From: Candidatus Methylomirabilota bacterium
GTDB lineage: Bacteria > Methylomirabilota > Methylomirabilia > Rokubacteriales > CSP1-6
Assembly (NCBI GenBank): GCA_046726415.1
Contig: JBKPAK010000112.1
Location: 2,334 to 66,333, forward strand
Direction of reading: 5' to 3'
DNA: 64,000 nucleotides
In this document: in pieces, positions 1 to 64,000 of the stretch
Layout: each line of letters starts with the position of its first letter
Position numbering within the stretch: position 1 is the stretch's first letter
The notes under the pieces: generated by a model
The model's input: the letters and a program-made list of their open reading frames with translations, nothing else
Database searches by the model: none
What the model was told of the DNA's origin: nothing
Program-made: the position numbers and the translations under genes

Positions 1-861
1 ACATGCCGCATTGACGACCAGCGGCGCCTGCGGGACCCGGCGCACAGGCGAACGAGTTCCCACGAGTTGCTCGAGCAGCTCCGGCCGTCGCCGAACGCGG
101 CTCAGACTGAAGGCCGGGGCCAGCATGGTGGCGACCAGCGCGGGGCCGTGCGTGGTGAGTGACGCGGCCAGGCGATAGGCGAGCTTGTCGCTCGTCTTCT
201 CCTGGGGCAGCTCGCGCACCGGTTGCATGCCTAGGCTCAGACTGGCGAAGGCGTCGTTGCCCGGAAAGGCGCACCCTGCGGTGAGGAGAAACCGATGAGG
301 GGCTGGTACGAGCTGAGCCAGGGGGCGCGGCAAGGCCGCGAGCGCGCCCAGCCCTCCATAGAGGAAGAGGAGGGACTGGAGGCTCGGGCCGAGGCTCGGG
401 TCGTCGTCGAAGAGACCGGATACGTCTCGAATCGAGGACTGCCGTACGTCGGCGAAGGTCAGTCCCGCCAGTCGCCGCAGCCCACCCTCTTCCAGATCGT
501 GGGGAAGCGGCGCCGCGATGTCGGAGGCGATGTGCTCGGCCATCCGCTCGCGCGGAAGACGGCGAATGCCCATGCGTTCGCGCAGGATCGCTCCCCAGGT
601 CGACTCGATCTCCTCGACCGAGATGGGATCGCCGTCGCGGCCTCCCCCTACGCGCACGAAGCGCGGGCTCTCCGCGTCACTTCGCTTCGCATCCACGGAC
701 ACCAGGCCAGCGTCGCAGGCCGCGAACGCGATCGCGCGCGGGTCGCCCGCGACGCGGGCTCGATGCGCCTCCGAGCTGCCCACCGCGGACATCGTGCAAG
801 GAGTGCCCACGGTGACGAGAACTTGATGGGCAGGTAAGCGCTCGCGCGGGCCTGAGCTCAT
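1..861 (-). CDS. hypothetical protein, 3' end beyond window (N-terminal ~287 aa visible: MSSGPRERLPAHQVLVTVGTPCTMSAVGSSEAH...)
   Basis: Manual reverse-complement translation from ATG (rc of 859-861) reads open to position 1 with protein-like composition (hydrophobic stretches LLFLYGGLGALAAL). In-frame stop 57 nt upstream of that ATG. The opposing + ORF 295..837 has low-complexity Arg/Ala-rich nonsense composition. Family not recognised. Confidence 0.4.
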   Translation of the reverse strand, partial: MSSGPRERLPAHQVLVTVGTPCTMSAVGSSEAHRARVAGDPRAIAFAACDAGLVSVDAKRSDAESPRFVRVGGGRDGDPISVEEIESTWGAILRERMGIRRLPRERMAEHIASDIAAPLPHDLEEGGLRRLAGLTFADVRQSSIRDVSGLFDDDPSLGPSLQSLLFLYGGLGALAALPRPLAQLVPAPHRFLLTAGCAFPGNDAFASLSLGMQPVRELPQEKTSDKLAYRLAASLTTHGPALVATMLAPAFSLSRVRRRPELLEQLVGTRSPVRRVPQAPLVVNAAC

Positions 862-1015
862 CGCTGAATTCTCACGCCGTAATTGACCTCGGCCGGGGGG
901 AAACTCGCACCTCCGTCAGATCATACGCGCTTCAGTCCGCATGGTCGCCGAGTTCTGCCAGCGGCAACGGGCCGTGCGTCAGGCGCCGAAGGGTCTGTCC
1001 CCAGACAATTCAGCT

Positions 1016-1717
1016 TCAGCGAGGCCGGCGAGGGATGTTGGTGTAGACGGTCGCGCCGTCTGCCTCGACGAACCGGTAGGTCGGAGTCTGCGCCAGCTCG
1101 TCCGCGCCCGATTCGACCGAGGCCTCTCCGCCGACGATCCGGAGGATCCGCATGACGTACTGCTGGGTCTCGGGATATGGCGGAACGCCGCCGTACTGGA
1201 GAACCGCCCGCTCGCCAGCGTTGTAGGCGGCCAGCGCCAGCGATAGGTCGTTGTCGAAGCGCTCGATCAGGCCGCGCAGATGGCGAACTCCACCGTCGAT
1301 GTTCTCGGCCGGATCGAAGCTGTCCCTGACGCCCAGCTGCACGGCGGTGGCCGGCATCAATTGCATCAGGCCGCGTGCCCCCTTCCGCGAAACCGCGCGC
1401 GGATTGAAGCCGGATTCAATCCTGATGACGGCCGTCACCAGCGGCTCGGGAATGCCGTAGCGCTCAGCCGCGTCCCGGATGTGCGCGCCGATCGATGACA
1501 CGGCCCTCGAAGGTAGCGCGGCGCGGAGGCCAGGGAAGGTCGGCGTAAGGGATGGAGGCACACCGAGCCCGAGGCGTTGGTAGCGCGGATCGGCGGGCGC
1601 GTTGGTCAGGTGAACGGTGCCGTCGGCCTCGTCGAGCTGAACGATCTGAGCGCCGGCGGCCGCTGGTCCGCAGGTGAGGACGGCAAACGCCAGGGCGCCG
1701 AGGGCGGGGCGTCGCAC
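1016..1717 (-). CDS. lytic transglycosylase (SLT domain) with signal peptide and DUF4124-like N/C motifs
   Basis: ESGFNPRAVSRKGARGLMQLMPATA motif typical of SLT catalytic domain; N-terminal signal peptide MRRPALGALAFAVLTCGPAAAGA; GTVHLTNAP / ATVYTNIP DUF4124-like motifs. Confidence 0.8.
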   Translation of the reverse strand: MRRPALGALAFAVLTCGPAAAGAQIVQLDEADGTVHLTNAPADPRYQRLGLGVPPSLTPTFPGLRAALPSRAVSSIGAHIRDAAERYGIPEPLVTAVIRIESGFNPRAVSRKGARGLMQLMPATAVQLGVRDSFDPAENIDGGVRHLRGLIERFDNDLSLALAAYNAGERAVLQYGGVPPYPETQQYVMRILRIVGGEASVESGADELAQTPTYRFVEADGATVYTNIPRRPR

Positions 1718-1800
1718 CCAGCCATTCTAGCCAACCCTTGAAGGCCCGCCAAGCTCCAGCCGCGGGCGACCGGGAGCGCGGCGGGGCGCCTGTCGGCATC

Positions 1801-2012
1801 TCGAGGCGCGCGCCGGGTCCCCCGGGCCGCGCCGAGCGTTGGGGTTGCCGGGCGGTTGTGACAGCTGCCGACCGCCCAGCTGATGTCGAGGCGCGCCGGG
1901 TCCCCCCGGGCCGCGCCGAGCGTTGGGGTTGCCGGACGGTTGTGACAGCTGCCGACCGCCCAGCTGATGTCGAGGCGCGCCGGGTCCCCCGGGGCGTGCC
2001 GAGCGTTGGGGG
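1801..2012. repeat. tandem repeat, ~84-85 bp unit x ~2.5 copies (units begin tcgaggcgcg... at 1801, 1886, 1970)
   Basis: Near-identical units (only small differences such as a 2-nt indel and gccgggcgg vs gccggacgg) read directly; each unit contains cccggg and two cagctg sites. Intergenic between lon 3' end and transglycosylase 5' end. The ORF-track 292-aa minus ORF shows the duplicated peptide AVGSCHNRPATPTLGAARG twice, reflecting the DNA repeat. Confidence 0.85.
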
Positions 2013-2016
2013 GTTT

Positions 2017-2039
2017 GGGGGGCCCTTTCGAGGCCCCCC
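2017..2039 (-). terminator. GC hairpin (8-bp stem ggggggcc/ggcccccc, 7-nt loop) immediately 3' of lon stop
   Basis: Perfect inverted repeat 2017-2024 / 2032-2039 directly after lon stop codon (2043-2045); no U-tract, so terminator function is uncertain. Confidence 0.35.
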
Positions 2040-2042
2040 ATG

Positions 2043-4439
<2,397 letters not shown>

Positions 4440-4459
4440 GTGTGTCCCTTCTCGCCCAC

Positions 4460-4846
4460 TTAGAACAGATCCACAGGCTGCAGTTGTCCCGCCGCCGCTT
4501 TCACCAGCGATTCCCGGGACTCGCGCCCGCTGACGCTCTCCACGTCGCCACCCATGTCGCGCACGTAGGCGAGCACATCGTGAAGTTGTTTCTGCATCTC
4601 GACCATCCGGCACCTCATTTTTAGGATGACCTCGACGCCGGCGAGATTCACGCCCATGTCGCGCGTTAAGCGAAGCAACCGCGCGAGATCCTCGACATCC
4701 TCCTGGGAGTACATCCGCGTTCGCCCCACGCTGCGACTGGGCCGCAACAGCCCTTTCTTTTCGTAGAAGCGCAGGGTTTGCGGATGGACCTTGAGCATCT
4801 CGGCCACCACGCCGATCATGTAAAGAGGTCGGTTCCGGTCCGTCAC
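4460..4846 (-). CDS. hspR: MerR-family heat-shock repressor HspR
   Basis: N-terminal HTH ...VAEMLKVHPQTLRFYEKKGLLRPSRSVGRTRMYSQEDVEDL matches HspR family; positioned after dnaK-dnaJ as in classic dnaK operons; 4-nt overlap (ATGA) with upstream dnaJ-like gene. Confidence 0.85.
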   Translation of the reverse strand: MTDRNRPLYMIGVVAEMLKVHPQTLRFYEKKGLLRPSRSVGRTRMYSQEDVEDLARLLRLTRDMGVNLAGVEVILKMRCRMVEMQKQLHDVLAYVRDMGGDVESVSGRESRESLVKAAAGQLQPVDLF

Positions 4847-5727
4847 TCCGCTCCTCCTCGGTACCGCGCGAGGTTGGTCCGCACCGACATGGGAATCAGC
4901 CGCTCCAGATCACGCACCATCTCGTCCGTTCTCACATCGAGGCCTTGCGGGATCTCCACCCGAACCGTCACGTAGAGGTCACCGGTGCCGCCATCACTGA
5001 GCCTCGGCAGTCCCTGGCCCCGGAAGCGGAACACCTGACCCGGCGAGGTTCCCGCCGGCACCACCAGCAGGGTGGCCCCCGCCGGAGTGGGAACCGTGAT
5101 GCGAGCGCCGCGGATTGCCTCCCACACCGTGATGGGCACCTCGCAGTGCACGCTGTCCCCCTTGCGCATGAAAAAAGAGTGCTCGCGAACTCGCGTACTC
5201 ACCACGAGATCGCCCCGCGGCCCTCCGAACGGACCGGCGTGGCCCTCTCCCGGAACGCGGATCTGCACTCCGGAATCCACCCCGGCTGGAATGGCCACCT
5301 TGACGCGTTCGGTGGCCCGCCGCACTCCGCGCCCTTGGCACGAAGGGCACCGTCCGGTCGCCCCCCCACCCGCCGCGCCGCACTCTGGACACGGAGAAAA
5401 GCGGGTCACGCTGGCGGCCAGCTCGACGCCGCGCGCCGCATCGGCGAACCCGAGTTCGATGGTCATGTGCAGATCGTCGCCGCGGCGGCCTGCCCCTAAC
5501 GCGTCGGCGGGAGTGGCGGCACCGAACTGGTCGTAGTGGGCGCGCGCCTGGGGATCGCTGAGGATCCGGTACGCCTCGCGGATCTCATCGAACAGGACGC
5601 GCGCGCGCTCGTCCCAGAAGTTCACGTCCGGAGAGTACTGCCGCGCGAGGCGCTGGTACGCCTGGCGCACCTCGCGCGGCCTCGCCGTGGCGGCCACTCC
5701 CAGCACGGCGTAGTAGTCACGTCGCAT
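4843..5727 (-). CDS. DnaJ-like co-chaperone with non-canonical J-domain (SPD instead of HPD) and only two CxxCxGxG repeats
   Basis: DYYAVLGV...AYQRLARQYSPDVN...EAYRILSDPQARAHYDQFG is a clear J-domain but codons at 5626-5637 (rc TAC TCT CCG GAC) give Y-S-P-D; zinc-finger region has CPECGAAGGG and CPSCQGRG only; DnaJ C-terminal domain follows. Confidence 0.85.
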   Translation of the reverse strand: MRRDYYAVLGVAATARPREVRQAYQRLARQYSPDVNFWDERARVLFDEIREAYRILSDPQARAHYDQFGAATPADALGAGRRGDDLHMTIELGFADAARGVELAASVTRFSPCPECGAAGGGATGRCPSCQGRGVRRATERVKVAIPAGVDSGVQIRVPGEGHAGPFGGPRGDLVVSTRVREHSFFMRKGDSVHCEVPITVWEAIRGARITVPTPAGATLLVVPAGTSPGQVFRFRGQGLPRLSDGGTGDLYVTVRVEIPQGLDVRTDEMVRDLERLIPMSVRTNLARYRGGAE

Positions 5728-5730
5728 GGC

Positions 5731-7629
<1,899 letters not shown>

Positions 7630-7727
7630 TTGAGGCTCCCTTCGTATGAAATGTGCCGACCTTCAGTCCACGAGTTCACCTGCATCGACTCCAATCCAAC
7701 CCGGCGGCTACATGTGAGCGTACTGTT

Positions 7728-7756
7728 TATATATCAGATTAGTGCATTACTGTCAA
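7728..7756 (-). promoter_or_regulatory. near-consensus sigma-70-type promoter for dnaK operon: -35 TTGACA (rc of 7751-7756), 17-nt spacer, -10 TATATA (rc of 7728-7733)
   Basis: Read on minus strand: aactTTGACAgtaatgcactaatctgaTATATAaacagtac; lies in a ~120-bp AT-rich island (7690-7810) that is exceptional in this ~70% GC window; about 95 nt upstream of dnaK ATG. Confidence 0.5.
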
Positions 7757-7818
7757 AGTTGTCCTAAACAGCTGTAAATAAAGGTGTATTCCCTGGATTC
7801 CAGTGATATCGTACGGAT

Positions 7819-8481
7819 GTGAAGCTGGGGTGCGGTGGGTGTCTCGGTTCTCTCGTGATGCTAGCGGCCCTGGCCGGCATTGTCTTGGGAGCGGTCTGGA
7901 TGGGCTCGCGGGCGATGGCACCACCGACCACGGCGCCGGCGGTGGGTACCGAGCAGGATGCCATCCGGGCACAGCAGACATTGTTCGAGATCGTGCGGCG
8001 GAGCACCGGGCGGCGCCCCATGGCCGAACGGGTGCGTCGCGAGTACATCCTCTCTGAAGCCGAACTGAACTCCTTTCTGGCCCGCCACCTTGGGCGGGTG
8101 GCGGGGCTACCTCTCGACAGTCTCTCCATCGGCTTCGTCGGCGACGGTATGATCGAACTGCGCGGTCGGCTGACCCTGGATCAGGTACTCGGAGACCACG
8201 GGTCCCCCCTGACCGAGCACGTGCCGAAGTCGTGGAAAAGGGCGAGCGTCATCCTCACGCTCCGAGGCCCATTGCGCCTCGAGACCGAGGCGTCCCGCGG
8301 GCAGCCAAAAGCCCTCCGCTTTGATGTCGAGGAGGCCTACCTCGGCCGGCAGCGTGTCCCCGTGGTGGCGGTAGAGAGGTTGTTGGGCGTCCACGGCGGA
8401 CTCAGAAAGTGGTCCGTTCCCGACTCCGTCGACGCCGTGATCGTCGAGAGAGGCCGGGCCGTGGTCAGGACGGCCTCATAG
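7819..8481 (+). CDS. hypothetical membrane-anchored protein (N-terminal TM helix, 220 aa)
   Basis: ORF with GTG start at 7819 (alternative ATG at 7858 giving MLAALAGIVLGAVWM TM start); divergent from dnaK across the AT-rich promoter region; no recognisable catalytic motifs. Confidence 0.5.
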   Translation: MKLGCGGCLGSLVMLAALAGIVLGAVWMGSRAMAPPTTAPAVGTEQDAIRAQQTLFEIVRRSTGRRPMAERVRREYILSEAELNSFLARHLGRVAGLPLDSLSIGFVGDGMIELRGRLTLDQVLGDHGSPLTEHVPKSWKRASVILTLRGPLRLETEASRGQPKALRFDVEEAYLGRQRVPVVAVERLLGVHGGLRKWSVPDSVDAVIVERGRAVVRTAS

Positions 8482-8910
8482 GCGTGGTTTCATGGCTGAC
8501 ACGTAGCGAAGCTGGAGATCGTAGATCAGCTCTTCGAGCAGTTGCGTTTCGCGCGGGGTTCGATTTCCCTCCGTCTTCTCCCGGAGGAGGCCCAGCAGAT
8601 CGATCGCGTCGGCCGCGGCGTCGGGGTCCTTTCGGACTTGCCCAGTCATCGGATCGGCGGCCTCGCCGAGGGCAACGACGGCAGAACTGGCGAGCATGAC
8701 GAAAAGGCCCTCGAGGCTTCGCTCCGTGTCGTCAGCGGCGTGGACTTCCTTCTGCGCCGTCGGCTCAGGCCGGACCTGGCGCGGCTGGGGCTCGTCGACG
8801 GTGTGGGGCTGGCCTTCGGTGCGGGGAGTGGCTGGCGGGGGCTCGTCCGCCTCGGCACGACGCCGCCGATCGGTGACCCGGAACTCGCCGTCCGACTCGC
8901 TCTCCGCCAT
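8476..8910 (-). CDS. DUF1844-family protein (145 aa from MAESESDGEFRVTDRRR)
   Basis: FRVTDRRR N-terminus and LFVMLASSAVVALGE...DPMTGQ...DLLGLLREKTEGN...LLEELIYDLQLRYV match the DUF1844 pattern; start placed at ATG 8908-8910 because of perfect SD (rc aaggagggtgtcgatATG); ORF-track start 8970 is an upstream in-frame extension. Confidence 0.7.
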   Translation of the reverse strand: MAESESDGEFRVTDRRRRAEADEPPPATPRTEGQPHTVDEPQPRQVRPEPTAQKEVHAADDTERSLEGLFVMLASSAVVALGEAADPMTGQVRKDPDAAADAIDLLGLLREKTEGNRTPRETQLLEELIYDLQLRYVSAMKPRL

Positions 8911-8957
8911 ATCGACACCCTCCTTTTCATCCAGCGGCTCACCAGCGAAACGGCTAC

Positions 8958-8965
8958 TGTATAAT
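8958..8965 (+). promoter_or_regulatory. extended -10 element TGtTATAAT upstream of mazG
   Basis: tgtataat at 8958-8965, 20 nt upstream of mazG ATG (8986), in the 75-bp divergent spacer between DUF1844 and mazG. Confidence 0.3.
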
Positions 8966-8985
8966 CGCATGCCTCGGGAACAACG

Positions 8986-9783
8986 ATGACCGAGTCCTCC
9001 GGCGCCCTCTTTGAGAACCTCCTTGGGATTATGGCGCGCCTCCGGGGCCTGGATGGATGTCCCTGGGACCGAGAACAGACGCGAGCGTCACTGAAGCCAT
9101 TTCTCATCGAAGAGACCTACGAGGTGCTCGATGCCATCGATGCAGCCAGCCTCGACGGCCTGATCGAGGAATTGGGCGATCTGCTCTTCCAGGTGGTGTT
9201 CCACGCACAAATCGGGGTCGAACAGAACGCCTTCGGCATGACGGAAATCCTTCGTCGGCTCTGTGACAAGATGACGAGACGCCATCCCCACGTGTTCGGA
9301 GAGACGCGGGTGGCGACTCCTCAGGCCGCCCTCGCCCAGTGGGAAGCGATGAAGCAGCGCGAGACCATACCCGGTAAGCCGCGATCGGTGCTCGATGGGA
9401 TCCCCCGGGCCCTGCCCGCGCTCACCCGGGCCCAGCGTATGCAGGGCAAGGCGGCGCGAGTGAAGTTCGACTGGCCAGATGCACGGTCGGCATGGGGAAA
9501 GGTCGGGGAAGAGATGGCAGAGGCCGAGGCGGCCTTGGACGCCGGCGACGTCACTCGGCTCCGCGAGGAGCTCGGCGATCTCCTGTTCTCGGTCGTCAAT
9601 GTCGCCCGTCTCTCCTCGGTTGACGCCGAGGACGCGCTTCAGGGAGCGATCGAGAAATTCCGGCGACGCTTCACAGACATGGAGACCGCCCTGGCCGCAC
9701 AGGGGAGATCGGTGACCACCGTCGAGCAGCATGAACTTGAGCGATCGTGGGAGGCCGCGAAAGCGCGCGAGCGTCAGAGATGA
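8986..9783 (+). CDS. mazG: nucleoside triphosphate pyrophosphohydrolase MazG
   Basis: Tandem MazG EE/EExxE motifs (EETYEVLDAID...EELGDLLFQVVFHAQ; second copy EEMAEAEAAL...EELGDLLFSVVNVAR). Confidence 0.9.
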   Translation: MTESSGALFENLLGIMARLRGLDGCPWDREQTRASLKPFLIEETYEVLDAIDAASLDGLIEELGDLLFQVVFHAQIGVEQNAFGMTEILRRLCDKMTRRHPHVFGETRVATPQAALAQWEAMKQRETIPGKPRSVLDGIPRALPALTRAQRMQGKAARVKFDWPDARSAWGKVGEEMAEAEAALDAGDVTRLREELGDLLFSVVNVARLSSVDAEDALQGAIEKFRRRFTDMETALAAQGRSVTTVEQHELERSWEAAKARERQR

Positions 9784-10313
9784 GATTCAGGATCGGACAG
9801 ACCGTCATCGCCATCGAGCGTGGCGACATCACAGACGCCCAAGTGGATGCAGTGATCAACGCCGCGAATTCCACGCTGACCATGGGGGCCGGGGTCGCCG
9901 GGGCCCTCAAACGCAAGGGCGGAGTGATCATCGAGGAAGAGGCCATGCGCCAGGGACCGGTGGAGATCGGAGAGGCTGTCATCACCACCGGCGGCAACTT
10001 GATCGCCACCCATGTCATCCATGCCGCGGTCATGGGCCCCGATCTCAAGACCGATCCCGAGATCATCGCCCAGAGCACCAAGGCTATCCTCGCGCTCGCC
10101 GACAAGCAGCGCCTCTCGTCCATCGCCCTTCCCGCGCTGGGCACCGGCGTTGGCCACGTCCCGGCCCCGGCTTCCGCGCAGGCGATGCTGAGCACGGTGG
10201 CCGAGCACCTCAAGGGCGGCAAGAGCAGCCTCAAACGCATCGTGTTCGTCCTGTATCTGGACGACGCCTACAAGGCCTTCACGGACACGCTGAAACGCCT
10301 CGGCGGGTCCTGA
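9780..10313 (+). CDS. macro domain protein (ADP-ribose / O-acetyl-ADP-ribose processing)
   Basis: DITDAQVDAVINAANSTLTMGAGVAGAL...GEAVITTGGNLIATHVIHAAV macro-domain motifs; ATG at 9780 overlaps mazG stop (ATGA). Confidence 0.85.
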   Translation: MRFRIGQTVIAIERGDITDAQVDAVINAANSTLTMGAGVAGALKRKGGVIIEEEAMRQGPVEIGEAVITTGGNLIATHVIHAAVMGPDLKTDPEIIAQSTKAILALADKQRLSSIALPALGTGVGHVPAPASAQAMLSTVAEHLKGGKSSLKRIVFVLYLDDAYKAFTDTLKRLGGS

Positions 10314-10371
10314 ACCCGCCGGAAAATCGAGGGATGTCCGGGCTCCGCCGGGGCGCACCGAGCGCTGGGGG

Positions 10372-12126
10372 GTGGGGGAGGCATGTCGACCCCACGTGAG
10401 GAATGAGCCCGTCGCCCCACGGCGCGCGACCCAGGGGTTGGGAAATCTGCTGGTCGGCGAAGGGCTGATCACCCGAGAACGACTTGCCCAGGCCGTTGCC
10501 GAGCAACACCGGACCGGGGAGACGCTCACCGCGGTCCTCCTCAAACTGGCCCTCGTCGACGAGAATTCGCTGATCGACATCCTGGCTCGCCACTATGGAA
10601 TCCCCACGGTCGCCCTCTCCCAACTCGACCTCGAACCCCAAGTCTTGGCACTGGTGCCCGTGAACCTCGCCACCAAGTACGAGGTCCTTCCCCTCACGCG
10701 CGAGCACACCACGCTCACCCTGGCCATGGCCGACCCCACCAATGTCTACGCCGTCGACGACGTCGCGTTCATCACCAATCTGCACGTGGCCCCGGTGATC
10801 GCCTCTCGTACCGCCATCCGCCAGGCCATCGACCGGAACTACCATCGCAACCGCACCACCGACGCCGTAGCCGACATCATCAACGCCGCCGTCGAGTTGG
10901 AGCCGACCGAGGAGGGGGATTCGCGCAGTGGCCCCGACGCCTTCGAACTCAAGGAGTCCGCGGACGAGCCACCCATCGTGCGCTTGGTCAACACCATTCT
11001 GATCGACGCCATCGAGCGTGGAGCGTCGGACATCCACTGGGAGCCCTACGAGCACCTCTTCCGCCTGCGGCTGCGCGTCGACGGCATCCTCCACGAGCGA
11101 TGGACGCTTCCCAAGCGCTTGGAGCCCGGCGTCATTTCTCGGCTCAAGATCATGTCGAGCATGGATATCGCCGAGCGCCGCTTGCCGCAGGATGGGCGCA
11201 TCCACTTGCGCTATCGCCATCGGGAGGCGGACCTCCGGGTGTCCATCCTGCCGACGTCCTTCGGCGAGAAGTGCGTGATCCGCATCTTGGACAAGGAAAC
11301 CGTCCGGCTCGATCTCCGAGACCTCGGCTTTGACGGCCACGCCCTCGACGTGTTTCAGGGCGCTCTCAAGCAACCATATGGCATGATCCTCATCACTGGC
11401 CCTACGGGATCCGGCAAGACTACCACGCTCTACGCGGGCATTCAGGCGATCAACGCTCCCGGCGTCAACATCGTGACTGCCGAGGATCCCGTCGAGTACA
11501 ACCTCAAAGGCGTCAACCAGGTCCAGATCAACGAGGCGATCGGACGCACCTTCGCGACTGTCCTGCGATCCTTCCTCCGCCAGGACCCCGATGTCATGCT
11601 CGTGGGCGAGACCCGAGATGTCGAAACGGCCCAGATCGCCGTGCGTGCCGCGCTGACCGGGCATCTTGTCCTCTCCACGGTGCACACCAACGACTGTCCC
11701 GCCACCATCGCCCGGCTGGTCGACATGGGTCTCCCCGCCTATCTCGTCTCGTCCTGTCTCCTCCTCATCGTCGCCCAGCGGTTGGCCCGCCGCGTTTGCG
11801 AAGGCTGCAAGGAGATGTTCGAGAGCGACGAAGACGTGCTGGCCGCTCATGGCTACGCGCCGACCGGTCGACGCCGCTTGAACCTCGCGCGTGGCAAGGG
11901 ATGTGAACGCTGCCACTTCACGGGCATGAAGGGGCGGATCGCCCTGTACGAGTTAATGCCCATGACTGAGGCCATCCGAGACATGATCGTGCGAGGCGCC
12001 TCGGCCGCGGAATTGCGGGCCATGGCGCAGTCGCAGGGCATGAAGACGCTGCGGGAAGCGGGCATCGCTCGCGTCCTGGAGGGCACGACCACCATCGACG
12101 AAATGCTGCGAGTGACCTTGGTCTGA
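10372..12126 (+). CDS. pilB: type IV pilus assembly ATPase PilB (GspE family)
   Basis: T2SSE N-terminal domain, Walker A GPTGSGKTT, Asp box, His box, tetracysteine CEGC...CERC; true start may be a GTG/TTG slightly downstream of 10372. Confidence 0.9.
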   Translation: MGEACRPHVRNEPVAPRRATQGLGNLLVGEGLITRERLAQAVAEQHRTGETLTAVLLKLALVDENSLIDILARHYGIPTVALSQLDLEPQVLALVPVNLATKYEVLPLTREHTTLTLAMADPTNVYAVDDVAFITNLHVAPVIASRTAIRQAIDRNYHRNRTTDAVADIINAAVELEPTEEGDSRSGPDAFELKESADEPPIVRLVNTILIDAIERGASDIHWEPYEHLFRLRLRVDGILHERWTLPKRLEPGVISRLKIMSSMDIAERRLPQDGRIHLRYRHREADLRVSILPTSFGEKCVIRILDKETVRLDLRDLGFDGHALDVFQGALKQPYGMILITGPTGSGKTTTLYAGIQAINAPGVNIVTAEDPVEYNLKGVNQVQINEAIGRTFATVLRSFLRQDPDVMLVGETRDVETAQIAVRAALTGHLVLSTVHTNDCPATIARLVDMGLPAYLVSSCLLLIVAQRLARRVCEGCKEMFESDEDVLAAHGYAPTGRRRLNLARGKGCERCHFTGMKGRIALYELMPMTEAIRDMIVRGASAAELRAMAQSQGMKTLREAGIARVLEGTTTIDEMLRVTLV

Positions 12127-12305
12127 GTCAGGAGCCCGTCGGCGTGGCGCGGAGCGCCCGAGGTCGCCGGCGCGCGAAGAGCGGGGGCGATCGAGAGCAT
12201 CACGGCCACCGGATCGAGCGCGAGTCCGCGAACGGCCCGGGTGCCTCAAGGGTGGGGGGAATTTGGGGGGGCTGTCGAGGCTCCAGCTCATTTCGGGGGG
12301 GAACC

Positions 12306-13436
12306 ATGGCCGCAGACCTCGGCCACCTGCTGGAGATGATGGTTTCTCGGGGCGCCTCGGACCTGCACATCGCCAGTGGCAGTCCCCCTCGGTTCCGCGT
12401 CGACGGGGCGCTGTCACCCCTGGCGGAGACGGAGGCCCTCACGCCTTCCGAGACACAGCGCCTGGCCTACGGTCTTCTCAGCGACACCCAGAGGCAGCAA
12501 TTCGAGTCGAACCACGAGTTGGACTTCGCCTTCGCCGTCCAGGACGTGGGCCGCTTCCGTTGCAACGTGTATCGCGACCGGGGCGCCGTGGCCGCGGCCA
12601 TCCGAGGACTCCCCCTTCGCATGCGCTCTTTCGACGAGCTGGGCGTGCCTCCCGCCGCACAGCGGTTGGCCGAGCGGCCGAGGGGGTTGATTCTGGTGAC
12701 GGGACCGACTGGTTCGGGGAAGTCCACCACCCTGGCGACCATGATCGACAAGATCAACACCGAGCGGCCCGCCCACATCATGACGGTGGAAGATCCCATC
12801 GAGTTCATCCATCGCCACAAGCGCAGCCTGGTCAACCAGCGGGAAGTTCCGGCGGACACGCACTCGTTCCGCAACGCGCTGCGGGCCATCCTGCGGCAAG
12901 ACCCCGACGTGGTCCTCATCGGAGAGATGCGCGACCTGGAGACGATCGCCGCTGCCCTAAGTCTGGCTGAGTCCGGTCATCTCACCCTGGGGACATTGCA
13001 CACGAACTCCTGCGCCCAGACGATGCACCGAATCATCGATGTCTTTCCTCCTCAACAGCAGGACCAGGTTCGCGCGCAGCTCTCCCTGGTGCTCGAGGGA
13101 GTGCTCTCTCAGGCCCTGATTCCCCAGGTCGGCGGGGGGCGGACCATGGCGCTCGAGATCATGGTAGCCACGCCGGCCATCCGCAATCTCATCCGGGAGA
13201 ACAAGGTGCACCAGATGTACGGAATGATGCAGTCGAGTGCCGGCGTCGGCATGCAGACGATGAATGCCTCCCTCGCCAGTCTCGTCAAGCGGCGCCTGAT
13301 CACCAGCGAGGACGCGCTGGCCGCCAGCATGCTGCCCGACGAGCTGGCCCGCATGCTCGGCAACACCGCCGCACCGGCCCCGCCCGCGGCGCCGGCGAGC
13401 ACCCACACCGGAAGCCACCCCGGCCGGGTCGTTTGA
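12306..13436 (+). CDS. pilT: twitching-motility retraction ATPase PilT
   Basis: MAADLGHLLEMMVSRGASDLHI..., Walker A GPTGSGKST, AIRNLIRE motif; start trimmed to ATG 12306 (track ORF begins 12144). Confidence 0.92.
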   Translation: MAADLGHLLEMMVSRGASDLHIASGSPPRFRVDGALSPLAETEALTPSETQRLAYGLLSDTQRQQFESNHELDFAFAVQDVGRFRCNVYRDRGAVAAAIRGLPLRMRSFDELGVPPAAQRLAERPRGLILVTGPTGSGKSTTLATMIDKINTERPAHIMTVEDPIEFIHRHKRSLVNQREVPADTHSFRNALRAILRQDPDVVLIGEMRDLETIAAALSLAESGHLTLGTLHTNSCAQTMHRIIDVFPPQQQDQVRAQLSLVLEGVLSQALIPQVGGGRTMALEIMVATPAIRNLIRENKVHQMYGMMQSSAGVGMQTMNASLASLVKRRLITSEDALAASMLPDELARMLGNTAAPAPPAAPASTHTGSHPGRVV

Positions 13437-13451
13437 CATCCCGATAGAGGC

Positions 13452-14648
13452 ATGGCGCTCTTTGCCTACCGCGGTCATAGGACGACCGGCATGGTGACCG
13501 GGCAGCTCGAGGCACCGGATCGTCACGCGGCCCTGAGCGCCCTGCGCGCGCGGGGGATCGTCGCCACGCGCGTCGACGAACGCGCGCCTCGCCTCCCGCG
13601 CGGGCGGCGCCGGGTGCGCGTCAAGGATCGCGACCTGGCCCTGTACACGCGCCAGCTCTCCACGATGATCAATGCCGGTCTTCCGATTGCGCAGTGTCTG
13701 GCCATCCTGGGGGAGCAGGGACAGAGCGCTCTGCTCCGGCAAATCACCGCACAGGTTGCCGCCGACGTGGCCGGCGGGGCGACCCTCGCCGACGCCTTTC
13801 GCAAACATCCCCGTGTTTTCGGCGATCTCTTCGCGAACATGCTGCAAGTGGGAGAGGCGTCGGGCGCCCTCGACACGATCCTTTCCCGACTCTCGACGTA
13901 CCTCGAGAAGGCTGCCGCTCTGAAGCGCAAGGTGAGGGGAGCCATGATCTATCCGCTCACCATCGTCAGCGTGGCCGCGCTCGTGGTCGTGTTCATGATG
14001 GCGTTCGTCATCCCGACCTTCGCCCAGATGTTCACACACTTCGGCGGCGAGCTGCCGCGACCGACGCGGATCGCGATCGCGCTCTCGGACTTCGTGCGGG
14101 CCTATCTGGCGCTGATCGCCGCCCTCGTGGTCGTTGCGGTGTACGCCATCCGGCACCTGTACCGGACCGAAGGCGGCCGCATCGCCATCGATCGCCTGCT
14201 CCTCAAGATTCCCCTGCTCGCACCTCTGATTCGGAAGATCGCCATCGCGCGCGTCACGCGGACCCTCGGCACCCTCATCGCATGCGGCGTTCCTATCCTG
14301 GAAGGGCTGCGGATCACCGCAAAGACGGCGGGGAACCACATCGTGGAGGAAGCCGTCCTGATGTCGCGCACCGCCATCGCCGCCGGCCGCACCCTCACCG
14401 AGCCGCTCCGAACCCCATACGTTCCGGCCATGGTCGTGCAAATGATCAACGTGGGCGAGCAGACGGGCTCGATGGAAGAGATGCTCACGAAGATCGCCGA
14501 CTTCTACGACGACGAGGTCGACTCCTCGGTGGCGACGCTCACGGCGATGCTGGAGCCAGCCATGATCGTGTTCCTGGGTGTCGTCATCGGCGGCCTGGTC
14601 ATCGCGATGTACCTGCCGATCTTTACCCTCGTCACCGTCATTCGTTAG
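13452..14648 (+). CDS. pilC: type IV pilus inner-membrane platform protein PilC (GspF family)
   Basis: Two T2SSF repeats, three TM segments, ~400 aa typical. Confidence 0.9.
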   Translation: MALFAYRGHRTTGMVTGQLEAPDRHAALSALRARGIVATRVDERAPRLPRGRRRVRVKDRDLALYTRQLSTMINAGLPIAQCLAILGEQGQSALLRQITAQVAADVAGGATLADAFRKHPRVFGDLFANMLQVGEASGALDTILSRLSTYLEKAAALKRKVRGAMIYPLTIVSVAALVVVFMMAFVIPTFAQMFTHFGGELPRPTRIAIALSDFVRAYLALIAALVVVAVYAIRHLYRTEGGRIAIDRLLLKIPLLAPLIRKIAIARVTRTLGTLIACGVPILEGLRITAKTAGNHIVEEAVLMSRTAIAAGRTLTEPLRTPYVPAMVVQMINVGEQTGSMEEMLTKIADFYDDEVDSSVATLTAMLEPAMIVFLGVVIGGLVIAMYLPIFTLVTVIR

Positions 14649-14740
14649 TCGTCGGAGGGGCGTCGCGCCCCGCCGAATCCTTCCCCGCCACCGATCCGCA
14701 CGGGCCGAGCCCTCACTCGAAGGTCTTCGTCGAGGTTTCG

Positions 14741-14756
14741 TGGCATGCGAGGTGCA
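14741..14756 (+). promoter_or_regulatory. sigma-54-type promoter upstream of pilA: -24 TGGCAT / -12 GTGCA with canonical GG-N10-GC spacing
   Basis: tggcatgcgaggtgca at 14741-14756 (GG 14742-43, GC 14754-55), ~43 nt upstream of pilA ATG 14799; pilA genes are sigma-54/PilR dependent in several lineages. Confidence 0.5.
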
Positions 14757-14798
14757 GCCGATCGAGGAACGTACCGAACTCTTCCGCAGGGGGCGTCC

Positions 14799-15254
14799 AT
14801 GACCACGTGCTGCCGGCAGCAATTCCGAGGGGGGAACAATCGCGGCTTCACCCTGGTCGAACTGATGATCGTGGTCGCGATCATCGGGATCCTCGCCGCC
14901 GTGGCCATTCCGCTCTACGCGAACCTGCAGGCCCGCGCGCGCATCGCGAAAGCTCAGGCCGACGTTCGCACGGTGGGATCGGCCATCAGTATCTACGCGG
15001 CCCACACCGGGACTCTCCCCACCGCCGCGAACCTCGCCACGGCCCTGACCACGGCCAGCACCGTGGCCGGCGTCACGGCAGGGCCGTTCATCGGCAACCT
15101 CCCAACTCCGCCGAGCGGTGGAGGTTGGCCGGCCGCCTACACCTACGCCCCGGACGTGGCGCCGGGCGGGGCGGCACTGGTGGGTTCCTTCGTGTTCTGC
15201 GCCGCTGGTGACGGCAGCTTCGCCAACAGCGGCGGCGTCAGTAGCTGTCCCTGA
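14799..15254 (+). CDS. pilA: major type IVa pilin PilA (prepilin, 151 aa)
   Basis: Class III signal: leader MTTCCRQQFRGGNNRG then FTLVELMIVVAIIGILAAVAIP with Glu5; C-terminal Cys pair (FCAAG...SSCP) typical of the pilin D-region; start trimmed to ATG 14799. Confidence 0.85.
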   Translation: MTTCCRQQFRGGNNRGFTLVELMIVVAIIGILAAVAIPLYANLQARARIAKAQADVRTVGSAISIYAAHTGTLPTAANLATALTTASTVAGVTAGPFIGNLPTPPSGGGWPAAYTYAPDVAPGGAALVGSFVFCAAGDGSFANSGGVSSCP

Positions 15255-15268
15255 CTTTCCTGGCCGAC

Positions 15269-15290
15269 GCGCGGGAGGCCGTTCCCGCGC
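15269..15290 (+). terminator. hairpin after pilA (8-bp stem gcgcggga/tcccgcgc, 6-nt loop)
   Basis: Perfect inverted repeat 14 nt after pilA stop; no U-tract (common in high-GC genomes). Confidence 0.4.
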
Positions 15291-15472
15291 ATGGTCGCGA
15301 GGACGCTGCGTCCATCGAACGGGTCACCGACGTCGACGTCCTCGTGCGTCGAAGCATGCGCCTCTGGCGCCCCCGACGTGGTTCTCTGGCGTATCATGAC
15401 GAGGCGTATGAGCACGTCCAGCGTTGCGGCCGCGCAGAGCGCGCCGACGAGGTCGCGCCCTCCAGTCCCCGC

Positions 15473-16228
15473 ATGACCTTCGCGTTCGTGATCGCGCTGG
15501 GCCTGGTCATCGGCAGCTTTCTCAATGTCGTCATCGTTCGCGTGCCCAGCGGGCAGAATCTCCTCGGCCGGTCCGTGTGCCCTCGCTGCGCCACGCCGAT
15601 CGCGGCCCACGACAACGTTCCCCTCGTGTCATTCGTCCTTCTGCGAGGGCGCTGCCGCTCCTGCGGGGGCCGGATCTCTTGGCGCTATCCGCTGGTCGAA
15701 CTCAGCACCGCCGCCGCGCTGCTGGCCGCGTTTGCCCGCTTCGGGCTCACCCCCGCCTTTGCGCTGGCCAGCGCACTGCTCGCGGCGCTCATCGCCATTA
15801 CCGCCATCGATCTCACCCACCAGATCATCCCCAACGCGATCACCCTGCCGGGGATCGCCGTGGGGTTGCCCGGGGCTCCGGCCACCGGTCTCACCTCGTG
15901 GCTCGACGCGCTGCTCGGCGTCCTCGTCTGCGGAGGCCTCCTTTTCGCCGTCGTCAAGGCGAGCGGTTGGTTCTACTCCGAGACCCATCCCCAGGGCGGC
16001 ATGGGCTTCGGTGACGTGAAGCTCGGCGCCATGCTCGGCGCCTTCCTGGGCTGGCGGCTGGGCCTGTTCGCTTTGTTCGTGGCCGTCGTAGCTGGGGGCC
16101 TGGTCGCCGCCGGGCTTCTCCTGACTGGGCGCAAGGGGCGGAAGGATCCGGTGCCCTTTGGTCCCTTCCTGGCCTTGGGCGGAGCGACGGCGCTCCTCAT
16201 CGATCCCCCCGAGTTCCTCGGCCTGTGA
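15473..16228 (+). CDS. pilD: prepilin peptidase / N-methyltransferase PilD
   Basis: MTFAFVIALGLVIGSFLNVVIVR..., CPRC...CRSC tetracysteine, multiple TM helices; start trimmed to ATG 15473. Confidence 0.9.
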   Translation: MTFAFVIALGLVIGSFLNVVIVRVPSGQNLLGRSVCPRCATPIAAHDNVPLVSFVLLRGRCRSCGGRISWRYPLVELSTAAALLAAFARFGLTPAFALASALLAALIAITAIDLTHQIIPNAITLPGIAVGLPGAPATGLTSWLDALLGVLVCGGLLFAVVKASGWFYSETHPQGGMGFGDVKLGAMLGAFLGWRLGLFALFVAVVAGGLVAAGLLLTGRKGRKDPVPFGPFLALGGATALLIDPPEFLGL

Positions 16229-16351
16229 AGTTTGTCGGGCAGCGTGCCCAGAGAGCAGGGCATCACCTCGCTCGGGAGCCGCGCCAGACAACTTCTTGGT
16301 CCGGCGCATGCCGGGAACACGACTTGCTAAATCCTTCGCTGTCCACGGGCG

Positions 16352-16960
16352 ATGATGATCCAGCCAGCCCTCGCTCCTCGGAGCACCTGCCCCACGCCGC
16401 GGGCGTCCCGCCGTTGTGCTGATGGTCCGGCGGCGCAGCCTGGCGCCGCCGGGGCCCACCTCGCCGAATTGGTCCTCGTCGCCGCTGGGGCCAGCCTCGC
16501 CGAACTGCTGGTCGTCGTCGCCCTCATCGGCATCGTCACCGCGGCCAGCGTCCCGATGTTCCACACCTACGTCCACGGCAGCGCCGTGAAGGCGGGCGCC
16601 GAGGAGTTGGTGACCTTGATGAACCTCGCGCGGGCCCTCGCCATCAAGGAGAACACCCGCGTGTGCGTGAACTGGGATTCTGCGGGCTCGCACCGCGTTC
16701 GCCTCCTGGTCGCTCATGCCAACCCGTGCGCGGCCGCGGCCAACTTCTACGGCGCCCAGGGCCGCGGATTTGACGCGCGGATCGACGCCAGCGGCTGGAT
16801 CACCCTCCAGAACCGCGTGACCGTCACCGCGGCAACGGCCGACGTCGTCTTCACCGCTCTGGGCGTGGCCGCCCCGGGAGGTACGTACACCGTCTCGAGG
16901 AACGGACAGCATCTCAGCGTAGTGGTGGCGCCGTCAGGTCGGGTGAACATCACACCGTGA
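16352..16960 (+). CDS. minor pilin / pseudopilin (GspH/FimT-like) with duplicated prepilin N-terminal motif
   Basis: G|ASLAELLVVVALIGIVTAASVP prepilin motif with Glu5, preceded in-frame by a second copy G|AHLAELVLVAAG (12-codon duplication at 16454-16525); start codon uncertain (ATG 16352 gives an atypically long leader). Confidence 0.6.
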   Translation: MMIQPALAPRSTCPTPRASRRCADGPAAQPGAAGAHLAELVLVAAGASLAELLVVVALIGIVTAASVPMFHTYVHGSAVKAGAEELVTLMNLARALAIKENTRVCVNWDSAGSHRVRLLVAHANPCAAAANFYGAQGRGFDARIDASGWITLQNRVTVTAATADVVFTALGVAAPGGTYTVSRNGQHLSVVVAPSGRVNITP

Positions 16961-17463
16961 ATCGCTGTGACCACGGCTTTTCGCTGGCTGAGGTTCTCAT
17001 TGCCGCCGCCGTGCTCGTCATGGGCTTCGCGGGTGTCGTGGGCATGCTCGCTCTGTCTAGCTACGGCATTCGCGAGGGCCGCTATCGGTCCATGGCCGTC
17101 GTCTTGGCCGATGAACGCGTCGAGCAAGTACGGGCGGCGCGGTGGGATGGAAGCGAAGATTGCCTCGGCATATCCCCATCTCCCGTGTTGCCTCCGGTCA
17201 CCTCGGGATGCTCGGGGACCGGTGCGGGATACGCGCCATTCCCCGACGAGGCCCCTGGGACCATGCCGGGTCCCTTCGAGCAGTTCGGGCGAGCCGTGCG
17301 AATCCACACGTGCGCGGGGACAGGCGTATGTTCCATCGCCACCGCGGATCTCCGCCTGGTGACCGTGGCCGTCGTCTACTCGCCCACCTCCGGCCTCGGC
17401 GGCAACGTCAGCGGCATCGAACAATCAATGGTGGTGAGCCGCCTGGTGGGGCGGAAGCGGTGA
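16957..17463 (+). CDS. minor pilin, PilV-like
   Basis: MNRCDHG|FSLAEVLIAAAVLVMG prepilin N-terminus; RLVTVAVVY motif common in PilV; GTG start overlaps previous stop (GTGA). Confidence 0.65.
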   Translation: MNRCDHGFSLAEVLIAAAVLVMGFAGVVGMLALSSYGIREGRYRSMAVVLADERVEQVRAARWDGSEDCLGISPSPVLPPVTSGCSGTGAGYAPFPDEAPGTMPGPFEQFGRAVRIHTCAGTGVCSIATADLRLVTVAVVYSPTSGLGGNVSGIEQSMVVSRLVGRKR

Positions 17464-18761
17464 GCTGGGTGAGCGAGCGCGGAGTGGCCCTCCCCTTGAC
17501 TGCCCTGGCTCTGCTGATCGTCGTCTCGCTGATCCTCGCCCTGAACGCCCTGAGCGCGTCCGAACCCATCATCGCGAGCAATCATCTTCTCGCGGTGCAG
17601 GCACGTCTGGCCGCCGAATCTGGTCTCGAAGCGGCCGTCGTGGCCTTGTCGAACCCGCACGCTCTGTCCACGGGCTTTGCGACCACGCTCGCCGCGGCGC
17701 CGTTCATCCGGATTCCCGGCACCCGCGCGAGCTACCGCATCGCAGTATCGATCGACGATGGCTGGACCACGTTCGAGAAGGCGAATCAACGAAAGATCAC
17801 CGTCAGCGGGATCGCCGCGGCGAGTGACTCGGTCGACCCCGACGCGGCGGCCAATCGGGCGGTGCGAACACTCGAGACGGTCATTCGCCGCGATTCCCTG
17901 GCAAGCACGTTGCTGATCCCCGCCGCCGTCCTCCTGCCCGCAGGGGGCAGCCTCAGAGGGGAGGTCGACGCGCGGCGCGATGGGAGCGTCGACTTCGAGT
18001 CGTGGTGCACGCGCCAGGGCGAGTCGCTGCCGCCACTTGCCGGCGGCGCCGCTGATGGAGGCCACGATGTCGCGAATGCAGGACTCGTGTGGGGCCCGGG
18101 CAACGCCATCCCGAACGAGGAGGGAGTCGACATCCTGCACCGCGGCTCCGCCGCGCCCCCCGATTTCGTGTTCGCCAATCAGGCGTTCACGCCCAGCGAG
18201 TTGGCGGCACTGAAGGCGCTGGCGGTATCGACCGGAACCTTCTACCAAACCAGCCCGATGATCTTCGACGGCCAGTCGCCCCTGCCCGCCCCCGAGTCCG
18301 TGGTGTACGTCGAAGGCGACCTCGAGATCGAAGTCTATGGAGACCATACGACATGGACGGGCTGGCTCGTCGCCGTGGGCCCGCGGGGCCCCGGCACCGG
18401 CGGCCGCATCACGTTTCGCTGCCCTCCCGGCTGCTCGCCCGCGTGGCAGCGGCTCACCATCGACGGACTCCTTTACGCCGAGGACCGCTTCGAGGTGAGC
18501 ACGGCCACCGCCAACCGGGCCCTGACCGTGAACGGCGCCGTCGTCACTCGCAATCTCGGCGGCGCGCCAAACCGCATCGACCCCGCGAGCGCCGCCGATG
18601 TCCGGATCAATTTTCGATGTCAAGGCGACGGAAGCACCCGGCGAGGGATTCGTGACGCCATCGCGGGGACTGCCGACACGATCGGCGTGTTCGATCCCTA
18701 CGGTCGATCCGGATGGTACCCGAAGCTCGGCAGCTACCGGGAGATCGTCGGCCAGCCCTAG
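17460..18761 (+). CDS. pilus assembly / minor pilin protein, PilX/PilW-like (433 aa)
   Basis: N-terminus (M)SWVSERGVALPLTALALLIVVSLILAL resembles PilX_N; GTG at 17460 overlaps previous stop (GTGA); upstream 318 nt of the track ORF overlap the PilV-like gene and are not coding. Confidence 0.55.
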   Translation: MSWVSERGVALPLTALALLIVVSLILALNALSASEPIIASNHLLAVQARLAAESGLEAAVVALSNPHALSTGFATTLAAAPFIRIPGTRASYRIAVSIDDGWTTFEKANQRKITVSGIAAASDSVDPDAAANRAVRTLETVIRRDSLASTLLIPAAVLLPAGGSLRGEVDARRDGSVDFESWCTRQGESLPPLAGGAADGGHDVANAGLVWGPGNAIPNEEGVDILHRGSAAPPDFVFANQAFTPSELAALKALAVSTGTFYQTSPMIFDGQSPLPAPESVVYVEGDLEIEVYGDHTTWTGWLVAVGPRGPGTGGRITFRCPPGCSPAWQRLTIDGLLYAEDRFEVSTATANRALTVNGAVVTRNLGGAPNRIDPASAADVRINFRCQGDGSTRRGIRDAIAGTADTIGVFDPYGRSGWYPKLGSYREIVGQP

Positions 18762-18770
18762 TCGCCCGCC

Positions 18771-19844
18771 ATGCTCGCTTCCCTTCGCGACCGATTGCCG
18801 TCCCACCGACCCTCCCAGGCCTTCGGTCTGGATATCGGATCGGCGGCGGTCAAGGTCATCCAGCTCCGCCGGGTCGCTGCGTCATACATGGTCACGCGCT
18901 GCGCCGCCGTCGCCCTTCCCATCGGAGCGGTGGCGGAGGGCACCATCACCGACACGGGGGCGGCGGTGGAGGCGATCCGAACGGCGGTGGGCCGGGCCGG
19001 GATCACCAGCACTCAAGCGACCGTAGGCATCTGCGGGCGCGAGCTGATCATCAAGAAGCTGCAGATTCCCCAAGTCCCCCACAAAGAGCTGAGGGACGCC
19101 ATCCGAATCGAAGCTGAGCACCAGATTCCCTTTGCCGTTGACGAAGTCTTCCTCGACTACCACGTCATCACCCAGCAGAATCGGCTGATCGATCTCACGC
19201 TGGTCGCGGCCAAGAAGTCGAAGGTGATGGAGTACCACACGGTGGTGAGGCAGGCGGGGCTCGATCCGATCGTCGTCGACGTGGATGGGTTCGCCCTCGG
19301 CAACCACCTCGAGGTCAGCGGCGGGGCCGAGAGGGAGCGCATGGCCCTGGTCGACATCGGAGCCACCATGACCAAAGTGGCGATCGTCGCGGGCTCAGTC
19401 ACTCACTTCGTGCGCGACGTGCCGTTTGGCGGAAGTCGGTACACCCACGCCATAGCCACCCGCCTCGGCATTCCGTTCGACCGCGCGGAGGCTCTTAAGA
19501 CGGGCGCCGACCGACGTACCGGTGCCGCCGTGGTGGCCCGGACTTGCCAGGCGATCTCGCGCGACCTGGGGCGCGAGATCCAGCGCACGCTCGACTACCA
19601 CGCCGAGAGCGACGTGACGGCCACGCACGTCGTACGGATCCTGCTGGTCGGGGGCGGGGCGATGCTCGAAGGGTTGGACGAGACCCTCACCTCCACCCTC
19701 GGTCTGCCCGTCCAGATCGCGCGCCCCTTCGACACGCTCGCCGTGGACCCGGCGTGCGCCGACACCATCTCCAGCGTGGGCCCGGCCCTGACCCTGGCGC
19801 TGGGGCTCAGTCTGCGCCGACGCGCCGACAGGGCCAGCGTGTGA
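18771..19844 (+). CDS. pilM: type IV pilus assembly protein PilM (actin-like ATPase fold)
   Basis: FGLDIGSAAVKVIQL..., VDIGATMTKVAIV, LLVGGGAML motifs. Confidence 0.9.
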   Translation: MLASLRDRLPSHRPSQAFGLDIGSAAVKVIQLRRVAASYMVTRCAAVALPIGAVAEGTITDTGAAVEAIRTAVGRAGITSTQATVGICGRELIIKKLQIPQVPHKELRDAIRIEAEHQIPFAVDEVFLDYHVITQQNRLIDLTLVAAKKSKVMEYHTVVRQAGLDPIVVDVDGFALGNHLEVSGGAERERMALVDIGATMTKVAIVAGSVTHFVRDVPFGGSRYTHAIATRLGIPFDRAEALKTGADRRTGAAVVARTCQAISRDLGREIQRTLDYHAESDVTATHVVRILLVGGGAMLEGLDETLTSTLGLPVQIARPFDTLAVDPACADTISSVGPALTLALGLSLRRRADRASV

Positions 19845-20383
19845 TCAGAATTAATCTGGCTCCGCCCAGCGTGCGTCCGCCCCGGGTGCGCCGATCGCTG
19901 GTGGCAGTGGCTGGCGGCGCGGCGTGCATCGTGGTCCTGGCCGGATTCGGTTGGTGGTACGCGCTGCTGCGTCATGACGAGATGCAACTCAACAAGCGGA
20001 TCAACATCCTCAGGCACGAACTGACCAGCCACAAGGCACTGCTCGGTCGCGGCGAGCGCATGCGCGAGGCGTTCGCCGACCTTACCAGACGCGCGCGGGC
20101 GCTCCAGGAGTTGACGCGGGGCCAGGACACGACCATCCGAATCCTCGACGCGTTCCTCGACGTGATCCCCGCCGAGTTGTGGCTCACGTCCCTGGAAGGA
20201 CGCGGACTGGAGCTGCGCGCGGTGGGATCGGCCCGTTCCGCGAGGGCGGTGGCGAATCTCATGCTCAACCTCCGAGCCTCGGGGAAGTTCTCGGAGGTGG
20301 AGATCGTCACCTCCAAGCAAGACGTGGACAAGATTCCCCCCGCGCCGGTCACGTTCGAGGTCACCTGCCGATTCCGGACGTGA
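19841..20383 (+). CDS. pilN: type IV pilus assembly protein PilN
   Basis: (M)IRINLAPP... start, single TM (LVAVAGGAACIVVLAGFGWWY), coiled coil; GTG start overlapping pilM stop (GTGA). Confidence 0.8.
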   Translation: MIRINLAPPSVRPPRVRRSLVAVAGGAACIVVLAGFGWWYALLRHDEMQLNKRINILRHELTSHKALLGRGERMREAFADLTRRARALQELTRGQDTTIRILDAFLDVIPAELWLTSLEGRGLELRAVGSARSARAVANLMLNLRASGKFSEVEIVTSKQDVDKIPPAPVTFEVTCRFRT

Positions 20384-20384
20384 C

Positions 20385-21023
20385 ATGACCACCTTGCTGG
20401 CACCCCTGCGCAGCGCGGCGGCCGCCCTCAAGCTCGCGTGGGCGGTGCCGTGCTTGGCGGTGATCGGTGCCGGAACCTACCTCGTGGTCCTCTCACCGAT
20501 ACGGGCGCGGATGGCGCTGCTCGAAGTGCATCTGGCCGCCCTGGCGCAAGAGGTCGCCCACGCCCGGGCCGCAGCGCAGCATCTCGCGCGCTACGGACCC
20601 GAGACGATCGAACTGGAGGGACGCCTCAAATCGATTGCCCGGAAGCTCCCAACCGAACGGGAGATCCCGCCCCTCTACCACTCAATGTACGACGCCGCCG
20701 CTTCGACAGGGCTGGCGGTGGCGCTGTTTCAGCCGCGGGACCCGCGGATCCAGGACTACTACATCGAGATCCCGATTGCCGTGACCGCCGAGGGCACGTA
20801 TCACCAGCTCGGAGAGTTCCTCGAGCGCGTCGCCGGGTTCCCGCGCCTGGTCACGGTCAGCACGCTTCGAATGACCGGGCTCGAGCGGCCGGCGGTCTCG
20901 ATGCGCGCCGAGATGACGTTAATCACCTTTGTGTATCGACCGGTGGGCGCCCCGCCACCAACGCCGGCCTCCGCCACCCCTCGCCACCGCTTGGCAGCAG
21001 CCCGCGGCCGGCGAATCCGCTGA
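20385..21023 (+). CDS. pilO: type IV pilus assembly protein PilO
   Basis: TM segment + coiled coil + PilO fold region (IEIPIAVTAEGTYHQLGEFLERVAGFPRLVTVSTLRMT); position between pilN and pilP. Confidence 0.8.
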   Translation: MTTLLAPLRSAAAALKLAWAVPCLAVIGAGTYLVVLSPIRARMALLEVHLAALAQEVAHARAAAQHLARYGPETIELEGRLKSIARKLPTEREIPPLYHSMYDAAASTGLAVALFQPRDPRIQDYYIEIPIAVTAEGTYHQLGEFLERVAGFPRLVTVSTLRMTGLERPAVSMRAEMTLITFVYRPVGAPPPTPASATPRHRLAAARGRRIR

Positions 21024-21030
21024 CGCCATC

Positions 21031-21567
21031 ATGAGTCGCGGTCCGACGACGCGTACCGCGTGGCTCCCTGTCGTCGTTCTGGCTCAAGCCGCCTGCACCG
21101 AGCCGTCCGCCGCCCCCACGACGGCCCTGGTGGCGAAGCCGCCCGAGCAGACCTCGGCGGGCTCTGGCACGTCAGTGATCCCCACCACCGCGGCGCCACC
21201 GAACGCCGCCGCCCCATCCACGAGCCTCACCGGCCAGCCCCTTGCCGCTCTCCCGCCGGAGTACGCCTCGCGGGGCCGACGCGATCCCTTCGAGCCCGTC
21301 CCTCCTCCCGGACCGGAAACGGCAGGGCCAACCGCGCGTCGCCGCTCGGTCATCGCGTCGGCGAAATTGGCGGGCATCGTCCACGGGGTGGATGGACCGC
21401 TGGCCCTGGTCGAAATGCCCGACGGCATCGGCTATGTCCTCAAGCCGGGAGACGCAATCGAGGACGGCCGTCTGATCCAAATCCGCCCAGACTCCGCGCT
21501 CTTCGACATCCCTCCGAAGGCCGGGCTCCTGAGCGAGCGAATCGTTCTCACTCTGGGACAGAGTTGA
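21031..21567 (+). CDS. pilP: type IV pilus assembly lipoprotein PilP
   Basis: Lipoprotein signal MSRGPTTRTAWLPVVVLAQAAC; RRDPFEP motif and C-terminal beta-domain (LAGIVHGVDGPLALVEMPDGIGYVLKPGDAIEDGRLIQI). Confidence 0.8.
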   Translation: MSRGPTTRTAWLPVVVLAQAACTEPSAAPTTALVAKPPEQTSAGSGTSVIPTTAAPPNAAAPSTSLTGQPLAALPPEYASRGRRDPFEPVPPPGPETAGPTARRRSVIASAKLAGIVHGVDGPLALVEMPDGIGYVLKPGDAIEDGRLIQIRPDSALFDIPPKAGLLSERIVLTLGQS

Positions 21568-21608
21568 GTCTCCCCCACCGCTCAGGACAGAGTTGAGTCT
21601 CCCCCACC
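21556..21608 (+). repeat. 29-bp tandem duplication (ggacagagttgagtctcccccacc x2) spanning pilP stop and pilQ start
   Basis: 24-bp exact copies at 21556-21579 and 21585-21608 with similar flanks; copy 1 carries pilP TGA (21565-67), copy 2 carries pilQ TTG start (21593-95). Confidence 0.75.
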
Positions 21609-23425
21609 ACCGGCTCAGGGATGTCCTGGCCCTGGTGCTGATCCTCGCCCCACGCGTTGCCCAGGCGCCGCCCGCCGCTCCTACGCCGGCCGGCAACCTG
21701 TCCGTGCCGGTGAGCCGGGCACCATTCACGCCCTCGGGAAGCTCGCCGGGCCCGCGGCTCTCGTCGGACGCGTCAGCGCCCGAACTCCGCACCGGGGGAC
21801 CGCGATTCATCTCGCTCGACTTCAAGGACGCCGACATCGTGAACGTCATGAGAATCCTGGCCGCAGAGAGCGGCAAGAACATCGTCATGTCCGACGACGT
21901 CAAGGGCAAGATCTCCATCGCGCTGCGCAACGTCCCGTGGGAGCAGGCGCTCGACACGATCCTCGAAGCCAAGGGCCTCGAGAGGATCGAACGCGACGGC
22001 GTCATCAGGATCGTCTCGAGCGAGCAGTTGCTGAAGGAGCGGGAGGCCAAGGCCCGCGCCGAGGAAGCCAAGCGAAAGGCCGAGGTAGAGATACGCGCCA
22101 AGGAAGCCGAGGCGCGGGCCAAGGAGATCGAGGCACAAGCCAAGCAGCAGGAGGCCCAGCGCAAGCGACAGCAGGCGGAGGACGAAGCGAAGGAGACAGC
22201 GGCGCGAGGACCACTCATGGAGGCCACGGTCCGCCTCTATTACGCGGACGCCGACGAAGTCGCAAAGACGCTGCAGGGTCTTCTCGGCATCGGGGCCGAG
22301 GACGCCGCGAGAAAGAGAGATGTCGCCACCGGTCCACCGGTCATTCCCGAGCCGCCATTCTCGGCCCTGTTCGGGCCTCCGCCCGTTCCGCCGCTGCCGG
22401 GACCGGTACCGCCGGAAGTATTCGAGAAGCGGCTCACCATCCGCGCCTATAAACCCACGAACACCCTGTTTCTGCGGCTGTACCAGGCGGACATCGAACG
22501 GATCCGAACGCTCATCCGCGAGTCGATCGACATCCCGGTGCCTCAAGTGAAGATCGAGGCGCGGATGGAGATCCTAGAGCGCAGCGCGCTCGAGCAGATC
22601 GGCGTCCAGTGGGGCGGCTTCGTGGCACAGAACGCCGGCTCGCAAACTCTCGTCGGTCAGGGGTTCAATCCCGGCGACCTCTTTCGAGGCGGAATCCCCG
22701 TCCAGGGCTTGAGCCCGGCAAATACTGCTCTCACTCTCTCCCAGGGGCTTCCGATCAGCGCGCTCACGGGACTCCCCTTGGGCGGCAACATCGTGAACCT
22801 TCCCATCGGCACGCTGCCCACCCAGGGACCGCTCCCCACGACGGGCATCGCCTTCGGCATCGTCGGGACCAACCTCAACGTGAACCTGGCCCTGCAGGCC
22901 CTCGCCGAGCAGGGCAAGACCCGCACCCTCGCTCGTCCCGAGATCGTGACGGTCGAGAACAGCCTGGCCTCGATTGAGCTCGGCGAGGAGATTCCCTATA
23001 CCACGGTCAGCGCCGCGGGAACGCAGATCCAGTTCAAAAAGGCGGCCCTCAAGCTCGACGTGACGCCCACCGTGGTCAAGGAAGTCGATGATAGCAAGAT
23101 CAGGATGGTGGTGATCGTGGAGAACAACTCGCGGGGCGATGTCGTGAATCTCGGAAGCGCCGGCACGCCACCCGCCATCAACACGCGCAAGGCCATCACC
23201 CAAGTCCTGATCAAGGAGGGAGAGCGCCTCGTCATCGGGGGCATTGCTCGAACGGAGGTGCGCAACAACGTCCGCAAGGTGCCGGTGCTCGGCGATATCC
23301 CGATCCTGGGCGCACTCTTTCGGATCTCCGAGAACTTCGAGCAAGGCCGTGAGCTGGTGGTCTTCCTGACCCCTAGCGTGCTGCGCCAGGCGGTGCCGCC
23401 GAAGTCTGTTCATCCTCCCCGCTAG
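21593..23425 (+). CDS. pilQ: type IV pilus secretin PilQ
   Basis: Signal peptide (TTG start) MSLPHHRLRDVLALVLILAPRVAQA; secretin N domains; C-terminal secretin domain ...VPVLGDIPILGALFR...VVFLTPSVL; 60-aa Lys/Glu/Ala-rich coiled-coil insert. Confidence 0.9.
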   Translation: MSLPHHRLRDVLALVLILAPRVAQAPPAAPTPAGNLSVPVSRAPFTPSGSSPGPRLSSDASAPELRTGGPRFISLDFKDADIVNVMRILAAESGKNIVMSDDVKGKISIALRNVPWEQALDTILEAKGLERIERDGVIRIVSSEQLLKEREAKARAEEAKRKAEVEIRAKEAEARAKEIEAQAKQQEAQRKRQQAEDEAKETAARGPLMEATVRLYYADADEVAKTLQGLLGIGAEDAARKRDVATGPPVIPEPPFSALFGPPPVPPLPGPVPPEVFEKRLTIRAYKPTNTLFLRLYQADIERIRTLIRESIDIPVPQVKIEARMEILERSALEQIGVQWGGFVAQNAGSQTLVGQGFNPGDLFRGGIPVQGLSPANTALTLSQGLPISALTGLPLGGNIVNLPIGTLPTQGPLPTTGIAFGIVGTNLNVNLALQALAEQGKTRTLARPEIVTVENSLASIELGEEIPYTTVSAAGTQIQFKKAALKLDVTPTVVKEVDDSKIRMVVIVENNSRGDVVNLGSAGTPPAINTRKAITQVLIKEGERLVIGGIARTEVRNNVRKVPVLGDIPILGALFRISENFEQGRELVVFLTPSVLRQAVPPKSVHPPR

Positions 23426-23480
23426 TCGCCGAACGCGCGGCGATCCTGGCGTGCTACTCTAAGCTTCGGCGGTCACTCCG

Positions 23481-24575
23481 ATGGTCATTCCTGTTCGCCT
23501 GGGCTCGCAGTCCTATACGATCGTCGTGGAGCGCGGGGCTCTGCCCCGCCTCGCCGAGCATCTGCGCGCTCTCCGCGTGGGTCGGCGCGTGGCCCTCGTG
23601 AGCTCGCCTCAAATTATCCGGCTCCACGGCAAGCTGGTCGCCGATCGGCTCCGCGAGGCAGGATTCGAAGTGAGCGTCGCCGAGGTTCCCGACGGCGAGG
23701 CCGCCAAACAGCTTGCGGTGGCCGAACGGTGCTGGGACTCGCTCCTCCAGGCCGGGCTGGATCGCACGTCGACCGTGCTGGCGCTGGGCGGGGGGGCCGT
23801 CGGCGACGTGGCGGGCTTCGTGGCCGCCACCTACATGCGCGGAGTGAACTTCGTGCAGCTTCCCACCACGGTGCTCGCTCAGGTCGATGCCTCCATCGGC
23901 GGCAAGACCGCCATCGACCATCCGAAGGCCAAGAATCTGATCGGCGCTTTCCATCAGCCGCGCCTCGTCGTGGTGGATCCCCTGACCATCGACACCTTGC
24001 CCGGGCGTGATTTCCGCTCCGGACTGGCTGAGGTCGTCAAGCACGGCGCGGTGCTGGACGCCTCCTACTTCGCGCTCCTGGAGCGCGAGACGGCATCCAT
24101 CCTCGCGCGTGATCCAGCCATTCTGGAGGACGTCATCGGCGGGTCGTGCCGTCTCAAGGCCGGCGTCGTCGAGCGCGACGAGCGCGAATCCGACCTCCGC
24201 GCGGTGCTGAATTACGGACACACGCTCGGGCACGCCCTCGAAGCCTCCAGCGGCTATGCACGCTGGACGCATGGCGAGGCGGTGGCGCTCGGGATGGTGG
24301 GGGAAGCGCGTCTGGCCCGACGGCGCGGCTTGGCTTCCGACGAGACGGTGGCTCGCCAGGAGCGATTGCTGGAGGCACTGGGCTTGCCGGTCCGCGCACC
24401 GGGCATCGCTGTGGACACCGTCATGGAAGCGATGAGCCACGACAAAAAGGCCAAGGATGGGCGGATTCCCTTCGTGCTCGCGCCGGAGATTGGCCGCTTT
24501 CGAGTTGAGTACGACATCCCGCGCGACGACGTGCGGGCCGTGCTCGAGGGGCTCCAGACGCCCGCCGCGCATTGA
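23481..24575 (+). CDS. aroB: 3-dehydroquinate synthase
   Basis: GGGAVGDVAGFVAATYMRGVNFVQLPTTVLAQVDASIGGKTAIDHP, HGEAVALG motifs; classic pilQ-aroB synteny. Confidence 0.93.
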   Translation: MVIPVRLGSQSYTIVVERGALPRLAEHLRALRVGRRVALVSSPQIIRLHGKLVADRLREAGFEVSVAEVPDGEAAKQLAVAERCWDSLLQAGLDRTSTVLALGGGAVGDVAGFVAATYMRGVNFVQLPTTVLAQVDASIGGKTAIDHPKAKNLIGAFHQPRLVVVDPLTIDTLPGRDFRSGLAEVVKHGAVLDASYFALLERETASILARDPAILEDVIGGSCRLKAGVVERDERESDLRAVLNYGHTLGHALEASSGYARWTHGEAVALGMVGEARLARRRGLASDETVARQERLLEALGLPVRAPGIAVDTVMEAMSHDKKAKDGRIPFVLAPEIGRFRVEYDIPRDDVRAVLEGLQTPAAH

Positions 24576-25254
24576 CTCCGGCGGTGCGCGTTGTCGAGAC
24601 CTCGCCATAGCATCCGACGATGCTCCCCTCACGGAGGACCCGGCACTGGCCAACGCGATCCGCCGTCAGGAAGAACGCCTGGCGCGGGACCCGACGTCTC
24701 TCGTCTTCGCCCAGCTCGCGGAGCTCTATCGCCGCGCGGGGCGGGTCGCCGACGCCATCGCCTGCTGCCGCGAGGGGCTCTCGCGCCATCCGCGCGACAC
24801 CGAGGGCCGGTTGATCCTGGCGCGAGCCCTCGCCGACGAAGGGCAGTTCGACGCGGCCATCGCCCAGACGCGGGCCATCCTCGCGCTGAGCCCCAAGGAC
24901 GTCCAGGGTCACCGGGTGATGGCCGAGATCGCGCGTCGCCAGGGCGACATCGACACCGCCGTGCACCACCTCGAGGAGGTAGTTGTCCTCGATGCGCACG
25001 ATCGGGCGTCGCGCGCGTTGCTCGGTCTGCTGCGGGCGGATCCGGGAATGCGCAGCGAGGGCAGCGGCCTCGTCCGGGTGCTGAGCGACGATACGTTTGT
25101 CACGATTGCCTTCGGTGCCCTGTGCCTGGACCAGGGCTTGGCGGAGGAAGCGGCGCACATCTTCACCCGACTCCTCAGGCGAGATCCCCACCACGTGGAG
25201 GCGCGCGAGGGCCTGGAACGGGCGCTGCGCGCGCGCTTCCGCCGGAAAGGCTAG
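24457..25254 (+). CDS. TPR-repeat protein; start uncertain (no ATG after aroB stop, ORF overlaps aroB by up to 119 nt)
   Basis: TPR-like helices LAELYRRAGRVADAIACCREGLSRHP..., LARALADEGQFDAAIAQTRAIL...; in-frame TTG candidates at 24490 and 24505. Confidence 0.5.
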   Translation: MGGFPSCSRRRLAAFELSTTSRATTCGPCSRGSRRPPRIDSGGARCRDLAIASDDAPLTEDPALANAIRRQEERLARDPTSLVFAQLAELYRRAGRVADAIACCREGLSRHPRDTEGRLILARALADEGQFDAAIAQTRAILALSPKDVQGHRVMAEIARRQGDIDTAVHHLEEVVVLDAHDRASRALLGLLRADPGMRSEGSGLVRVLSDDTFVTIAFGALCLDQGLAEEAAHIFTRLLRRDPHHVEAREGLERALRARFRRKG

Positions 25255-25260
25255 ATCGTC

Positions 25261-25826
25261 ATGCAGGTTTCCACCGCGGAGTTCAAGAAAGGGTTGCGGA
25301 TCGTCTTCGACGGGCAGCCCTACGCCATCGTCGACTTCCAGCATGTCAAGCCCGGCAAAGGCGGGGCCTTCGTGCGGACCAAGCTCAAGCACATGAAGCA
25401 GGGCCGGGTCATTGACAACACCTTTCGCTCGGGTGAGAAGGTCGAGCTGGTCGACTTCGAAGAGAAGCACATGCAGTATCTCTATCGGGACGATCGCTAT
25501 CACTTCATGGATACGGAGAGCTACGAGCAGGTCTCGCTGTCCGCGGACGAAGTGAGCGACGCCCGCGACTACTTGAAGGAGAACACCGAGGTCGACCTGC
25601 TGTACATCGATGGTGCGCCGGCGGCCATCGAGCTACCGAACTTCGTGGAGCTGGCGATCAGTAAGACGGATCCCGGCGTGCGGGGCGACACCGCCCAGGG
25701 AGGCAGCAAACCGGCCACCCTCGAAACGGGTGCGATCGTCCACGTTCCCCTCTTTCTCAACGAAGGCGATGTCGTCAGGGTCGATACTCGGACCGGCGAG
25801 TACCTCGGCCGCGTCAGCAGCGCGTG

Positions 25827-25827
<1 letters not shown>
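25261..25827 (+). CDS. efp: elongation factor P
   Basis: [43 protein letters not shown] canonical EF-P with KPGKG loop. Confidence 0.95.
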
Positions 25828-26309
<482 letters not shown>

Positions 26310-26421
26310 CGGCCTCGGCGGGGCACAGAAAAGACGGGTGACCTCACCGCCGATCGGCCGACCGATCTATTTCAGCCCGCGGGACCGGCGGGGCACGGGC
26401 CGGCGATAGCGCGGGCGGCCG

Positions 26422-27819
<1,398 letters not shown>

Positions 27820-27886
27820 CCTCCAGCATGAGGCGCTGATGCGCGCCGTCATCGATCAACTACCGTTGACCAGGAGGGTATGACCA

Positions 27887-28633
27887 ATGAGCGCGCGGAG
27901 CCGGATCGGCGTCATGGGGCCTTCGACCAACACCACCTTCGAGGGTGACTTCCAGCTGGTGGCCCCGCCCGGCGTGACCATCCACGGCCAGCGGCTCTGG
28001 CTCACCAACGACGCGGCCGGCGCCCCGGGAATGGACCGCATGAACGCTGAGGTCGAAGCCGGTGCCCGCTACCTCGCGACGGCCAAGGTAGATGTCGTCG
28101 CCTACGGCTGCACGACCGGCAGCTTCTATCGCGGGCCGGGCTGGGACCGCGACATGATCGATCTGATCCAGCGCGCGGCCGGCGTTCCCGCAGTGGCCAC
28201 CAGCCCCTCGGTGGTAGAAGCGCTGCGCTTCTTCGGCGCGCGGACGATCTCCGTGGCGACGCCCTATCCCGACTGGAACAACCGCCAGCTTCGCGCCTAC
28301 CTCGAGGCGCTCGGCTTCACCGTTCTCAACGTGGAGGGCGAGCCCCGCGCCGCCGCCTCGGGCAATCAGGGCATCAACGATTTCGAACCGGCAGACGTGG
28401 TCAGGTTCGCTCCTCGGGTGTGCCGACCCGAAGCCGACGCGCTTCTCTGCTCCTGCACCGCATGGCGCGCGATGGAGGCGGTGGCCGAGCTGGAGCGGCG
28501 CACCGGTAAGCCCGTGGTGACGTCCAACCAGGCGAGCGTCTGGGCAGCCTACCGCGCGCTGAGGCTCACCGCGAAGATCACGGGCTTCGGCCGGCTCCTG
28601 GAAAGCCTGGCGGGGGCGACCGCGGCGTCCTGA
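27887..28633 (+). CDS. Asp/Glu/hydantoin racemase superfamily protein (HyuE / maleate isomerase / arylmalonate decarboxylase-like)
   Basis: Two-Cys architecture VVAYGCTTGSF (about residue 75) and LLCSCTAWRAM (about residue 190) characteristic of PF01177-type enzymes; sits upstream of LIV-type importer and hydantoinase locus. Confidence 0.7.
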   Translation: MSARSRIGVMGPSTNTTFEGDFQLVAPPGVTIHGQRLWLTNDAAGAPGMDRMNAEVEAGARYLATAKVDVVAYGCTTGSFYRGPGWDRDMIDLIQRAAGVPAVATSPSVVEALRFFGARTISVATPYPDWNNRQLRAYLEALGFTVLNVEGEPRAAASGNQGINDFEPADVVRFAPRVCRPEADALLCSCTAWRAMEAVAELERRTGKPVVTSNQASVWAAYRALRLTAKITGFGRLLESLAGATAAS

Positions 28634-28675
28634 GCGGCGGTCCACCACTGCGAGTCGGCAAGACGGATCACCTGC

Positions 28676-28706
28676 TTGACCGAAGGTGCACGAGGGTCGC
28701 TATAAT
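28676..28706 (+). promoter_or_regulatory. candidate sigma-70 promoter for the LIV-type transporter operon: -35 TTGACC (28676-28681), -10 TATAAT (28701-28706)
   Basis: Perfect TATAAT 45 nt upstream of the SBP ATG; 19-nt spacer is at the long end of the usual range. Confidence 0.3.
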
Positions 28707-28751
28707 GCGCCCCAAAACCCGACCCACCGTGCCAGCAAGGAGGGTGTATCC

Positions 28752-29948
28752 ATGAACCTGTTGCATTTGGCGCTCGCGTCAGTGGTGGCCCTCGCGCTGG
28801 TCGCCGGCCCCGCCGTCACCATGCTCGATGCTCAGAGCAAGGGCACCGTCAAAATCGCCACCCAGAGTCCGCTCAGCGGAGGTCAGGCCGCCCTCGGCGA
28901 GGGCATCAAGCTCGGCGCCCAGCTCGCCATCGACAAGTTCAAAGGCAATCTCGAGAAAGCCGGCTTCAAAGTCGAGCTGGTCCCCTTCGACGATCAGGCC
29001 AAGCCTGACGTCGGGGTGGCCAACGCCAAGAACATCACCGCCGACAAGGACATCCTGACCGTCATCGGCCACCTCAATTCGGGAGTAGCTATCCCGTCGT
29101 CGGAGGTTTACAAGGAAGTCAACCTCGCCATGATCTCGCCGGCCAACACGAATCCGACCGTCACCGACCGCGGCTACCCGAACGTGAACCGGGTGTGTGG
29201 CCGCGATGACGTCCAGGGCGTGGTCGGCTCGGAGTTCGCCAAGACGACGGTGAATGCGAAGAGCGCGTACATTGTCCACGACAAGACCACCTACGGGCAG
29301 GGCGTGGCGGAGTTCTTCAAGACCGACGCCGAAAAGAAGGGCATCAAGGTGCTCGGCTTCGAAGGCACCGAAGAGAAGTCCAACTTCGATCCCATCATCA
29401 CGCCCATCAAAGCCAAGAATCCCGATCTCGTCTACTTCGGTGGCATCTACGATCAGGGCGCCCCTTTCTTCAAGCAGGCCCGAGAGAAGGGCCTGAAGGG
29501 CAAGTTCATGGGGCCGGATGGCATGGACTCCTCTGATCTCACGAAGATCGCCGGCAAGGCGGTGGTCGGCATGTACTACACGTCGGCGGCCGGACCGGCC
29601 TCGGCGCTGCCGAAGGCCAAGCAGTTCGTCGAGGACTTCAAGAAGAAGTTCGGGAAGAACCCTGAGCCATACGCCGCCGAGGCCTACGACGCCACCGCCA
29701 TCGCCCTGAAGGCGGTCGAGATGGCAGCGAAGGGCGGCAAGGCGCCCACCCGTGAAGACGTGTCGACGGCGATCCGCAAGGTGAAATACGACGGGATCAC
29801 CGGCGAGATCGAATTCGACAGCAAAGGCGATCGCAAGAAGGCCCTCTACTTCGTGCTGCAGGTGGTCAACGACAACCCCGAGAAGTGGGGAGACAACAAG
29901 ATCGTCAAGCAGCTGACCATCGCGCCGCCCGCGACGGCGAAGAAGTAG
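28752..29948 (+). CDS. ABC transporter substrate-binding protein, branched-chain amino acid (LivJ/K) family
   Basis: Signal peptide MNLLHLALASVVALALVAGPAVTMLDA; PBP type-I fold motifs; strong SD aaggagggtg 6 nt upstream of ATG 28752 (track ORF start 28686 rejected). Confidence 0.85.
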   Translation: MNLLHLALASVVALALVAGPAVTMLDAQSKGTVKIATQSPLSGGQAALGEGIKLGAQLAIDKFKGNLEKAGFKVELVPFDDQAKPDVGVANAKNITADKDILTVIGHLNSGVAIPSSEVYKEVNLAMISPANTNPTVTDRGYPNVNRVCGRDDVQGVVGSEFAKTTVNAKSAYIVHDKTTYGQGVAEFFKTDAEKKGIKVLGFEGTEEKSNFDPIITPIKAKNPDLVYFGGIYDQGAPFFKQAREKGLKGKFMGPDGMDSSDLTKIAGKAVVGMYYTSAAGPASALPKAKQFVEDFKKKFGKNPEPYAAEAYDATAIALKAVEMAAKGGKAPTREDVSTAIRKVKYDGITGEIEFDSKGDRKKALYFVLQVVNDNPEKWGDNKIVKQLTIAPPATAKK

Positions 29949-30189
29949 GGCCGCGACTCGACGGATTCCGGTGGCGAGGCCGGCGGGCCCCCCTCGGAGG
30001 CCTCAGACGTCCATGAGCATGGGGGGCCCCGACCTGGCCCCTCATCTCCCCCTACGCTCGGAGCGTCACGGCGCGGCCGAGACGCTCCTCGGCACCTCTC
30101 CCATCCTCGGCGCGCCCCGGCGCAGCCGTGACGCTCCTCGAGACCGCCATCGCGTGGGGCGCCCGTTCGCTGGCCGCGGCGCTTAGCCC

Positions 30190-31161
30190 ATGGACATTGG
30201 GCTGCTCGTCGGCGTCTTCCCCCAGGTCCTCCTCGACGGCATCATCCTCGGCTTCATGTACGCTCTCATCGCGCTGGGTTATACGATGGTGTACGGCGTC
30301 CTGGAATTCATCAACTTCGCGCACTCCGAGATCTTCGTGGTGGGGGCTTTCGTGGGCGTGGAGATTCTCCTCGGGATGAAGGGCGCCGGCCTTCTGGAGA
30401 ACGTCCCGTGGCCCTTCCTGCTCTTGCTCATCCTCGTGGCCGGTATGACCGTCAGCGGTCTCCTCGCCGTCACGGTGGAGCGCGTAGCCTACCGTCCCCT
30501 GCGTGCCTCCCCCCGCCTGATCCCCCTCATCTCGGCCATCGGCGTGTCCTTCTTCCTCCAAGACGTCGTGCGCCTCGTCGAGTCCATCTGGCGCAATGCC
30601 TTCAACCTCGTGTACCCGACCATCGATGCTCTCGACGTGCGCTTCGAGCTGACGCCCACCATCGACATCTCGGTGAAGGCGCTCGTGGTCATTGCCGGCG
30701 CCCTGGCGATGCTGTGGGTGCTGCACCTCGTCGTCAATCGCACCAAGATCGGCATGGCCATCCGCGCGGTGGCCGAGGATCAGTCCGCCGCGAGCCTCAT
30801 GGGCATCAACGTCAATCGCATCATCTCGCTCACGTTCCTGATCGGCGGAGCCATGGGCGGTGCGGCTGGGGTGCTCTTCGGCGTGCAGTACGGACTCATC
30901 AATCCCTATACCGGGTTCATTCCCGGACTCAAAGCCTTTACCGCGGCCGTCCTGGGTGGGATCGGGAACATCCCGGGAGCGATGATCGGTGGTCTGGTCC
31001 TCGGGTTACTCGAGGCTTTCGCCGCCTCGTATCTCTCGCTCCTGACTGGCGGCGCCTTCGGCGCGGAATACAAGGATATCTTCGCGTTTTCGATTCTCAT
31101 CCTCATCCTGATTTTCCGCCCCAAGGGCCTGCTCGGCGAAGTCGTTCGGGAGCGGGCATGA
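30190..31161 (+). CDS. livH: ABC transporter permease, LivH family
   Basis: MDIGLLVGVFPQVLLDGIILGFMYALIALGYTMVYGV... typical LivH. Confidence 0.88.
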   Translation: MDIGLLVGVFPQVLLDGIILGFMYALIALGYTMVYGVLEFINFAHSEIFVVGAFVGVEILLGMKGAGLLENVPWPFLLLLILVAGMTVSGLLAVTVERVAYRPLRASPRLIPLISAIGVSFFLQDVVRLVESIWRNAFNLVYPTIDALDVRFELTPTIDISVKALVVIAGALAMLWVLHLVVNRTKIGMAIRAVAEDQSAASLMGINVNRIISLTFLIGGAMGGAAGVLFGVQYGLINPYTGFIPGLKAFTAAVLGGIGNIPGAMIGGLVLGLLEAFAASYLSLLTGGAFGAEYKDIFAFSILILILIFRPKGLLGEVVRERA

Positions 31162-32378
31162 TCCGGTCGGGCCTGGCGGTGGCCGCCCTCGCCATCTCGG
31201 TGGCCGCCGTGGCGATTTTCCCGCGCTCCGTCCTCGCCTTCCTGCTCTTCCAGGGCTCGCTGCTGGGCATCTACCTTGCGCGTATGCCCGGCTGGTTGCG
31301 CGGTGCGTTCTTCGCCGTGGCTCTCCTGGTGATGATGCCGATCATCGGCTCGTACAACGGCTACTACTTGGAGATCGCCACCCAGGTCGGGATCTTCGTG
31401 GCTCTCGCGCTTGGCCTCAACATCGTGGTGGGGCTGGCCGGCCTACTGGACCTCGGCTACGTGGCCTTCTTCGCCGTCGGCGCGTACACGTGGGCGATAT
31501 TCGGCTCGCCGCAGGCCAACCAGATGTTCGGGAGCGGCTTCCCTCTTGCGCCTGGATGGTTCTATGTCTTCCTGGCCTTTGGTCTTCTGACCGCCGCCAC
31601 CTGCGGCATCATCCTCGGCCTGCCGGTGCTGCGCCTGCGCGGCGACTACCTCGCCATCGTCACCCTCGGCTTCGGTGAGGTGATCCGCGTGCTCGCCAAC
31701 AACCTCGACAAGCCCATCAACATCACCAATGGCCCCAAAGGCATCACTCCCATCGTGCGCCCCCCCGCCCCGTTCGGACTCTCCTACGGCGAGTTCTTCT
31801 ACTTCCTCGTGCTGGCCATCGTTGTCGTGGTCATTCTGGTCAACCGCCGGCTCGCCGACTCGCACATCGGCCGGGCCTGGGAGGCCATGCGCGAAGACGA
31901 GCTCGCCGCGCAGGCCATGGGGGTCCCGCTCGTACGGGCCAAGCTCCTGGCGTTCGCCTGCGGGGCGTCGTTCGCCGGGGTGATGGGGGTGGTGTTCGCC
32001 TCGAAGCAGGTCTTCATCAATCCGGAGTCGTTCACCTTCCTGGAGTCCATCGGCGTGCTGGCCATGGTGATCCTCGGGGGTATGGGTTCCATTCCCGGCG
32101 CCGTCCTGGGGGCCACGGTGGTGACCGTCTTGAACCTCCAGGTTCTGAAGGGTTTCTCGCTCTGGCTCAACGAGTTGAAGAATGCCGGAGTCGCCGTCCT
32201 CGGATTCAACCTGGCCGACCTCCCCACTCAGTTCGAGCCGGCCAAGTACGAGCGCATGATCTTCGGCCTCATCCTAGTACTCATGATGATCTTCCGGCCG
32301 CAGGGCATCCTGCCCGCTCAGCGGCGTCAGCGCGAGCTCGCCCGGGGCAGTGCCGCGCCCGACCCTTCCGCGCCGTGA
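31158..32378 (+). CDS. livM: ABC transporter permease, LivM family
   Basis: ATG 31158 overlapping livH stop (ATGA); ...GLLDLGYVAFFAVGAYTWAIF... LivM motifs; track ORF 30408 start rejected. Confidence 0.88.
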   Translation: MIRSGLAVAALAISVAAVAIFPRSVLAFLLFQGSLLGIYLARMPGWLRGAFFAVALLVMMPIIGSYNGYYLEIATQVGIFVALALGLNIVVGLAGLLDLGYVAFFAVGAYTWAIFGSPQANQMFGSGFPLAPGWFYVFLAFGLLTAATCGIILGLPVLRLRGDYLAIVTLGFGEVIRVLANNLDKPINITNGPKGITPIVRPPAPFGLSYGEFFYFLVLAIVVVVILVNRRLADSHIGRAWEAMREDELAAQAMGVPLVRAKLLAFACGASFAGVMGVVFASKQVFINPESFTFLESIGVLAMVILGGMGSIPGAVLGATVVTVLNLQVLKGFSLWLNELKNAGVAVLGFNLADLPTQFEPAKYERMIFGLILVLMMIFRPQGILPAQRRQRELARGSAAPDPSAP

Positions 32379-33211
32379 CGCCGCTGCTCCAGGCGAGCGG
32401 GGTGACCAAACGCTTCGGCGGACTCACCGCCGTCAGCAGCGTGGACTTCGCCCTGGACGGCGGGATCACATCCATCATCGGTCCCAACGGGGCCGGAAAG
32501 ACAACGCTCTTCAACATCTTCACCGGCCTCTACGCGCCCGACGCCGGCGAGGTGCGGTTTCGCGGCGAGATCCTGGCCGGCCGGCGCCCCGACCAGATCA
32601 CCGGGCTCGGCGTGTGCCGGACGTTCCAGAACATCCGCCTCTTCGGCAACATGACGGTGATCGAGAACGTCCTGGTGGGGATGCATGCGCGCATTCGCCT
32701 CGGGCTGTGGGATGTGCTGGTGCGCGGCCCCCGTTTCCGCCGCGCGGAGAGTCAATCGTGGGAGCGAGGCGCGATGCTGCTCGAGCGCGTCGGACTCCGC
32801 GCCCACGCCAACCACGTCGCCCGGAACCTTCCCTACGGCGACCAGCGCCGCCTGGAGATCGCGCGCGCGCTCGCCTCAGAGCCCGCCGTCCTTCTGCTCG
32901 ACGAGCCCACCGCCGGAATGACCCAGAACGAGGCGCGCCGCTTGATGGGTCTGCTCCGAGGCCTGGTCGCCGACCTCGGCCTGGCCATCGTGCTCATCGA
33001 GCACAACATGCGCGTGGTCATGGAGGTCTCCGATCGGGTGACGGTCTTGGACCACGGGGAGAAAATCGCCGAGGGCCGGCCGGGGGAGGTGCGGGCCGAC
33101 ACGCGCGTGATCGAGGCCTACCTGGGGCGCGGCAGCAGTGCGGGTCGGACCACCGAGCGGCCTCGGCTGAGCGTTGACCGGCCGTCGGGAGCAGCCTCTG
33201 CTGAGCGTTGA
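32375..33211 (+). CDS. livG: ABC transporter ATP-binding protein, LivG family (with atypical C-terminal extension)
   Basis: GPNGAGKTTLFN Walker A, LSGGQ-like, Walker B; GTG start overlaps livM stop (GTGA); the last ~25 aa (GSSAGRTTERPRLSVDRPSGAASAER) extend past the usual ...EAYLG end and into livF. Confidence 0.88.
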   Translation: MTPLLQASGVTKRFGGLTAVSSVDFALDGGITSIIGPNGAGKTTLFNIFTGLYAPDAGEVRFRGEILAGRRPDQITGLGVCRTFQNIRLFGNMTVIENVLVGMHARIRLGLWDVLVRGPRFRRAESQSWERGAMLLERVGLRAHANHVARNLPYGDQRRLEIARALASEPAVLLLDEPTAGMTQNEARRLMGLLRGLVADLGLAIVLIEHNMRVVMEVSDRVTVLDHGEKIAEGRPGEVRADTRVIEAYLGRGSSAGRTTERPRLSVDRPSGAASAER

Positions 33212-33212
33212 C
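33161..33212 (+). repeat. 18-bp near-exact direct repeat (cctcNgctgagcgttgac) with 34-bp period at livG/livF junction
   Basis: Copies at 33161-33178 and 33195-33212; copy 1 contains livF TTG start (33174), copy 2 contains livG TGA stop (33209-11), producing a 38-nt gene overlap. Confidence 0.7.
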
Positions 33213-33899
33213 GCCTTGCACGTCTACTACGGGGAAATCCACGCCCTCAAGGGCGTAGCCTTCCGCGTGGAGCGCGGCGAGATCGTGGCCCTGCTCGGCA
33301 ACAATGGCGCCGGCAAAACCACGACGCTCAAGACCGTGTCCGGACTGCTGACCCCGAGGACAGGGGGCGTGGCCCTGGAGGGAGAGCAGCTCACCGGCCG
33401 TCCCCCGCACGAGGTCGTCCTGAAGGGGATCGCTCACGTCCCCGAGGGGCGACGGATTTTCAATCGACTGACCGTGCGCGAGAATCTGCTGATGGGCGCC
33501 TATCGCCGGCGCGACACCGGAATCGCCAGCGATTTCGAACGCGCCCTCGCGCTTTTCCCGCGATTGCGCGAACGGCTTGCCCAGATCGCCGGCACCCTCT
33601 CGGGCGGGGAACAGCAGATGCTGGCCATCGCGCGCGCCCTCATGACGAACCCTCGGCTGCTACTCCTGGACGAGCCGAGCATGGGGCTCGCCCCTGTCCT
33701 CGTGGAACAGATATTCCAGACCATCAGTGACATCAACCGCGAGGGCACGACGATCCTGCTCGTCGAGCAGAACGCCGCCATGGCCCTCGCCCTCGCTCAT
33801 CGGGCGTACGTGCTGGAAACCGGCACCGTCATGCTCTCGGGTCCCGCCAGCGCGCTGGCCCAGAACCCCGAGGTCCGGCGCATCTACCTCGGCGAGTAG
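33174..33899 (+). CDS. livF: ABC transporter ATP-binding protein, LivF family
   Basis: LLSVDALHVYYGEIHALKGVAF..., GNNGAGKTTT Walker A; start (TTG 33174) uncertain, a start near 33199-33205 would better match canonical LivF N-termini. Confidence 0.85.
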   Translation: MTGRREQPLLSVDALHVYYGEIHALKGVAFRVERGEIVALLGNNGAGKTTTLKTVSGLLTPRTGGVALEGEQLTGRPPHEVVLKGIAHVPEGRRIFNRLTVRENLLMGAYRRRDTGIASDFERALALFPRLRERLAQIAGTLSGGEQQMLAIARALMTNPRLLLLDEPSMGLAPVLVEQIFQTISDINREGTTILLVEQNAAMALALAHRAYVLETGTVMLSGPASALAQNPEVRRIYLGE

Positions 33900-33900
33900 C

Positions 33901-34049
33901 CGCAGGACGCAGGGTGAGCCACAGGTCGAGGCGAGCTAGGACGCAGGGCGAGCCGCAGGTCGTCGCAGGGCCGGGGCCCCGCCGTCCGAGGCGAGCTAGG
34001 ACGCAGGGCGAGCCGCAGGTCGTCGCGGGGCTGGGGCCCCGCCGTCCGA
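33901..34049. repeat. 60-bp tandem repeat x ~2.5 (units 33930-33989 and 33990-34049, 2 mismatches; partial copy 33901-33929)
   Basis: Read directly; each unit contains a GGGGCCCC palindrome core; intergenic between livF and maoC (translating it yields the repeated peptide RRARTQGEPQVVAG, so the upstream extension of the MaoC ORF was rejected). Confidence 0.85.
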
Positions 34050-34072
34050 GGAGAGTAGGAAAGGAAGACGGG

Positions 34073-34528
34073 ATGCACATGCCGGGACTGACCTATGAGG
34101 CCCACACCGTCGGAGCGAAGTACCAGACCCACGGCCGGACGGTCTCCGAGACCGACATCGTCACCTTCGTCAATCTCTGCGGCTTCACCGAGCCGCTCTT
34201 CATGGACATGGAGTACCTCGCCCGCGAGTCGATGTTCGCGCGCCGCGCGGCCCCGGGCGCGCTGACCTTCGCGCTCTCCGAGGGGCTGATCATCCAGACC
34301 GGGATCATTCACGGAACCGGCATGGCGTATCTGGGTGGTGAGATGCGAGTGGTGGCGCCCGTGCTGGAGGGAGACACCATCCGCGTCGAGGTCGAGGTCA
34401 CGGCCAAGCGGGAGACGAAAAAGTCCGATCGGGGCATCGTCACCTACACCCACCGAGTGACCAACCAGCGCGGCGAGCTGGTACTCGAGGCCAAGCTCTC
34501 GCGGATGATCAGGCGCGAGAAGGTGTAA
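34073..34528 (+). CDS. MaoC-like (R)-specific enoyl-CoA hydratase / hotdog-fold dehydratase
   Basis: Hotdog-fold MaoC pattern (ETDIVTFVNLCGFTEPLFMD..., RVTNQRGELVLEAK); ATG 34073 preceded by SD aggaaaggaag. Confidence 0.8.
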   Translation: MHMPGLTYEAHTVGAKYQTHGRTVSETDIVTFVNLCGFTEPLFMDMEYLARESMFARRAAPGALTFALSEGLIIQTGIIHGTGMAYLGGEMRVVAPVLEGDTIRVEVEVTAKRETKKSDRGIVTYTHRVTNQRGELVLEAKLSRMIRREKV

Positions 34529-34549
34529 TCCGGCCTGGGTCCAAAGGCG

Positions 34550-35473
34550 TCAGGCCCGCGGATGGAACTGGCGGTACATCTTGTGAATGGTCGCCGAGGG
34601 GAGATATGTGTAGACCTGGGTGGTGCTGATGTCGGCGTGACCCAGCATGGTCTGCACCGCCCGGAGATCGGCGCCGCCTTCGAGCAGGTGGCTTGCGAAG
34701 CAGTGGCGCAGCGTGTGGGGGGAGACGCGTGCGCGGATCCCCGCGGTCCGGGCCGCGCGGCGGACGATCTGCCAAAGGGCCTGCCGGGTGAGCCCCCCAG
34801 CGCGCGGGCTCAGGAAGAGGCGCCCCGGATCGCGGCGTCCACGCAGGAGTCGGGGGCGAATCTCTAGATAGCGGCGAATCCAGAGGAGTGCCTCCTCTCC
34901 CACGGGGACGATGCGCTCTTTCCTGGCCTTGCCCAGGCACTGGACGTAGCCCGCGTTGAGGTTGACGTCGCCCGCGGCCAGGCTCAGGCATTCCGTCGCC
35001 CGCAATCCGCTCGCGTAGAGCAGCTCGAGCAGGGCGCGATCGCGGAGACCGCGCGGCGTGGAGACGTCTGGCGCTTCGACCAGCGCCGCGGTGGCTTGAG
35101 GGGAGAGCGTCTTCGGCAGCGGGCGGGGCAAGCGGGGGCGCTCGATGTGCTCGGTGGGATCCCGGCGGATCTGGCCCTCCTGGCCCAGATGACGGAAGAA
35201 TCCCCGCGCCGCGGCGAGACGGCGGGCCACCGTAGACGGCTTCCTCCCAGCTCGCCGCAGGGCATCCATCCAGTCGATGATGTCTTCGGGTGACGCCGAG
35301 GTGAGCGAGCGCCCCTCGCGGCGCAGACGAGTGGCCAGATCGCACAGATCGCGTCGGTAAGCGGCGACGGTGTTGCGCGAAACACCCTGCTCGGTTTGCA
35401 GGGCGGCGAGGAAGTCGGCGATGGCCGGTTCGCGTGCGACAGCATCCCCCTCCAAAGCGCGCGAACTCGCCAT
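34550..35473 (-). CDS. tyrosine recombinase, XerC/XerD family
   Basis: N-terminal SAM-like domain; C-terminal catalytic ...HTLRHCFASHLLEGGADLRAVQTMLGHADISTTQVYTYL with Arg-His-Arg-Tyr residues. Confidence 0.85.
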   Translation of the reverse strand: MASSRALEGDAVAREPAIADFLAALQTEQGVSRNTVAAYRRDLCDLATRLRREGRSLTSASPEDIIDWMDALRRAGRKPSTVARRLAAARGFFRHLGQEGQIRRDPTEHIERPRLPRPLPKTLSPQATAALVEAPDVSTPRGLRDRALLELLYASGLRATECLSLAAGDVNLNAGYVQCLGKARKERIVPVGEEALLWIRRYLEIRPRLLRGRRDPGRLFLSPRAGGLTRQALWQIVRRAARTAGIRARVSPHTLRHCFASHLLEGGADLRAVQTMLGHADISTTQVYTYLPSATIHKMYRQFHPRA

Positions 35474-35672
35474 GACGCCAGCCTATCAAGGCGACCCGCC
35501 GTCGCTGGCATTTCGAGGGGGCGCTATGGCGCCGCGATGAGCGAAGCCCATCGACGTGATGGGGCCACGCGGACGGCGTTCCTCTCTGGCATTCGCCAGA
35601 AGCGTCGGCCCCCCCGATCCGTTTCGTCGCCTGCGCCGGGTGGGGCGCTTCGGCGATGGTACACTCGTCGGC

Positions 35673-38600
35673 ATGTCCGCACGGCTCGGAGTCGACGTCG
35701 GTGGGACCTTCACGGATCTCGTGGTCATCGACGAATCGACGGGCTCACTCCGAGTCGGGAAGGTTCTCACCACCCCCAAGGATCCGGCTCACGCGGTGGA
35801 GGCGGGCAGCGTCTCCCTCCTCGGCGAGGCGGCCGTCGCGGTCGCCGATGTGCGGGCCGTCGTCCACGGGACGACGCTCGCCACCAATGCCCTCATCGAG
35901 CGCAAGGGCGCCCGCACCGCCCTGCTCACCACCGAGGGCTTCCGCGACGCCGTGGAGATTCGTCATGAGGGGCGTTACGACATGTACGATCTTTTCATCG
36001 AGCCGCCGGCGCCCCTCGTTCCGCGCCACCTGCGCCGAGAAGTCCCCGAGCGTCTGCTCGCCGACGGGAGCGTTCTTCGACCGCTCGACGAGGAGGTGGC
36101 CCGTCGCGTAATCCGCGCCGTTCTCGACGAGGGCGTGGAAGCCGTGGCCATCTGTCTGCTGCATGCCTATGTCAACCCCGTCCACGAGCGACGGCTGGCC
36201 GAGCTCGTGCGTGAATTCAGTCCCGCCCTTCCGGTGTCGTGTTCGTCGGACGTCGTCCCCGAGATCCGCGAGTACGAGCGGGCGTCGACGACCGCGGCCA
36301 ATGTCTACGTTGCGCCATTGATGGCGCGCTACATCGCCGATCTCGAGTCGCGCCTCGTCGAGCGCAGCATTTCGGGACAGCTCTACATCATGCAGTCGTC
36401 CGGAGGGATAGCGCTTCCGCCGGTGGCTCGGCGACTTCCCATTCGCCTCGTGGAATCTGGTCCCGCGGCCGGGGCTCTGGCGGCGGCCCAAGCCGCCCGC
36501 CAGCGCGGCGAGCTCCGCATGCTGTCCTTCGACATGGGGGGGACGACGGCCAAGGCGTGCGTGATCGATGACGGCGCCCCGCTGGTGGCCCGCGAGTTCG
36601 AGGTGGCCCGCGCCGATCGCTTCAAGAGGGGCTCGGGCCTGCCCGTGCGCGTGCCCGTCATCGAGCTGATCGAGATCGGCGCCGGCGGTGGTTCCCTCGC
36701 CCGCGTGGATCGGCTCGGGCTCCTGAAAGTCGGCCCCGACAGCGCCGGTGCCGATCCCGGCCCGGCGTGCTACAACCTCGGCGGACGCCTGCCGACCGTC
36801 ACGGACGCCGACCTGTTGCTCGGCTATCTCGACGCCGACTTCTTTCTGGGCGGCCGCATGCCGCTCGACCGCGAGGCCGCCCGGCGGGCCATCGAGGAAC
36901 ACGTGGCTCGGCCGCTCGGGCTCGACGTGGTCGAGGCCGCGCGCGGGATCCACCGCGTGGTCAACGAGAACATGGCGGCCGCCGCCCGCATCCATGGCGC
37001 CGAGCGCGGGAAGGATCTGCGGAACTACCCGCTCTTCGCCTTCGGCGGCGCCGGCCCGGTGCACTGCTGGCAGGTGGCCCGCATCCTCGGGATTCCGCGC
37101 ATCCTGCTGCCCTTCGGCGCGGGCGCCATCTCTGCATACGGACTGCTCGCCGCGCCCCTCGCCTTCGATTTCGTCCGCACCACCCGGCAGCGGCTGGACA
37201 AAGCGGACTGGCGCGCGATCAATGACCTGTTCGACGGGATGGAGTCGGAAGGCCGGGCGCTCCTCGTGCGGGCAGGCGTGCGGGAAGACGACATCCGCGT
37301 CGCCCGGATCGCGGAGATGCGGTACGTGGGTCAAGGACACGAGGTGGAGGCGACCATTCCCGCCGGCGTCCTCGACGCGAACCAACTCGCGACCATCACC
37401 GCCAGTTTCGAGACGGCCTACCGCGCCCTCTATCATCGCCTGCCGCAGGGTATGGCCATCGAGGCTCTCAACTGGCGGGTCACGGTGTCGGGCCCGGCGC
37501 CCGCCATGCCCGCCGTGATGGTCACTGCGCGCCGGCGCGCCCATGAGGCCGTGAAGGGGCGGCGCCCGGCGTATTTCGAGGAGGCCGGAGGGTTCGTGGA
37601 GACTCCGGTGTACGACCGTTACGCGCTCGCCCCGGGCGATCGCTTCGGGGGACCCGCCATCGTGGAGGAACGCGAGTCCACCGCTGTCATCGGACCCGGC
37701 GCCGAGTGCCGTGTCGACGACGCCCTCGCCCTCATCGTGAAGCCATCGGCCGTGGGGGAAGCCACCGGGCGGCACCGGGTGACCAGGCGAGCCGCCGCGC
37801 GGACCGGGGCCCTGAGGGGCGAGCCAAGCCCATCGATGCGATGGCCACGCCGGCCGAGCCGAACCGGCGACATGATGGATCCCGTCACCCTCGAGGTCTG
37901 CTGGAGCCGTCTCATCGGGGTGGTCAACGAGCAGGCAGCGGCCCTGCAGCGCACCTCCTTCACCTCGATCGTGCGCGAAGCCGGCGACCTCTCGGCCGGG
38001 GTCTTCGATCGGCGCGGCTACATGGTGGCCCAGGCCGTGACGGGCACGCCGGGGCACATCAACTCGATGGCGCTGGCCATGCGGCACTTCCTCGCCGCCT
38101 ATCCCCTGGAAACCCTGCGCCCTGGCGATGTCCTGATCACCAACGATCCCTGGCAGACGTCGGGGCATCTCAACGACGTCACCATCTGCTCGCCCATCTT
38201 TCGGCGCGACGACTGCATCGCCTTCTTCATGTCCACCTGCCACACCGCCGACATCGGCGGCCACGTGCTGTCCGCGGAAGCCCGGGAGGTCTACGAGGAG
38301 GGGCTGCAGATCCCGATCATGAAACTCTACGACGCGGGAGAGCCCAACGAATCTCTGATGAAGATCATCCGTGCCAACGTCCGGCTGCCCGAGATGGTGC
38401 TGGGTGACTTCCACGCGCAGATGGCGGGCGGCGCCGTCGGGGGCGAGCGCCTCCTGGAGTTCATGGACGAGTTCGGCCTGTCGCGGCTGGAGCCCCTGTC
38501 CGATGCCATCATCGCGCGCACCGAGCGCGCCATGCGCGAGGCCATACGAGCCCTGCGGCCCGGCGCCTACGCGTACGAGATGATCTCCGACGGCTTCGAC

Positions 38601-39482
38601 GAACCCATTGCCATTCGGGTTCGCTGCGAGGCGCGGGGTGATGAGCTGCTCATCGACTACGCGGGTTCGTCTGCGGCCAGCCGGCGCGGGGTGAACGTCG
38701 TCATGAATTATACCGAGGCGTACACGACCTACGGGGTCAAGGTCGTCGTCAGCCCGGACGTGCCCAACAACGAGGGCGCGTTCCGGCCCCTGCGCATCAC
38801 CGCGCCCGCGGACTGTATCCTGAACGCGCAGCGGCCGGCGGCGGTGGCGGCCCGCCACGTCATCGGCCATTTTCTGCCCCACGTGATCGCCGGTGCGCTC
38901 GGTCAGGCGCAGCCGGAGCGGGTCATGGCGGAGGGTTCGGCCAACATCTGGGGAATCCAGATTTCCGGGAAGGATCTCGCCGATTGGCCGTTCAGCTACG
39001 TCTTCTTCTCCTCGGGAGGCACCGGCGCTCGAGCCGGCAAGGATGGTCTCTCGGCGACCGCGTTTCCCTCTGGCGTGCTGGGGACCCCGGTAGAGGTCAT
39101 CGAGAATCTGTCTCCCCTCGTGCTGGAGCGGAAAGCGCTGCGCGACAATTCGGGTGGTAGTGGGAGGTATCGCGGCGGCCTCGGCCAGGTCATCAGCTTC
39201 CGGGTGCGCAGTCGCGAGCCGGTGGCCTGCTCGATTCTCGGCGATCGGACCCTGCGGCCCGCCCAGGGCTTTCAGGGGGGCGGCCCGGGCGCGCTCGGCG
39301 AAGTGCTCATCGACGGGGTGGCGCCGCACAATCCAAAGAGCGAGCAGCTCGTCGCGCCCGGAGCGCTGGTGGAAGTTCGGCTGCCGGGGGGAGGCGGGTA
39401 CGGGCCGCTCAGCGAGCGCGATGCCGAGTTGATCGCCGCCGACCTTCGTGAGGGTTACGCCACGATCTCCCCCTCCGCGTAG
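35673..39482 (+). CDS. fused hydantoinase/oxoprolinase HyuA-HyuB (N-terminal Hydant_A_N + Hydantoinase_A, C-terminal Hydantoinase_B; 1269 aa)
   Basis: MSARLGVDVGGTFTDLVV... (HyuA N-term), ...HyuB part begins MMDPVTLEVCWSRLIGVVNEQAA...; same domain order as the eukaryotic 5-oxoprolinase OPLAH; ~40-aa Arg/Pro-rich linker between halves. Confidence 0.9.
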   Translation: MSARLGVDVGGTFTDLVVIDESTGSLRVGKVLTTPKDPAHAVEAGSVSLLGEAAVAVADVRAVVHGTTLATNALIERKGARTALLTTEGFRDAVEIRHEGRYDMYDLFIEPPAPLVPRHLRREVPERLLADGSVLRPLDEEVARRVIRAVLDEGVEAVAICLLHAYVNPVHERRLAELVREFSPALPVSCSSDVVPEIREYERASTTAANVYVAPLMARYIADLESRLVERSISGQLYIMQSSGGIALPPVARRLPIRLVESGPAAGALAAAQAARQRGELRMLSFDMGGTTAKACVIDDGAPLVAREFEVARADRFKRGSGLPVRVPVIELIEIGAGGGSLARVDRLGLLKVGPDSAGADPGPACYNLGGRLPTVTDADLLLGYLDADFFLGGRMPLDREAARRAIEEHVARPLGLDVVEAARGIHRVVNENMAAAARIHGAERGKDLRNYPLFAFGGAGPVHCWQVARILGIPRILLPFGAGAISAYGLLAAPLAFDFVRTTRQRLDKADWRAINDLFDGMESEGRALLVRAGVREDDIRVARIAEMRYVGQGHEVEATIPAGVLDANQLATITASFETAYRALYHRLPQGMAIEALNWRVTVSGPAPAMPAVMVTARRRAHEAVKGRRPAYFEEAGGFVETPVYDRYALAPGDRFGGPAIVEERESTAVIGPGAECRVDDALALIVKPSAVGEATGRHRVTRRAAARTGALRGEPSPSMRWPRRPSRTGDMMDPVTLEVCWSRLIGVVNEQAAALQRTSFTSIVREAGDLSAGVFDRRGYMVAQAVTGTPGHINSMALAMRHFLAAYPLETLRPGDVLITNDPWQTSGHLNDVTICSPIFRRDDCIAFFMSTCHTADIGGHVLSAEAREVYEEGLQIPIMKLYDAGEPNESLMKIIRANVRLPEMVLGDFHAQMAGGAVGGERLLEFMDEFGLSRLEPLSDAIIARTERAMREAIRALRPGAYAYEMISDGFDEPIAIRVRCEARGDELLIDYAGSSAASRRGVNVVMNYTEAYTTYGVKVVVSPDVPNNEGAFRPLRITAPADCILNAQRPAAVAARHVIGHFLPHVIAGALGQAQPERVMAEGSANIWGIQISGKDLADWPFSYVFFSSGGTGARAGKDGLSATAFPSGVLGTPVEVIENLSPLVLERKALRDNSGGSGRYRGGLGQVISFRVRSREPVACSILGDRTLRPAQGFQGGGPGALGEVLIDGVAPHNPKSEQLVAPGALVEVRLPGGGGYGPLSERDAELIAADLREGYATISPSA

Positions 39483-40813
39483 ACACGGCGCTCTTCCAGG
39501 CCGCGCTGGAAGGTGAGGTACTCGTCGCGCGCCATGCGCGGCGGTCCGTGTCGGAGCACTTCGCGGGCGCCGGCAGCCCCGTCGGCGAGAAGATCGATCG
39601 CCATGGACGCCAACGCCTTGGCCGGAACCACGTAGGCGAGGAGCGGATCCACGATCGCGTAGTCGGCCCCGTGTCCCGTCCCTCGAGCCCCACCCACGTA
39701 CGGATGGAGGACAGGCATCAAGTGGCTCACGTCGCCCATGTCGGTGCAGCCCCCGCTATGGCCGACGCGCTTCACGTGCTCGGCGCCAACCAGAGCCGCC
39801 GCTGTGGTCGCGAACAAGCGCTCCATCGTCGGGTGATTGAGCAGCGGCAACGGACCGGGGACCGTCTCGATTTCCACGCTCGCCCCGAGCGCCAAGGCGC
39901 CCGCGCGGAGCGCGCGGTCCACCTTGCGGCTCGCGTCGACGATGCCCTCCGCCGTGCGGCCGCGCACGTACATCTCGAGGCGGGCCTCGCCCGGGATCAC
40001 GTTCACCTGCGAGCCTCCGTGGGTGAGGATCGGATGCACGCGGATGGCGTCGTCGTCGCGAAACGTCTCGCGCAGCGCGTTGATGGCCGTGAGCGCGAGC
40101 TGCGCCGCGTAAAGGGCGTTGATCCCCCGGTGCGGCGCGCTGCCCGCGTGGGCGGCACGCCCCACGAAACGCGCTGCCTTGCCGACGCGGCCGTTGTTGG
40201 AGGCCTGCAGCGAGGCCCGGCCGCCGTCGGCCCGCCACGACATGTGGATCATCATGGCGAGGTCGATGTCGTCGAAGTGGCCGAGCCGGATCAGCTCCTG
40301 CTTGCCGCTCAGGAACTCCAGTCGTCCGGCGCGCTTCTGGGCGAGCCGCCACTCGATGTCCCCGCCCTCCTCGGCGGGTACCGCGAAGAACACGACCCGG
40401 CCGGCCAGCTGCGCGAAGGCGTCGGCGTCGAGCAGACCCATGGCGGCCCCGAGCATCGCCGCCACTTGGGCGTTGTGTCCGCAGGCGTGGGCGGCCCCCG
40501 TGGCCGGATCGCGCTCCGGGTGCCCGGCCACCACGAGAGCGTCCAGTTCGCCGATCAGCGCGAAGGTCGGGCCGTCACCCGCGCGACCTCTCGCCTCGGC
40601 GCGCGTGCCGGTGAAGGCTAGCCCCGTGCGCGGGGCAAGCTCGAGCCGGCGGAAGGTCTCTTCGACGAGCCGCGCGGTTCGCTCCTCCTTGAAGCCCAGC
40701 TCCGGCGTCTTCCGGATTTGCTCGCCGAGGGCGATGATCTCCCCGGCTCGACGGTCGATGGCCGCGTGCACCCGGCGTGTCAACTCTTCCTTCGTCATGG
40801 CCTCTCCCCCCAA
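39455..40813 (-). CDS. M20D-family amidohydrolase (aminoacylase / hippurate hydrolase-like)
   Basis: GAAHACGHN metal-binding motif of M20D, ~450 aa; convergent with and overlapping the 3' end of the first hyuAB by 28 nt. Confidence 0.85.
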   Translation of the reverse strand: MGGEAMTKEELTRRVHAAIDRRAGEIIALGEQIRKTPELGFKEERTARLVEETFRRLELAPRTGLAFTGTRAEARGRAGDGPTFALIGELDALVVAGHPERDPATGAAHACGHNAQVAAMLGAAMGLLDADAFAQLAGRVVFFAVPAEEGGDIEWRLAQKRAGRLEFLSGKQELIRLGHFDDIDLAMMIHMSWRADGGRASLQASNNGRVGKAARFVGRAAHAGSAPHRGINALYAAQLALTAINALRETFRDDDAIRVHPILTHGGSQVNVIPGEARLEMYVRGRTAEGIVDASRKVDRALRAGALALGASVEIETVPGPLPLLNHPTMERLFATTAAALVGAEHVKRVGHSGGCTDMGDVSHLMPVLHPYVGGARGTGHGADYAIVDPLLAYVVPAKALASMAIDLLADGAAGAREVLRHGPPRMARDEYLTFQRGLEERRVYAEGEIVA

Positions 40814-40927
40814 GATCTCGCCTGCGGCCGGTGGCCGTCACCTTGACGGACGCCCCGCCGCAGACAACAATACGTCACCCTCGCAACGGCGCGGTCGGAC
40901 TTCCCTGCTGACAACGGAGGCCATCTG

Positions 40928-42007
40928 ATGAGTGTCGATCCCCGTTCGGCAGTCCCCCACGTCCCCGTCGGCCGTCGGCGCTTTCTCCGCACCACCCTGA
41001 CCGGCGGCGTCGTCCTGGCCGGCCGCGGCCGCGCTGCGTGGGCGCAGCAATCCGGCACCTTGATCGTCACGAGTTACGGCGGGCCATGGGAACAGTTCAT
41101 GCGCAGCGCGATCGTCCCCGCCTTCGAGAAGGAACACCCGGGCCTCAAGATCGAGCTGGCCATCGGCCTCTCCAAGGACTGGATCGCGAAGCTCAAGGCG
41201 GCCGGCAAGCAGAATCCGCCGTACGACATCGTCATCACCAACGAGGTGTGGGCGGCGCCGCTCCGGGCCGACGGCTACTATGCGAAGCTGGTTGGGGTGT
41301 CCAACCTGAAGGACGTCGCGCCGAACCTCCGCATCAAGGACGACACCGGCGTGCTCGCCCTGGTGGGGCCGATCGGCCTCGCCTATCGGACCGACAAGAT
41401 CAAGACGGCACCCAAGGCGTGGAAGGATCTGTGGACGGTACCCGAATACAAAGGCAAGATCGGCATCTACAATATCGTCAACTCCGCTGGGCAAATGTTC
41501 GTCTGCCTTACCTCGAAGATCTGGACGGGCTCCGACAAGGACATCGACACCGGATACAAGAAGATCGCGGAGCTGAAGCCGTTCAAGCAGACCGATTTCT
41601 CGGGCGACATGGAGAAGCTGCTCATCCAGGGTGAGGTGCTGATCGGCATTCTCGACATGCCGGCGGCCATCCGGCTGCAGAAGGCCGGTGCCCCCATCGG
41701 GTGGGTGGGGCCGTCGGACGGCCTCATCATGTTCGAGCAGGATGTGGCGGTCACCGGGGGGTCGAAGAACAAGCCCGCCGCCTTCAGCTACGTCAACTGG
41801 ATGCTGAAGAAGGAGACACAGGAGATGTGGCTGCGCCAGTTCTACTGGCTGCCCGCCAACACCCAGGTGAAGATGCCGGATGATCTCCGTCCGCTCTTTG
41901 GCGCCACCCAGGCCGACATCCCCAAAATTCTCTTGTGGGACTGGCTATGGATCAACGACCAGCGCGCCAAGCTCGTCGACCGCTGGAACCGGGAGATGTC
42001 GAACTAG
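40928..42007 (+). CDS. ABC transporter periplasmic substrate-binding protein, PotD/PotF-like, Tat signal
   Basis: Twin-arginine signal RRRFLRTTLTGGVVLAGRGRAAWA; PBP type-II fold. Confidence 0.85.
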   Translation: MSVDPRSAVPHVPVGRRRFLRTTLTGGVVLAGRGRAAWAQQSGTLIVTSYGGPWEQFMRSAIVPAFEKEHPGLKIELAIGLSKDWIAKLKAAGKQNPPYDIVITNEVWAAPLRADGYYAKLVGVSNLKDVAPNLRIKDDTGVLALVGPIGLAYRTDKIKTAPKAWKDLWTVPEYKGKIGIYNIVNSAGQMFVCLTSKIWTGSDKDIDTGYKKIAELKPFKQTDFSGDMEKLLIQGEVLIGILDMPAAIRLQKAGAPIGWVGPSDGLIMFEQDVAVTGGSKNKPAAFSYVNWMLKKETQEMWLRQFYWLPANTQVKMPDDLRPLFGATQADIPKILLWDWLWINDQRAKLVDRWNREMSN

Positions 42008-42043
42008 TTCGCGAGAGCGCGGAGAGGTCGAGTTCGGCGCCAC

Positions 42044-43123
42044 ATGTCGGTCATCTCGCTGCGGGGGCTGACCAAGCGTTTCGGGAGTGTCGCGGCCGTG
42101 GACGATCTTCACCTCGAGGTCGGCGACGGCGAGTTGATCGCCCTCCTAGGGCCCTCGGGGTGCGGCAAGACCACGACCTTGCGCACCATCGCCGGCTTCG
42201 AGATCCCCGACGCGGGCGAGATCTACTTCGGGGAGCGGCGGGTCACCGACCTCCTACCCGAGCAGCGCAACATCGGGATGGTCTTCCAGAACTACGCGCT
42301 CTTCCCGCACATGACCGTCGAGGACAACGTGGCCTTCGGTCTCCAGATGCGCAAGACGGCCACCCGGGAGACCGGGCAACGGGTGGCCGCCGTGCTGGCC
42401 AAGGTGCAGCTCGCGGGGCTCGAGCGCCGCTATCCACGCCAGCTCTCGGGTGGACAGCAACAGCGAGCCGCCTTGGCCCGGGCGCTCGTCATCGCGCCCG
42501 ATGTCCTTCTGCTGGACGAGCCGCTGGCCAATCTCGACGCGAAGCTTCGGGAGGAGATGCGCTTCTACGTTCGGTCCCTCCAGCAGGAGGTCGGCATCAC
42601 CACGATCTACGTGACCCATGACCAGGCCGAGGCCATGGTGATCGCCGACCGCATCGCAGTCATGTTCGGTGGATACGTCCACCAGCTGGCGCCACCGAGC
42701 GACATCTACAATCGTCCGGCCACCGCGGTGACCGCGGAGTTCATCGGACTCACCAACTTCATCGAAGGGAAGGTCACTGGGGTGGAGGCTGGGTTTCTGG
42801 TGCTGGAAACCTCGATCGGCCCGCTCCGCAGCTCCGGCGAGCTGTCGGATGCCGGGACGCGTTTGATGGCCGTGCGACCGGAGGCGCTGCAGCTCTCCGC
42901 GCATTCGCCCAGCGATGCCGCACTGAACCGGCTGGGCGGCGTGGTGCGTGCGCGAGCCTTCCTTGGCAACCTGATGGACTACCGGGTGGAGGTATCGCCC
43001 GACGTGGTTCTGCGCGTGCAGGGCGATCCCCACGCGCCGTTTGCGGTGGGCGACCGGGTGCACGTGACCTTTGCCCCGGCGGCGGCGTGGTCCGTCCCCG
43101 CGCCGGACGTGCGGTCGCGATGA
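42044..43123 (+). CDS. ABC transporter ATP-binding protein, PotA-like with C-terminal TOBE domain
   Basis: [11 protein letters not shown] Walker A, LSGGQQQR signature, DEPLANLD Walker B. Confidence 0.9.
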
Positions 43124-43995
43124 CCGGGCCGGCGGCCGGGGGGCGCGCGCGCCACACCCCCTGGTGGTTAGTCGTCCCCGCGCTGGCCGTGGTCGTGGTG
43201 TGCTTCGTGCTGCCTTACGCCAATCTCCTGCTCATGAGCTTCTTGGCCCCGGCCCAGGCGCAGCCCTACGATCCGGTGCCGACGCTCGGGAACTACACGG
43301 CCGCCCTGGGCGATGCGTTTCAATGGTGGATCCTCTGGCGGACCCTCAAGCTCGGCTTCCTCACCACCGTCTTCGCGCTGTTGCTCGGCTATCCCCTGGC
43401 CTGGAACCTCGCCCGGGCGAGTGGCCGGGCGAAAGGGATGCTCCTGGCGTTGCTGCTCTCACCCCTGCTGGTGGGCGTGGTCATTCGGAGCTTCGGCTGG
43501 ATGGTGCTGCTGGCCGACAACGGATTGATCAACTCGCTGCTCAGGGCCTCGGGGCTGGCTCCCCACGGCATCGCGCTCATGTACAACGAGTTCGGCGTGC
43601 TCGTCGGCACCGTGCACATCTACCTGCCGTTCATGGTGCTCTCGATCTCGGGCGCCCTGCAGACCATCGCCCCCGACCTCGAGCTGGCCGCGCGCAGCCT
43701 GGGCGCCTCGGCGACCAAGGTGTTCTGGCGCGTGGTGTTCCCGCTGTCGCTGCCCGGGGTGTTCGCCGGCTGCCTGCTCGTCTTCGTGCTCGCGGTCAGC
43801 TCGTACGTGATTCCCGTGCTCCTCGGCGGCTTCAAGGTCATCACCACTCCGCTGCTCGTCGTGCAGACGGCCATCGACGTCAACAACTGGCCGGGGGCCG
43901 CCGCCCAGGCCGTCGTCCTCTTCGCCGCCTCGCTCCTCTGCATCGGCGTCTATGTCAAGCTGATGAGCCGTGCCATGCGCGGGCTGGCCGCATGA
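43120..43995 (+). CDS. ABC transporter permease, PotB-like
   Basis: ATG 43120 overlaps potA-like stop (ATGA); 6 TM, EAA-like loop ELAARSLGAS. Confidence 0.85.
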   Translation: MTGPAAGGRARHTPWWLVVPALAVVVVCFVLPYANLLLMSFLAPAQAQPYDPVPTLGNYTAALGDAFQWWILWRTLKLGFLTTVFALLLGYPLAWNLARASGRAKGMLLALLLSPLLVGVVIRSFGWMVLLADNGLINSLLRASGLAPHGIALMYNEFGVLVGTVHIYLPFMVLSISGALQTIAPDLELAARSLGASATKVFWRVVFPLSLPGVFAGCLLVFVLAVSSYVIPVLLGGFKVITTPLLVVQTAIDVNNWPGAAAQAVVLFAASLLCIGVYVKLMSRAMRGLAA

Positions 43996-44798
43996 GGCGG
44001 AGGGGTCCGGGACGCTATGGGTTCGTGGGCCTCGTGGTGCTGCTCTACGTGTTCCTCCTCGCGCCCATCGCCATCGTCGTTATCGCCAGCCTGAACGCCG
44101 GCCGCTTCCTCGTCTTCCCGCCCGAGGGACTGTCGCTGCAGTGGTACGCGAAGTTCCTGAACAGCGGCCCCTTCGTGCGGTCGTTCCTGTTCAGCGTCCG
44201 TCTGGCCGTCGTCGTCACACTCATCACCACCATCATCGGGACCGCCGCCGCGCTCTACGTGGTTCGCCACGCGCGGGACAGCCAAGGGCTGCGCATGCTG
44301 CTGGTGGCGCCGCTGCAGCTTCCCGGGATCATGACGGCCCTGGCCCTCCTGATCTTCTACTACGGTGTCGGGCTGGGCGGGACGAGCTATCTCGGGCTCC
44401 TGATGGGGCACGTGGTGGTGTGCACGCCATACGTGTTTCTCACCGTATCCGCCGTCCTCTACAACTTCGACCGGTCTCTGGAGGAGGCCGCCCGGAGTCT
44501 CGGGGCCAGCGGCTTCACCACGTTCCGGCGGGTAACCCTGCCTATCATCAAAGGCGGGGTCATCTCGGGCGCTGTGTTCGCCTTCATCACCTCGTTCGAT
44601 CAGTTTCCCATTTCGCTGCTCCTGAGTGGGGTCGGAACCACGACCCTGCCCATCCAGGTCTTCGACTACCTGCGCTTCTCGTTCGATCCGACGGCCGCCG
44701 CGGTGGGCACAGTGAATATCCTCATCACCCTCGCGGTCGTGGTGTTAACGGAGCGACTGGTGGGCCTGGAATCGCTCTACTGGGGAGGACGACAATGA
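43992..44798 (+). CDS. ABC transporter permease, PotC-like
   Basis: ATG 43992 overlaps previous stop (ATGA); EAARSLGASGFTTF EAA loop. Confidence 0.85.
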   Translation: MRRRGPGRYGFVGLVVLLYVFLLAPIAIVVIASLNAGRFLVFPPEGLSLQWYAKFLNSGPFVRSFLFSVRLAVVVTLITTIIGTAAALYVVRHARDSQGLRMLLVAPLQLPGIMTALALLIFYYGVGLGGTSYLGLLMGHVVVCTPYVFLTVSAVLYNFDRSLEEAARSLGASGFTTFRRVTLPIIKGGVISGAVFAFITSFDQFPISLLLSGVGTTTLPIQVFDYLRFSFDPTAAAVGTVNILITLAVVVLTERLVGLESLYWGGRQ

Positions 44799-44817
44799 GC
44801 CACCCGGAGGTCTTCGA

Positions 44818-47800
44818 ATGACTGCTCGCCAGGCCGGGCGATATCGCGTTGGCATCGACATCGGAGGCACCTTCACCGACTTCGTTCTCTTCGACGAGGA
44901 GCGCGGCCGGCTCACCATCCACAAGTGCCTCACCACCCCCAAGGATCCGGCGGCCGGCGCGCTGGAGGGGCTCGAGGAACTCCTGCGGGCCGCCGCCCTG
45001 CGGTTCGACGACATCGGCCACCTGGTCCACGGCACCACCCTCGTCACGAATGCCATCATCGAGCGGAGCGGGGCTCCGATGGGACTCCTCACCACCCGGG
45101 GCTTCCGGGATACCCTGGAGATGGGCGTCGAGCAGCGCTACGACATCTACGACCTCTTCCTGCGCTTCCCCGAGCCGCTGGCCCCGCGTCAGTGGCGGCG
45201 CGAGATCGACGAGCGCATCAGCCGTGATGGCGACGTCATCGTGCCTCTCGATGTCGGGCAGGTCTTCCACGAGGTCGCCGACCTCGTGGCCCAGGGCGTG
45301 GAAGCCATCGCCGTCTGCTTCCTGCATTCGTACAAGAATCCAGTGCACGAGCGCGCGACACGCGAGGCGATCCGGCGCGACTTCCCGGCCCTCGCCGTGT
45401 CGCTGTCCTCGGAGGTGGTGCCCGAGTTGCGCGAGTACGAGCGCGGGACTACAGCCACGGCCAATGCGTACGTGCAGCCCCTTATGGACCGCTACGTGGC
45501 GCGCCTGGAGGAAGCTCTGGCCGAACGCGGCTTCCGCGGGCGCTTCCACCTGATGCAGTCCTCCGGCGGCATGGCGTCACCGGCCACGGCGCGCGCCTTT
45601 CCCATCCGCCTGCTCGAATCGGGCCCGGCCGGGGGCGGCTTGGCCACCGCATTTTTCGGGCGGCTGGCCGGCTACGCGGATGTCATCTCTTTCGACATGG
45701 GGGGCACCACGGCCAAGGCGTGCCTCATCCAGCAGGGGCGGCCCGACATCGCGCCCATGATGGAGGCGGCACGGGTGCACCGGTTCAAGCGGGGCAGCGG
45801 CCTGCCCATCAAGGCGCCGGTCATCGACATGATCGAGATCGGGGCGGGCGGTGGCAGCACCGCGCGCGTCGATCCGCTGGGGCTGCTGAAGGTCGGACCT
45901 CACAGCGCGGGAGCCGATCCGGGACCCGCCTGCTACGGGCTCGGTGGCAAGGCGCCGACGGTCACCGATGCCAATCTGATGCTCGGGTACCTGGACGCCG
46001 ACTTCTTCTTGGGCGGGCGCATGCGGCTCGACACAAGGGCGGCCGAGGCAGCCATGGCCACGGTGGCGGAACCACTCAACTTGAGCCCGCTCGAGGCCGC
46101 GTGGGGCGTCTACACCATCGTCTGCGAGAATATGGCCGCGGCGGCGCGCGTGCACATCGTGGAGAAGGGACGGGACCCGCGGCGCTACGCCATGGTGGGC
46201 TTCGGCGGGGCTGGCCCGGCCCACGCGGCGCGGGTGGCGCGCATCCTGGGGGTGCGGGAGGTCATCGTTCCGCCGGCCTCGGGCGCCGCCTCCGCGCTGG
46301 GCTTCCTCGTGGCGCCCATCGCCTTCGAGCTGGTGAGGTCGCTGCCCGGGGTCCTCGAGGAGCTGGACCTCGACGCCGCCAATAGTCTTCTGGACGACCT
46401 CGAGGCCCGTGGACGGGCGCTGCTCCGCGAGGCCGGTGTGGCGGCGGAGGACGTGACGGTCACCCGGCGGGCCGAAATGCGGCTGCTCGGGCAGGTGCAC
46501 GACATCACCGTCGCGTTGCCGGCCGAGCCGCTCTCCCCCTCGACGCTCGACGAGGTGAAGGCCGCCTTCGAGGACGAGTATCAGCGTCTCTACACACACG
46601 TCTACACGGGCACCGTCATCCAGGCCATCAGCTGGCGAGTGCGGTGCGCGGGACCAGCCCCGTCGATCAGCGTCGAAGACCGGGGAGCGACAGTGGCGGG
46701 GCGCCCCGCTCTCAAGGGACACCGGCGGGCCTACTTCGGCGATGCTGGTGGCTGGGCCGACACACCGATCTACGACCGCTACGCGCTCTCACCCGGGCAG
46801 GCTCTCGCCGGCCCGGCGATCGTGGAAGAGCGGGAGTCGACCACCCTGGTGCCACCGGGCGATCGCCTGGAGGTCGACGCTCGGGGGAACCTCCGCATCC
46901 ACGTCAGCCAGGACAGTTCGCTCGAGCCCTTGGTCCCTCGCGGCCTGCCACTGGCCGAGGCGGTGGTGCGCCTCACGGCCGATCCCATCGGCCTGGAGAT
47001 CATGTGGAGCCGGCTCATCAACCTCGTGGAAGAATGCTGGCTCACCGTATGGCGAACGGCGTTCTCGCTGATCATCGGGGAGGCCCAGGATTTTGCGTGC
47101 GAGATCCTGGACGCGTCTGGCAACTCGCTGGCCCACTCGCCGCGCGCCATGCCCGTCTTCAATCTCACGCTGCCCCGCGCGGTGCGCGCGATGCTCGAGA
47201 GGTTCCCGGTGGAAACCCTGCGGCCCGGCGACATCCTCACCACCAACGATCCGTGGATGTGCGCGGGGCATCTGTTCGACATCGCCATCGTGACCCCGGT
47301 GTTCCGCGAGGGGCGCGTGGTGGCCCTGATCGGGACTATCGGCCATGTGGCCGACATCGGGGGAACCCGGGACAGCCTGAACGCACGGGAGATCTACGAG
47401 GAAGGCTTCCAGATCCCGCCCATGAAGCTGTTCCGGGCCGGGGTGCCCAACGAGGATCTGATGGCGCTCCTGGCCGAGAACGTCCGCAAAAGCGAGCAGG
47501 TGCTGGGCGACATCCACGCCATGATCTCCGCCAACGCCTCCGGGGCCCAGCGCCTCCTCGACTTCATGGAGGAGTACGGGCTGCACGATCTCGAAGCGCT
47601 CGCCACCGTCATCCAGGACCGGTCAGAGGCTGCCATGCGGGAGGCCATCCGCCGGCTGCCCGACGGCGCCTACGAAAGTGAGATCTGGAACGATGGCATG
47701 GGAACGCCCGAGCGGTATCGCGTGAGGGTCGTCGTGCGCGGCGACGAGATCGACGTCGACTTCCCCGAGGCGCCGCCGCAGACCGCGCGCGGTGGCTCGA

Positions 47801-48699
47801 ACTGCACGTTCGGCTACGCCGCGGCGCACACCGTGTACCCGCTGAAGTGCATGCTGTCGCCGGCCGTGCCCAGCAACGCCGGCTCGTATCGCCCGCTTCG
47901 GGTGAGTGCCCCCGAGGGCAGCATCCTCAACTGCACCAAGCCGGCCGCCGTCAACACGCGCGTCCGCACCGGCTGGTACATCGCGCCGAATCTGTTCCGG
48001 GCCCTCAGCCCGGCCGCCCCCGAGGCAGTACAGGCGTTCACTGGCCTGCCGGCGTCGGTCACGTTCTACGGAGTGGGGCCTGACGGGCGATTCTTCAACG
48101 ACCATCTCTTCCAAGGTGGAGGGCAGGGTGCGTCTGCACAGGGTGACGGGAAGTCCGGGCTGCTCTGGCCGACCAGTGCCGGGAACACCTCGATCGAGTT
48201 GTTCGAGACGCGAACTCCGGTCCTCGTGCTCGAGAAGAACTTTTTGATCGATAGCGGCGGACCGGGTCGTCACCGCGGGGGGCTCGGCCAGGTGGTCCGA
48301 GTGCGCAAGCTCCTCGACGATGGCCGCCCCGTGCTAGCCGGCCTTCATCCCGACGGTGTCCTCACTCGCACCGGGGGGCTGTTCGGCGGCCAGGCGGGAG
48401 GTCCGGTGCGCGGCGTCACCCGCCACGCCGCAGGGGACGTCGAGGATCACGGCATCGGCGGGCTCCTGAGCCTGGCCGGCCGCGACGAGATCCTCGAGGT
48501 GCAACTCGGGGGCGGGGCGGGCTACGGCAATCCGTTCGAACGGCCCCTCGACGTGGTGCAGCGGGACCTGGACGGCGGCTATATCAGCCGGGCCGGCGCC
48601 GAGCGCGACTACGGCTGCCTCGTCGATGCGCACGGACGTATCGACAGGGAAGCGACGGCAGCCCCGCGCACCAGGAAGGCGCTCGGCACCCGCGACTGA
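44818..48699 (+). CDS. second fused hydantoinase/oxoprolinase HyuA-HyuB paralog (1293 aa)
   Basis: MTARQAGRYRVGIDIGGTFTDFVLFDE... HyuA; HyuB half from DPIGLEIMWSRLINLVEE...; 20 nt downstream of the Pot-like permease, same strand. Confidence 0.9.
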   Translation: MTARQAGRYRVGIDIGGTFTDFVLFDEERGRLTIHKCLTTPKDPAAGALEGLEELLRAAALRFDDIGHLVHGTTLVTNAIIERSGAPMGLLTTRGFRDTLEMGVEQRYDIYDLFLRFPEPLAPRQWRREIDERISRDGDVIVPLDVGQVFHEVADLVAQGVEAIAVCFLHSYKNPVHERATREAIRRDFPALAVSLSSEVVPELREYERGTTATANAYVQPLMDRYVARLEEALAERGFRGRFHLMQSSGGMASPATARAFPIRLLESGPAGGGLATAFFGRLAGYADVISFDMGGTTAKACLIQQGRPDIAPMMEAARVHRFKRGSGLPIKAPVIDMIEIGAGGGSTARVDPLGLLKVGPHSAGADPGPACYGLGGKAPTVTDANLMLGYLDADFFLGGRMRLDTRAAEAAMATVAEPLNLSPLEAAWGVYTIVCENMAAAARVHIVEKGRDPRRYAMVGFGGAGPAHAARVARILGVREVIVPPASGAASALGFLVAPIAFELVRSLPGVLEELDLDAANSLLDDLEARGRALLREAGVAAEDVTVTRRAEMRLLGQVHDITVALPAEPLSPSTLDEVKAAFEDEYQRLYTHVYTGTVIQAISWRVRCAGPAPSISVEDRGATVAGRPALKGHRRAYFGDAGGWADTPIYDRYALSPGQALAGPAIVEERESTTLVPPGDRLEVDARGNLRIHVSQDSSLEPLVPRGLPLAEAVVRLTADPIGLEIMWSRLINLVEECWLTVWRTAFSLIIGEAQDFACEILDASGNSLAHSPRAMPVFNLTLPRAVRAMLERFPVETLRPGDILTTNDPWMCAGHLFDIAIVTPVFREGRVVALIGTIGHVADIGGTRDSLNAREIYEEGFQIPPMKLFRAGVPNEDLMALLAENVRKSEQVLGDIHAMISANASGAQRLLDFMEEYGLHDLEALATVIQDRSEAAMREAIRRLPDGAYESEIWNDGMGTPERYRVRVVVRGDEIDVDFPEAPPQTARGGSNCTFGYAAAHTVYPLKCMLSPAVPSNAGSYRPLRVSAPEGSILNCTKPAAVNTRVRTGWYIAPNLFRALSPAAPEAVQAFTGLPASVTFYGVGPDGRFFNDHLFQGGGQGASAQGDGKSGLLWPTSAGNTSIELFETRTPVLVLEKNFLIDSGGPGRHRGGLGQVVRVRKLLDDGRPVLAGLHPDGVLTRTGGLFGGQAGGPVRGVTRHAAGDVEDHGIGGLLSLAGRDEILEVQLGGGAGYGNPFERPLDVVQRDLDGGYISRAGAERDYGCLVDAHGRIDREATAAPRTRKALGTRD

Positions 48700-48730
48700 G
48701 AGTCCGCCCTCGAGGATCGAGCGCCTCCTC

Positions 48731-49243
48731 TCACCCGCCGTACTCCTTGAGACGCCGGCAGATCGTGCGGCGTGAGATTCCCAGCGCCTGGGCGGCGGCG
48801 TCCTTGTCGTCGTTGAATACCGTGAGCGCCTTCATGATCAGCTCTCGCTCGACCTTCTCCAGCTTGGGCACGGACGCCATGTCGGTGACGGCGACGATCG
48901 GCCTCCGGCCAAGCGCCGGAAGGTCGCTCACGGTGATATGGTCCTGCGCGCCCATGGCAAACGCCCTCTCGATGATGTTCTCGAGCTCCCGCACATTGCC
49001 CGGGAAGTCGTGTGCCATGAGCGCGGTCAAGGCCTCCGGCCCGATGCCGCGAGCGTTGCGCCGGAGCTTGGCGTTGAGGCGTCTGACGTCGATGAGCGCC
49101 GCATCGAACAGCTCGGTGCGGAGCGCCTCGGCCGCCTCGCTTCCGGTACATGGACAGCGGACCTCGTAACCCCACTTCACGAGGGCGTCGCGCAGGAGAT
49201 GGAGTAGTGCTGGCTCGTCATCGACGACCAGAATATTGGCCAT
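48731..49243 (-). CDS. internally deleted NtrC-family (sigma-54 activator) response-regulator remnant: partial receiver + last helix of AAA+ domain + Fis-type HTH (170 aa)
   Basis: MANILVVDDEPALLHLLRDALVKWGYEV...FDAALIDV (receiver up to the phospho-acceptor Asp, about residue 52) joins directly to ...ALMAHDFPGNVRELENIIERA (C-terminal motif of sigma-54 AAA+ domains) and the HTH_8 segment LEKVERELIMKALTVFNDDKDAAAQALGISRRTICRRLKEYG; Walker A/B and GAFTGA are absent. Confidence 0.6.
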   Translation of the reverse strand: MANILVVDDEPALLHLLRDALVKWGYEVRCPCTGSEAAEALRTELFDAALIDVRRLNAKLRRNARGIGPEALTALMAHDFPGNVRELENIIERAFAMGAQDHITVSDLPALGRRPIVAVTDMASVPKLEKVERELIMKALTVFNDDKDAAAQALGISRRTICRRLKEYGG

Positions 49244-49362
49244 GAGCTCCCCTTGAATTGCGGCCGGTGCCAGAGTGGCAGGTCTGGCCGGGCGCCAGGT
49301 TGCTCTTTGGGGGTCGGCATGTTAGCGTCAAAACTTGATCCTTCACGGAGGGAGTCGCCCCA

Positions 49363-49692
49363 ATGGCTGATGTGTCCGCCATCCATCTGACCGAGCAAAC
49401 GTTTGACGAAACCCTGTCAATCCACGAGGGAACTTTGCTGGTGGACTTCTGGGCGGAATGGTGCGGCCCATGTCGGGCGATTGCGCCAATCCTCGACGCT
49501 CTGGTCAAGGAGTCAGGCGGAGGGGTGGGGCTTGCCAAGGTCAATGTGGATGAAAACCCCGGATTGGCCGCCCGGTACGGGATTCGCTCAATCCCGACCA
49601 TCCTGTTCGTGAAGCAGGGGAAGGTCGTCGATCAGGTGATCGGCGCGGTTCCCAAGACGAGAATCAAAGAGAAGCTGGACGCGCTGGCCTAG
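49363..49692 (+). CDS. trxA: thioredoxin
   Basis: WCGPC active site, 109 aa. Confidence 0.93.
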   Translation: MADVSAIHLTEQTFDETLSIHEGTLLVDFWAEWCGPCRAIAPILDALVKESGGGVGLAKVNVDENPGLAARYGIRSIPTILFVKQGKVVDQVIGAVPKTRIKEKLDALA

Positions 49693-49865
49693 TCCCTGCG
49701 CGGGGCGAGCCTCCATTAGTCCTGACGACGTAGGATCCCCGCCCTCTCCGAGACCTGCGAGGAGCTCTCGTCCCTCGCCGACCCGGGCCACTTCCGCCCG
49801 CTCGCGCGATGAGTGTCGGCGGCCCTGACCGCGAGTCGCTCGACGTTCCCAAGGCTGGCCCCTCC

Positions 49866-50876
49866 ATGACGAAGGGACCGGTGCAGGAACTGGCCCTCAT
49901 TCGAGCGATCCGGGATCGCACCCCTGAACGAGGCGACATCCGGGTGGGCATCGGGGACGACTGCGCTGTTCTGCAGCCCGAGCCAGAAACTCCTCTCCTG
50001 GTCACCACCGACCTCCTCCTCGAGGAGGTGCACTTTCGCCGGGTCTACGCGACGCCCGCAGATATTGGCTGGAAGGCGTTGGCCGTGAATCTATCGGACG
50101 TCGCCGCCATGGGGGGTCGGCCCCGTTGGGCCTTGGTGGCCCTCGCCTGTCCGGCGTCCACGGAGACCGGCGAAGTCGAGGCCTTCTACGAGGCCGCCTG
50201 GGCGTTGGCCGGGGAACATGGGGTGGTCATCGTGGGCGGAGACACCTCGGCCTCCCCGGGTGGCTGGATCGTCAACGTCACGCTGTTGGGTGACAGCAGG
50301 CATCCTCCGCTGCTGCGGGCCGGGGCGCGCGTTGGAGATGTCGTGGCGGTGACCGGCGCCCTCGGTCGCTCCGCCGCAGGGCTGGCGCTGCTCACCGCGG
50401 GGTCGATTCCACCTGGCCTTTCGCCAAGCGACGTCGACGACGTGAGGGGGGCCCACCTGCGGCCTCTTCCGCGTCTGCGCGAGGGGCAGTGGCTGGCCGC
50501 GGCGGGAGGAGTCACCGCGATGATCGATCTCTCGGACGGCTTGGTGACGGACATCGGGCACATCGCGGCGGAGAGCGCAGCCGGGGCGCGCATCGACGTG
50601 GACCAGATCCCAGTGAGCGGGGCCACCCGAAGAGTGGCGGCCGCCTGTGGAGCCGACGCGCTCCGATGGGCCACCAGTGGCGGGGAGGACTACGAGCTTC
50701 TGCTCACCTGCGACCCCCACGCCTGGGAGCGGCTTCGGCGTGGCCTCGAAGAAGTGACGGGCCGCCCCCTGTACCCCATCGGCGAGATCGTGGCGGCGCC
50801 GCGCGGCGTGTCCTTCCTCGACTCTGCCGGAACTCCGGTGGGCCTGGCGCGCGGTTTCGAGCACTTCGTCACGTGA
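49866..50876 (+). CDS. thiL: thiamine-monophosphate kinase
   Basis: AIR-synthase-related fold: ELALIRAIRDR..., GDDCAVL, LVTTDLLLEEVHF, GGDTSASPGGWIVNVTLLG; start trimmed to ATG 49866. Confidence 0.88.
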   Translation: MTKGPVQELALIRAIRDRTPERGDIRVGIGDDCAVLQPEPETPLLVTTDLLLEEVHFRRVYATPADIGWKALAVNLSDVAAMGGRPRWALVALACPASTETGEVEAFYEAAWALAGEHGVVIVGGDTSASPGGWIVNVTLLGDSRHPPLLRAGARVGDVVAVTGALGRSAAGLALLTAGSIPPGLSPSDVDDVRGAHLRPLPRLREGQWLAAAGGVTAMIDLSDGLVTDIGHIAAESAAGARIDVDQIPVSGATRRVAAACGADALRWATSGGEDYELLLTCDPHAWERLRRGLEEVTGRPLYPIGEIVAAPRGVSFLDSAGTPVGLARGFEHFVT

Positions 50877-52138
50877 CCCTCAAGCTCCTGGCGCTGGCCT
50901 TTCTCGTGATCTGCTCGGCGCTGCTCACCGGCGCCGAGGCCGCCTATTTTTCGCTCGGGCGAAATCGCCTCAAGCGGCTGACCCATGGCGCGGGGGGGAC
51001 CGCGGACAGCCCCTTGATCGAGCGCCCGCACGAGCTGCTGGTGACGCTCTTGGTGGGCATCACCCTCGTCAACATCGGCGCGGCGGCCATCGCCACCACC
51101 GTGGCCGTCGAGCTCTTCGGCGAGCAATTCGGCTTCGCCGTCGAGATGATCGCGATGATCGTCGTCCTCACCACCTTCGGCGAAGTGCTGCCCATGACCA
51201 TCGCCGTCAAGCATCCCGAAATGTTCCTGGCCGTGGTACGGCGCCCGGTGGCATGGCTGGGCAAACTTCTGACCCCGGTGCGGGTCGCCCTCGGCGCCCT
51301 CACCGTCGTCACCCTCCGCCTGATGGGGAGCGCGGATCAGGTTCGTCGGCCCGAGCTCACCGAGGAGGAATTGCGGGCGCTCGTGGACGTCGGCGCCAGC
51401 GAGGGGGTCGTCGAGCGGGGCGAGCGAGAGATGATCCACAAGGTATTCCAGCTGGAAGACACGCAGGTGCGTTCGGTCATGGTCCCGCGCACCGACATGT
51501 TTTGTCTCGATGTCACCACGCCGCGCGAGCAGATCCTTCCCGCCCTGCGCGAGGAGCTCCATTCGCGAGTGCCGGTTTACGAAGGCTCGATCGACGTGAT
51601 CGTCGGCGTTCTCTATACCAAGGATCTCCTCCCCTTCGTGGGGGGAGGACTGCCCCGGGACTTCGACCTGCGCGCGCATCTCCATCCGCCGTACTTCGTG
51701 CCGGAGTCCAAGCGCGCGGACCAGCTCCTGCAGGAGTTCCAGGCCAAGCGGCTGCACCTGGCCATCGTGGTGGACGAGTTCGGCGGCACCGCCGGCCTGG
51801 TGGCCCTGGAAGATCTCCTCGAGGAGCTGGTGGGGGAGATTGCCGACGAGTACGACGAGCCCGAGCGCCTGGTCCAACGGCTCGACGCCAAGACGTACCG
51901 GGTGGCCGGCAAGCTTCCCATCGATGAGTTGCGCGCGCTCACTGGCCTCGCCGTCAACGACGAGGATTACGAGACCGTGGGTGGATGGGTTCTCGACCTC
52001 TTCGGGCGCGTGCCCCACAAGGCCGAGCGCCTGGAAACGGCGGATTTCGTGGTGACGGTGGAGAAGGTGGAGCGCACGCGGGTGGTCGAGGTGTTGGTTG
52101 CACTGCGCAAGCCCGCCCCCGGGGAAGCCGCGGCCTAA
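50873..52138 (+). CDS. CNNM/CorC-family transporter (DUF21 - CBS pair - CorC_HlyC)
   Basis: N-terminal DUF21 TM domain, two CBS motifs, C-terminal transporter-associated domain; GTG start overlaps thiL stop (GTGA). Confidence 0.85.
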   Translation: MTLKLLALAFLVICSALLTGAEAAYFSLGRNRLKRLTHGAGGTADSPLIERPHELLVTLLVGITLVNIGAAAIATTVAVELFGEQFGFAVEMIAMIVVLTTFGEVLPMTIAVKHPEMFLAVVRRPVAWLGKLLTPVRVALGALTVVTLRLMGSADQVRRPELTEEELRALVDVGASEGVVERGEREMIHKVFQLEDTQVRSVMVPRTDMFCLDVTTPREQILPALREELHSRVPVYEGSIDVIVGVLYTKDLLPFVGGGLPRDFDLRAHLHPPYFVPESKRADQLLQEFQAKRLHLAIVVDEFGGTAGLVALEDLLEELVGEIADEYDEPERLVQRLDAKTYRVAGKLPIDELRALTGLAVNDEDYETVGGWVLDLFGRVPHKAERLETADFVVTVEKVERTRVVEVLVALRKPAPGEAAA

Positions 52139-53385
52139 TGCTGCTCGGGCTGGCCCTCCTGTGCCTCCTCGCCACCATGTTCTTCTCGGCGGCCGAGATG
52201 GCCTTCATCGCCGCCAATCGCCTGAAGTTGCGCCATCTCGCGGAGGAGGGGAACCGGGTGGCCGAGCAGTACCTGGATGCCTTCCGACGGCCGGAGCGCG
52301 TCCTGTCCACCGCCATGATGGGGGTGACCGTCTCTCATATCATCGCCTCCTCGGCGGCCACCCGGAGCGTGCTGCCCACCCTCGGTCCGTACGCCCCCCT
52401 CGTCGTCACCGCGGTGCTCACCCCGCTGATGCTCATCTTCGGCGAGATCTTTCCCAAGACGCTCGCCCGCGAGTGGGCCACTAGCATGATCCTGAAGCTC
52501 TACCGCCCGCTGACCTGGGCGTCGGTCCTGCTGGCGCCCTTCGTCATGGTGGCCAACGCGGTGGTGACCGCCGTGCTGCGCCTGGGCGGGAGCCGTCAGG
52601 TGGACGGACGCGCCTTCGTCTCCCGCGAGGAGTTGAAGGCTTTGCTACAGATGGAACCCGGCGAAGCCGACGTGACCACTCAGGAAGCGGAGATGATCGA
52701 CAAGATCTTCGACCTGGGTGACACCACCGTGCGCGAGGTCATGGTGCCACTGGTGGACCTCGCCATGCTGGCCGACACGGCGGCGCCGGACGAGGCCATC
52801 GCCATCATTCAGCGCCGCGGCTTTTCCCGGCTCCCCGTGTACCGCGAGCGGGAAACCAACATCGTCGGCGTGGTGACCGCCATGGACTTGCTGCAGCGCG
52901 GGGCGGAGGTCCGCGCGCTCTCGGAGCTGATGCGCGTGCCCTACTTCGTGCCGGAGACCAAGCGGATCGATGACCTCCTCCGCGAAATGCAGCGCGGGCG
53001 CCTGCACATGGCCATCGTCGTCGACGAGTACGGAGGCAGCACGGGGGCCATCACCCTGGAGGACATCCTCGAGCAGATCGTGGGCAAGATCGAGGACGAG
53101 CACGATCGGACCCCAGCCTCGGTGGAGCGGCTGCCCGACGGCAGTTACTGGGTGGCCGCTCGCACGCACATCGATGAGTTGAATGAAACGTTGGACTGGA
53201 ACCTGCCGAAGCAAGACTACGAGACGATGGCCGGTCTCGTCCTGGCCACCCTGCACCGCATTCCGCGAACGGGCGAGGAGTTTCAGATCCCCGGGTATGC
53301 CATCACGGTGCTGGAAGCAGACAGCCGGCGCGTGGTGGCCGTCAAGATCGCCCCGCTGCGACCCGTCCCCATCGCCGCCCCCTAG
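52138..53385 (+). CDS. CNNM/CorC-family transporter, tandem paralog
   Basis: Same architecture as the upstream gene; ATG overlaps upstream TAA (TAATG). Confidence 0.85.
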   Translation: MLLGLALLCLLATMFFSAAEMAFIAANRLKLRHLAEEGNRVAEQYLDAFRRPERVLSTAMMGVTVSHIIASSAATRSVLPTLGPYAPLVVTAVLTPLMLIFGEIFPKTLAREWATSMILKLYRPLTWASVLLAPFVMVANAVVTAVLRLGGSRQVDGRAFVSREELKALLQMEPGEADVTTQEAEMIDKIFDLGDTTVREVMVPLVDLAMLADTAAPDEAIAIIQRRGFSRLPVYRERETNIVGVVTAMDLLQRGAEVRALSELMRVPYFVPETKRIDDLLREMQRGRLHMAIVVDEYGGSTGAITLEDILEQIVGKIEDEHDRTPASVERLPDGSYWVAARTHIDELNETLDWNLPKQDYETMAGLVLATLHRIPRTGEEFQIPGYAITVLEADSRRVVAVKIAPLRPVPIAAP

Positions 53386-53449
53386 TGGCGACGGCCGGTA
53401 TCGCGCGGGTCCCGGGCGTCAACATCGACAGGAGGAGAGGAGACACCCT

Positions 53450-54124
53450 ATGGCAGGCACAATGGTGAAGTTCCCCACCAATGGCACCACGACCGACGGC
53501 TATGTGGCCACTCCCCCGAGCGGCAAGGGGCCAGGCCTCCTCGTCATCCAGGAGTGGTGGGGACTCGTGCAGCACATCAAGAACGTCTGCGATCGCTTCG
53601 CCGCCGAAGGGTTCACCGCACTGGCGCCGGACATGTACCATGGCCAGACGGCCACCGAGCCCGACGCGGCCGGGAAGCTCTTCATGGCCCTCAACATCGA
53701 GCGAGCGGAGAAAGACTTGCGCGGCGCGGCGGCCTACCTGACATCGCATTCCTCGACGGCCAAGCTGGGCGCGGTCGGCTTTTGCATGGGCGGGCAACTC
53801 GCCCTCTTTGCCGCAACGCTCCAGCCCTCGGTTGGCGCCTGCGTGAACTTTTACGGCATCCACCCGAACGTGAAGCCGGACTATTCGAAACTGTCGGGGC
53901 CGGTGTTGGGACTCTTCGCCGAGAAGGACGGCTTCGTGACGCCCCAGGTAGCTCGCGACGTCGACGCGGCCATCAAGAAAGCGGGCAAGCAGTCCGAGAT
54001 TCACATCTACCCGAACGTGGATCACGCATTCTTCAACGACGAGCGTCCCGACATCTACAACAAACCGGCCGCCGACGATGCCTGGCGCCGCACCCTCGCC
54101 TTCTTCCGCCAGCACCTGAAATAG
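53450..54124 (+). CDS. dienelactone hydrolase family protein
   Basis: DLH-like motifs (GFCMGG nucleophile elbow, HAF); ATG 53450 with SD aggaggagagg. Confidence 0.85.
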   Translation: MAGTMVKFPTNGTTTDGYVATPPSGKGPGLLVIQEWWGLVQHIKNVCDRFAAEGFTALAPDMYHGQTATEPDAAGKLFMALNIERAEKDLRGAAAYLTSHSSTAKLGAVGFCMGGQLALFAATLQPSVGACVNFYGIHPNVKPDYSKLSGPVLGLFAEKDGFVTPQVARDVDAAIKKAGKQSEIHIYPNVDHAFFNDERPDIYNKPAADDAWRRTLAFFRQHLK

Positions 54125-54152
54125 CCGGAGGCGAACGCCGCGCGTACCGGAC

Positions 54153-54186
54153 AACGTTGGAGGGGGCGTTGTGCCCCTCCAACGTT
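54153..54186. terminator. bidirectional hairpin (13-bp stem aacgttggagggg / cccctccaacgtt, 8-nt loop) between convergent DLH gene and rplQ
   Basis: Perfect inverted repeat; followed by TTT on the + strand; overlaps rplQ stop by 1 nt. Confidence 0.6.
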
Positions 54187-54656
54187 TACGCCGACCCGGC
54201 GGCCGCGCGCTCGCGCCGGCGCCGGCGGCCACCGGCGCCGGCCTCGCCGCGTTCTTTCTTCCTTTCGCCCCTCCCTGTGCCCTTGGCCTTCGGCACCTCC
54301 ACGCGGTCCACCAGTTCCAGGATCACGAGGGGGGCGGCATCGCCGCGGCGCGCGTCCCTTCTGAGGATCCGCGTGTAGCCGCCGTGTCGATCGGCGAATC
54401 GGGCCGCCACGCTGTCGAAGAGCCGCTTGACCACCTCGGCGTCGGGCACCATGTCGAGGACTTGGCGGCGGGCATGGAGATCCTCGCGCTTGGCCAAGGT
54501 GATCATGCGCTCGGCCAGTCCCCGCATGGCCTTGGCCTTGGCCTCCGTGGTCACGATTCGCTCATGGCGAAAGAGGGCCACCAGGAGATTCCGGAACATA
54601 GCCCAGCGATGCTGGGTGAGCCGCCCGAGTTTGAATCCCGCCTTCCGGTGCCTCAT
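54186..54656 (-). CDS. rplQ: 50S ribosomal protein L17 (with Arg/Gly/Glu-rich C-terminal tail)
   Basis: MRHRKAGFKLGRLTQHRWAMFRNL... canonical L17 N-terminus. Confidence 0.93.
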   Translation of the reverse strand: MRHRKAGFKLGRLTQHRWAMFRNLLVALFRHERIVTTEAKAKAMRGLAERMITLAKREDLHARRQVLDMVPDAEVVKRLFDSVAARFADRHGGYTRILRRDARRGDAAPLVILELVDRVEVPKAKGTGRGERKKERGEAGAGGRRRRRERAAAGSA

Positions 54657-55633
54657 CGCATGCCCCCGCGCCCGAGCGCGCCGAGGACGTTCGGGTCGAT
54701 TCGCAGGCCGAGGGAGAGCCCGAGGGCAGCCAGCGCGGTCTTGATCTCCTCGATGGACTTCTCGCCGAGGTTCTTCACCTGACCCAGCTCCTCTTCCGTC
54801 TTCTGCGCGAGGTCGGCCACCACGTGAATGTCGCTGTTTTTGAGGGCGTTGATGGCCCGCGAGGGCAGGGGCAGTTCCTCGATGAGTTTCCCCAGGGCGT
54901 CGCGCAGGAACTCTTCGCCGGATGCGGCCGCCGCGTCGTCGTCCTCCTCGCGCGCCCCAGCGCGCAGCGGAGCGAAGTGCTGTCGAAGATAGGTCGCCGA
55001 TCGCATGAGGGCGTCGTCGGGGCTCACCGCGCCGTTCGTCCAGATTTCGACCACCAGCTTCTCGTAATCGGTGATCTTGCCGAGCCGCGACATCTCCACG
55101 TTGTAGGAGACGCGGGTAATCGGGGAGTACGCGGCGTCGAGGGCAATCGCTCCCGCCGGCCCCGGGGTTCGCTTGCGATCGGCCGCCTCATAGCCGCGCC
55201 CGACTCCCACCCCCAGCTCCATGGACACGGTCGCCGGGCTTTCGATGGTCAAGAGATGTAGCTCGGCGTTGATGATCTCGACATCGACTTCGGGCAAGTC
55301 GGCCCCGGTGACGACCTTCGGCCCCTGGACGTCGAGGCGCAGGACCCGAGGCTCGCCACTGGGCACCTGGATGGCGAGCTTCTTGAGATTGAGAAGCACA
55401 TCGACGGTGCTCTCCGTCACGCCGGGGATCCTGGTCTCGATGTTTCTCACCCCGTCGATCTTGACCCAGGACACGGCGGCCCCAGGAACGATGGAGAGAA
55501 GCGTGCGGCGCAGGGAGTTGCCCACGGTCAACGCGTACCCTTTCTCGAAGGGCTCGGCGACCAGGCGGCCATAGCGCTCGCCCAGGATCTCCCACTCCAA
55601 TTTCTTCGGCTTCTGAAACGGAATTCGCGGCAT
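54653..55633 (-). CDS. rpoA: DNA-directed RNA polymerase alpha subunit
   Basis: N-terminal dimerisation domain (LTVGNSLRRTLLSIVPGAAV) and C-terminal alphaCTD (DLAQKTEEELGQVKNLGEKSIEEIK). Confidence 0.96.
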   Translation of the reverse strand: MPRIPFQKPKKLEWEILGERYGRLVAEPFEKGYALTVGNSLRRTLLSIVPGAAVSWVKIDGVRNIETRIPGVTESTVDVLLNLKKLAIQVPSGEPRVLRLDVQGPKVVTGADLPEVDVEIINAELHLLTIESPATVSMELGVGVGRGYEAADRKRTPGPAGAIALDAAYSPITRVSYNVEMSRLGKITDYEKLVVEIWTNGAVSPDDALMRSATYLRQHFAPLRAGAREEDDDAAAASGEEFLRDALGKLIEELPLPSRAINALKNSDIHVVADLAQKTEEELGQVKNLGEKSIEEIKTALAALGLSLGLRIDPNVLGALGRGGMR

Positions 55634-55648
55634 CAGTCGCTCGCTTCC

Positions 55649-56272
55649 TTACTTGCTGTAGAGCTCGACGATCAGCTGCTCGGAGACAGGGATCTGGATG
55701 TCCTCGCGGAGGGGCAGGCTTCGCACCACCCCGCGGCGGCCGCTGGGATCCAACTCCAGCCACTGGGGGACCTGCCCGCGTCCGGCGTTGAGGTTGTCAT
55801 CCACCCGCACCTGGTGCTTGGAGCTGCCCCTGAGCGCGACGACGTCGCCTACCTTCAGGAGGTACGAGGGAACCGAGACCTTGCGGCCGTTCACCTGGAA
55901 GTGGCCGTGGGCGACCATCTGCCGACTCTCCCGCCGCGAGGCCGCGAACCCCAGGCGGTGCACGGCGTTGTCCAGGCGCAGCTCCAGGAGCTTCAGGAGA
56001 TTCTCGCCGGTCACGCCCTTCTCGCGTTCCGCCTCATGGAAGTAGCGACGAAACTGCTCCTCCAGGACGCCGTAGATCCGCTTGGCCTTCTGTTTTTCCC
56101 GCAACTGGACTCCGTACGGGGTGAGTTTGCCCCGATTGAGACCATGCTGGCCGGGCGGGTAGTTCCGGCGCTCGATCGCGCACTTGTCGGTGAAGCAGCG
56201 AGCGCCCTTGAGGAAGAGCTTCATGCCTTCTCGGCGGCACAGGCGGCACTTAGCATCGCGGTAGCGGGCCAT
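55649..56272 (-). CDS. rpsD: 30S ribosomal protein S4
   Basis: [36 protein letters not shown]... zinc-ribbon S4. Confidence 0.95.
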
Positions 56273-56281
56273 GGCGTCCCC

Positions 56282-56692
56282 CTACACCCGCCGCCGCTTC
56301 GGGGGGCGGCAACCGTCGTGCGGAATGGGCGTCACATCACGGATCGAGGTCACCTCGAGGCCCACCGCCTGCAGGGAGCGGATGGCCGCTTCCCGGCCGG
56401 CGCCCGGACCTTTCACGAAGACCTCGATGGTCTTGAGTCCATACTCCATGGCCTTGCGGGCGGCGATCTCGGCTGCCGTCTGCGCCGCGAACGGCGTGCT
56501 CTTTCGCGAGCCCTTGAAGCCGGCGCTCCCCGCGCTCGACCAGGCCACCACGTTGCCCATCTTGTCGGTGAGGGTCACGATCGTGTTGTTGAAGGTCGCC
56601 TGAACGTGCGCGACCCCCGTTCGAACCTCGCGCCGCTCGCGGCGCTTGCCCCCTTTCTTTCGGGGGGCGGGCTTCCCGGCCTGCTCCGCCAT
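56282..56692 (-). CDS. rpsK: 30S ribosomal protein S11
   Basis: [18 protein letters not shown]...[22 protein letters not shown]. Confidence 0.95.
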
Positions 56693-56695
56693 CGC

Positions 56696-57100
56696 TTAGG
56701 CTCCTGCCTTCCTGGCCGCGGCCGTCGCCGTCGGCTTCTTCTTGATCATGACCCCGCGTCGCGGGCCTTTGCGGGTGCGGGCATTGGTATGCGTGCGCTG
56801 GCCCCGGGCGGGCAGTCCCCGGCGGTGCCGGATGCCTCGATAAGAACCGATGTCCATGAGGCGCTTGACGTTCATCGAAAGCTCCCGCCGCAGGTCGCCC
56901 TCGACCTTGAGCTCGCGCTCGATGATCTCGCGGATGCGGCCGACCTCTTCCTCGGTCCACGCCTTCACGCGCTTGTCGGGATCGAGGCTGGCCCGGGCCA
57001 GGATGTGCCTGGCGGTGGGGCGGCCGATCCCATAGATGTAGGTGATCGCCACCTCGCCTCGCTTGTCCCGAGGAAGATCGACGCCGGCGACGCGTGCCAT
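56696..57100 (-). CDS. rpsM: 30S ribosomal protein S13
   Basis: [26 protein letters not shown]... Confidence 0.95.
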
Positions 57101-57110
57101 GGAAGCCTCC

Positions 57111-57224
57111 TCAGCCCTGCCGCTGCTTGTGGCGCGGGTTCGTGCAAATGATGCGGATGACGCCCTGCCGTCGCACGATCTTGCAGTGCTCGCAGCGCGC
57201 CTTGATCGACGGTCTCACCTTCAT
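57111..57224 (-). CDS. rpmJ: 50S ribosomal protein L36 (zinc-binding type)
   Basis: Manual rc translation [37 protein letters not shown] (37 aa; below the ORF-track length cutoff). Confidence 0.85.
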
Positions 57225-57247
57225 GCGATTGGTCCTGTCCTTCCGCG

Positions 57248-57466
57248 CTACTTGAACCGATACGTGATGCGCCCGCGCGTGAGATCGTAGGGCGACAGCT
57301 CGACCTTCACGCGATCGCCGGGGAGGATGCGAATGAAGTTCATGCGCATCTTGCCGCTGACGTGAGCGAGCACCCGGTGGCCGTTCTCCAGCTCCACCCG
57401 GAACATCGCGTTGGGAAGCGGCTCCACCACCGTGCCCTCCACCTCGATCGCGTCTTCCTTCGCCAT
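57248..57466 (-). CDS. infA: translation initiation factor IF-1
   Basis: [30 protein letters not shown]... S1-like fold, 72 aa. Confidence 0.95.
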
Positions 57467-57476
57467 CGTCCTGCCC

Positions 57477-58250
57477 CTAAGCCGCGCTGGCGCGGTCTCC
57501 GTTGAGGGTTGTCAGGACCTCCGGACCACTTTCCGTCACCGCGATCGTATGCTCGAAGTGCGCGGCCAGGCTGCCGTCCGTGGTCACCGCCGTCCAGCCA
57601 TCCGCCAGGATCCGGACTTCGTAGTTCCCCATGGTGACCATCGGTTCGATCGCCAGCACCATGCCCGGTCGGAGCCGAGGTCCTCGCCCAGGCTCGCCGA
57701 AGTTGGGCACCTGGGGTTCTTCGTGAAGCGCCCGCCCGATCCCGTGCCCCACGAAGGCTCTCACCACTCCGAAGCCGTGCGCCTCCACATGCCGCTGCAC
57801 GGCGTGCGAAACGTCGGACAGCCGGTGATCCGCCCGGCACTCCCCGATGGCGAGCTCAAGACTTTCCCGGGTCACATCGAGGAGCGTCTGGACGGCCGGC
57901 GGAACCGCGCCGATGGGAAGCGTTACCGCGCAATCCGCGTAGTACCCCTCCACGATACACCCCAGATCAAAACCGACGATGTCCCCTTCCTTGAGACGCC
58001 GGTGCGCCGAGGGGATCCCATGGACCACTTCCTCGTTGATGGAGATGCAGACGGTCGCGGGGAACCCTCGGTAGCCCTTGAACGCCGGTTTGGCCCCGCG
58101 CTGGCGAATGAAGGCCTCCACGTCCTGGTCGATCTCCAGGGTCGACATCCCCGCCTTCACCCGCGTGCGCAAGCGCTCCACCACCTGGGCCAGGATGTGC
58201 CCGCCCTGACGCATCAGGGTGATCTCGCGGGGCGACTTGTAATAGATCAC
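57477..58250 (-). CDS. map: type I methionine aminopeptidase
   Basis: Pita-bread fold with metal-ligand residues (GHGIGR, EPMV). Confidence 0.93.
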
Positions 58251-58894
58251 GCCTGCCCCACCGCCTGTCGGATGGCCGCCCCGACGGCCACCATGGTTCC
58301 GTCGCCCCTCACCGACCGCAAGAGTCCGCGGTCGCGGTAGTAATCCAGAAGAGGGGCGGTCTGTCGCTCATACACGCGGAGTCGATTGGCCACGGTCGCC
58401 TCGCTGTCGTCTTCCCGCTGATAGAGCGGGCCCCCGCACCGATCGCAGACGCCAGGCTTGGCGGGAGGTGCCGAGACCATGTGGAACGTGCTACCGCATT
58501 GACGGCAGACCCGGCGACCGGTCAGACGGCGGAGAAGTTCCGCCTCCGGCACGTCGAAGTACACGACGGCGTCGAGCTCCTGGCCGAGCTCCTTGAGGAT
58601 CTGGGTCAGGGCCTCGGCCTGGCCGATCGTGCGCGGGAAACCGTCGAGGACGAAACCGCGCCGCGCGTCCGGCCGGGCCAGCCGCTCCTTCACGACCGCC
58701 ACGATGACGTCGTCGGGCACGAGCGCGCCCTGGTCCATGTAGCGCTTCGCCTCATGGCCCAGCGGTGTTCCGGCGGCCACCGCCTCCCGCAGGATGTCGC
58801 CGGTGGCGATCTGCGGGACTCTCCATGCTTGGGCCAGCTCCCGCGCCTGCGTCCCTTTGCCGGCCCCGGGAGGGCCAAGGAAAGCCACACGCAC
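58247..58894 (-). CDS. adk: adenylate kinase (with zinc-knuckle LID: CRQCG...CDRCG)
   Basis: (M)RVAFLGPPGAGKGTQA from GTG at 58892-58894 (ORF-track start 58924 would overlap secY by 26 nt); ATGA overlap with map. Confidence 0.9.
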   Translation of the reverse strand: MRVAFLGPPGAGKGTQARELAQAWRVPQIATGDILREAVAAGTPLGHEAKRYMDQGALVPDDVIVAVVKERLARPDARRGFVLDGFPRTIGQAEALTQILKELGQELDAVVYFDVPEAELLRRLTGRRVCRQCGSTFHMVSAPPAKPGVCDRCGGPLYQREDDSEATVANRLRVYERQTAPLLDYYRDRGLLRSVRGDGTMVAVGAAIRQAVGQA

Positions 58895-58898
58895 CGGG

Positions 58899-60233
58899 CT
58901 AGCCCCTCCGCGCGAAGGCGCCACCGGGACGGGACTTGGATCGCTTCAGGAATCCCTCGTAGTTGCGCATGAGGAGATGGGATTCCATCTGGCGGACGGT
59001 GTCCAGCGCCACCCCCACTACGATGAGCAGGCTGGTACCCCCGAAATAGAACGGCACGTTGAACCAGCGGATGAGGAAGTCCGGCAGCACCGAGATGATG
59101 GCCAGGAAGAGCGCGCCGGGCAGGGTGATCCGGGTCAGCACGCGGTCGATATACTCGGCCGTCTTCTTACCCGGTCGAACCCCGGGGATGAAGCCGCCGT
59201 ACTTCTTCATGTTGTCGGCGAGGTCGACGGGATTGAAGACGATCGCCGTGTAAAAGTACGCGAAGAACACGATCAGGGCCATGTACAGCACGGTGTAGGT
59301 GAAGCGGCCTGGGGAGAGGGCGTCGGAGAAGGCTTGCATCCACGGATGCGGTACGAATCGCGTCAAGGTGGCGGGGAAGAGAATGAGGGAGGAGGCGAAA
59401 ATGACGGGAATGACCCCCGCCGTATTGATGCGCAACGGGATGTGGGTGGACGAACCACCGTAGACACGCCGGCCCACCATGCGCTTGGCATACTGCACGG
59501 GGATCTTTCGCTGCCCCTCCTGCATGAGGACCACCGCCGCGGTGACCGCCACCATGAGCAGGATCAGTGCGCCGAAGACGAAGAGCTTCAACTCCCCCGT
59601 CGTGATGAGCGTGTAGGAGGCCTCTACCGCCGACGGTAGGCGCACCACGATCCCCGCGAAGATGATCAGCGAGATCCCGTTGCCGATGCCCCGCTCTGAG
59701 ATCTGCTCGCCGAGCCACATGATGAGCGCGGTCCCCGCGGTGAGGGTGATCATCACCAAAAGGCGAAACCCCCAGCCCGGGAACGGCACGATGGAGACGC
59801 CGGTCGGGCTGCTCATGCTCTCCAGGCCGTAGGCGATGCCCAGGGACTGCACCAGCGCCAAGCCGATCGTTCCATAGCGCGTATACTGGGTGATCTTCTT
59901 TCGTCCCGCTTCTCCCTCCCGGGCGAGTCGCTCCAGGGTAGGAATCACCACGGTGAGCAGTTGCAAAATGATCGACGCCGAGATGTAGGGCATGATACCC
60001 AGCGCGAACACCGAGAGCCGTCGCAGGTTCCCGCCCGAGAACAAGTCCACCATACCCAGGAGTGTTCCCTGCACCTGATCGAAGAACTGCGCGAGGGCAT
60101 GGCCATCGATGCCCGGAGTGGGCACGTGGGCACCGATCCGATAGGCAACCAGCAGGCCGGTCGTGATCAAGATTCGTCGCTTCAGCTCCGGAATCTTGAA
60201 GACGTTCTGGAAAGCGTGGAGGCTTTCGATCAC
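58899..60233 (-). CDS. secY: preprotein translocase subunit SecY
   Basis: 10-TM SecY; MIESLHAFQNVFKIPELKRRILITTGLLVAYR... Confidence 0.95.
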   Translation of the reverse strand: MIESLHAFQNVFKIPELKRRILITTGLLVAYRIGAHVPTPGIDGHALAQFFDQVQGTLLGMVDLFSGGNLRRLSVFALGIMPYISASIILQLLTVVIPTLERLAREGEAGRKKITQYTRYGTIGLALVQSLGIAYGLESMSSPTGVSIVPFPGWGFRLLVMITLTAGTALIMWLGEQISERGIGNGISLIIFAGIVVRLPSAVEASYTLITTGELKLFVFGALILLMVAVTAAVVLMQEGQRKIPVQYAKRMVGRRVYGGSSTHIPLRINTAGVIPVIFASSLILFPATLTRFVPHPWMQAFSDALSPGRFTYTVLYMALIVFFAYFYTAIVFNPVDLADNMKKYGGFIPGVRPGKKTAEYIDRVLTRITLPGALFLAIISVLPDFLIRWFNVPFYFGGTSLLIVVGVALDTVRQMESHLLMRNYEGFLKRSKSRPGGAFARRG

Positions 60234-60697
60234 GGGGAGGCCGCCTGGGGCGCGAGCACCTCTGCTCGCCCGCCCTTCGCTTCGATCTTGGCACGCGCCG
60301 CCCCACTCACCGCGTGCGCCCGCACCGTGAGCGCGTGGCTCAGATCCCCGTCCCCGAGAATCTTCACGCGGTCGCGATCACTCCGCCGGACGAGGCCGGC
60401 CTCGACGAGGCTCGTTGGATCCACCACACTGCCCGCCCCGAAGCGCTCGAGGTCACTCAGGTTCACGATGGCGAAGGGGTGCTTGCCTCCGTGCGGAAAG
60501 AAGCCGCGCTTGGGTAGGCGGCGGTGGAGGGGCATCTGCCCACCCTCGAATCCGACCCTCACGCCGCCACCCGAGCGGGCCTTCTGCCCCTTGCTGCCCT
60601 TGGTCGCGGTCTTGCCGTGTCCCGAGGCCGGGCCTCGGCCAACTTTCTTGCGGCGGTGCTTCGTCCCGGGCGCTGGGCGGAGGTCCTCAAGCCTCAT
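60230..60697 (-). CDS. rplO: 50S ribosomal protein L15
   Basis: [34 protein letters not shown]... Confidence 0.93.
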   Translation of the reverse strand: MRLEDLRPAPGTKHRRKKVGRGPASGHGKTATKGSKGQKARSGGGVRVGFEGGQMPLHRRLPKRGFFPHGGKHPFAIVNLSDLERFGAGSVVDPTSLVEAGLVRRSDRDRVKILGDGDLSHALTVRAHAVSGAARAKIEAKGGRAEVLAPQAASP

Positions 60698-60872
60698 GGG
60701 TCACCTGGAGCACGTGAGAGACCTTGGCGATCATTCCCCGCACGGTGGCTGTGTCCTCATGCGTCACGACATGGTTCATGCGCCGCAGTCCCAGCGCCTT
60801 GACCGTCGCCTCCTGTTTGGGGCTGAGCCCGATGAGGCTCTTTCTGAGGGTGACCTTAAGCTTCCTTGCCAC
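60687..60872 (-). CDS. rpmD: 50S ribosomal protein L30
   Basis: (GTG start) [36 protein letters not shown]... Confidence 0.9.
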
Positions 60873-61389
60873 TGACGGCCTCCTGCGGCATGTCGCCGTC
60901 GCTGCTGCGCCGGCGGATCGCCTGCAAGTCCTGGAGCCGCTTAATCCGGCGGAGGGCGTCGATCGTCGCCTTGAGCACGTTGTGCGGGTTGTTGGACCCC
61001 AAGGTCTTGGTGAGAATGTCCTGCACCCCCGCGGCCTCGAGCACCGGCCGCACCGCGCCCCCGGCGATGACCCCCGTCCCCGGCACGGCTGGCTTCAAGA
61101 ACACCCGACCGGCCCCGAAGTGGCCTGTAATCTCGCAAGGAATGGTCGTCTCGCGCAAGGGGACATAGATCAGATCCTTCTTGGCGTGCTCGACCGCCTT
61201 GCGGATCGCCTCGGGAACCTCGTGGGCCTTGCCCAATCCCACGCCGACATGTCCCTTGCCATCCCCCACCACCACCAGGGCCGTGAAGGAAAAGCGGCGT
61301 CCGCCCTTGACTACCTTGGCCACCCGGTTGATCGTGACCACGCGGTCGGTCAACTCCAGCACGCTGGGATCGATCCTCGCTTCCGCCAC
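60856..61389 (-). CDS. rpsE: 30S ribosomal protein S5
   Basis: (GTG start) [44 protein letters not shown]... Confidence 0.95.
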
Positions 61390-61408
61390 TCAGCGTCTCC
61401 TAACGTCG

Positions 61409-61490
61409 GGGGGAGCGACACCGCTCCCCCGACACCCCCTACCGGGAATCCCCGGCGTTCTTCTTCCGATTGCGGCGGCACTGCCGCCGC
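61409..61490 (-). promoter_or_regulatory. two perfect GC-rich hairpins in the unusually long (182-bp) rplR-rpsE spacer: 61409-61430 (9-bp stem, ACAC loop) and 61472-61490 (gcggcggca-c-tgccgccgc)
   Basis: Inverted repeats read directly; the first lies ~20 nt upstream of the rpsE SD (rc aggagacgctgGTG). Confidence 0.35.
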
Positions 61491-61571
61491 TCGAACCCGG
61501 GCCTTCGGCCCACGCCTCGCATCGGTCGCCAGCGGCAACCATCGCTGCGGCCGCTGGGTCGCGGACTGCGG

Positions 61572-61937
61572 TCACAGGACAAGCCCTCCGGCCCGGGCGG
61601 CCTCCGCCAGCGCCTTGACCCGTCCGTGGAACTTGTAGCCCCCGCGATCGAAGACGACGCGCTCGACCCCCCGGGCCTTCGCTCGCTCGGCCAGCAATTC
61701 GCCGACCGCCTTGGCCGCCGCCACATTGCCACCCGAAGCCTGGCGCTCGCGCAACGATGGGCTGCGGCTGTCGACGGCCAGCACGGTGAGCCCGCGCTCG
61801 TCGTCGATGAGCTGGGCATAGATATGGTTGAGGCTGCGAAACACGGTCAGACGCGGGCGCGCCGCCGAGCCCCGCACGTACCGGCGCAACCGGTAGTGGC
61901 GGATGTCGCGGGCCCGTCGCCGGTCCTGAATGATCAT
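61572..61937 (-). CDS. rplR: 50S ribosomal protein L18
   Basis: ...[30 protein letters not shown]...[21 protein letters not shown]. Confidence 0.93.
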
Positions 61938-62476
61938 TTCGCTCCCGCCTTCTTGCCGACCTTGCGGCGAACGACTTCGCCCGCGTAGCGGATGCCCTTT
62001 CCCTTGTACGGATCGGGCTTGCGGAGCTCGCGCAGACGAGCGGCCGTCTGGCCCAGTAAGGCCTTGTCGACGCCCCGCAAGGTGATGGACACCTGCCGTT
62101 CGATCTCGGCCGTGATGCCGTCCGGCAGGGCGAAGACGATCGGATGCGAGTAGCCGAGAGCGAGCTGGATGTTCTTGCCTTGCATTTGCGCGCGATACCC
62201 GATGCCCACGATCTCCAGCTTGCGCTCGAAGCCGGCCGACACGCCAGTCACCATATTGGCCACCAGGGAGCGGGCGAGACCGTGCAGGGCCCGCACCGTC
62301 CGTGCATCCGTCGCCCGGGTCAGCACCAGCTGACCGTCGTTCAGCTGGGCCGAGATCCCGGAGGGCACCGCCTGGGTCAGCCGCCCCTTGGGTCCTTCGG
62401 CCCGCACCACATTACCGTCCACCTGGACCTTGACGCCCTGGGGAATGCCGATGGGTTTCTTGCCGATTCGTGACAT
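61934..62476 (-). CDS. rplF: 50S ribosomal protein L6
   Basis: [24 protein letters not shown]... from ATG 62474-62476 (in-frame upstream ATG at 62515 is the alternative). Confidence 0.9.
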
Positions 62477-62483
62477 GGGTCCC

Positions 62484-62885
62484 CTACCAGACGTAGGCGA
62501 GGACTTCCCCGCCAATCCTGTCTCTGCGCGCGGTGCGGCCGGTGAGCACTCCCCGCGACGTGGACAGCACCGCCACGCCCATGCCGCCCAGCACGCTGGG
62601 AATCTTGTCGTGCCCCACGTAGACGCGCCGCCCGGGCGTCGAGACCCGCACGAGTCCTGAGATCATCTTCTCGTTGGCCACGCCATACTTGAGGTAGACG
62701 CGCAGGACGCCCTGCTTGCCATCCTCGAGCATGCGAAAGTTCTTGATGAACCCCTCGTCCTTCAGGATCTCCGCCACGCGCACCTTCAGCTTGGACGCGG
62801 GAATATCGACCTTCTCGTGCTCCGCCCGGCTCGCGTTGCGGATGCGCGTGAGCATGTCCCCCATGGGATCACTGTGCATGGTCAC
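62484..62885 (-). CDS. rpsH: 30S ribosomal protein S8
   Basis: [34 protein letters not shown]... Confidence 0.95.
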
Positions 62886-63067
62886 CAGCTCGCTTTCACG
62901 ACGCCGGGTACCTCACCCTTGAGCGCCAATTCGCGGAAGCAGAGGCGGCACAGCTCGAACTTGCGGATGTACCCGCGCGGCCGTCCGCACAGCTTGCAGC
63001 GACGGTAGGCGCGGGTGGCGAACTTCGCGGGGCGCGACGCCCTGACGATGAGCGAGATCTTGGCCAT
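62882..63067 (-). CDS. rpsN: 30S ribosomal protein S14, zinc-binding type Z (61 aa)
   Basis: [23 protein letters not shown] Cys4 motif; short 61-aa form. Confidence 0.9.
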
Positions 63068-63073
63068 GGGTGA

Positions 63074-63736
63074 CTACTCCCTGAACGGCATGCCCAGATG
63101 GGCGAGGAGGGCCTTGGCCTCCTCGTCCGTGCGGGCCGTGGTAACGATGTTGACGTCCATGCCCCGGAGCTTGTCGATCTTGTCGTAGACGATCTCCGGA
63201 AAGATCAACTGCTCCCGCAGCCCCAGCGCGTAGTTTCCGCGTCCGTCGAAGCCACGCGGCGGCACGCCCCGGAAGTCTCGCACCCGAGGCAGCGCCACGT
63301 TCATCAACCGGTCCAGAAACTCGTACATCCGAGGCCCCCGCAGGGTCACCTTGGTCCCGATGGGGACGCCCTCCCGCAGCTTGAAGTTGGCGATCGACTT
63401 CTTCGCGCGCGTGATGATCGGTCGCTGGCCGGTGATGGCCTGCAGGTCGGCGGTAGCGAAGTCGAGCACCTTGGCGTTCTCCCGTCCCTCGCCTACCCCC
63501 ATGCTCACGACGATCTTGTGCAGGCGCGGGACCTGCCAGGGATTGGTGTATCCGCGCTCCTTCATGAGGGCCGGCAGCACACTCTGCTGAAAGCGCACCT
63601 TGAGGCGGGGAGGAACCTCGCCTCTCCCCTTTGGTCGGGCTTGTTCGGCCGGCGCCGCCGCCGGGGCGGCCTTCTGGCCCTTGGCCGGCGGGGGCTTTGG
63701 TTTCTGAGCCTTAGCGCGCGCGTCTGCTTTCGCCAT
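63074..63736 (-). CDS. rplE: 50S ribosomal protein L5 (with ~40-aa Lys/Ala/Pro-rich N-terminal extension if the upstream ATG is used)
   Basis: Core ...[22 protein letters not shown]...[18 protein letters not shown]...; start ambiguous between ATG 63736 and a downstream GTG near PRLKVRF. Confidence 0.9.
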
Positions 63737-63741
63737 CGCGT

Positions 63742-64000
63742 CTAACCCTTGTCGACCGACTCACCGCAGCGCTTGCACGCGCGGACTTTGCGGCCGTCGT
63801 TCAGGACCTTGATCCCCACCCGCACCGGCCGGTTGCAGCGGCCGCACACCAACAGCACGTTGGACACGGCCAGCGGGCCTTCCCGCTCGATGATCCCACC
63901 CTGGCGCAGCTTCGGCGTCGGCCGCTGGTGCCGCTTGATCATATTGACGTGCTCGACGACGACCCGCCCCGAGTCACGCAGCACCCTCAGGACCTTGCCG
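63742..64000 (-). CDS. rplX: 50S ribosomal protein L24, 5' end beyond window; C-terminus carries CxxC...CxxC
   Basis: ...[68 protein letters not shown]; KOW/L24 core recognisable. Confidence 0.85.

Follow-up and report, generated by a model that had tools for sequence, protein, structure and literature searches.

The -4 nt overlapping gene pairs, in which stop and start codons are shared as ATGA, GTGA or TTGA (Huber et al., 2019, PMC6728339; 2023, PMC10666635), couple translation by termination-reinitiation, a process for which the final 15 nt of the upstream gene are sufficient (PMC10666635). Short ORFs with -4 spacing can also pass ribosomes to a downstream gene. This has been proposed for the mycobacterial MIRUs, short inserts between operon genes whose small ORF is spaced at -4 nt (NTGA) from the downstream start, so that an insert of this kind would disturb expression little (PMC12548453). 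In E. coli, the iraD uORF is a short ORF coding for a non-functional peptide, with its stop overlapping the start of the real gene, and passes ribosomes to this coupled gene (PMC5574718). The pilP-pilQ junction described here was found in a window of 64,000 nt (the whole stretch of DNA that was analysed). Our preferred account of it, held with moderate confidence, is that of an imperfect duplication of an ancestral TTGA junction, with the coupling from pilP to pilQ relayed through a mini-ORF.

Structure of the pilP-pilQ junction

The operon has the gene order pilM-N-O-P-Q, and the features of this operon given below lie on the + strand. The pilP-like gene (21031-21567), located between pilO and pilQ and identified from its ORF as well as from JGI gene calls on identical contigs, encodes a protein of 178 aa ending in ...LTLGQS*. 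Comparison of this protein with Pfam (PF04351) and NCBIfam gave no family at E<=10, and its orthologue in outgroup L002 matches PF04351 with an E-value of 0.18, short of the cut-off. Its best sequence match to a solved structure is Myxococcus PilP (3jc8, E=1.5e-4, residues 52-156). The pilQ gene (21593-23425) encodes a secretin of 610 aa with a TTG start and a signal-peptide-like N-terminus MSLPHHRLRDVLALVLILAPRVAQA. It possesses the Pfam domains N0 (PF21305), STN (PF07660), Secretin_N (PF03958) and Secretin (PF00263), all above their cut-offs, but in contrast to many relatives it lacks an AMIN domain.

The exact 24-mer GGACAGAGTTGAGTCTCCCCCACC is present twice at this junction, at 21556-21579 (copy 1) and 21585-21608 (copy 2), with 24/24 positions identical and a start-to-start period of 29 nt. 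At the base composition of the window, the expected number of such repeats within 100 nt is approximately 3.4e-7, and the longest short-range direct repeat in shuffled sequence (n=30) was 10-14 nt versus the 24 nt observed. Copy 1 contains the pilP stop TGA (21565-21567) and an overlapping TTG (21564-21566), while copy 2 contains the pilQ start TTG (21593-21595) and a TGA (21594-21596). Both proteins are unaltered by the duplication, with copy 1 retaining the end of pilP and copy 2 the start of pilQ. The repeat was detected by a direct-repeat search together with a script; Tandem Repeats Finder left it unreported, even at a score of 30. It is not a member of a dispersed mobile repeat family, as the 24-mer is confined to the pilP-pilQ locus within the window, the new junction CCACCGCTCAGGACAG (a 16-mer) is unique in the window, and a scan of metagenome contigs with the 24-mer gave no match. 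An Rfam scan of the whole window gave no family.

An earlier note on this DNA had described two exact 24-bp copies with a 29-bp period, the first supplying the pilP stop and the second the pilQ TTG start, and in this it was accurate. Its description of the event as a 29-bp duplication stands in part: the pilP-stop/pilQ-start site has been duplicated in tandem, but the unit is imperfect as a 29-mer. In-register repetition extends over 24 of the 29 positions only, and the linker GCTCA between the copies (21580-21584, read from the sequence) differs from the 5 nt which follow copy 2. The same five nucleotides recur 4 nt after copy 2, within a second GCTCAGG (21612-21618, likewise read directly) that ends the 33-nt version of the repeat unit. 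In a gapped alignment the repeat units are 29 and 33 nt, differing by ACCG. The perfect XX structure expected of a single slippage is absent, and, to judge from this imperfect repeat, the duplication is not the product of one clean slippage. The simplest route would be a microhomology-mediated duplication of 33 nt (GGACAG...GGCTCA) with subsequent loss of ACCG from copy 1; alternatively, one complex template switch could have been responsible. No 33+33 nt intermediate allele was found, the full-length PilQ proteins of the cluster being 610 aa in 12/12 cases and none 621 aa.

Alleles in the species and their polarity

An allele with a single copy exists in the same species. Contigs L029 (Logan, SRR26457752) and L030 (JGI 3300060663) are ~99.8% identical to the window and lack exactly 29 nt, with a TTGA overlap and a junction that is otherwise without difference. 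Aligned to the window, these two lack 21556-21584, the placement of the indel being ambiguous inside the repeat such that any frame from 21556-21584 to 21580-21608 fits. The two-copy allele is identical in 12 other same-species JGI contigs, from 12 samples, and one further contig has the same 26-nt difference between the end coordinate of the upstream gene and the start coordinate of pilQ, as judged from gene coordinates alone. Both alleles thus occur in one population with an identity of at least 99.2%. The two-copy allele is present on several haplotype backgrounds, so it is not strongly harmful.

In the outgroups, the overlap of pilP and pilQ is GTGA in L002, L009, L010/L011 and L019 and ATGA in L012, these being five Rokubacteria lineages, and more distant lineages have pilP-pilQ spacers of 0-12 nt. 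The window allele has no NTGA sharing, with a spacer of 25 nt between the pilP stop (21565-21567) and the pilQ start (21593). L012 is the nearest relative among the genome species representatives (PilQ identity of 89%), the window's own species not being recovered there. An exact look-up of the window PilQ returned no record, and a protein scan of metagenome contigs with the PilP C-terminus gave 600 pattern matches and no relatives, such that the metagenome contigs scanned contributed neither additional alleles nor a closer outgroup.

These alleles bear out several further statements of the earlier note. Removal of one copy does yield a 4-nt TTGA overlap, by a 29-nt deletion of which L029 and L030 are the exact allele; the overlap is ancestral, being TTGA in these two contigs and GTGA or ATGA in the outgroups; and the duplication is recent, being polymorphic inside so close a population. 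The same style of overlap is present elsewhere in the window, as had been said, with GTGA both at pilM/pilN in the same operon (19841-19844) and at efp/accB (25824-25827). By comparison of the sequences, the duplication is a derived within-species insertion, in one Candidatus Rokubacteria (Methylomirabilota) species.

The opposite polarity is possible, though rather unlikely. Here the duplication would have been fixed in the ancestor of the population, and L029 and L030 would have lost one copy secondarily, by a precise deletion between the direct repeats of 24 nt that regenerated the original junction. Such a loss would take out exactly 29 nt, and short tandem duplications are unstable. Furthermore, at sites 22723, 23230 and 23314 the outgroup state is retained by L028, a two-copy contig, whereas all others including L029 and L030 are derived, which places L028 as basal. 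However, the private SNPs of L028 are confined to the region 3′ of 21753, the 660 nt spanning pilP and the junction being free of them, and four-gamete violations among the contigs (incompatible site pairs) point to recombination or to chimeric, mixed-strain contigs. L028 is therefore little informative on the junction itself, and rooting of the population tree does not cleanly settle the polarity. At site 22420, L029 and L030 agree with the nearest outgroups, and parsimony favours a single insertion over one that was later exactly reversed. That the extra copy, or its absence, is an artefact of assembly or sequencing is extremely unlikely. Short tandem repeats are prone to mis-assembly, a single series of JGI samples is apparently the source of most two-copy contigs, and L029 and L030 possibly share a sample; yet 13 assemblies have an identical two-copy junction, down to the linker that looks non-templated, and the single-copy allele was recovered by both the JGI and the Logan pipeline, together with three linked private SNPs. 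The Logan k-mer length, which we take to be 31, exceeds the 24-nt repeat, making collapse unlikely.

Translation from pilP to pilQ

In the pilQ frame there is no ATG, GTG or TTG between a stop at 21530 and the TTG at 21593. This TTG is called as the pilQ start in 12 cluster members, the full-length PilQ proteins all share an identical N-terminus (12/12), and the codon is positionally homologous to the overlapping pilQ starts of the outgroups, in agreement with the earlier assignment of the pilQ start to the TTG of copy 2. The downstream in-frame GTG that had been placed at 21632 is in fact at 21635, with 21632 being a CTG. A pilQ start at this GTG was rejected, since it leaves MLILAPRVAQA only, too short for a signal peptide, and since the outgroups start at the overlap.

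As the period of 29 nt equals 2 modulo 3, a reading frame opened at the copy-1 TTG runs for 10 codons and closes at the TGA of copy 2. The resulting mini-ORF (21564-21596, MSLPHRSGQS*) was obtained by three-frame translation, its actual translation being presumed. Overlaps of 4 nt join its TTG (21564) to the pilP stop and its TGA (21594) to the pilQ TTG, so that the relay geometry of the MIRUs is present at both ends. Coupling may consequently be relayed via two TTGA junctions instead of being lost, and the assertion of the earlier note that the duplication uncoupled pilQ from pilP is unsupported as it was made. Ribosomes finishing pilP would restart at the old overlapping TTG, the context of which is native upstream and to +16. 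They would then translate the mini-ORF, terminate at the TGA overlapping the pilQ start codon and restart at this codon, the native context of which begins at -8. In this manner pilQ translation would stay dependent on pilP through two termination-reinitiation steps, with a yield that is probably reduced; as two sequential reinitiations multiply their inefficiencies, the net effect could approach uncoupling.

The native context upstream of the copy-2 TTG extends over 8 nt only, less than the 15 nt sufficient in E. coli, a point against the relay. Predicted Shine-Dalgarno pairing is weak and barely changed (-3.9 vs -4.0 kcal/mol), for which reason a better Shine-Dalgarno site created by the new junction was rejected as negligible; together with the TTG start, this weak pairing gives little support for strong independent initiation of pilQ. 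An RNA structure hiding or exposing the pilQ start was also set aside. In the two-copy allele a 9-bp helix (UCCUGAGCG/CGCUCAGGA) is predicted to bury positions -12 to -6, but predicted structures at the junction are no more stable than those of shuffles (z = 0.43, 1.31, -0.69), and the GGGAGAC/GTCTCCC pairing is not conserved in L002.

Weighed against the relay is true uncoupling, in which the 25-nt spacer abolishes termination-reinitiation and pilQ is freshly initiated at the copy-2 TTG using an AGGA created by the junction. We regard this as rather unlikely. Spacers of ~20 nt nearly abolish coupling in E. coli and Haloferax (PMC10666635), and the GGGA of the ancestral context is replaced by AGGA in the junction CTCAGGACAGAG-TTG. 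However, the published constructs moved the stop upstream without leaving a start codon overlapping it, whereas here the full ancestral restart site is kept at the pilP stop and opens an ORF which ends on the pilQ start. The predicted anti-Shine-Dalgarno pairing of -3.9 to -4.0 kcal/mol is weak, and TTG is a poor codon for independent initiation. It is quite unlikely that the two-copy junction is a selected architecture. Under such a scheme, an in-frame duplication of 33 nt would first have added 11 residues to the PilQ signal peptide, and a later loss of 4 nt would have restored the native PilQ N-terminus and made copy 1 a 10-codon relay ORF, with a two-step termination-reinitiation chain lowering and setting the PilQ:PilP ratio; exact loss via the direct repeats would then let populations move between states of high and low coupling. 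A contingency locus, that is, a reversible switch between one and two copies tuning secretin dosage, is very unlikely. Phase variation classically affects pilus genes, the two alleles are found side by side in very close strains and loss of a copy via the direct repeats would be easy, but the forward event was not a simple slippage (29 vs 33 nt, with the linker) and so is unlikely to recur readily after a loss. In addition, one- and two-copy states were the only ones seen, and the alleles go with different SNP haplotypes, without being intermingled on a single one.

Significance and comparison with known systems

The two alleles form a natural pair differing only by a duplicated stop/start overlap, with both proteins unchanged, and as such offer a clean test of a current dispute, in bacterial translation, namely whether coupling requires direct overlap, can pass through a short-ORF relay or persists across a gap of ~25 nt. 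They also illustrate one way for overlapping gene junctions to separate without damage to either gene, and give caution for gene-start predictors, which may take a duplicated start site for an intergenic spacer. In other respects the duplication is a minor mutation of an ordinary kind in a soil-type, uncultivated member of the Rokubacteria.

As regards its origin, the repeat resembles microhomology-mediated short tandem duplications, which arise by replication slippage or template switching, in its head-to-tail copies, in the near-identical flanking motifs CTCTGGGA and CTCAGGGA and in the existence of an unduplicated allele. It differs from these in that the copies are not perfect XX, and the ACCG and the linker need a second step or a complex event. 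The mini-ORF is similar to the iraD uORF of E. coli in being short, with a stop that overlaps the start of the real gene, but it is fed by termination of the upstream gene, implies no regulator and is a product of duplication no older than the last ~1% of sequence divergence. With the -4 nt overlapping pairs the likeness is complete for the ancestral allele and the five outgroup lineages, which have the same junction, and pilM/pilN and efp/accB of the window are also of this type. The window allele differs from them in having a 25-nt gap between stop and start and the overlap motif twice, each involving the mini-ORF. Like the MIRUs, it has a short insert between operon genes with a small ORF in NTGA spacing with the downstream start. 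The MIRU ORF reportedly overlaps the stop of the upstream gene as well, according to the primary paper on these elements. Unlike a MIRU, however, the insert here is a local duplication of the junction itself and not a dispersed or mobile repeat.

Gene context and structure of the repeat

Pfam searches of the window identified PilM (18771-19844), PilN, PilO (20385-21023) and a secretin, pilQ (21593-23425), with N0/STN, Secretin_N and Secretin domains, followed by a 3-dehydroquinate synthase. Between pilO and pilQ lies a gene for a pilP-like protein of 178 aa (21031-21567) with no matches in Pfam or NCBIfam. Its top solved-structure match is Myxococcus PilP (3jc8, E-value 1.5e-4) and, with this match and its position, the name pilP is acceptable. 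The protein ends in ...LTLGQS, its TGA stop (21565-21567) lying within the first copy of the repeat. A stop at 21530 bounds the pilQ frame upstream, and the earliest possible start in that frame is the TTG at 21593, in the second copy, giving the signal-peptide-like N-terminus MSLPHHRLRDVLALVLILAPRVAQA-PP. Further on in the same frame, the following start codon is GTG at 21635 (not 21632, as the earlier note had it), which was rejected as most of the hydrophobic core would be lost.

The sequence of 21540-21625 reads ...CTCACTCTG GGACAGAGTTGAGTCTCCCCCACC GCTCA GGACAGAGTTGAGTCTCCCCCACC ACCGGCTCAGGGATG..., with the 24-mer GGACAGAGTTGAGTCTCCCCCACC occurring exactly at 21556 and 21585 and nowhere else in the window, in agreement with the two exact copies of 29-bp period first described. 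Repeats this long within 100 nt are expected about 3.4e-7 times at the window's composition (67% G+C), and the longest short-range direct repeat across 30 shuffles was 10-14 nt; the repeat was absent from the output of Tandem Repeats Finder run on the window. It is not a perfect 29-mer, as the linker GCTCA (21580-21584) mismatches ACCGG, the five bases 3' of copy 2. GCTCAGG lies immediately 3' of copy 1 and is found 3' of copy 2 only past four additional bases, ACCG, so that, once a gap is allowed in the alignment, the two units measure 29 and 33 nt.

Other tandem repeats in the window are of 84 nt (1808-2011; 2.4 copies, 95% matching, no Rfam match), apparently between minus-strand ORFs 1016-1717 and 2043-4613; of 60 nt (33927-34060; 2.2 copies, 94% matching), shortly past an ORF end at 33899; and of 36 nt (16444-16522; 2.1 copies, 83% matching). 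A 21-nt tandem repeat was flagged at 22097-22144, within part of a long Lys/Glu/Ala-rich stretch of PilQ (KEREAKARAEEAKRKAEVEIRAKEAEARAKEIEAQAKQQEAQRKRQQAEDEAKE; 22020-22200 especially) that separates the N0/STN domain from the main region of Secretin_N similarity. The AMIN domain (PF11741), present in most other Rokubacteria PilQ, is absent from the PilQ of the window (610 aa) and its closest relatives.

Junction alleles in the species and its relatives

PilQ homologues place the window within Candidatus Rokubacteria/Methylomirabilota, and the 12 full-length variants of its 90% PilQ cluster are all 610 aa with one N-terminus. Among 14 same-species contigs (99.2-99.9% DNA identity to the window), the junction is that of the window in 12, from twelve JGI samples; another contig of 55 kb shows the same 26-nt coordinate difference by gene calls alone. 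Exactly 29 nt are missing from the remaining two, L029 (Logan, SRR26457752) and L030 (JGI 3300060663), whose junction ...CTCACTCTGGGACAGAGTTGAGTCTCCCCCACCACCGGCTCAGGG... is the single-copy TTGA overlap that the earlier note had predicted as ancestor.

All nearer outgroups (72-85% nucleotide and 83-90% PilQ protein identity) have a 4-nt overlap, this being GTGA in L002, L009 and L010/L011 and ATGA in L012. Outgroup pilP termini are ...LGQAK*, ...LGQVK* or ...LGPAK*, and outgroup PilQ signal peptides are of about 25 residues. GTGA is also present in L019, from a lineage much further removed (41% PilQ identity). In Methylomirabilota at greater distance, 0-12 nt separate the two genes. Taken together, the two-copy, single-copy and outgroup junctions indicate that the overlap is the ancestral state, that the insertion is derived and confined to the window's species and that neither allele is an assembly artefact. 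The proposed tandem duplication of a TTGA overlap thus holds, its predicted ancestral allele having been recovered.

L019 (DASRWT010000041.1), with its bacterial pilP/pilQ pair, is deposited under an archaeal name, as a Candidatus Nitrosocosmicus MAG, and the label probably reflects misbinning in the public entry. Each of the four nearest outgroup lineages has a single in-frame ORF of 323-354 codons (L002 1988-3004; L009 1967-3004; L010 1940-3004; L012 1913-2884) in which a Pro/Ala-rich linker joins PilO to the PilP-like domain, with no lipoprotein signal. The window (20385-21567) and every one of its strains have separate genes whose frames differ: pilO ends at 21023, and pilP opens at ATG 21031, carrying a signal of its own and a cysteine (VVVLAQAAC). 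A fusion or split took place between these close relatives. A 178-codon alternative-frame ORF (21060-21596, plus strand) runs through pilP and terminates at the copy 2 TGA. In the single-copy allele its frame continues directly into pilQ, and ORF calling by purely mechanical rules would there add a spurious 168-residue Arg-rich N-terminal extension to PilQ.

Origin and polarity of the duplication

In the ancestral sequence near-identical motifs flank the unit, CTCTGGGA before and CTCAGGGA after. Slippage back on GG would produce a 33-nt duplication, in frame and lengthening the PilQ N-terminus by 11 residues, and the two-copy allele as it now stands would follow once copy 1 had lost ACCG. No 621-aa PilQ occurs among the 12 full-length members of the 90% cluster, so this intermediate has not been seen, and one complex template switch is just as compatible with the allele.

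Three private SNPs (22420, 22484, 22822) are common to L029 and L030, and the single-copy allele therefore marks a distinct haplotype. Outgroup polarisation gives a mixed signal: the single-copy strains hold the nearest-outgroup state at 22420, and the divergent two-copy contig L028 holds the outgroup state at 22723, 23230 and 23314. L028 has no private SNPs over 660 nt spanning pilP and the junction, and all four combinations occur at several site pairs (e.g., 22162 and 22401), which points to recombination or mixed-strain contigs. L028 is therefore uninformative on the junction and the single copy is taken as the retained ancestral allele; its formation by precise deletion between the 24-nt repeats would be an unlikely but still appreciable possibility. 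Under either polarity the event falls within roughly 1% sequence divergence. L028 (equivalent to 21091-23588) follows the majority haplotype exactly until about 21655, with some 17 private SNPs all from 21753 onward. This pattern reflects a recombination breakpoint early in pilQ or else a metagenome contig that is chimeric between two strains.

Translation across the junction

PilP and PilQ are the same proteins in both alleles, the difference being restricted to the junction. The repeat period of 29 is 2 modulo 3. The copy 1 TTG (21564) overlaps the pilP stop just as in the ancestor and starts a 10-codon frame, MSLPHRSGQS, whose stop, the copy 2 TGA (21594-21596), overlaps the pilQ TTG; the two-copy allele thus has two TTGA junctions in series. 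At the first the upstream context is wholly native and the downstream native to +16; at the second the context is native from -8 onward.

In published experiments translation at 4-nt overlaps is coupled via termination-reinitiation, for which 15 nt at the end of the upstream gene suffice and which is nearly abolished by spacers of about 20 nt (PMC10666635). A recent review describes short ORFs through which ribosomes reach a coupled gene (PMC12548453). Plain uncoupling of pilQ from pilP, as the earlier note concluded, is a possible outcome and the main rival to a putative relay of translation from pilP to mini-ORF to pilQ. Anti-Shine-Dalgarno pairing is predicted to be weak, with no change between the alleles (-3.9 vs. 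-4.0 kcal/mol, assuming a canonical 16S 3' end), and strong independent initiation is not expected from a TTG start. The two-copy allele is found on several haplotype backgrounds and is the majority among sampled contigs, so any harmful effect must be limited. The weak pairing, the TTG start and this persistence are consistent with continued dependence of pilQ on upstream translation, and the relay, probably with some loss of yield, is the best reading of the sequences. Predicted RNA structures at the junction were set aside, being no more stable than shuffles and not conserved.

As a mutation the change is of known kind, an imperfect tandem duplication over a short stretch, and the -4 overlap at which it lies is an already known junction type. 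The two alleles form a clean natural pair for use in testing distance versus relay in translational coupling. Mycobacterial MIRUs are described as inserts with an internal ORF coupled at -4 spacing which disturb expression little (PMC12548453). These are dispersed, unlike the insert in the window, whose mini-ORF resembles the MIRU relay ORF but differs by its local origin.

Follow-up and report, generated by a model that had tools for sequence, protein, structure and literature searches.

Probable three-unit organization of a Rokubacteriales gene region encoding two fused HyuA–HyuB proteins, one coupled to an ABC importer

Results

The region around the genes hyuAB1 and hyuAB2 of a Candidatus Methylomirabilota bacterium probably (we put the probability at about 0.62) consists of three separable units and not of two complete pathways. 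The window, i.e. the whole stretch of DNA analysed, comprises 64,000 nt (NCBI GenBank assembly GCA_046726415.1, contig JBKPAK010000112.1, positions 2,334–66,333 of the forward strand) from a soil-dwelling member of the uncultured Rokubacteria (Methylomirabilota; Methylomirabilia; Rokubacteriales; CSP1-6), and the region studied covers window positions 27887–48699 plus flanking genes. All three units lie on the plus strand: unit A (40928–48699) is potDABC-hyuAB2, unit B (35673–39482) is hyuAB1, and unit C (27887–34528) contains an isomerase-like gene, LivKHMGF and MaoC. Every gene named in a preliminary description of this DNA was found in its place with Pfam and NCBIfam profiles; domain content, conserved catalytic residues, purifying selection, synteny and fusion history were observed or computed here. 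The surrounding genes (aroB, efp, accBC, xerD and trx) are typical of a core chromosome, and in relatives a ribosomal protein operon follows immediately downstream.

HyuAB1 (35673–39482, plus strand; 1269 aa from the ATG at 35673, 1308 aa from the first GTG) and HyuAB2 (44818–48699, plus strand; 1293 aa, preceded by a GGAGG ribosome-binding site) both contain the domains Hydant_A_N, Hydantoinase_A, Hydant_A_C and Hydantoinase_B in that order (Pfam, E-values 1e-20 to 1e-151). The respective scores of 190/290/75/505 bits for HyuAB1 and 186/294/73/450 bits for HyuAB2 are all above the gathering scores, and the two proteins are 47% identical across 1281 aa. Alignment demonstrated that the ATP motifs of the DxGGT type, DVGGTFTD or DIGGTFTD and SFDMGGTT, are kept in both. 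CapA D11 and D295 are ATP-site aspartates and CapB D41, H99, D101 and H124 are zinc-site residues, essential in caprolactamase (PMC8453981). The segments AGDLS, GHLND and CHTADIGG of HyuAB1 align with these CapB zinc-site residues, and HyuAB2 has D, H, D and H at the corresponding positions; the second zinc-site aspartate is D102 of CapB by count on the alignment and D101 in PMC8453981. The dN/dS values range from 0.08 to 0.14 for each half of HyuAB1 and for HyuAB2, M20D and PotD. Judged from the four domains and from the ATP- and zinc-site residues, both proteins belong to the ATP-dependent hydantoinase/oxoprolinase (lactamase/carboxylase) family and have intact catalytic residues, as the preliminary description had proposed for the family.

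The profiles did not single out one specificity within this family. The caprolactamase equivalog models NF050156 and NF050157 were missed by both proteins (577 and 550 bits for the CapA model, 202 and 206 bits for the CapB model, cutoff 1000 each), and the acetophenone carboxylase models NF042975, NF042960 and NF042976 gave 82–337 bits against cutoffs of 1250–1500. The best PDB match of both proteins was N-methylhydantoinase 7hk5/9h03 (613 and 626 bits), and CapA and CapB together gave 394+170 and 413+207 bits. The distance of both proteins from each family member of solved structure is about the same, so that the substrate cannot be predicted from the architecture. The annotated neighbours of the two loci include no gene resembling a carbamoylsarcosine amidase. 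The name 5-oxoprolinase that both proteins bear at the source was assigned automatically, as was "5-oxoprolinase (ATP-hydrolysing)" for the HyuAB2 family.

In unit A, hyuAB2 follows a complete PotABCD-type set within one cluster, made up of an SBP_bac_1/8-type binding protein, a TOBE ATPase and two BPD_transp_1-type permeases, all on the plus strand, with PotA and PotB confirmed by Pfam. These are a PotD-like Tat-exported binding protein (40928–42007) with the twin-arginine motif VGRRRFLRT, a PotA-like ATPase with a TOBE_2 domain (42044–43123), a PotB-like permease (43120–43995) and a PotC-like permease (43992–44798), the last being a real gene in a frame different from that of the listed ORF. 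The successive spacings from potD to hyuAB2 are 36, −4, −4 and 19 nt, the last separating the potC stop from the hyuAB2 start, and potDABC-hyuAB2 is thus operon-like and presumably co-transcribed. The arrangement recurs in relatives L005–L008 and L086–L089, and the importer orthologues of L086 and L088, annotated as BPD_transp_1, are 79–91% identical. The packing, the Pfam assignments and this conservation agree with the earlier placement of locus 2 directly downstream of a Tat-type PotD and PotABC, and the coupling of HyuAB2 to its importer is genuine and conserved. A polyamine ligand is not implied, because the binding protein scores 55 bits against a PotD equivalog cutoff of 582. Its best PDB matches were structural-genomics entries with no ligand in the name and hence no clue to the ligand, followed at low scores by PotD/PotF and the mannopine-binding protein 5l9s.

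HyuAB2 belongs to a widespread fused bacterial family. Each of the 80 genome loci retrieved has full-length fused relatives (570 confirmed matches), as do many plasmids. The HyuA-then-HyuB fusion is common in bacteria, whereas the preliminary description had taken hyuA and hyuB to be separate genes in most of them. An uptake gene of the OPT, Dpp or PotD type lies within 6 kb of the hyuAB2 orthologue at 62 of the 80 loci, in several phyla, and 15 of the 80 have a neighbour resembling AroM, which we take to be a racemase-superfamily protein. At many of these loci the recurrent neighbours are a regulator, the enzyme and a transporter only. A search for literature on IclR/AroM/OPT-hyuAB clusters returned nothing specific.

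Between the two hyu genes lies an M20D amidohydrolase gene of the aminoacylase/dipeptidase type (39455–40798, minus strand, 447 aa), which shares 28 nt at its 3' end with hyuAB1 and is divergent from potD. Its product passes TIGR01891 (191 bits, cutoff 153.75), in line with the convergent M20D amidohydrolase described earlier 3' of hyuAB1, and its best PDB matches were HmrA and Xaa-Arg dipeptidase, with ILR1-like proteins also found. Among the NCBIfam carbamoylase models, ErtE scored 29 bits (cutoff 520), and none of the others reached E ≤ 1e-5. The position of the gene, divergent from potDABC-hyuAB2, is kept in L085, L086, L088 and L089; the M20D-potDABC-hyuAB2 block occurs in some related lineages and is absent from others, e.g. 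L001 and L095. The order hyuAB1/M20D/potDABC-hyuAB2 is known from close relatives (83–91% identity) and may reflect shared ancestry only. An M20 gene was considered as a defining partner of HyuAB2 and rejected, because M20 genes occur at only 2 of the 80 genome loci, apart from the Rokubacterial group and two plasmids, and because the plasmid-encoded M20 proteins are 26% identical to the M20D of the window.

Downstream of hyuAB2, positions 48731–49243 (minus strand) encode a remnant of an NtrC-type sigma-54 activator, 170 aa long, in which receiver residues 1–54 are joined to the AAA lid and the HTH. Full-length orthologues occupy the matching position in L001 and L086, and the remnant may be what is left of a regulator that once controlled the region. 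The NtrC-type gene beside the locus in relatives prompted a search for sigma-54 sites (TGGCAC-N5-TTGCW); 12 matches were found against 20 expected by chance, none of them upstream of potD or hyuAB1. Scans for sigma-70 promoters and terminators gave counts at chance level and were uninformative. One weak promoter-like site in the M20D–potD spacer was not used as evidence.

HyuAB1 of unit B has a different history. It is composed of a HyuA part (approximately 35673–37742), a linker of about 45 codons (37743–37871) and a HyuB part (37872–39482). Its nearest relatives are split HyuA proteins (74–80% identity, against 45–51% for fused ones), and its A and B halves are 90 and 91% identical to the split pair of L084, 86 and 90% to that of L086 and 83 and 87% to that of L088. 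In bootstrap trees from fast Kimura distances (300 replicates), HyuAB1 nests inside the clade of split hyuA/hyuB pairs with 100% support, and the split clade was sister to all fused lineages in 0 of the 300 replicates. The hyuA/hyuB junction is a TGATG overlap in L088, an ATGA overlap in L086, a 62-nt spacer containing a stop in L084 and a 135-nt open linker in the window. The linker lacks the GC periodicity of coding DNA (GC2 0.81 vs 0.49). Full-length ORFs of 1269–1307 aa with the identical linker were found on at least seven contigs of one species, from JGI samples and one NCBI assembly, together with one contig-truncated copy; the proteins differ elsewhere by point substitutions. The sequences indicate that HyuAB1 became a single ORF in this species only, by read-through of the former spacer of about 45 codons, and that it was fused independently of HyuAB2, which belongs to the old fused family. 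Of the two paralogous fused genes described earlier, the single-chain A–B form stands for both, but the fusions have different origins. The split pairs of L001–L003 and L088 have NMT1_3, DUF1850 and DctM neighbours, and this TAXI-TRAP system is the ancestral neighbour of split hyuA/hyuB, a partner lost in the species of the window.

It is very improbable that hyuA and hyuB are in reality still separate and that the fusion reflects an assembly or sequencing error or a decaying gene. A G5 run (GTGGGGG) prone to indel errors does lie at the junction, an internal ATG-ATG is retained where the HyuB part begins, and the closest relative, L084, has split genes. Against an artefact, the same linker occurs in full-length ORFs on seven contigs and in one contig-truncated copy, in proteins that vary elsewhere by substitutions; the frame is open through all 45 codons, each half is under purifying selection, and the internal ATG has no clear ribosome-binding site upstream.

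Unit C begins with a protein of 248 aa (27887–28633, plus strand) of the two-cysteine isomerase/racemase superfamily, resembling Amdase, maleate isomerase and EutA. It scores 120 bits with Pfam Amdase (PF17645) against 33 bits with Asp_Glu_race, does not reach the cutoff of the equivalog model for EutA or of that for arylmalonate decarboxylase, and has AMDase and maleate isomerase as its best PDB matches, with both catalytic cysteine positions present; a hydantoin racemase it is not. It is followed on the plus strand by a branched-chain-amino-acid-type ABC importer, assigned with Pfam as LivK (28752–29948; Peripla_BP_6), LivH (30190–31161) and LivM (31158–32378; both BPD_transp_2), and LivG (32375–33211) and LivF (33174–33899; both ABC_tran), and then by a MaoC-like protein of the (R)-hydratase fold (34073–34528, plus strand; MaoC_dehydratas). 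The latter has 151 aa from the ATG at 34073, which is preceded by a ribosome-binding site, or 204 aa from the alternative GTG at 33914; its orthologue in L002 has 151 aa and 80% identity.

Between MaoC and hyuAB1 sits a gene overlooked in the preliminary description, a housekeeping tyrosine recombinase XerD (34550–35473, minus strand; TIGR02225, 335.3 bits, cutoff 329.6). It is divergent from hyuAB1 and occupies the same spot beside hyuA in L088 and L095. In L095, the only other long contig reaching past xerD, the LIV, isomerase-like and MaoC genes were not detected beside xerD/hyuA, and in L002 other genes stand between hyuA and the LIV and MaoC genes. A link of the LIV importer, the isomerase-like gene and MaoC to HyuAB1 is not supported; unit C is independent of hyuAB1 and merely nearby across xerD. 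The earlier assignment of a racemase and LivKHMGF to locus 1 was right in that the genes are present upstream; they lie beyond xerD, however, and the "racemase" is Amdase-like. With the minus-strand xerD splitting LIV and MaoC from hyuAB1, the claim that each fused gene has its own ABC importer is true for locus 2 only.

Discussion

The chemistry, the substrate and the co-transcription are inferred. In unit A, the Tat-exported PotD-family protein and the ABC permease would import a small nitrogen-containing cyclic amide, and the single chain of HyuAB2 would open the ring, spending ATP. If the mechanism resembles that of caprolactamase and 5-oxoprolinase, the HyuA part at the N terminus, which has an ASKHA fold, would use ATP to convert the lactam into a phosphorylated lactim, either directly or through carboxyphosphate; the zinc-site HyuB part at the C terminus would then hydrolyse this activated form. 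The divergent M20D may cleave an acyl or dipeptide bond, either ahead of ring opening or afterwards. HyuAB1 of unit B would be a second enzyme of the same mechanistic class, derived from a split pair once situated beside TAXI-TRAP. The earlier proposal of ATP-dependent cyclic-amide pathways with uptake systems holds for the enzyme family and for the importer of locus 2; the LIV link to hyuAB1 has to be dropped.

As there is no characterised member in either clade, the substrate can be assigned from context only. The leading guess for HyuAB2, at somewhat less than even odds, is 5-oxoproline or a related γ-lactam. The loci with only a regulator, the enzyme and a transporter suggest that the ring-opening product is a central metabolite, which favours 5-oxoproline, as does the 5-oxoprolinase name given at the source; moreover, a eukaryote-type 5-oxoprolinase gene of B. 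pertussis has TRAP receptors that bind 5-oxoproline encoded nearby (PMC13274462). Against 5-oxoproline, the polyamine/opine-like PotD, peptide-type Dpp and OPT importers differ from the known 5-oxoproline ones, and the presence of AroM-like and M20/M24 hydrolase genes close by may indicate different or more complex substrates. The fused HyuAB2 family is nearly always encoded beside an uptake system and now and then beside M20 or M24 peptidase-like hydrolases or AroM. A wider reading, in which this family is not a 5-oxoprolinase but the missing ATP-dependent ring-opener for an abundant, as yet unassigned class of environmental cyclic amides (such as diketopiperazines or pyroglutamyl compounds) and the Rokubacterial genes went through a cycle from fused to split to re-fused, appears improbable. 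The junction intermediates of such a cycle would persist in living relatives.

It has to be considered whether both enzymes have a housekeeping role, as 5-oxoprolinases in the repair of endogenous 5-oxoproline, with ordinary importers of polyamines and amino acids adjacent by chance. Both proteins are annotated accordingly at the source, their single-chain architecture is of the eukaryote type, they lie among core-chromosome genes, and homologues of the eukaryote-type enzyme occur in about 12% of prokaryotic genomes (115/984; PMC13274462, citing Niehaus 2017). Two copies at 47% identity would nevertheless be unexpected for one housekeeping role, the M20D-potDABC-hyuAB2 block is too patchy for a core repair gene, and the 19-nt distance from potC, with importers of three unrelated classes adjacent at 62 of 80 loci, speaks against chance. 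The same family, furthermore, includes N-methylhydantoinase, caprolactamase/valerolactamase and putative opine lactamases (PMC8453981, PMC11033972, PMC6733357), and we consider the housekeeping role unlikely. That the two enzymes are ATP-dependent carboxylases of the acetone/acetophenone type and not hydrolases seems extremely improbable. Such carboxylases belong to the same superfamily, and their subunits are returned by PDB and NCBIfam searches, but the B halves score 82–94 bits with ApcD and 41–47 bits with acetone carboxylase alpha, against 202–206 bits with CapB. No gene for a small extra subunit (acetone carboxylase gamma, Apc epsilon) is evident beside either locus, and a ketone would be a less fitting substrate beside a polar-solute importer than a lactam or an amino-acid-like compound.

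The preliminary description itself saw two hydantoin-utilisation-like pathways (racemase, ATP-dependent hydantoinase and amidohydrolase), each with an ABC importer of its own. Every part type does occur in the region: the Amdase-like protein has two catalytic cysteines, like racemases and isomerases, and the M20 hydrolase adjoins both hyu genes in a position kept in close relatives. Elsewhere, AroM accompanies 15 of the 80 HyuAB2 orthologues, and on K. vulgare plasmid 2 a split and a fused hyuAB again occur together with an M20 gene and an ABC importer. The analogy with HyuE, HyuA/B and HyuC fails, however, at the subfamily level. The racemase-like protein is best matched by Amdase and maleate isomerase and is encoded 7 kb from hyuAB1 on the other side of xerD, and the M20D is of the aminoacylase/dipeptidase type, far below the ErtE carbamoylase cutoff. 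The LIV genes were not detected beside hyuA in L095 and are separated from it by other genes in L002, and the ancestral neighbour of the split pair is TAXI-TRAP, not LIV. Two such pathways are therefore distinctly unlikely, a little more so than the housekeeping role, and the three-unit organization is preferred.

With just one of the two enzymes clearly tied to an importer, the cluster is largely ordinary. It is not a new kind of system, and the very recent read-through fusion of HyuAB1 is the exception in it. The junction series, from overlap through stop-containing spacer to open linker of about 45 codons, shows a two-subunit enzyme becoming a single chain, and could guide the design of fused lactamases for nylon-monomer biocatalysis. 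The recurrent association between the fused family and importers points to a putative, widespread role in nitrogen and carbon scavenging in soil bacteria, including the uncultured Rokubacteria.

Among known proteins, N-methylhydantoinase 7hk5/9h03 (1288 aa) is likewise a single A–B chain of similar length. Its similarity to the window proteins is moderate, about one third of the B half being identical by a rough count, and it is no closer to them than CapA and CapB combined; a literature search found no paper describing it. The hydantoin-utilisation cluster hyuA-hyuB-hyuC-hyuE of Pseudomonas sp. NS671 was reportedly described by Watabe et al. in 1992 (ref. 32 of PMC8453981). As in the window, an ATP-dependent HyuA/HyuB enzyme is encoded there in the same area as a protein of the racemase superfamily and an amidohydrolase of the M20 clan, whereas in the window the racemase-like gene is Amdase-type and in a separate unit across xerD, and the hydrolase is M20D and not of the carbamoylase type.

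CapAB of P. jessenii and the valerolactamase OplAB of P. putida KT2440, which carry out catabolic ATP-driven opening of lactam rings (PMC8453981, PMC11033972), share their Pfam domains with the window proteins, and the ATP-binding aspartate motifs of CapA and the zinc-site Asp/His of CapB are conserved in both (PMC8453981). CapAB is, however, an (αβ)2 enzyme of two polypeptides with gene order B–A, in contrast to the single A–B chains of the window, and a dedicated ABC importer is not described for it in the cited literature, whereas locus 2 has PotDABC. Bacterial homologues have been described as two genes and eukaryotic ones as one chain (PMC11033972), a statement that the widespread single-chain bacterial forms correct. 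The HyuA/HyuB-family genes of Ti plasmids, proposed to open lactam opines, lie near a putrescine-related ABC transporter (PMC6733357), and the weak match of the window binding protein to the mannopine-binding protein 5l9s recalls these opine systems. Those genes are split and borne on Agrobacterium plasmids, with functions that are themselves inferred, and opines are not evidenced in the habitat of the window organism. The eukaryote-type 5-oxoprolinase (OPLAH/OXP1) is a single A–B chain, as are the window proteins, and the B. pertussis 5-oxoprolinase gene near the TRAP receptors DctP6 and DctP7 is a precedent for dedicated uptake nearby (PMC13274462); there the uptake is by TRAP, while locus 2 has a PotD-type ABC importer with an M20D attached.

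Two single-chain HyuA-HyuB proteins and their distribution

Both large proteins of the window, HyuAB1 (35673-39482, +) and HyuAB2 (44818-48699, +), share 47% identity and keep the Pfam domains Hydant_A_N, Hydantoinase_A, Hydant_A_C and Hydantoinase_B in that order. Alignment demonstrated that each protein retains both DxGGT-type ATP motifs in its A part, along with the residues matching the Asp/His Zn site of the caprolactamase subunit CapB; caprolactamase activity is lost when these residues are mutated (PMC8453981). The enzyme class assigned in the preliminary description was right. By analogy, we infer that the A part would activate a cyclic amide in its lactim form at the expense of ATP, either directly or via carboxyphosphate, and that the B part would hydrolyse the activated amide (PMC8453981, PMC11033972). 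For both proteins, lactamase or hydantoinase members score far above carboxylase subunits, and genes for additional carboxylase subunits are not apparent. The caprolactamase equivalog cutoffs are missed widely by both, the distance to N-methylhydantoinase is about equal to that to CapA plus CapB, and the top solved structure is in each case the single-chain N-methylhydantoinase of 1288 aa (7hk5/9h03).

The supposed rarity of fused HyuA-HyuB proteins in bacteria proved wrong. When one genome of each GTDB species was scanned with a pattern, at least 598 stretches matched, 570 of them confirmed as relatives, and all 80 retrieved loci align to HyuAB2 without a break over about residues 1-1290. These loci belong to Methylomirabilota, many Alphaproteobacteria, Burkholderiales, other Gammaproteobacteria and Actinomycetota. 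Searches of a protein database with HyuAB1 or HyuAB2 each returned well over 100 distinct fused clusters of 1180-1410 aa, and 939 plasmid records matched, the best being single 'hydantoinase B/oxoprolinase family protein' genes at 56-63% identity. The fusion premise is a common belief, since one paper describes bacterial homologues as two genes and eukaryotic ones as a single chain (PMC11033972), but it is no distinguishing feature because fused forms are widespread. A passage of PMC13274462, citing Niehaus 2017, puts eukaryote-type 5-oxoprolinase homologues in 115 of 984 prokaryotic genomes.

Separate histories of the two fusions

The most interesting result is a recent, lineage-specific re-fusion, apparently undergone by HyuAB1, with intermediate junction states kept in relatives. 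HyuAB2 has fused orthologues across phyla at 61-85% identity. The nearest relatives of HyuAB1 are separate HyuA proteins (720-795 aa, 74-80% identity), and fused proteins reach at most 45-51% identity to it. The split state is seen directly on contigs of relatives. Identities to the A/B halves of HyuAB1 are 90/91% in locus L084, where a stop codon and a 62-nt spacer separate hyuA from hyuB; 86/90% in L086 (ATGA overlap); 83/87% in L088 (TGATG stop/start overlap); 80/84% in L002 and L003 (GTGA overlap, with a 40-aa basic N-terminal extension on HyuB); and 78/78% in L001 (insert of about 740 nt).

In HyuAB1, '…LALIV' is followed in frame by a linker of about 45 codons, KPSAVGEATGRHRVTRRAAARTGALRGEPSPSMRWPRRPSRTGD, and then by MMDPVTLEV, a normal HyuB start. 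Part of the linker aligns with the L084 spacer, and its G+C content does not follow the codon-position pattern seen in the coding sequence on either side (GC2 0.81 versus 0.49). The junction includes a G5 run (37763-37767), a place where an indel artefact could arise. A fusion created by misassembly is unlikely, because the identical linker recurs in seven complete ORFs and in an eighth cut off by its contig; these derive from several JGI samples and a single NCBI assembly and are 99-100% identical overall, with occasional substitutions elsewhere. Selection on both halves is still purifying (dN/dS 0.08-0.13).

With the halves concatenated, a neighbour-joining tree rooted on the distant split pair of a Ketogulonicigenium plasmid grouped HyuAB1 with the split clade, and within it with L086 and L088, each at 100% bootstrap; in 0 of 300 replicates was the split clade sister to all fused lineages. 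Given one outgroup and a distance method, the simplest history would be a fused ancestor, fission in Rokubacteria and re-fusion in this species.

Two further changes were seen at this locus. The split HyuB of L086 (2122-4485; 787 aa in total) bears a C-terminal Uma2 domain (PF05685, putative restriction-endonuclease-like), a further fusion event in a close relative. The insert between hyuA and hyuB of L001 (12226-12969) holds a class-I glutamine-amidotransferase-like ORF broken by TGA exactly at the position of the nucleophile cysteine (VGT*GGFQH), which could be a pseudogene or, conceivably, carry a selenocysteine codon.

Chromosomal setting and gene order

The window has a G+C content of about 67%, and its genes find their best genome matches among MAGs of Candidatus Rokuibacteriota / Methylomirabilota (HyuAB2 at 76-80% identity). 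An ORF listing with Pfam and NCBIfam scans confirmed every gene named previously; the description was largely correct, but it overlooked an xerD on the opposite strand (34550-35473, −; XerD equivalog model, 335 bits against a cutoff of 329.6), which lies between maoC and hyuAB1. Upstream, positions 21593-27819 hold a secretin (PilQ/GspD-like) gene followed by aroB (23481-24575, +), a TPR protein gene (24457-25254, +), efp (25261-25827, +), accB (25824-26309, +) and accC (26422-27819, +), and in L086 and L088 ribosomal-protein operons lie downstream of the hyu locus; the region thus sits in the core chromosome with no obvious mobile element. Downstream of hyuAB2 come an NtrC-type ORF (48731-49243, −), thioredoxin (49363-49692, +), an AIRS-family gene (49809-50876, +) and CNNM/CorC (51985-53385, +). 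The NtrC-type ORF, of 170 aa, is an in-frame fusion of the first 54 receiver-domain residues with an AAA+ lid and Fis-type HTH, and looks like an internal-deletion remnant of a sigma-54 activator; an activator of 452-495 aa occupies the equivalent position in L001 and L086, and the gene is wholly missing in L088.

Importers at the two loci

The importer proposed as dedicated to locus 1 does not belong to hyuAB1. A gene of the Amdase/Asp_Glu_race superfamily (27887-28633, +) precedes livK (28752-29948, +), livH (30190-31161, +), livM (31158-32378, +), livG (32375-33211, +), livF (33174-33899, +) and maoC (34073-34528, +), after which the oppositely oriented xerD intervenes. In L001-L003 and L088, a divergent TAXI-TRAP binding protein gene (NMT1_3) and/or DUF1850 stands immediately upstream of split hyuA, and a fused DctM permease gene as well as DAO and MOSC lie close by. 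These neighbours are gone in the window, where xerD adjoins hyuAB1, as in L095 and nearly in L088. The isomerase-like gene, LivKHMGF and MaoC are treated as an independent unit, since the 6.6 kb beyond xerD of L095 revealed neither LIV genes nor MaoC, and in L002 three PMT_2 genes, MOSC, DAO and the TAXI gene separate them from hyuA.

The importer assigned to locus 2 held up. The genes potD-like (40928-42007, +; twin-arginine signal VGRRRFLRT), potA (42044-43123, +), potB (43120-43995, +), potC (43992-44798, +) and hyuAB2 are spaced by 36, -4, -4 and 19 nt (negative values are overlaps), GGAGG lies upstream of hyuAB2, and the five-gene order is repeated in the Rokubacterial loci L005-L008 and L086-L089. 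In five alphaproteobacterial loci (L022, L025, L026, L047, L067) a PotD-type system, 40-56% identical, is found beside the orthologue but oriented differently. The longest ORF that ends at the start of hyuAB2 (43970-44821, +) was rejected as potC, being an arginine-rich off-frame artefact of high-G+C sequence, and the true permease is read in another frame; the artefact still gave 46-51% "identity" in relatives by tblastn, which calls for caution with ORF-based calls in this genome.

Clustering of neighbouring ORFs at the 80 HyuAB2-type loci recovered an IclR regulator in 33, an OPT-family transporter in 28, a Dpp/Opp-type binding protein with permeases in 26 and AroM in 15-16. Since an uptake gene lies within 6 kb in 62 of the 80, many remaining contigs being truncated, and importer classes vary, the HyuAB2-type enzyme is consistently coupled to import by an interchangeable class of importer.

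Substrate and comparison with known systems

The leading guess for the HyuAB2 substrate, predicted from context and analogy, is 5-oxoproline or a related γ-lactam: at many orthologous loci the only recurrent neighbours are regulator, enzyme and transporter, the source annotation reads 5-oxoprolinase, and in Bordetella 5-oxoproline-binding receptors are encoded near a eukaryote-type 5-oxoprolinase gene (PMC13274462). The peptide- and polyamine-type importers and the AroM and M20/M24 neighbours leave room for other substrates.

The proposed analogy with HyuE/HyuAB/HyuC fails at subfamily level, given an Amdase-type "racemase" and an M20D hydrolase that falls far short of the carbamoylase type. 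The former scores 120 bits with Amdase versus 33 bits with Asp_Glu_race (Pfam), and the closest solved structures are those of arylmalonate decarboxylase and maleate isomerase, so a HyuE-type hydantoin racemase was rejected. Arylmalonate decarboxylase has Gly at the first catalytic position, whereas this protein has Cys at both (AYGCTTGSF, LLCSCTAW), like maleate isomerase and two-base racemases, which makes isomerase or racemase chemistry plausible. The M20 protein (39455-40798, −) scores above the cutoff of the M20D 'amidohydrolase' subfamily model. Among solved structures it is closest to HmrA, Xaa-Arg dipeptidase, an ILR1-like hydrolase and an N-acyl-glutamine aminoacylase, and ErtE, the sole match among carbamoylase models, gave 29 bits where the cutoff is 520.

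As described, M20D and hyuAB1 converge, with an overlap of 28 nt, and M20D diverges from potD, a position kept in L085, L086, L088 and L089. M20D-potDABC-hyuAB2 behaves as an insertion/deletion block, as it is wholly missing in L001 and L095, where hyuB is directly followed by an ntrC-like gene and/or trx and AIRS. Outside close relatives M20 genes are rare (two of the 80 genome loci, one Aminobacter and one Ketogulonicigenium plasmid), and the proteins share only 26% identity with the window's M20D. The same combination of parts as in the window is found in a distant alphaproteobacterial replicon, Ketogulonicigenium vulgare plasmid 2 (NC_017385.1, 29705-49481), where a split hyuA-hyuB pair, a fused hyuAB and another hyuA are accompanied by genes for an M20 aminoacylase, an IclR regulator and a Dpp-type ABC importer; its fused protein is 57% identical to HyuAB2, and its split pair and M20 protein are only 26-37% identical to their counterparts in the window.

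Follow-up and report, generated by a model that had tools for sequence, protein, structure and literature searches.

At the locus described here, an intact open reading frame on the minus strand lies between the thiL and trx genes on one side and a hydantoinase gene on the other; the coordinates of its parts, within the 64-kb stretch of DNA that was analysed (hereafter the window), are collected in Table 1. The JGI name for its product is 'DNA-binding NtrC family response regulator', and Pfam finds three families on it, of which only the last is complete: Response_reg on residues 4-54, covering just positions 1-51 of the 111 in the profile; AAA_lid_14 on residues 54-110 (profile 16-72 of 87); and HTH_8 on residues 128-168 (profile 2-42 of 42, E=9e-12). 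PDB and NCBIfam searches divide the protein in the same place, residues 1-54 matching the starts of receiver domains and residues 53-169 the extreme C-terminal third of ZraR, AtoC, NtrC4 and NtrX, with ZraR (1ojl), NtrC4 (4l4u) and the AtoC/ZraR NCBIfam models as the best matches. As the initial annotation had noticed, the receiver stops right after its phospho-acceptor (Asp52, which aligns with that of receiver domains), and the chain runs directly into the end of a sigma-54 AAA+ domain and then into a Fis-type helix-turn-helix (HTH). Of the AAA+ lid, the last three quarters are kept. The alpha3-beta5-alpha5 part of the receiver is missing, and with it the conserved Thr/Ser of beta4 and Lys of beta5 on which a complete (beta-alpha)5 receiver relies for phosphorylation-dependent switching, while the 170 residues yield no Pfam match to Sigma54_activat and contain no GAFTGA motif. 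Among the features that define the NtrC family, the protein has the HTH_8 domain and the descent, and it has neither the AAA+ core nor Walker A and B.

Table 1. Position and assignment of the features discussed (numbering of the window)
Feature	Position	Strand	Assignment or basis
Intact open reading frame, 170 codons	48731..49243	-	Remnant of a 446-aa NtrC-family response regulator: N-terminal half of receiver, partial AAA+ lid, Fis-type HTH
Codons 1-54, receiver beta1-alpha1-beta2-alpha2-beta3, ending just past phospho-acceptor Asp52	49082..49243	-	Pfam Response_reg
Deletion junction, codon 54 AGA / codon 55 CGC	49079..49084	-	Codon alignment
Codons 55-110, partial AAA+ lid with the GNVRELEN sensor II motif inside	48914..49081	-	Pfam AAA_lid_14 and alignment to ZraR 190-302
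Codons 128-168, complete Fis-type helix-turn-helix HTH_8	48740..48862	-	Pfam, AF2
Shine-Dalgarno-like AAGGGGAG, retained, 3 nt 5' of the ATG	49247..49254	-	Sequence inspection
Convergent hydantoinase gene, 1293-aa A/B fusion	44818..48699		
pilA, type IV pilin, leader ...NNRG/FTLVELM	about 14799..15254	+	
Plausible -24/-12 element TGGCATGCGAGGTGCA, ~43 nt upstream of pilA	14741..14756		2 mismatches to TGGCAC-N5-TTGCA

The DNA comes from a member of Candidatus Rokubacteria / Methylomirabilota. The open reading frame is the positional orthologue of a 446-residue NtrC-family regulator, the gene order thiL-trx, response regulator, hydantoinase being common to the related loci L001, L004, L084 and L085. 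A genome scan with P0135 (446 aa, the closest full-length relative) returned full-length matches 67-98% identical to it, and all 31 of the orthologues aligned from other Candidatus Rokubacteria loci are full length. P0135 has the layout of the NtrC-family enhancer-binding proteins (receiver, sigma-54 AAA+, Fis HTH, as in AtoC, ZraR and NtrC1/NtrC4), from one of which the remnant descends: a receiver (4-112), a Sigma54_activat core (142-308), a lid (314-385) and an HTH (403-443), with Walker A at 170-177, GAFTGA at 217-222, Walker B at 238-243, sensor I at 280-285 and the R-finger region at 296-303. Because its matches to the AtoC, NtrC and ZraR models all fall below the equivalog cut-offs, we regard it as a generic NtrC-family activator. 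The full-length relatives nearest to the window gene are those of L004 and L085, to which the flanking proteins are 87% (trx), 79% (thiL) and 86% (hydantoinase) identical, the retained regulator columns 79-80%, and residues 1-53 alone 77-79%.

Codon alignment to the full-length orthologue (P0135/L001), the check that had been proposed for defining the breakpoints, places the junction after R54 and before R330, so that codons 55-329 (275 codons, 825 bp) are missing; the earlier estimate of about 270 lost residues, Walker A/B and GAFTGA included, in an otherwise intact frame is borne out. The deleted segment holds the second half of the receiver, with beta4 and beta5, the linker, the whole AAA+ alpha/beta core with its sensor I and R-finger region, and the first helix of the lid (its first 15-16 positions). 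Compared with the NtrC family, the remnant is thus without the Sigma54_activat core, the linker and half of the receiver; lacking that core, it can have no ATP hydrolysis, no core oligomerisation and no contact with sigma-54. Both breakpoints lie off the domain boundaries, one inside the receiver (after beta3) and the other inside the lid (after the first helix). The window sequence tracks the orthologue through D52-V53-R54 and resumes at R330 (ATC CGG / CGC TTC AAC): on the left arm its codon 54 is AGA where L085 reads GTC AGG/ATG, the rare AGR arginine codon being common to both, and on the right arm its codon 55 is CGC where L085 reads ATC CGG/CGC. We sought strong direct repeats at the junction as a deletion mechanism and rejected them, the ends sharing just 2-5 nt of imperfect microhomology (TC-GG), and the deletion looks like an illegitimate-recombination or slippage event with minimal microhomology. 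The missing segment was not found elsewhere in the 64-kb window by tblastn. Random deletions stay in frame one time in three, and the open frame is therefore no evidence of function; gene callers still report a tidy 170-aa regulator because the reading frame continues across the deletion and the start codon, ribosome-binding site and stop all survive.

The initial annotation had also raised the concern that the region might contain a full-length gene restorable by correcting a frameshift, in other words an assembly error. Metagenome-assembled genomes do contain collapse and chimera errors, and the related long-read loci L002 and L003 have genes broken up all along the locus, so that one might suppose a collapsed or chimeric contig from a genome that truly carries the full-length gene. 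An identical junction with the same neighbours is present, however, in the 23 contigs that we fetched (~20 JGI metagenomes and a single Logan-assembled SRA run); because these were assembled independently of one another, and of the NCBI contig, the deletion is not an assembly error, and no frameshift correction would bring back a full-length gene. Nor does the junction offer a repeat that could collapse, its microhomology being as short and imperfect as described, and a search of 5.8 billion proteins returned no full-length allele more than 80% identical. We therefore give an assembly or binning artefact next to no chance. The exact remnant protein is present in the public collection (P0121) in a 17-member cluster at 90% identity, with about 30 contigs, and the deletion form is confined to this single cluster. 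A scan of metagenome contigs with the 170-aa protein gave full-length relatives only and no contig with the deletion, and the population loci were gathered protein by protein.

Two shorter proteins, P0002 (298 aa) and P0137 (197 aa), were considered as further truncated forms and rejected, the neighbour genes on L002 and L003 being fragmented too. On these two loci (ENA ERZ25039541 / ERZ25039555), ribosomal protein, thiL, CorC-family and hydantoinase genes are split or fused by apparent frameshifts; this breakage suggests uncorrected sequencing error, which would explain the truncated look of both proteins.

The other Rokubacteria hint at the role of the intact regulator there, which would be to drive an adjacent sigma-54 promoter. 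In 24 of 24 Rokubacteria species loci, a sigma-54-type promoter (TGGCAY-N5-NYGCA) lies downstream of the full-length regulator on the same strand, about 20-40 nt before a conserved 312-aa gene that we call gene X (loci L086-L115 and L153, e.g., L100:7341-8421, of which gene X takes up 7483-8421, or in L101 ~120-205 bp past the regulator stop). Half of these loci (12 of 24) also carry a palindrome, GTGCCG-N3-CGGCAC with at most 2 mismatches, at a fixed distance of 65-69 bp upstream of the promoter; it is likely to be the regulator's enhancer. Gene X belongs to no Pfam family, with faint similarity to FIST_N and FIST_C (E=0.04 and 0.16), and is followed by TPR, GT2 glycosyltransferase and methyltransferase genes. 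Regulator, candidate enhancer, promoter and gene X likely form a regulatory module in these other Rokubacteria. Gene X, its promoter and the palindrome are all absent from the 64-kb window and from the 13-kb L084 and L085 loci, where the downstream slot is taken by the convergent hydantoinase gene. The regulator had probably already lost its adjacent target in the clade of the window, L084 and L085, which would have eased its later loss; a target elsewhere in the genome is possible, since L084 and L085 keep the regulator intact.

The relevance of the locus had been seen in a sigma-54 promoter at pilA in the same window. That gene does have a plausible -24/-12 element (Table 1), but nothing links it to the remnant: candidate enhancer palindromes number 8 in the window where 12 are expected by chance, none of them has at most one mismatch, and none is near pilA. 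A search of the window for the sigma-54 consensus came out at chance level (4 found, 3.1 expected), and one of the four matches, inside the remnant itself, is coincidental. The 64-kb window contains no other NtrC-type gene, whether PilR-like or for another enhancer-binding protein.

Between species, the retained codons have a dN/dS of 0.156 (window versus L004, dS ~0.8), compared with 0.07-0.15 for the neighbour genes; when two full-length orthologues are compared over these columns, the value is 0.21. Of the 61 columns that are invariant in the 31 full-length orthologues, just one is broken in the population's major allele (F331L, adjoining the junction), to which the window allele adds a second, Y162C. 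Relative-rate tests gave 13 versus 5 changes against the closest full-length orthologue, L085 (p=0.10), and 10 versus 13 with another outgroup, so that any acceleration of the remnant is at most weak. We take the deletion to be recent because the retained codons have been under purifying selection over almost the whole period since the divergence from L004 and L085.

To describe constraint within the population, we compared the remnant with trx, thiL and the hydantoinase gene taken together, in loci L164-L186, whose flanking genes are >99% identical. The remnant carries 7 synonymous and 7 nonsynonymous SNPs, against 31 and 15 in the neighbours, as well as 3 indel alleles in 513 bp against none in 5,280 bp (p=7e-4). 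Its nonsynonymous density is 4.8 times theirs (7/383 sites versus 15/3,879; odds ratio 4.8, Fisher p=0.002), and, with all SNPs counted, its density (14 in 510 bp) is the same as theirs at synonymous sites (2.2%); constraint like that on the neighbours is rejected (Poisson p=2e-4), whereas neutrality is not. We relied on site densities and indels because the SNP counts are too small for relative-rate and MK-style tests (an MK-style N:S contingency, remnant versus neighbours, gives p=0.34). Many of the metagenomes are apparently sibling samples, with consecutive sample accessions, so that alleles counted across them are not independent of one another. What speaks most against full neutrality, in our view, is the remnant's pN/pS of 0.33, which, on 14 SNPs only, is nominally below the 3:1 neutral expectation (p=0.04) but no longer significantly so once transition bias is allowed for (p=0.14).

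Of the three indel alleles, one lacks 3 bp in beta1 (8 loci). Another has lost one base of a GG dinucleotide in the region of codon 114 (GGAGGCC to GGAGCC), which leaves a 134-aa product without the HTH (3 fetched loci, 5 contigs by cluster listing). The third has a 1-bp insertion, AA to AAA (CTCAAGG to CTCAAAGG), close to the stop codon, which is then read through (2 loci). Both frameshifts lie outside homopolymers and, in the loci that we fetched, each was found in 2-3 independent samples; by cluster listing, they are carried by about 7 of 30 contigs. Also segregating are D8G in the acidic pocket of the receiver, Y162C in the recognition helix, and replacements of a conserved C-terminal hydrophobic pair by W or G. 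Segregating alleles that remove or alter exactly the HTH suggest that this domain is not being maintained.

Two further observations concern the variation itself. Synonymous polymorphism is higher in the remnant than in its neighbours (7/127 sites versus 31/1,391, p=0.03), and the same 1-bp frameshift occurs on several backgrounds (P31 or A31, D8 or G8, V53 or I53), which hints at recombination between strains or at mixing of consensus sequences in the metagenome assemblies.

The AF2 model of the remnant, no more than suggestive because its alignment is shallow over the N-terminal part, has a mean pLDDT of 71 and a pTM of 0.42. Residues 1-40 score only 52-67, a single long helix (34-60) spans beta3 and the junction where the native fold has a strand, residues 113-125 form a disordered linker, and the HTH is the sole confident part (pLDDT 87-88). 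Judging from the missing domains and this model, DNA binding by the C-terminal domain is the sole plausible activity. The product might be expressed and have a residual or new role as a small Fis-type DNA-binding protein, either as a passive repressor or anti-activator on the ancestral enhancer or by poisoning the oligomers of paralogues through its lid fragment. The frame, start codon and Shine-Dalgarno sequence, intact in most alleles, and the complete and confidently modelled HTH count towards such a role and against a pseudogene. The near-complete agreement of the major allele with the invariant columns and a pN/pS that is not 1 point the same way, but the low between-species dN/dS is equally explained by a recent deletion, and several observations within the population speak against such a role: frameshifts that remove the HTH or alter the C-terminus, a window allele with a replacement at an invariant position of the recognition helix, and the several-fold excess in nonsynonymous density. 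With both flanking domains cut mid-fold, residues 1-110 probably do not make up a stable module. With no activator gene in the window to antagonise, and with the candidate palindromes at or below their chance number, we consider this role unlikely.

Precedents for a small protein of this kind exist, and the remnant differs from each of them. According to PMC7166090, where it cites Morett & Bork (1998), the small nucleoid protein Fis is thought to derive from the C-terminal domain of NtrC. In Fis, an NtrC-derived HTH_8 works as a stand-alone DNA binder, and HTH_8 is intact in the remnant too; Fis is nevertheless old, widely conserved and strongly constrained, with an N-terminal dimerisation and beta-hairpin region of its own, whereas the remnant is found in one population and has frameshift alleles. 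The ActR/RegA/PrrA-type regulators, which combine a complete receiver with a Fis-type HTH in ~180 aa and have no ATPase, resemble it in size and in the families of their first and last domains (PDB 3rqi, 184 aa, aligns to remnant residues 3-166 with E=0.002). Their (beta-alpha)5 receiver, however, is complete and phosphorylatable, whereas that of the remnant ends after beta3 and is followed by a fragment of lid, and the remnant is not a member of their lineage, having arisen by deletion in one population. A literature search for natural enhancer-binding proteins without an AAA+ domain found nothing directly relevant. If the remnant were expressed and bound DNA, it would show, in a rare live case, how an enhancer-binding protein can give rise to a small DNA-binding protein. 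More specifically, it could be a newborn small regulator that is translated, binds DNA through its HTH without activating, and perhaps dimerises via the residual lid helices; we think this quite improbable. Its birth in a soil Rokubacteria population of today would repeat an event of the type that has been proposed for Fis and NtrC, and on this view the frameshift alleles would be not neutral but deleterious, or else alternative forms.

It is also conceivable that the protein is dead and that the DNA is kept for signals of the neighbouring genes (such as the divergent thioredoxin promoter or, for the convergent hydantoinase, spacing or termination), with an open frame that is incidental. The first 120 bp upstream are indeed common to the divergent trx and partly conserved with L001, and 31 bp separate the end of the remnant from the stop of the hydantoinase gene, but polymorphism runs along the entire remnant at about neutral density. 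A sigma-70 promoter and terminator scan of 48500-49500, of a type that is uninformative for this phylum, detected no promoter-like or terminator-like sites. This explanation, which differs from a pseudogene only in why the DNA persists, seems to us very improbable.

We conclude that the open reading frame is probably a young, decaying pseudogene, derived from a sigma-54-dependent response regulator that is conserved in Candidatus Rokubacteria. Sigma-54 activation requires the ATPase core and the GAFTGA loop, and a receiver that ends after beta3 has no five-stranded sheet and no phosphorylation switch. We infer that the remnant has lost its function: the (beta-alpha)5 fold is out of reach for half a receiver, and a protein lacking the core and the loop could not remodel the sigma-54 holoenzyme. 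In the proposed course of events, a single 825-bp deletion, in frame by chance, would have taken out codons 55-329 and become fixed in one species-level population, in which the remnant would now be drifting, with amino-acid changes, the 3-bp deletion and the two frameshifts segregating. The loss of the regulator may have been tolerated because its presumptive target, the downstream sigma-54 promoter with gene X, is not adjacent in this clade. Of the two possibilities offered in the initial annotation, a pseudogene remnant or a dominant-negative analogue, the first is thus favoured by the relaxed constraint and the indels, and the second finds no support, with no activator in the window and frameshifts that cost the HTH.

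As an object, the remnant is of an ordinary kind, a gene remnant. Conserved domains have been lost relative to intact orthologues and constraint is relaxed, and it shares with ordinary internal-deletion pseudogenes its off-boundary breakpoints and its disabling indels; it differs from them in having an in-frame deletion without a premature stop and in being annotated as a normal gene. It is in this last respect a pitfall for annotation, a clean frame with three Pfam matches that is named as an NtrC family response regulator despite being without the defining parts, and remnants of this kind would lead to an overcount of sigma-54 activators in Rokubacteria genomes. On a small scale and with good dating, the locus also documents how a regulator is lost in an uncultured soil phylum, with the decay visible as segregating frameshifts.

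Three other NtrC-type regulators have apparent, independent internal deletions; they are on short contigs or without a contig record, and could be real genes, pseudogenes or assembly chimeras. P0083 (274 aa) has a complete receiver, a complete lid and the HTH without the ATPase core, P0084 (236 aa) a complete receiver, a partial lid and the HTH, and P0068 (282 aa) jumps from Walker A directly to the sensor I region.
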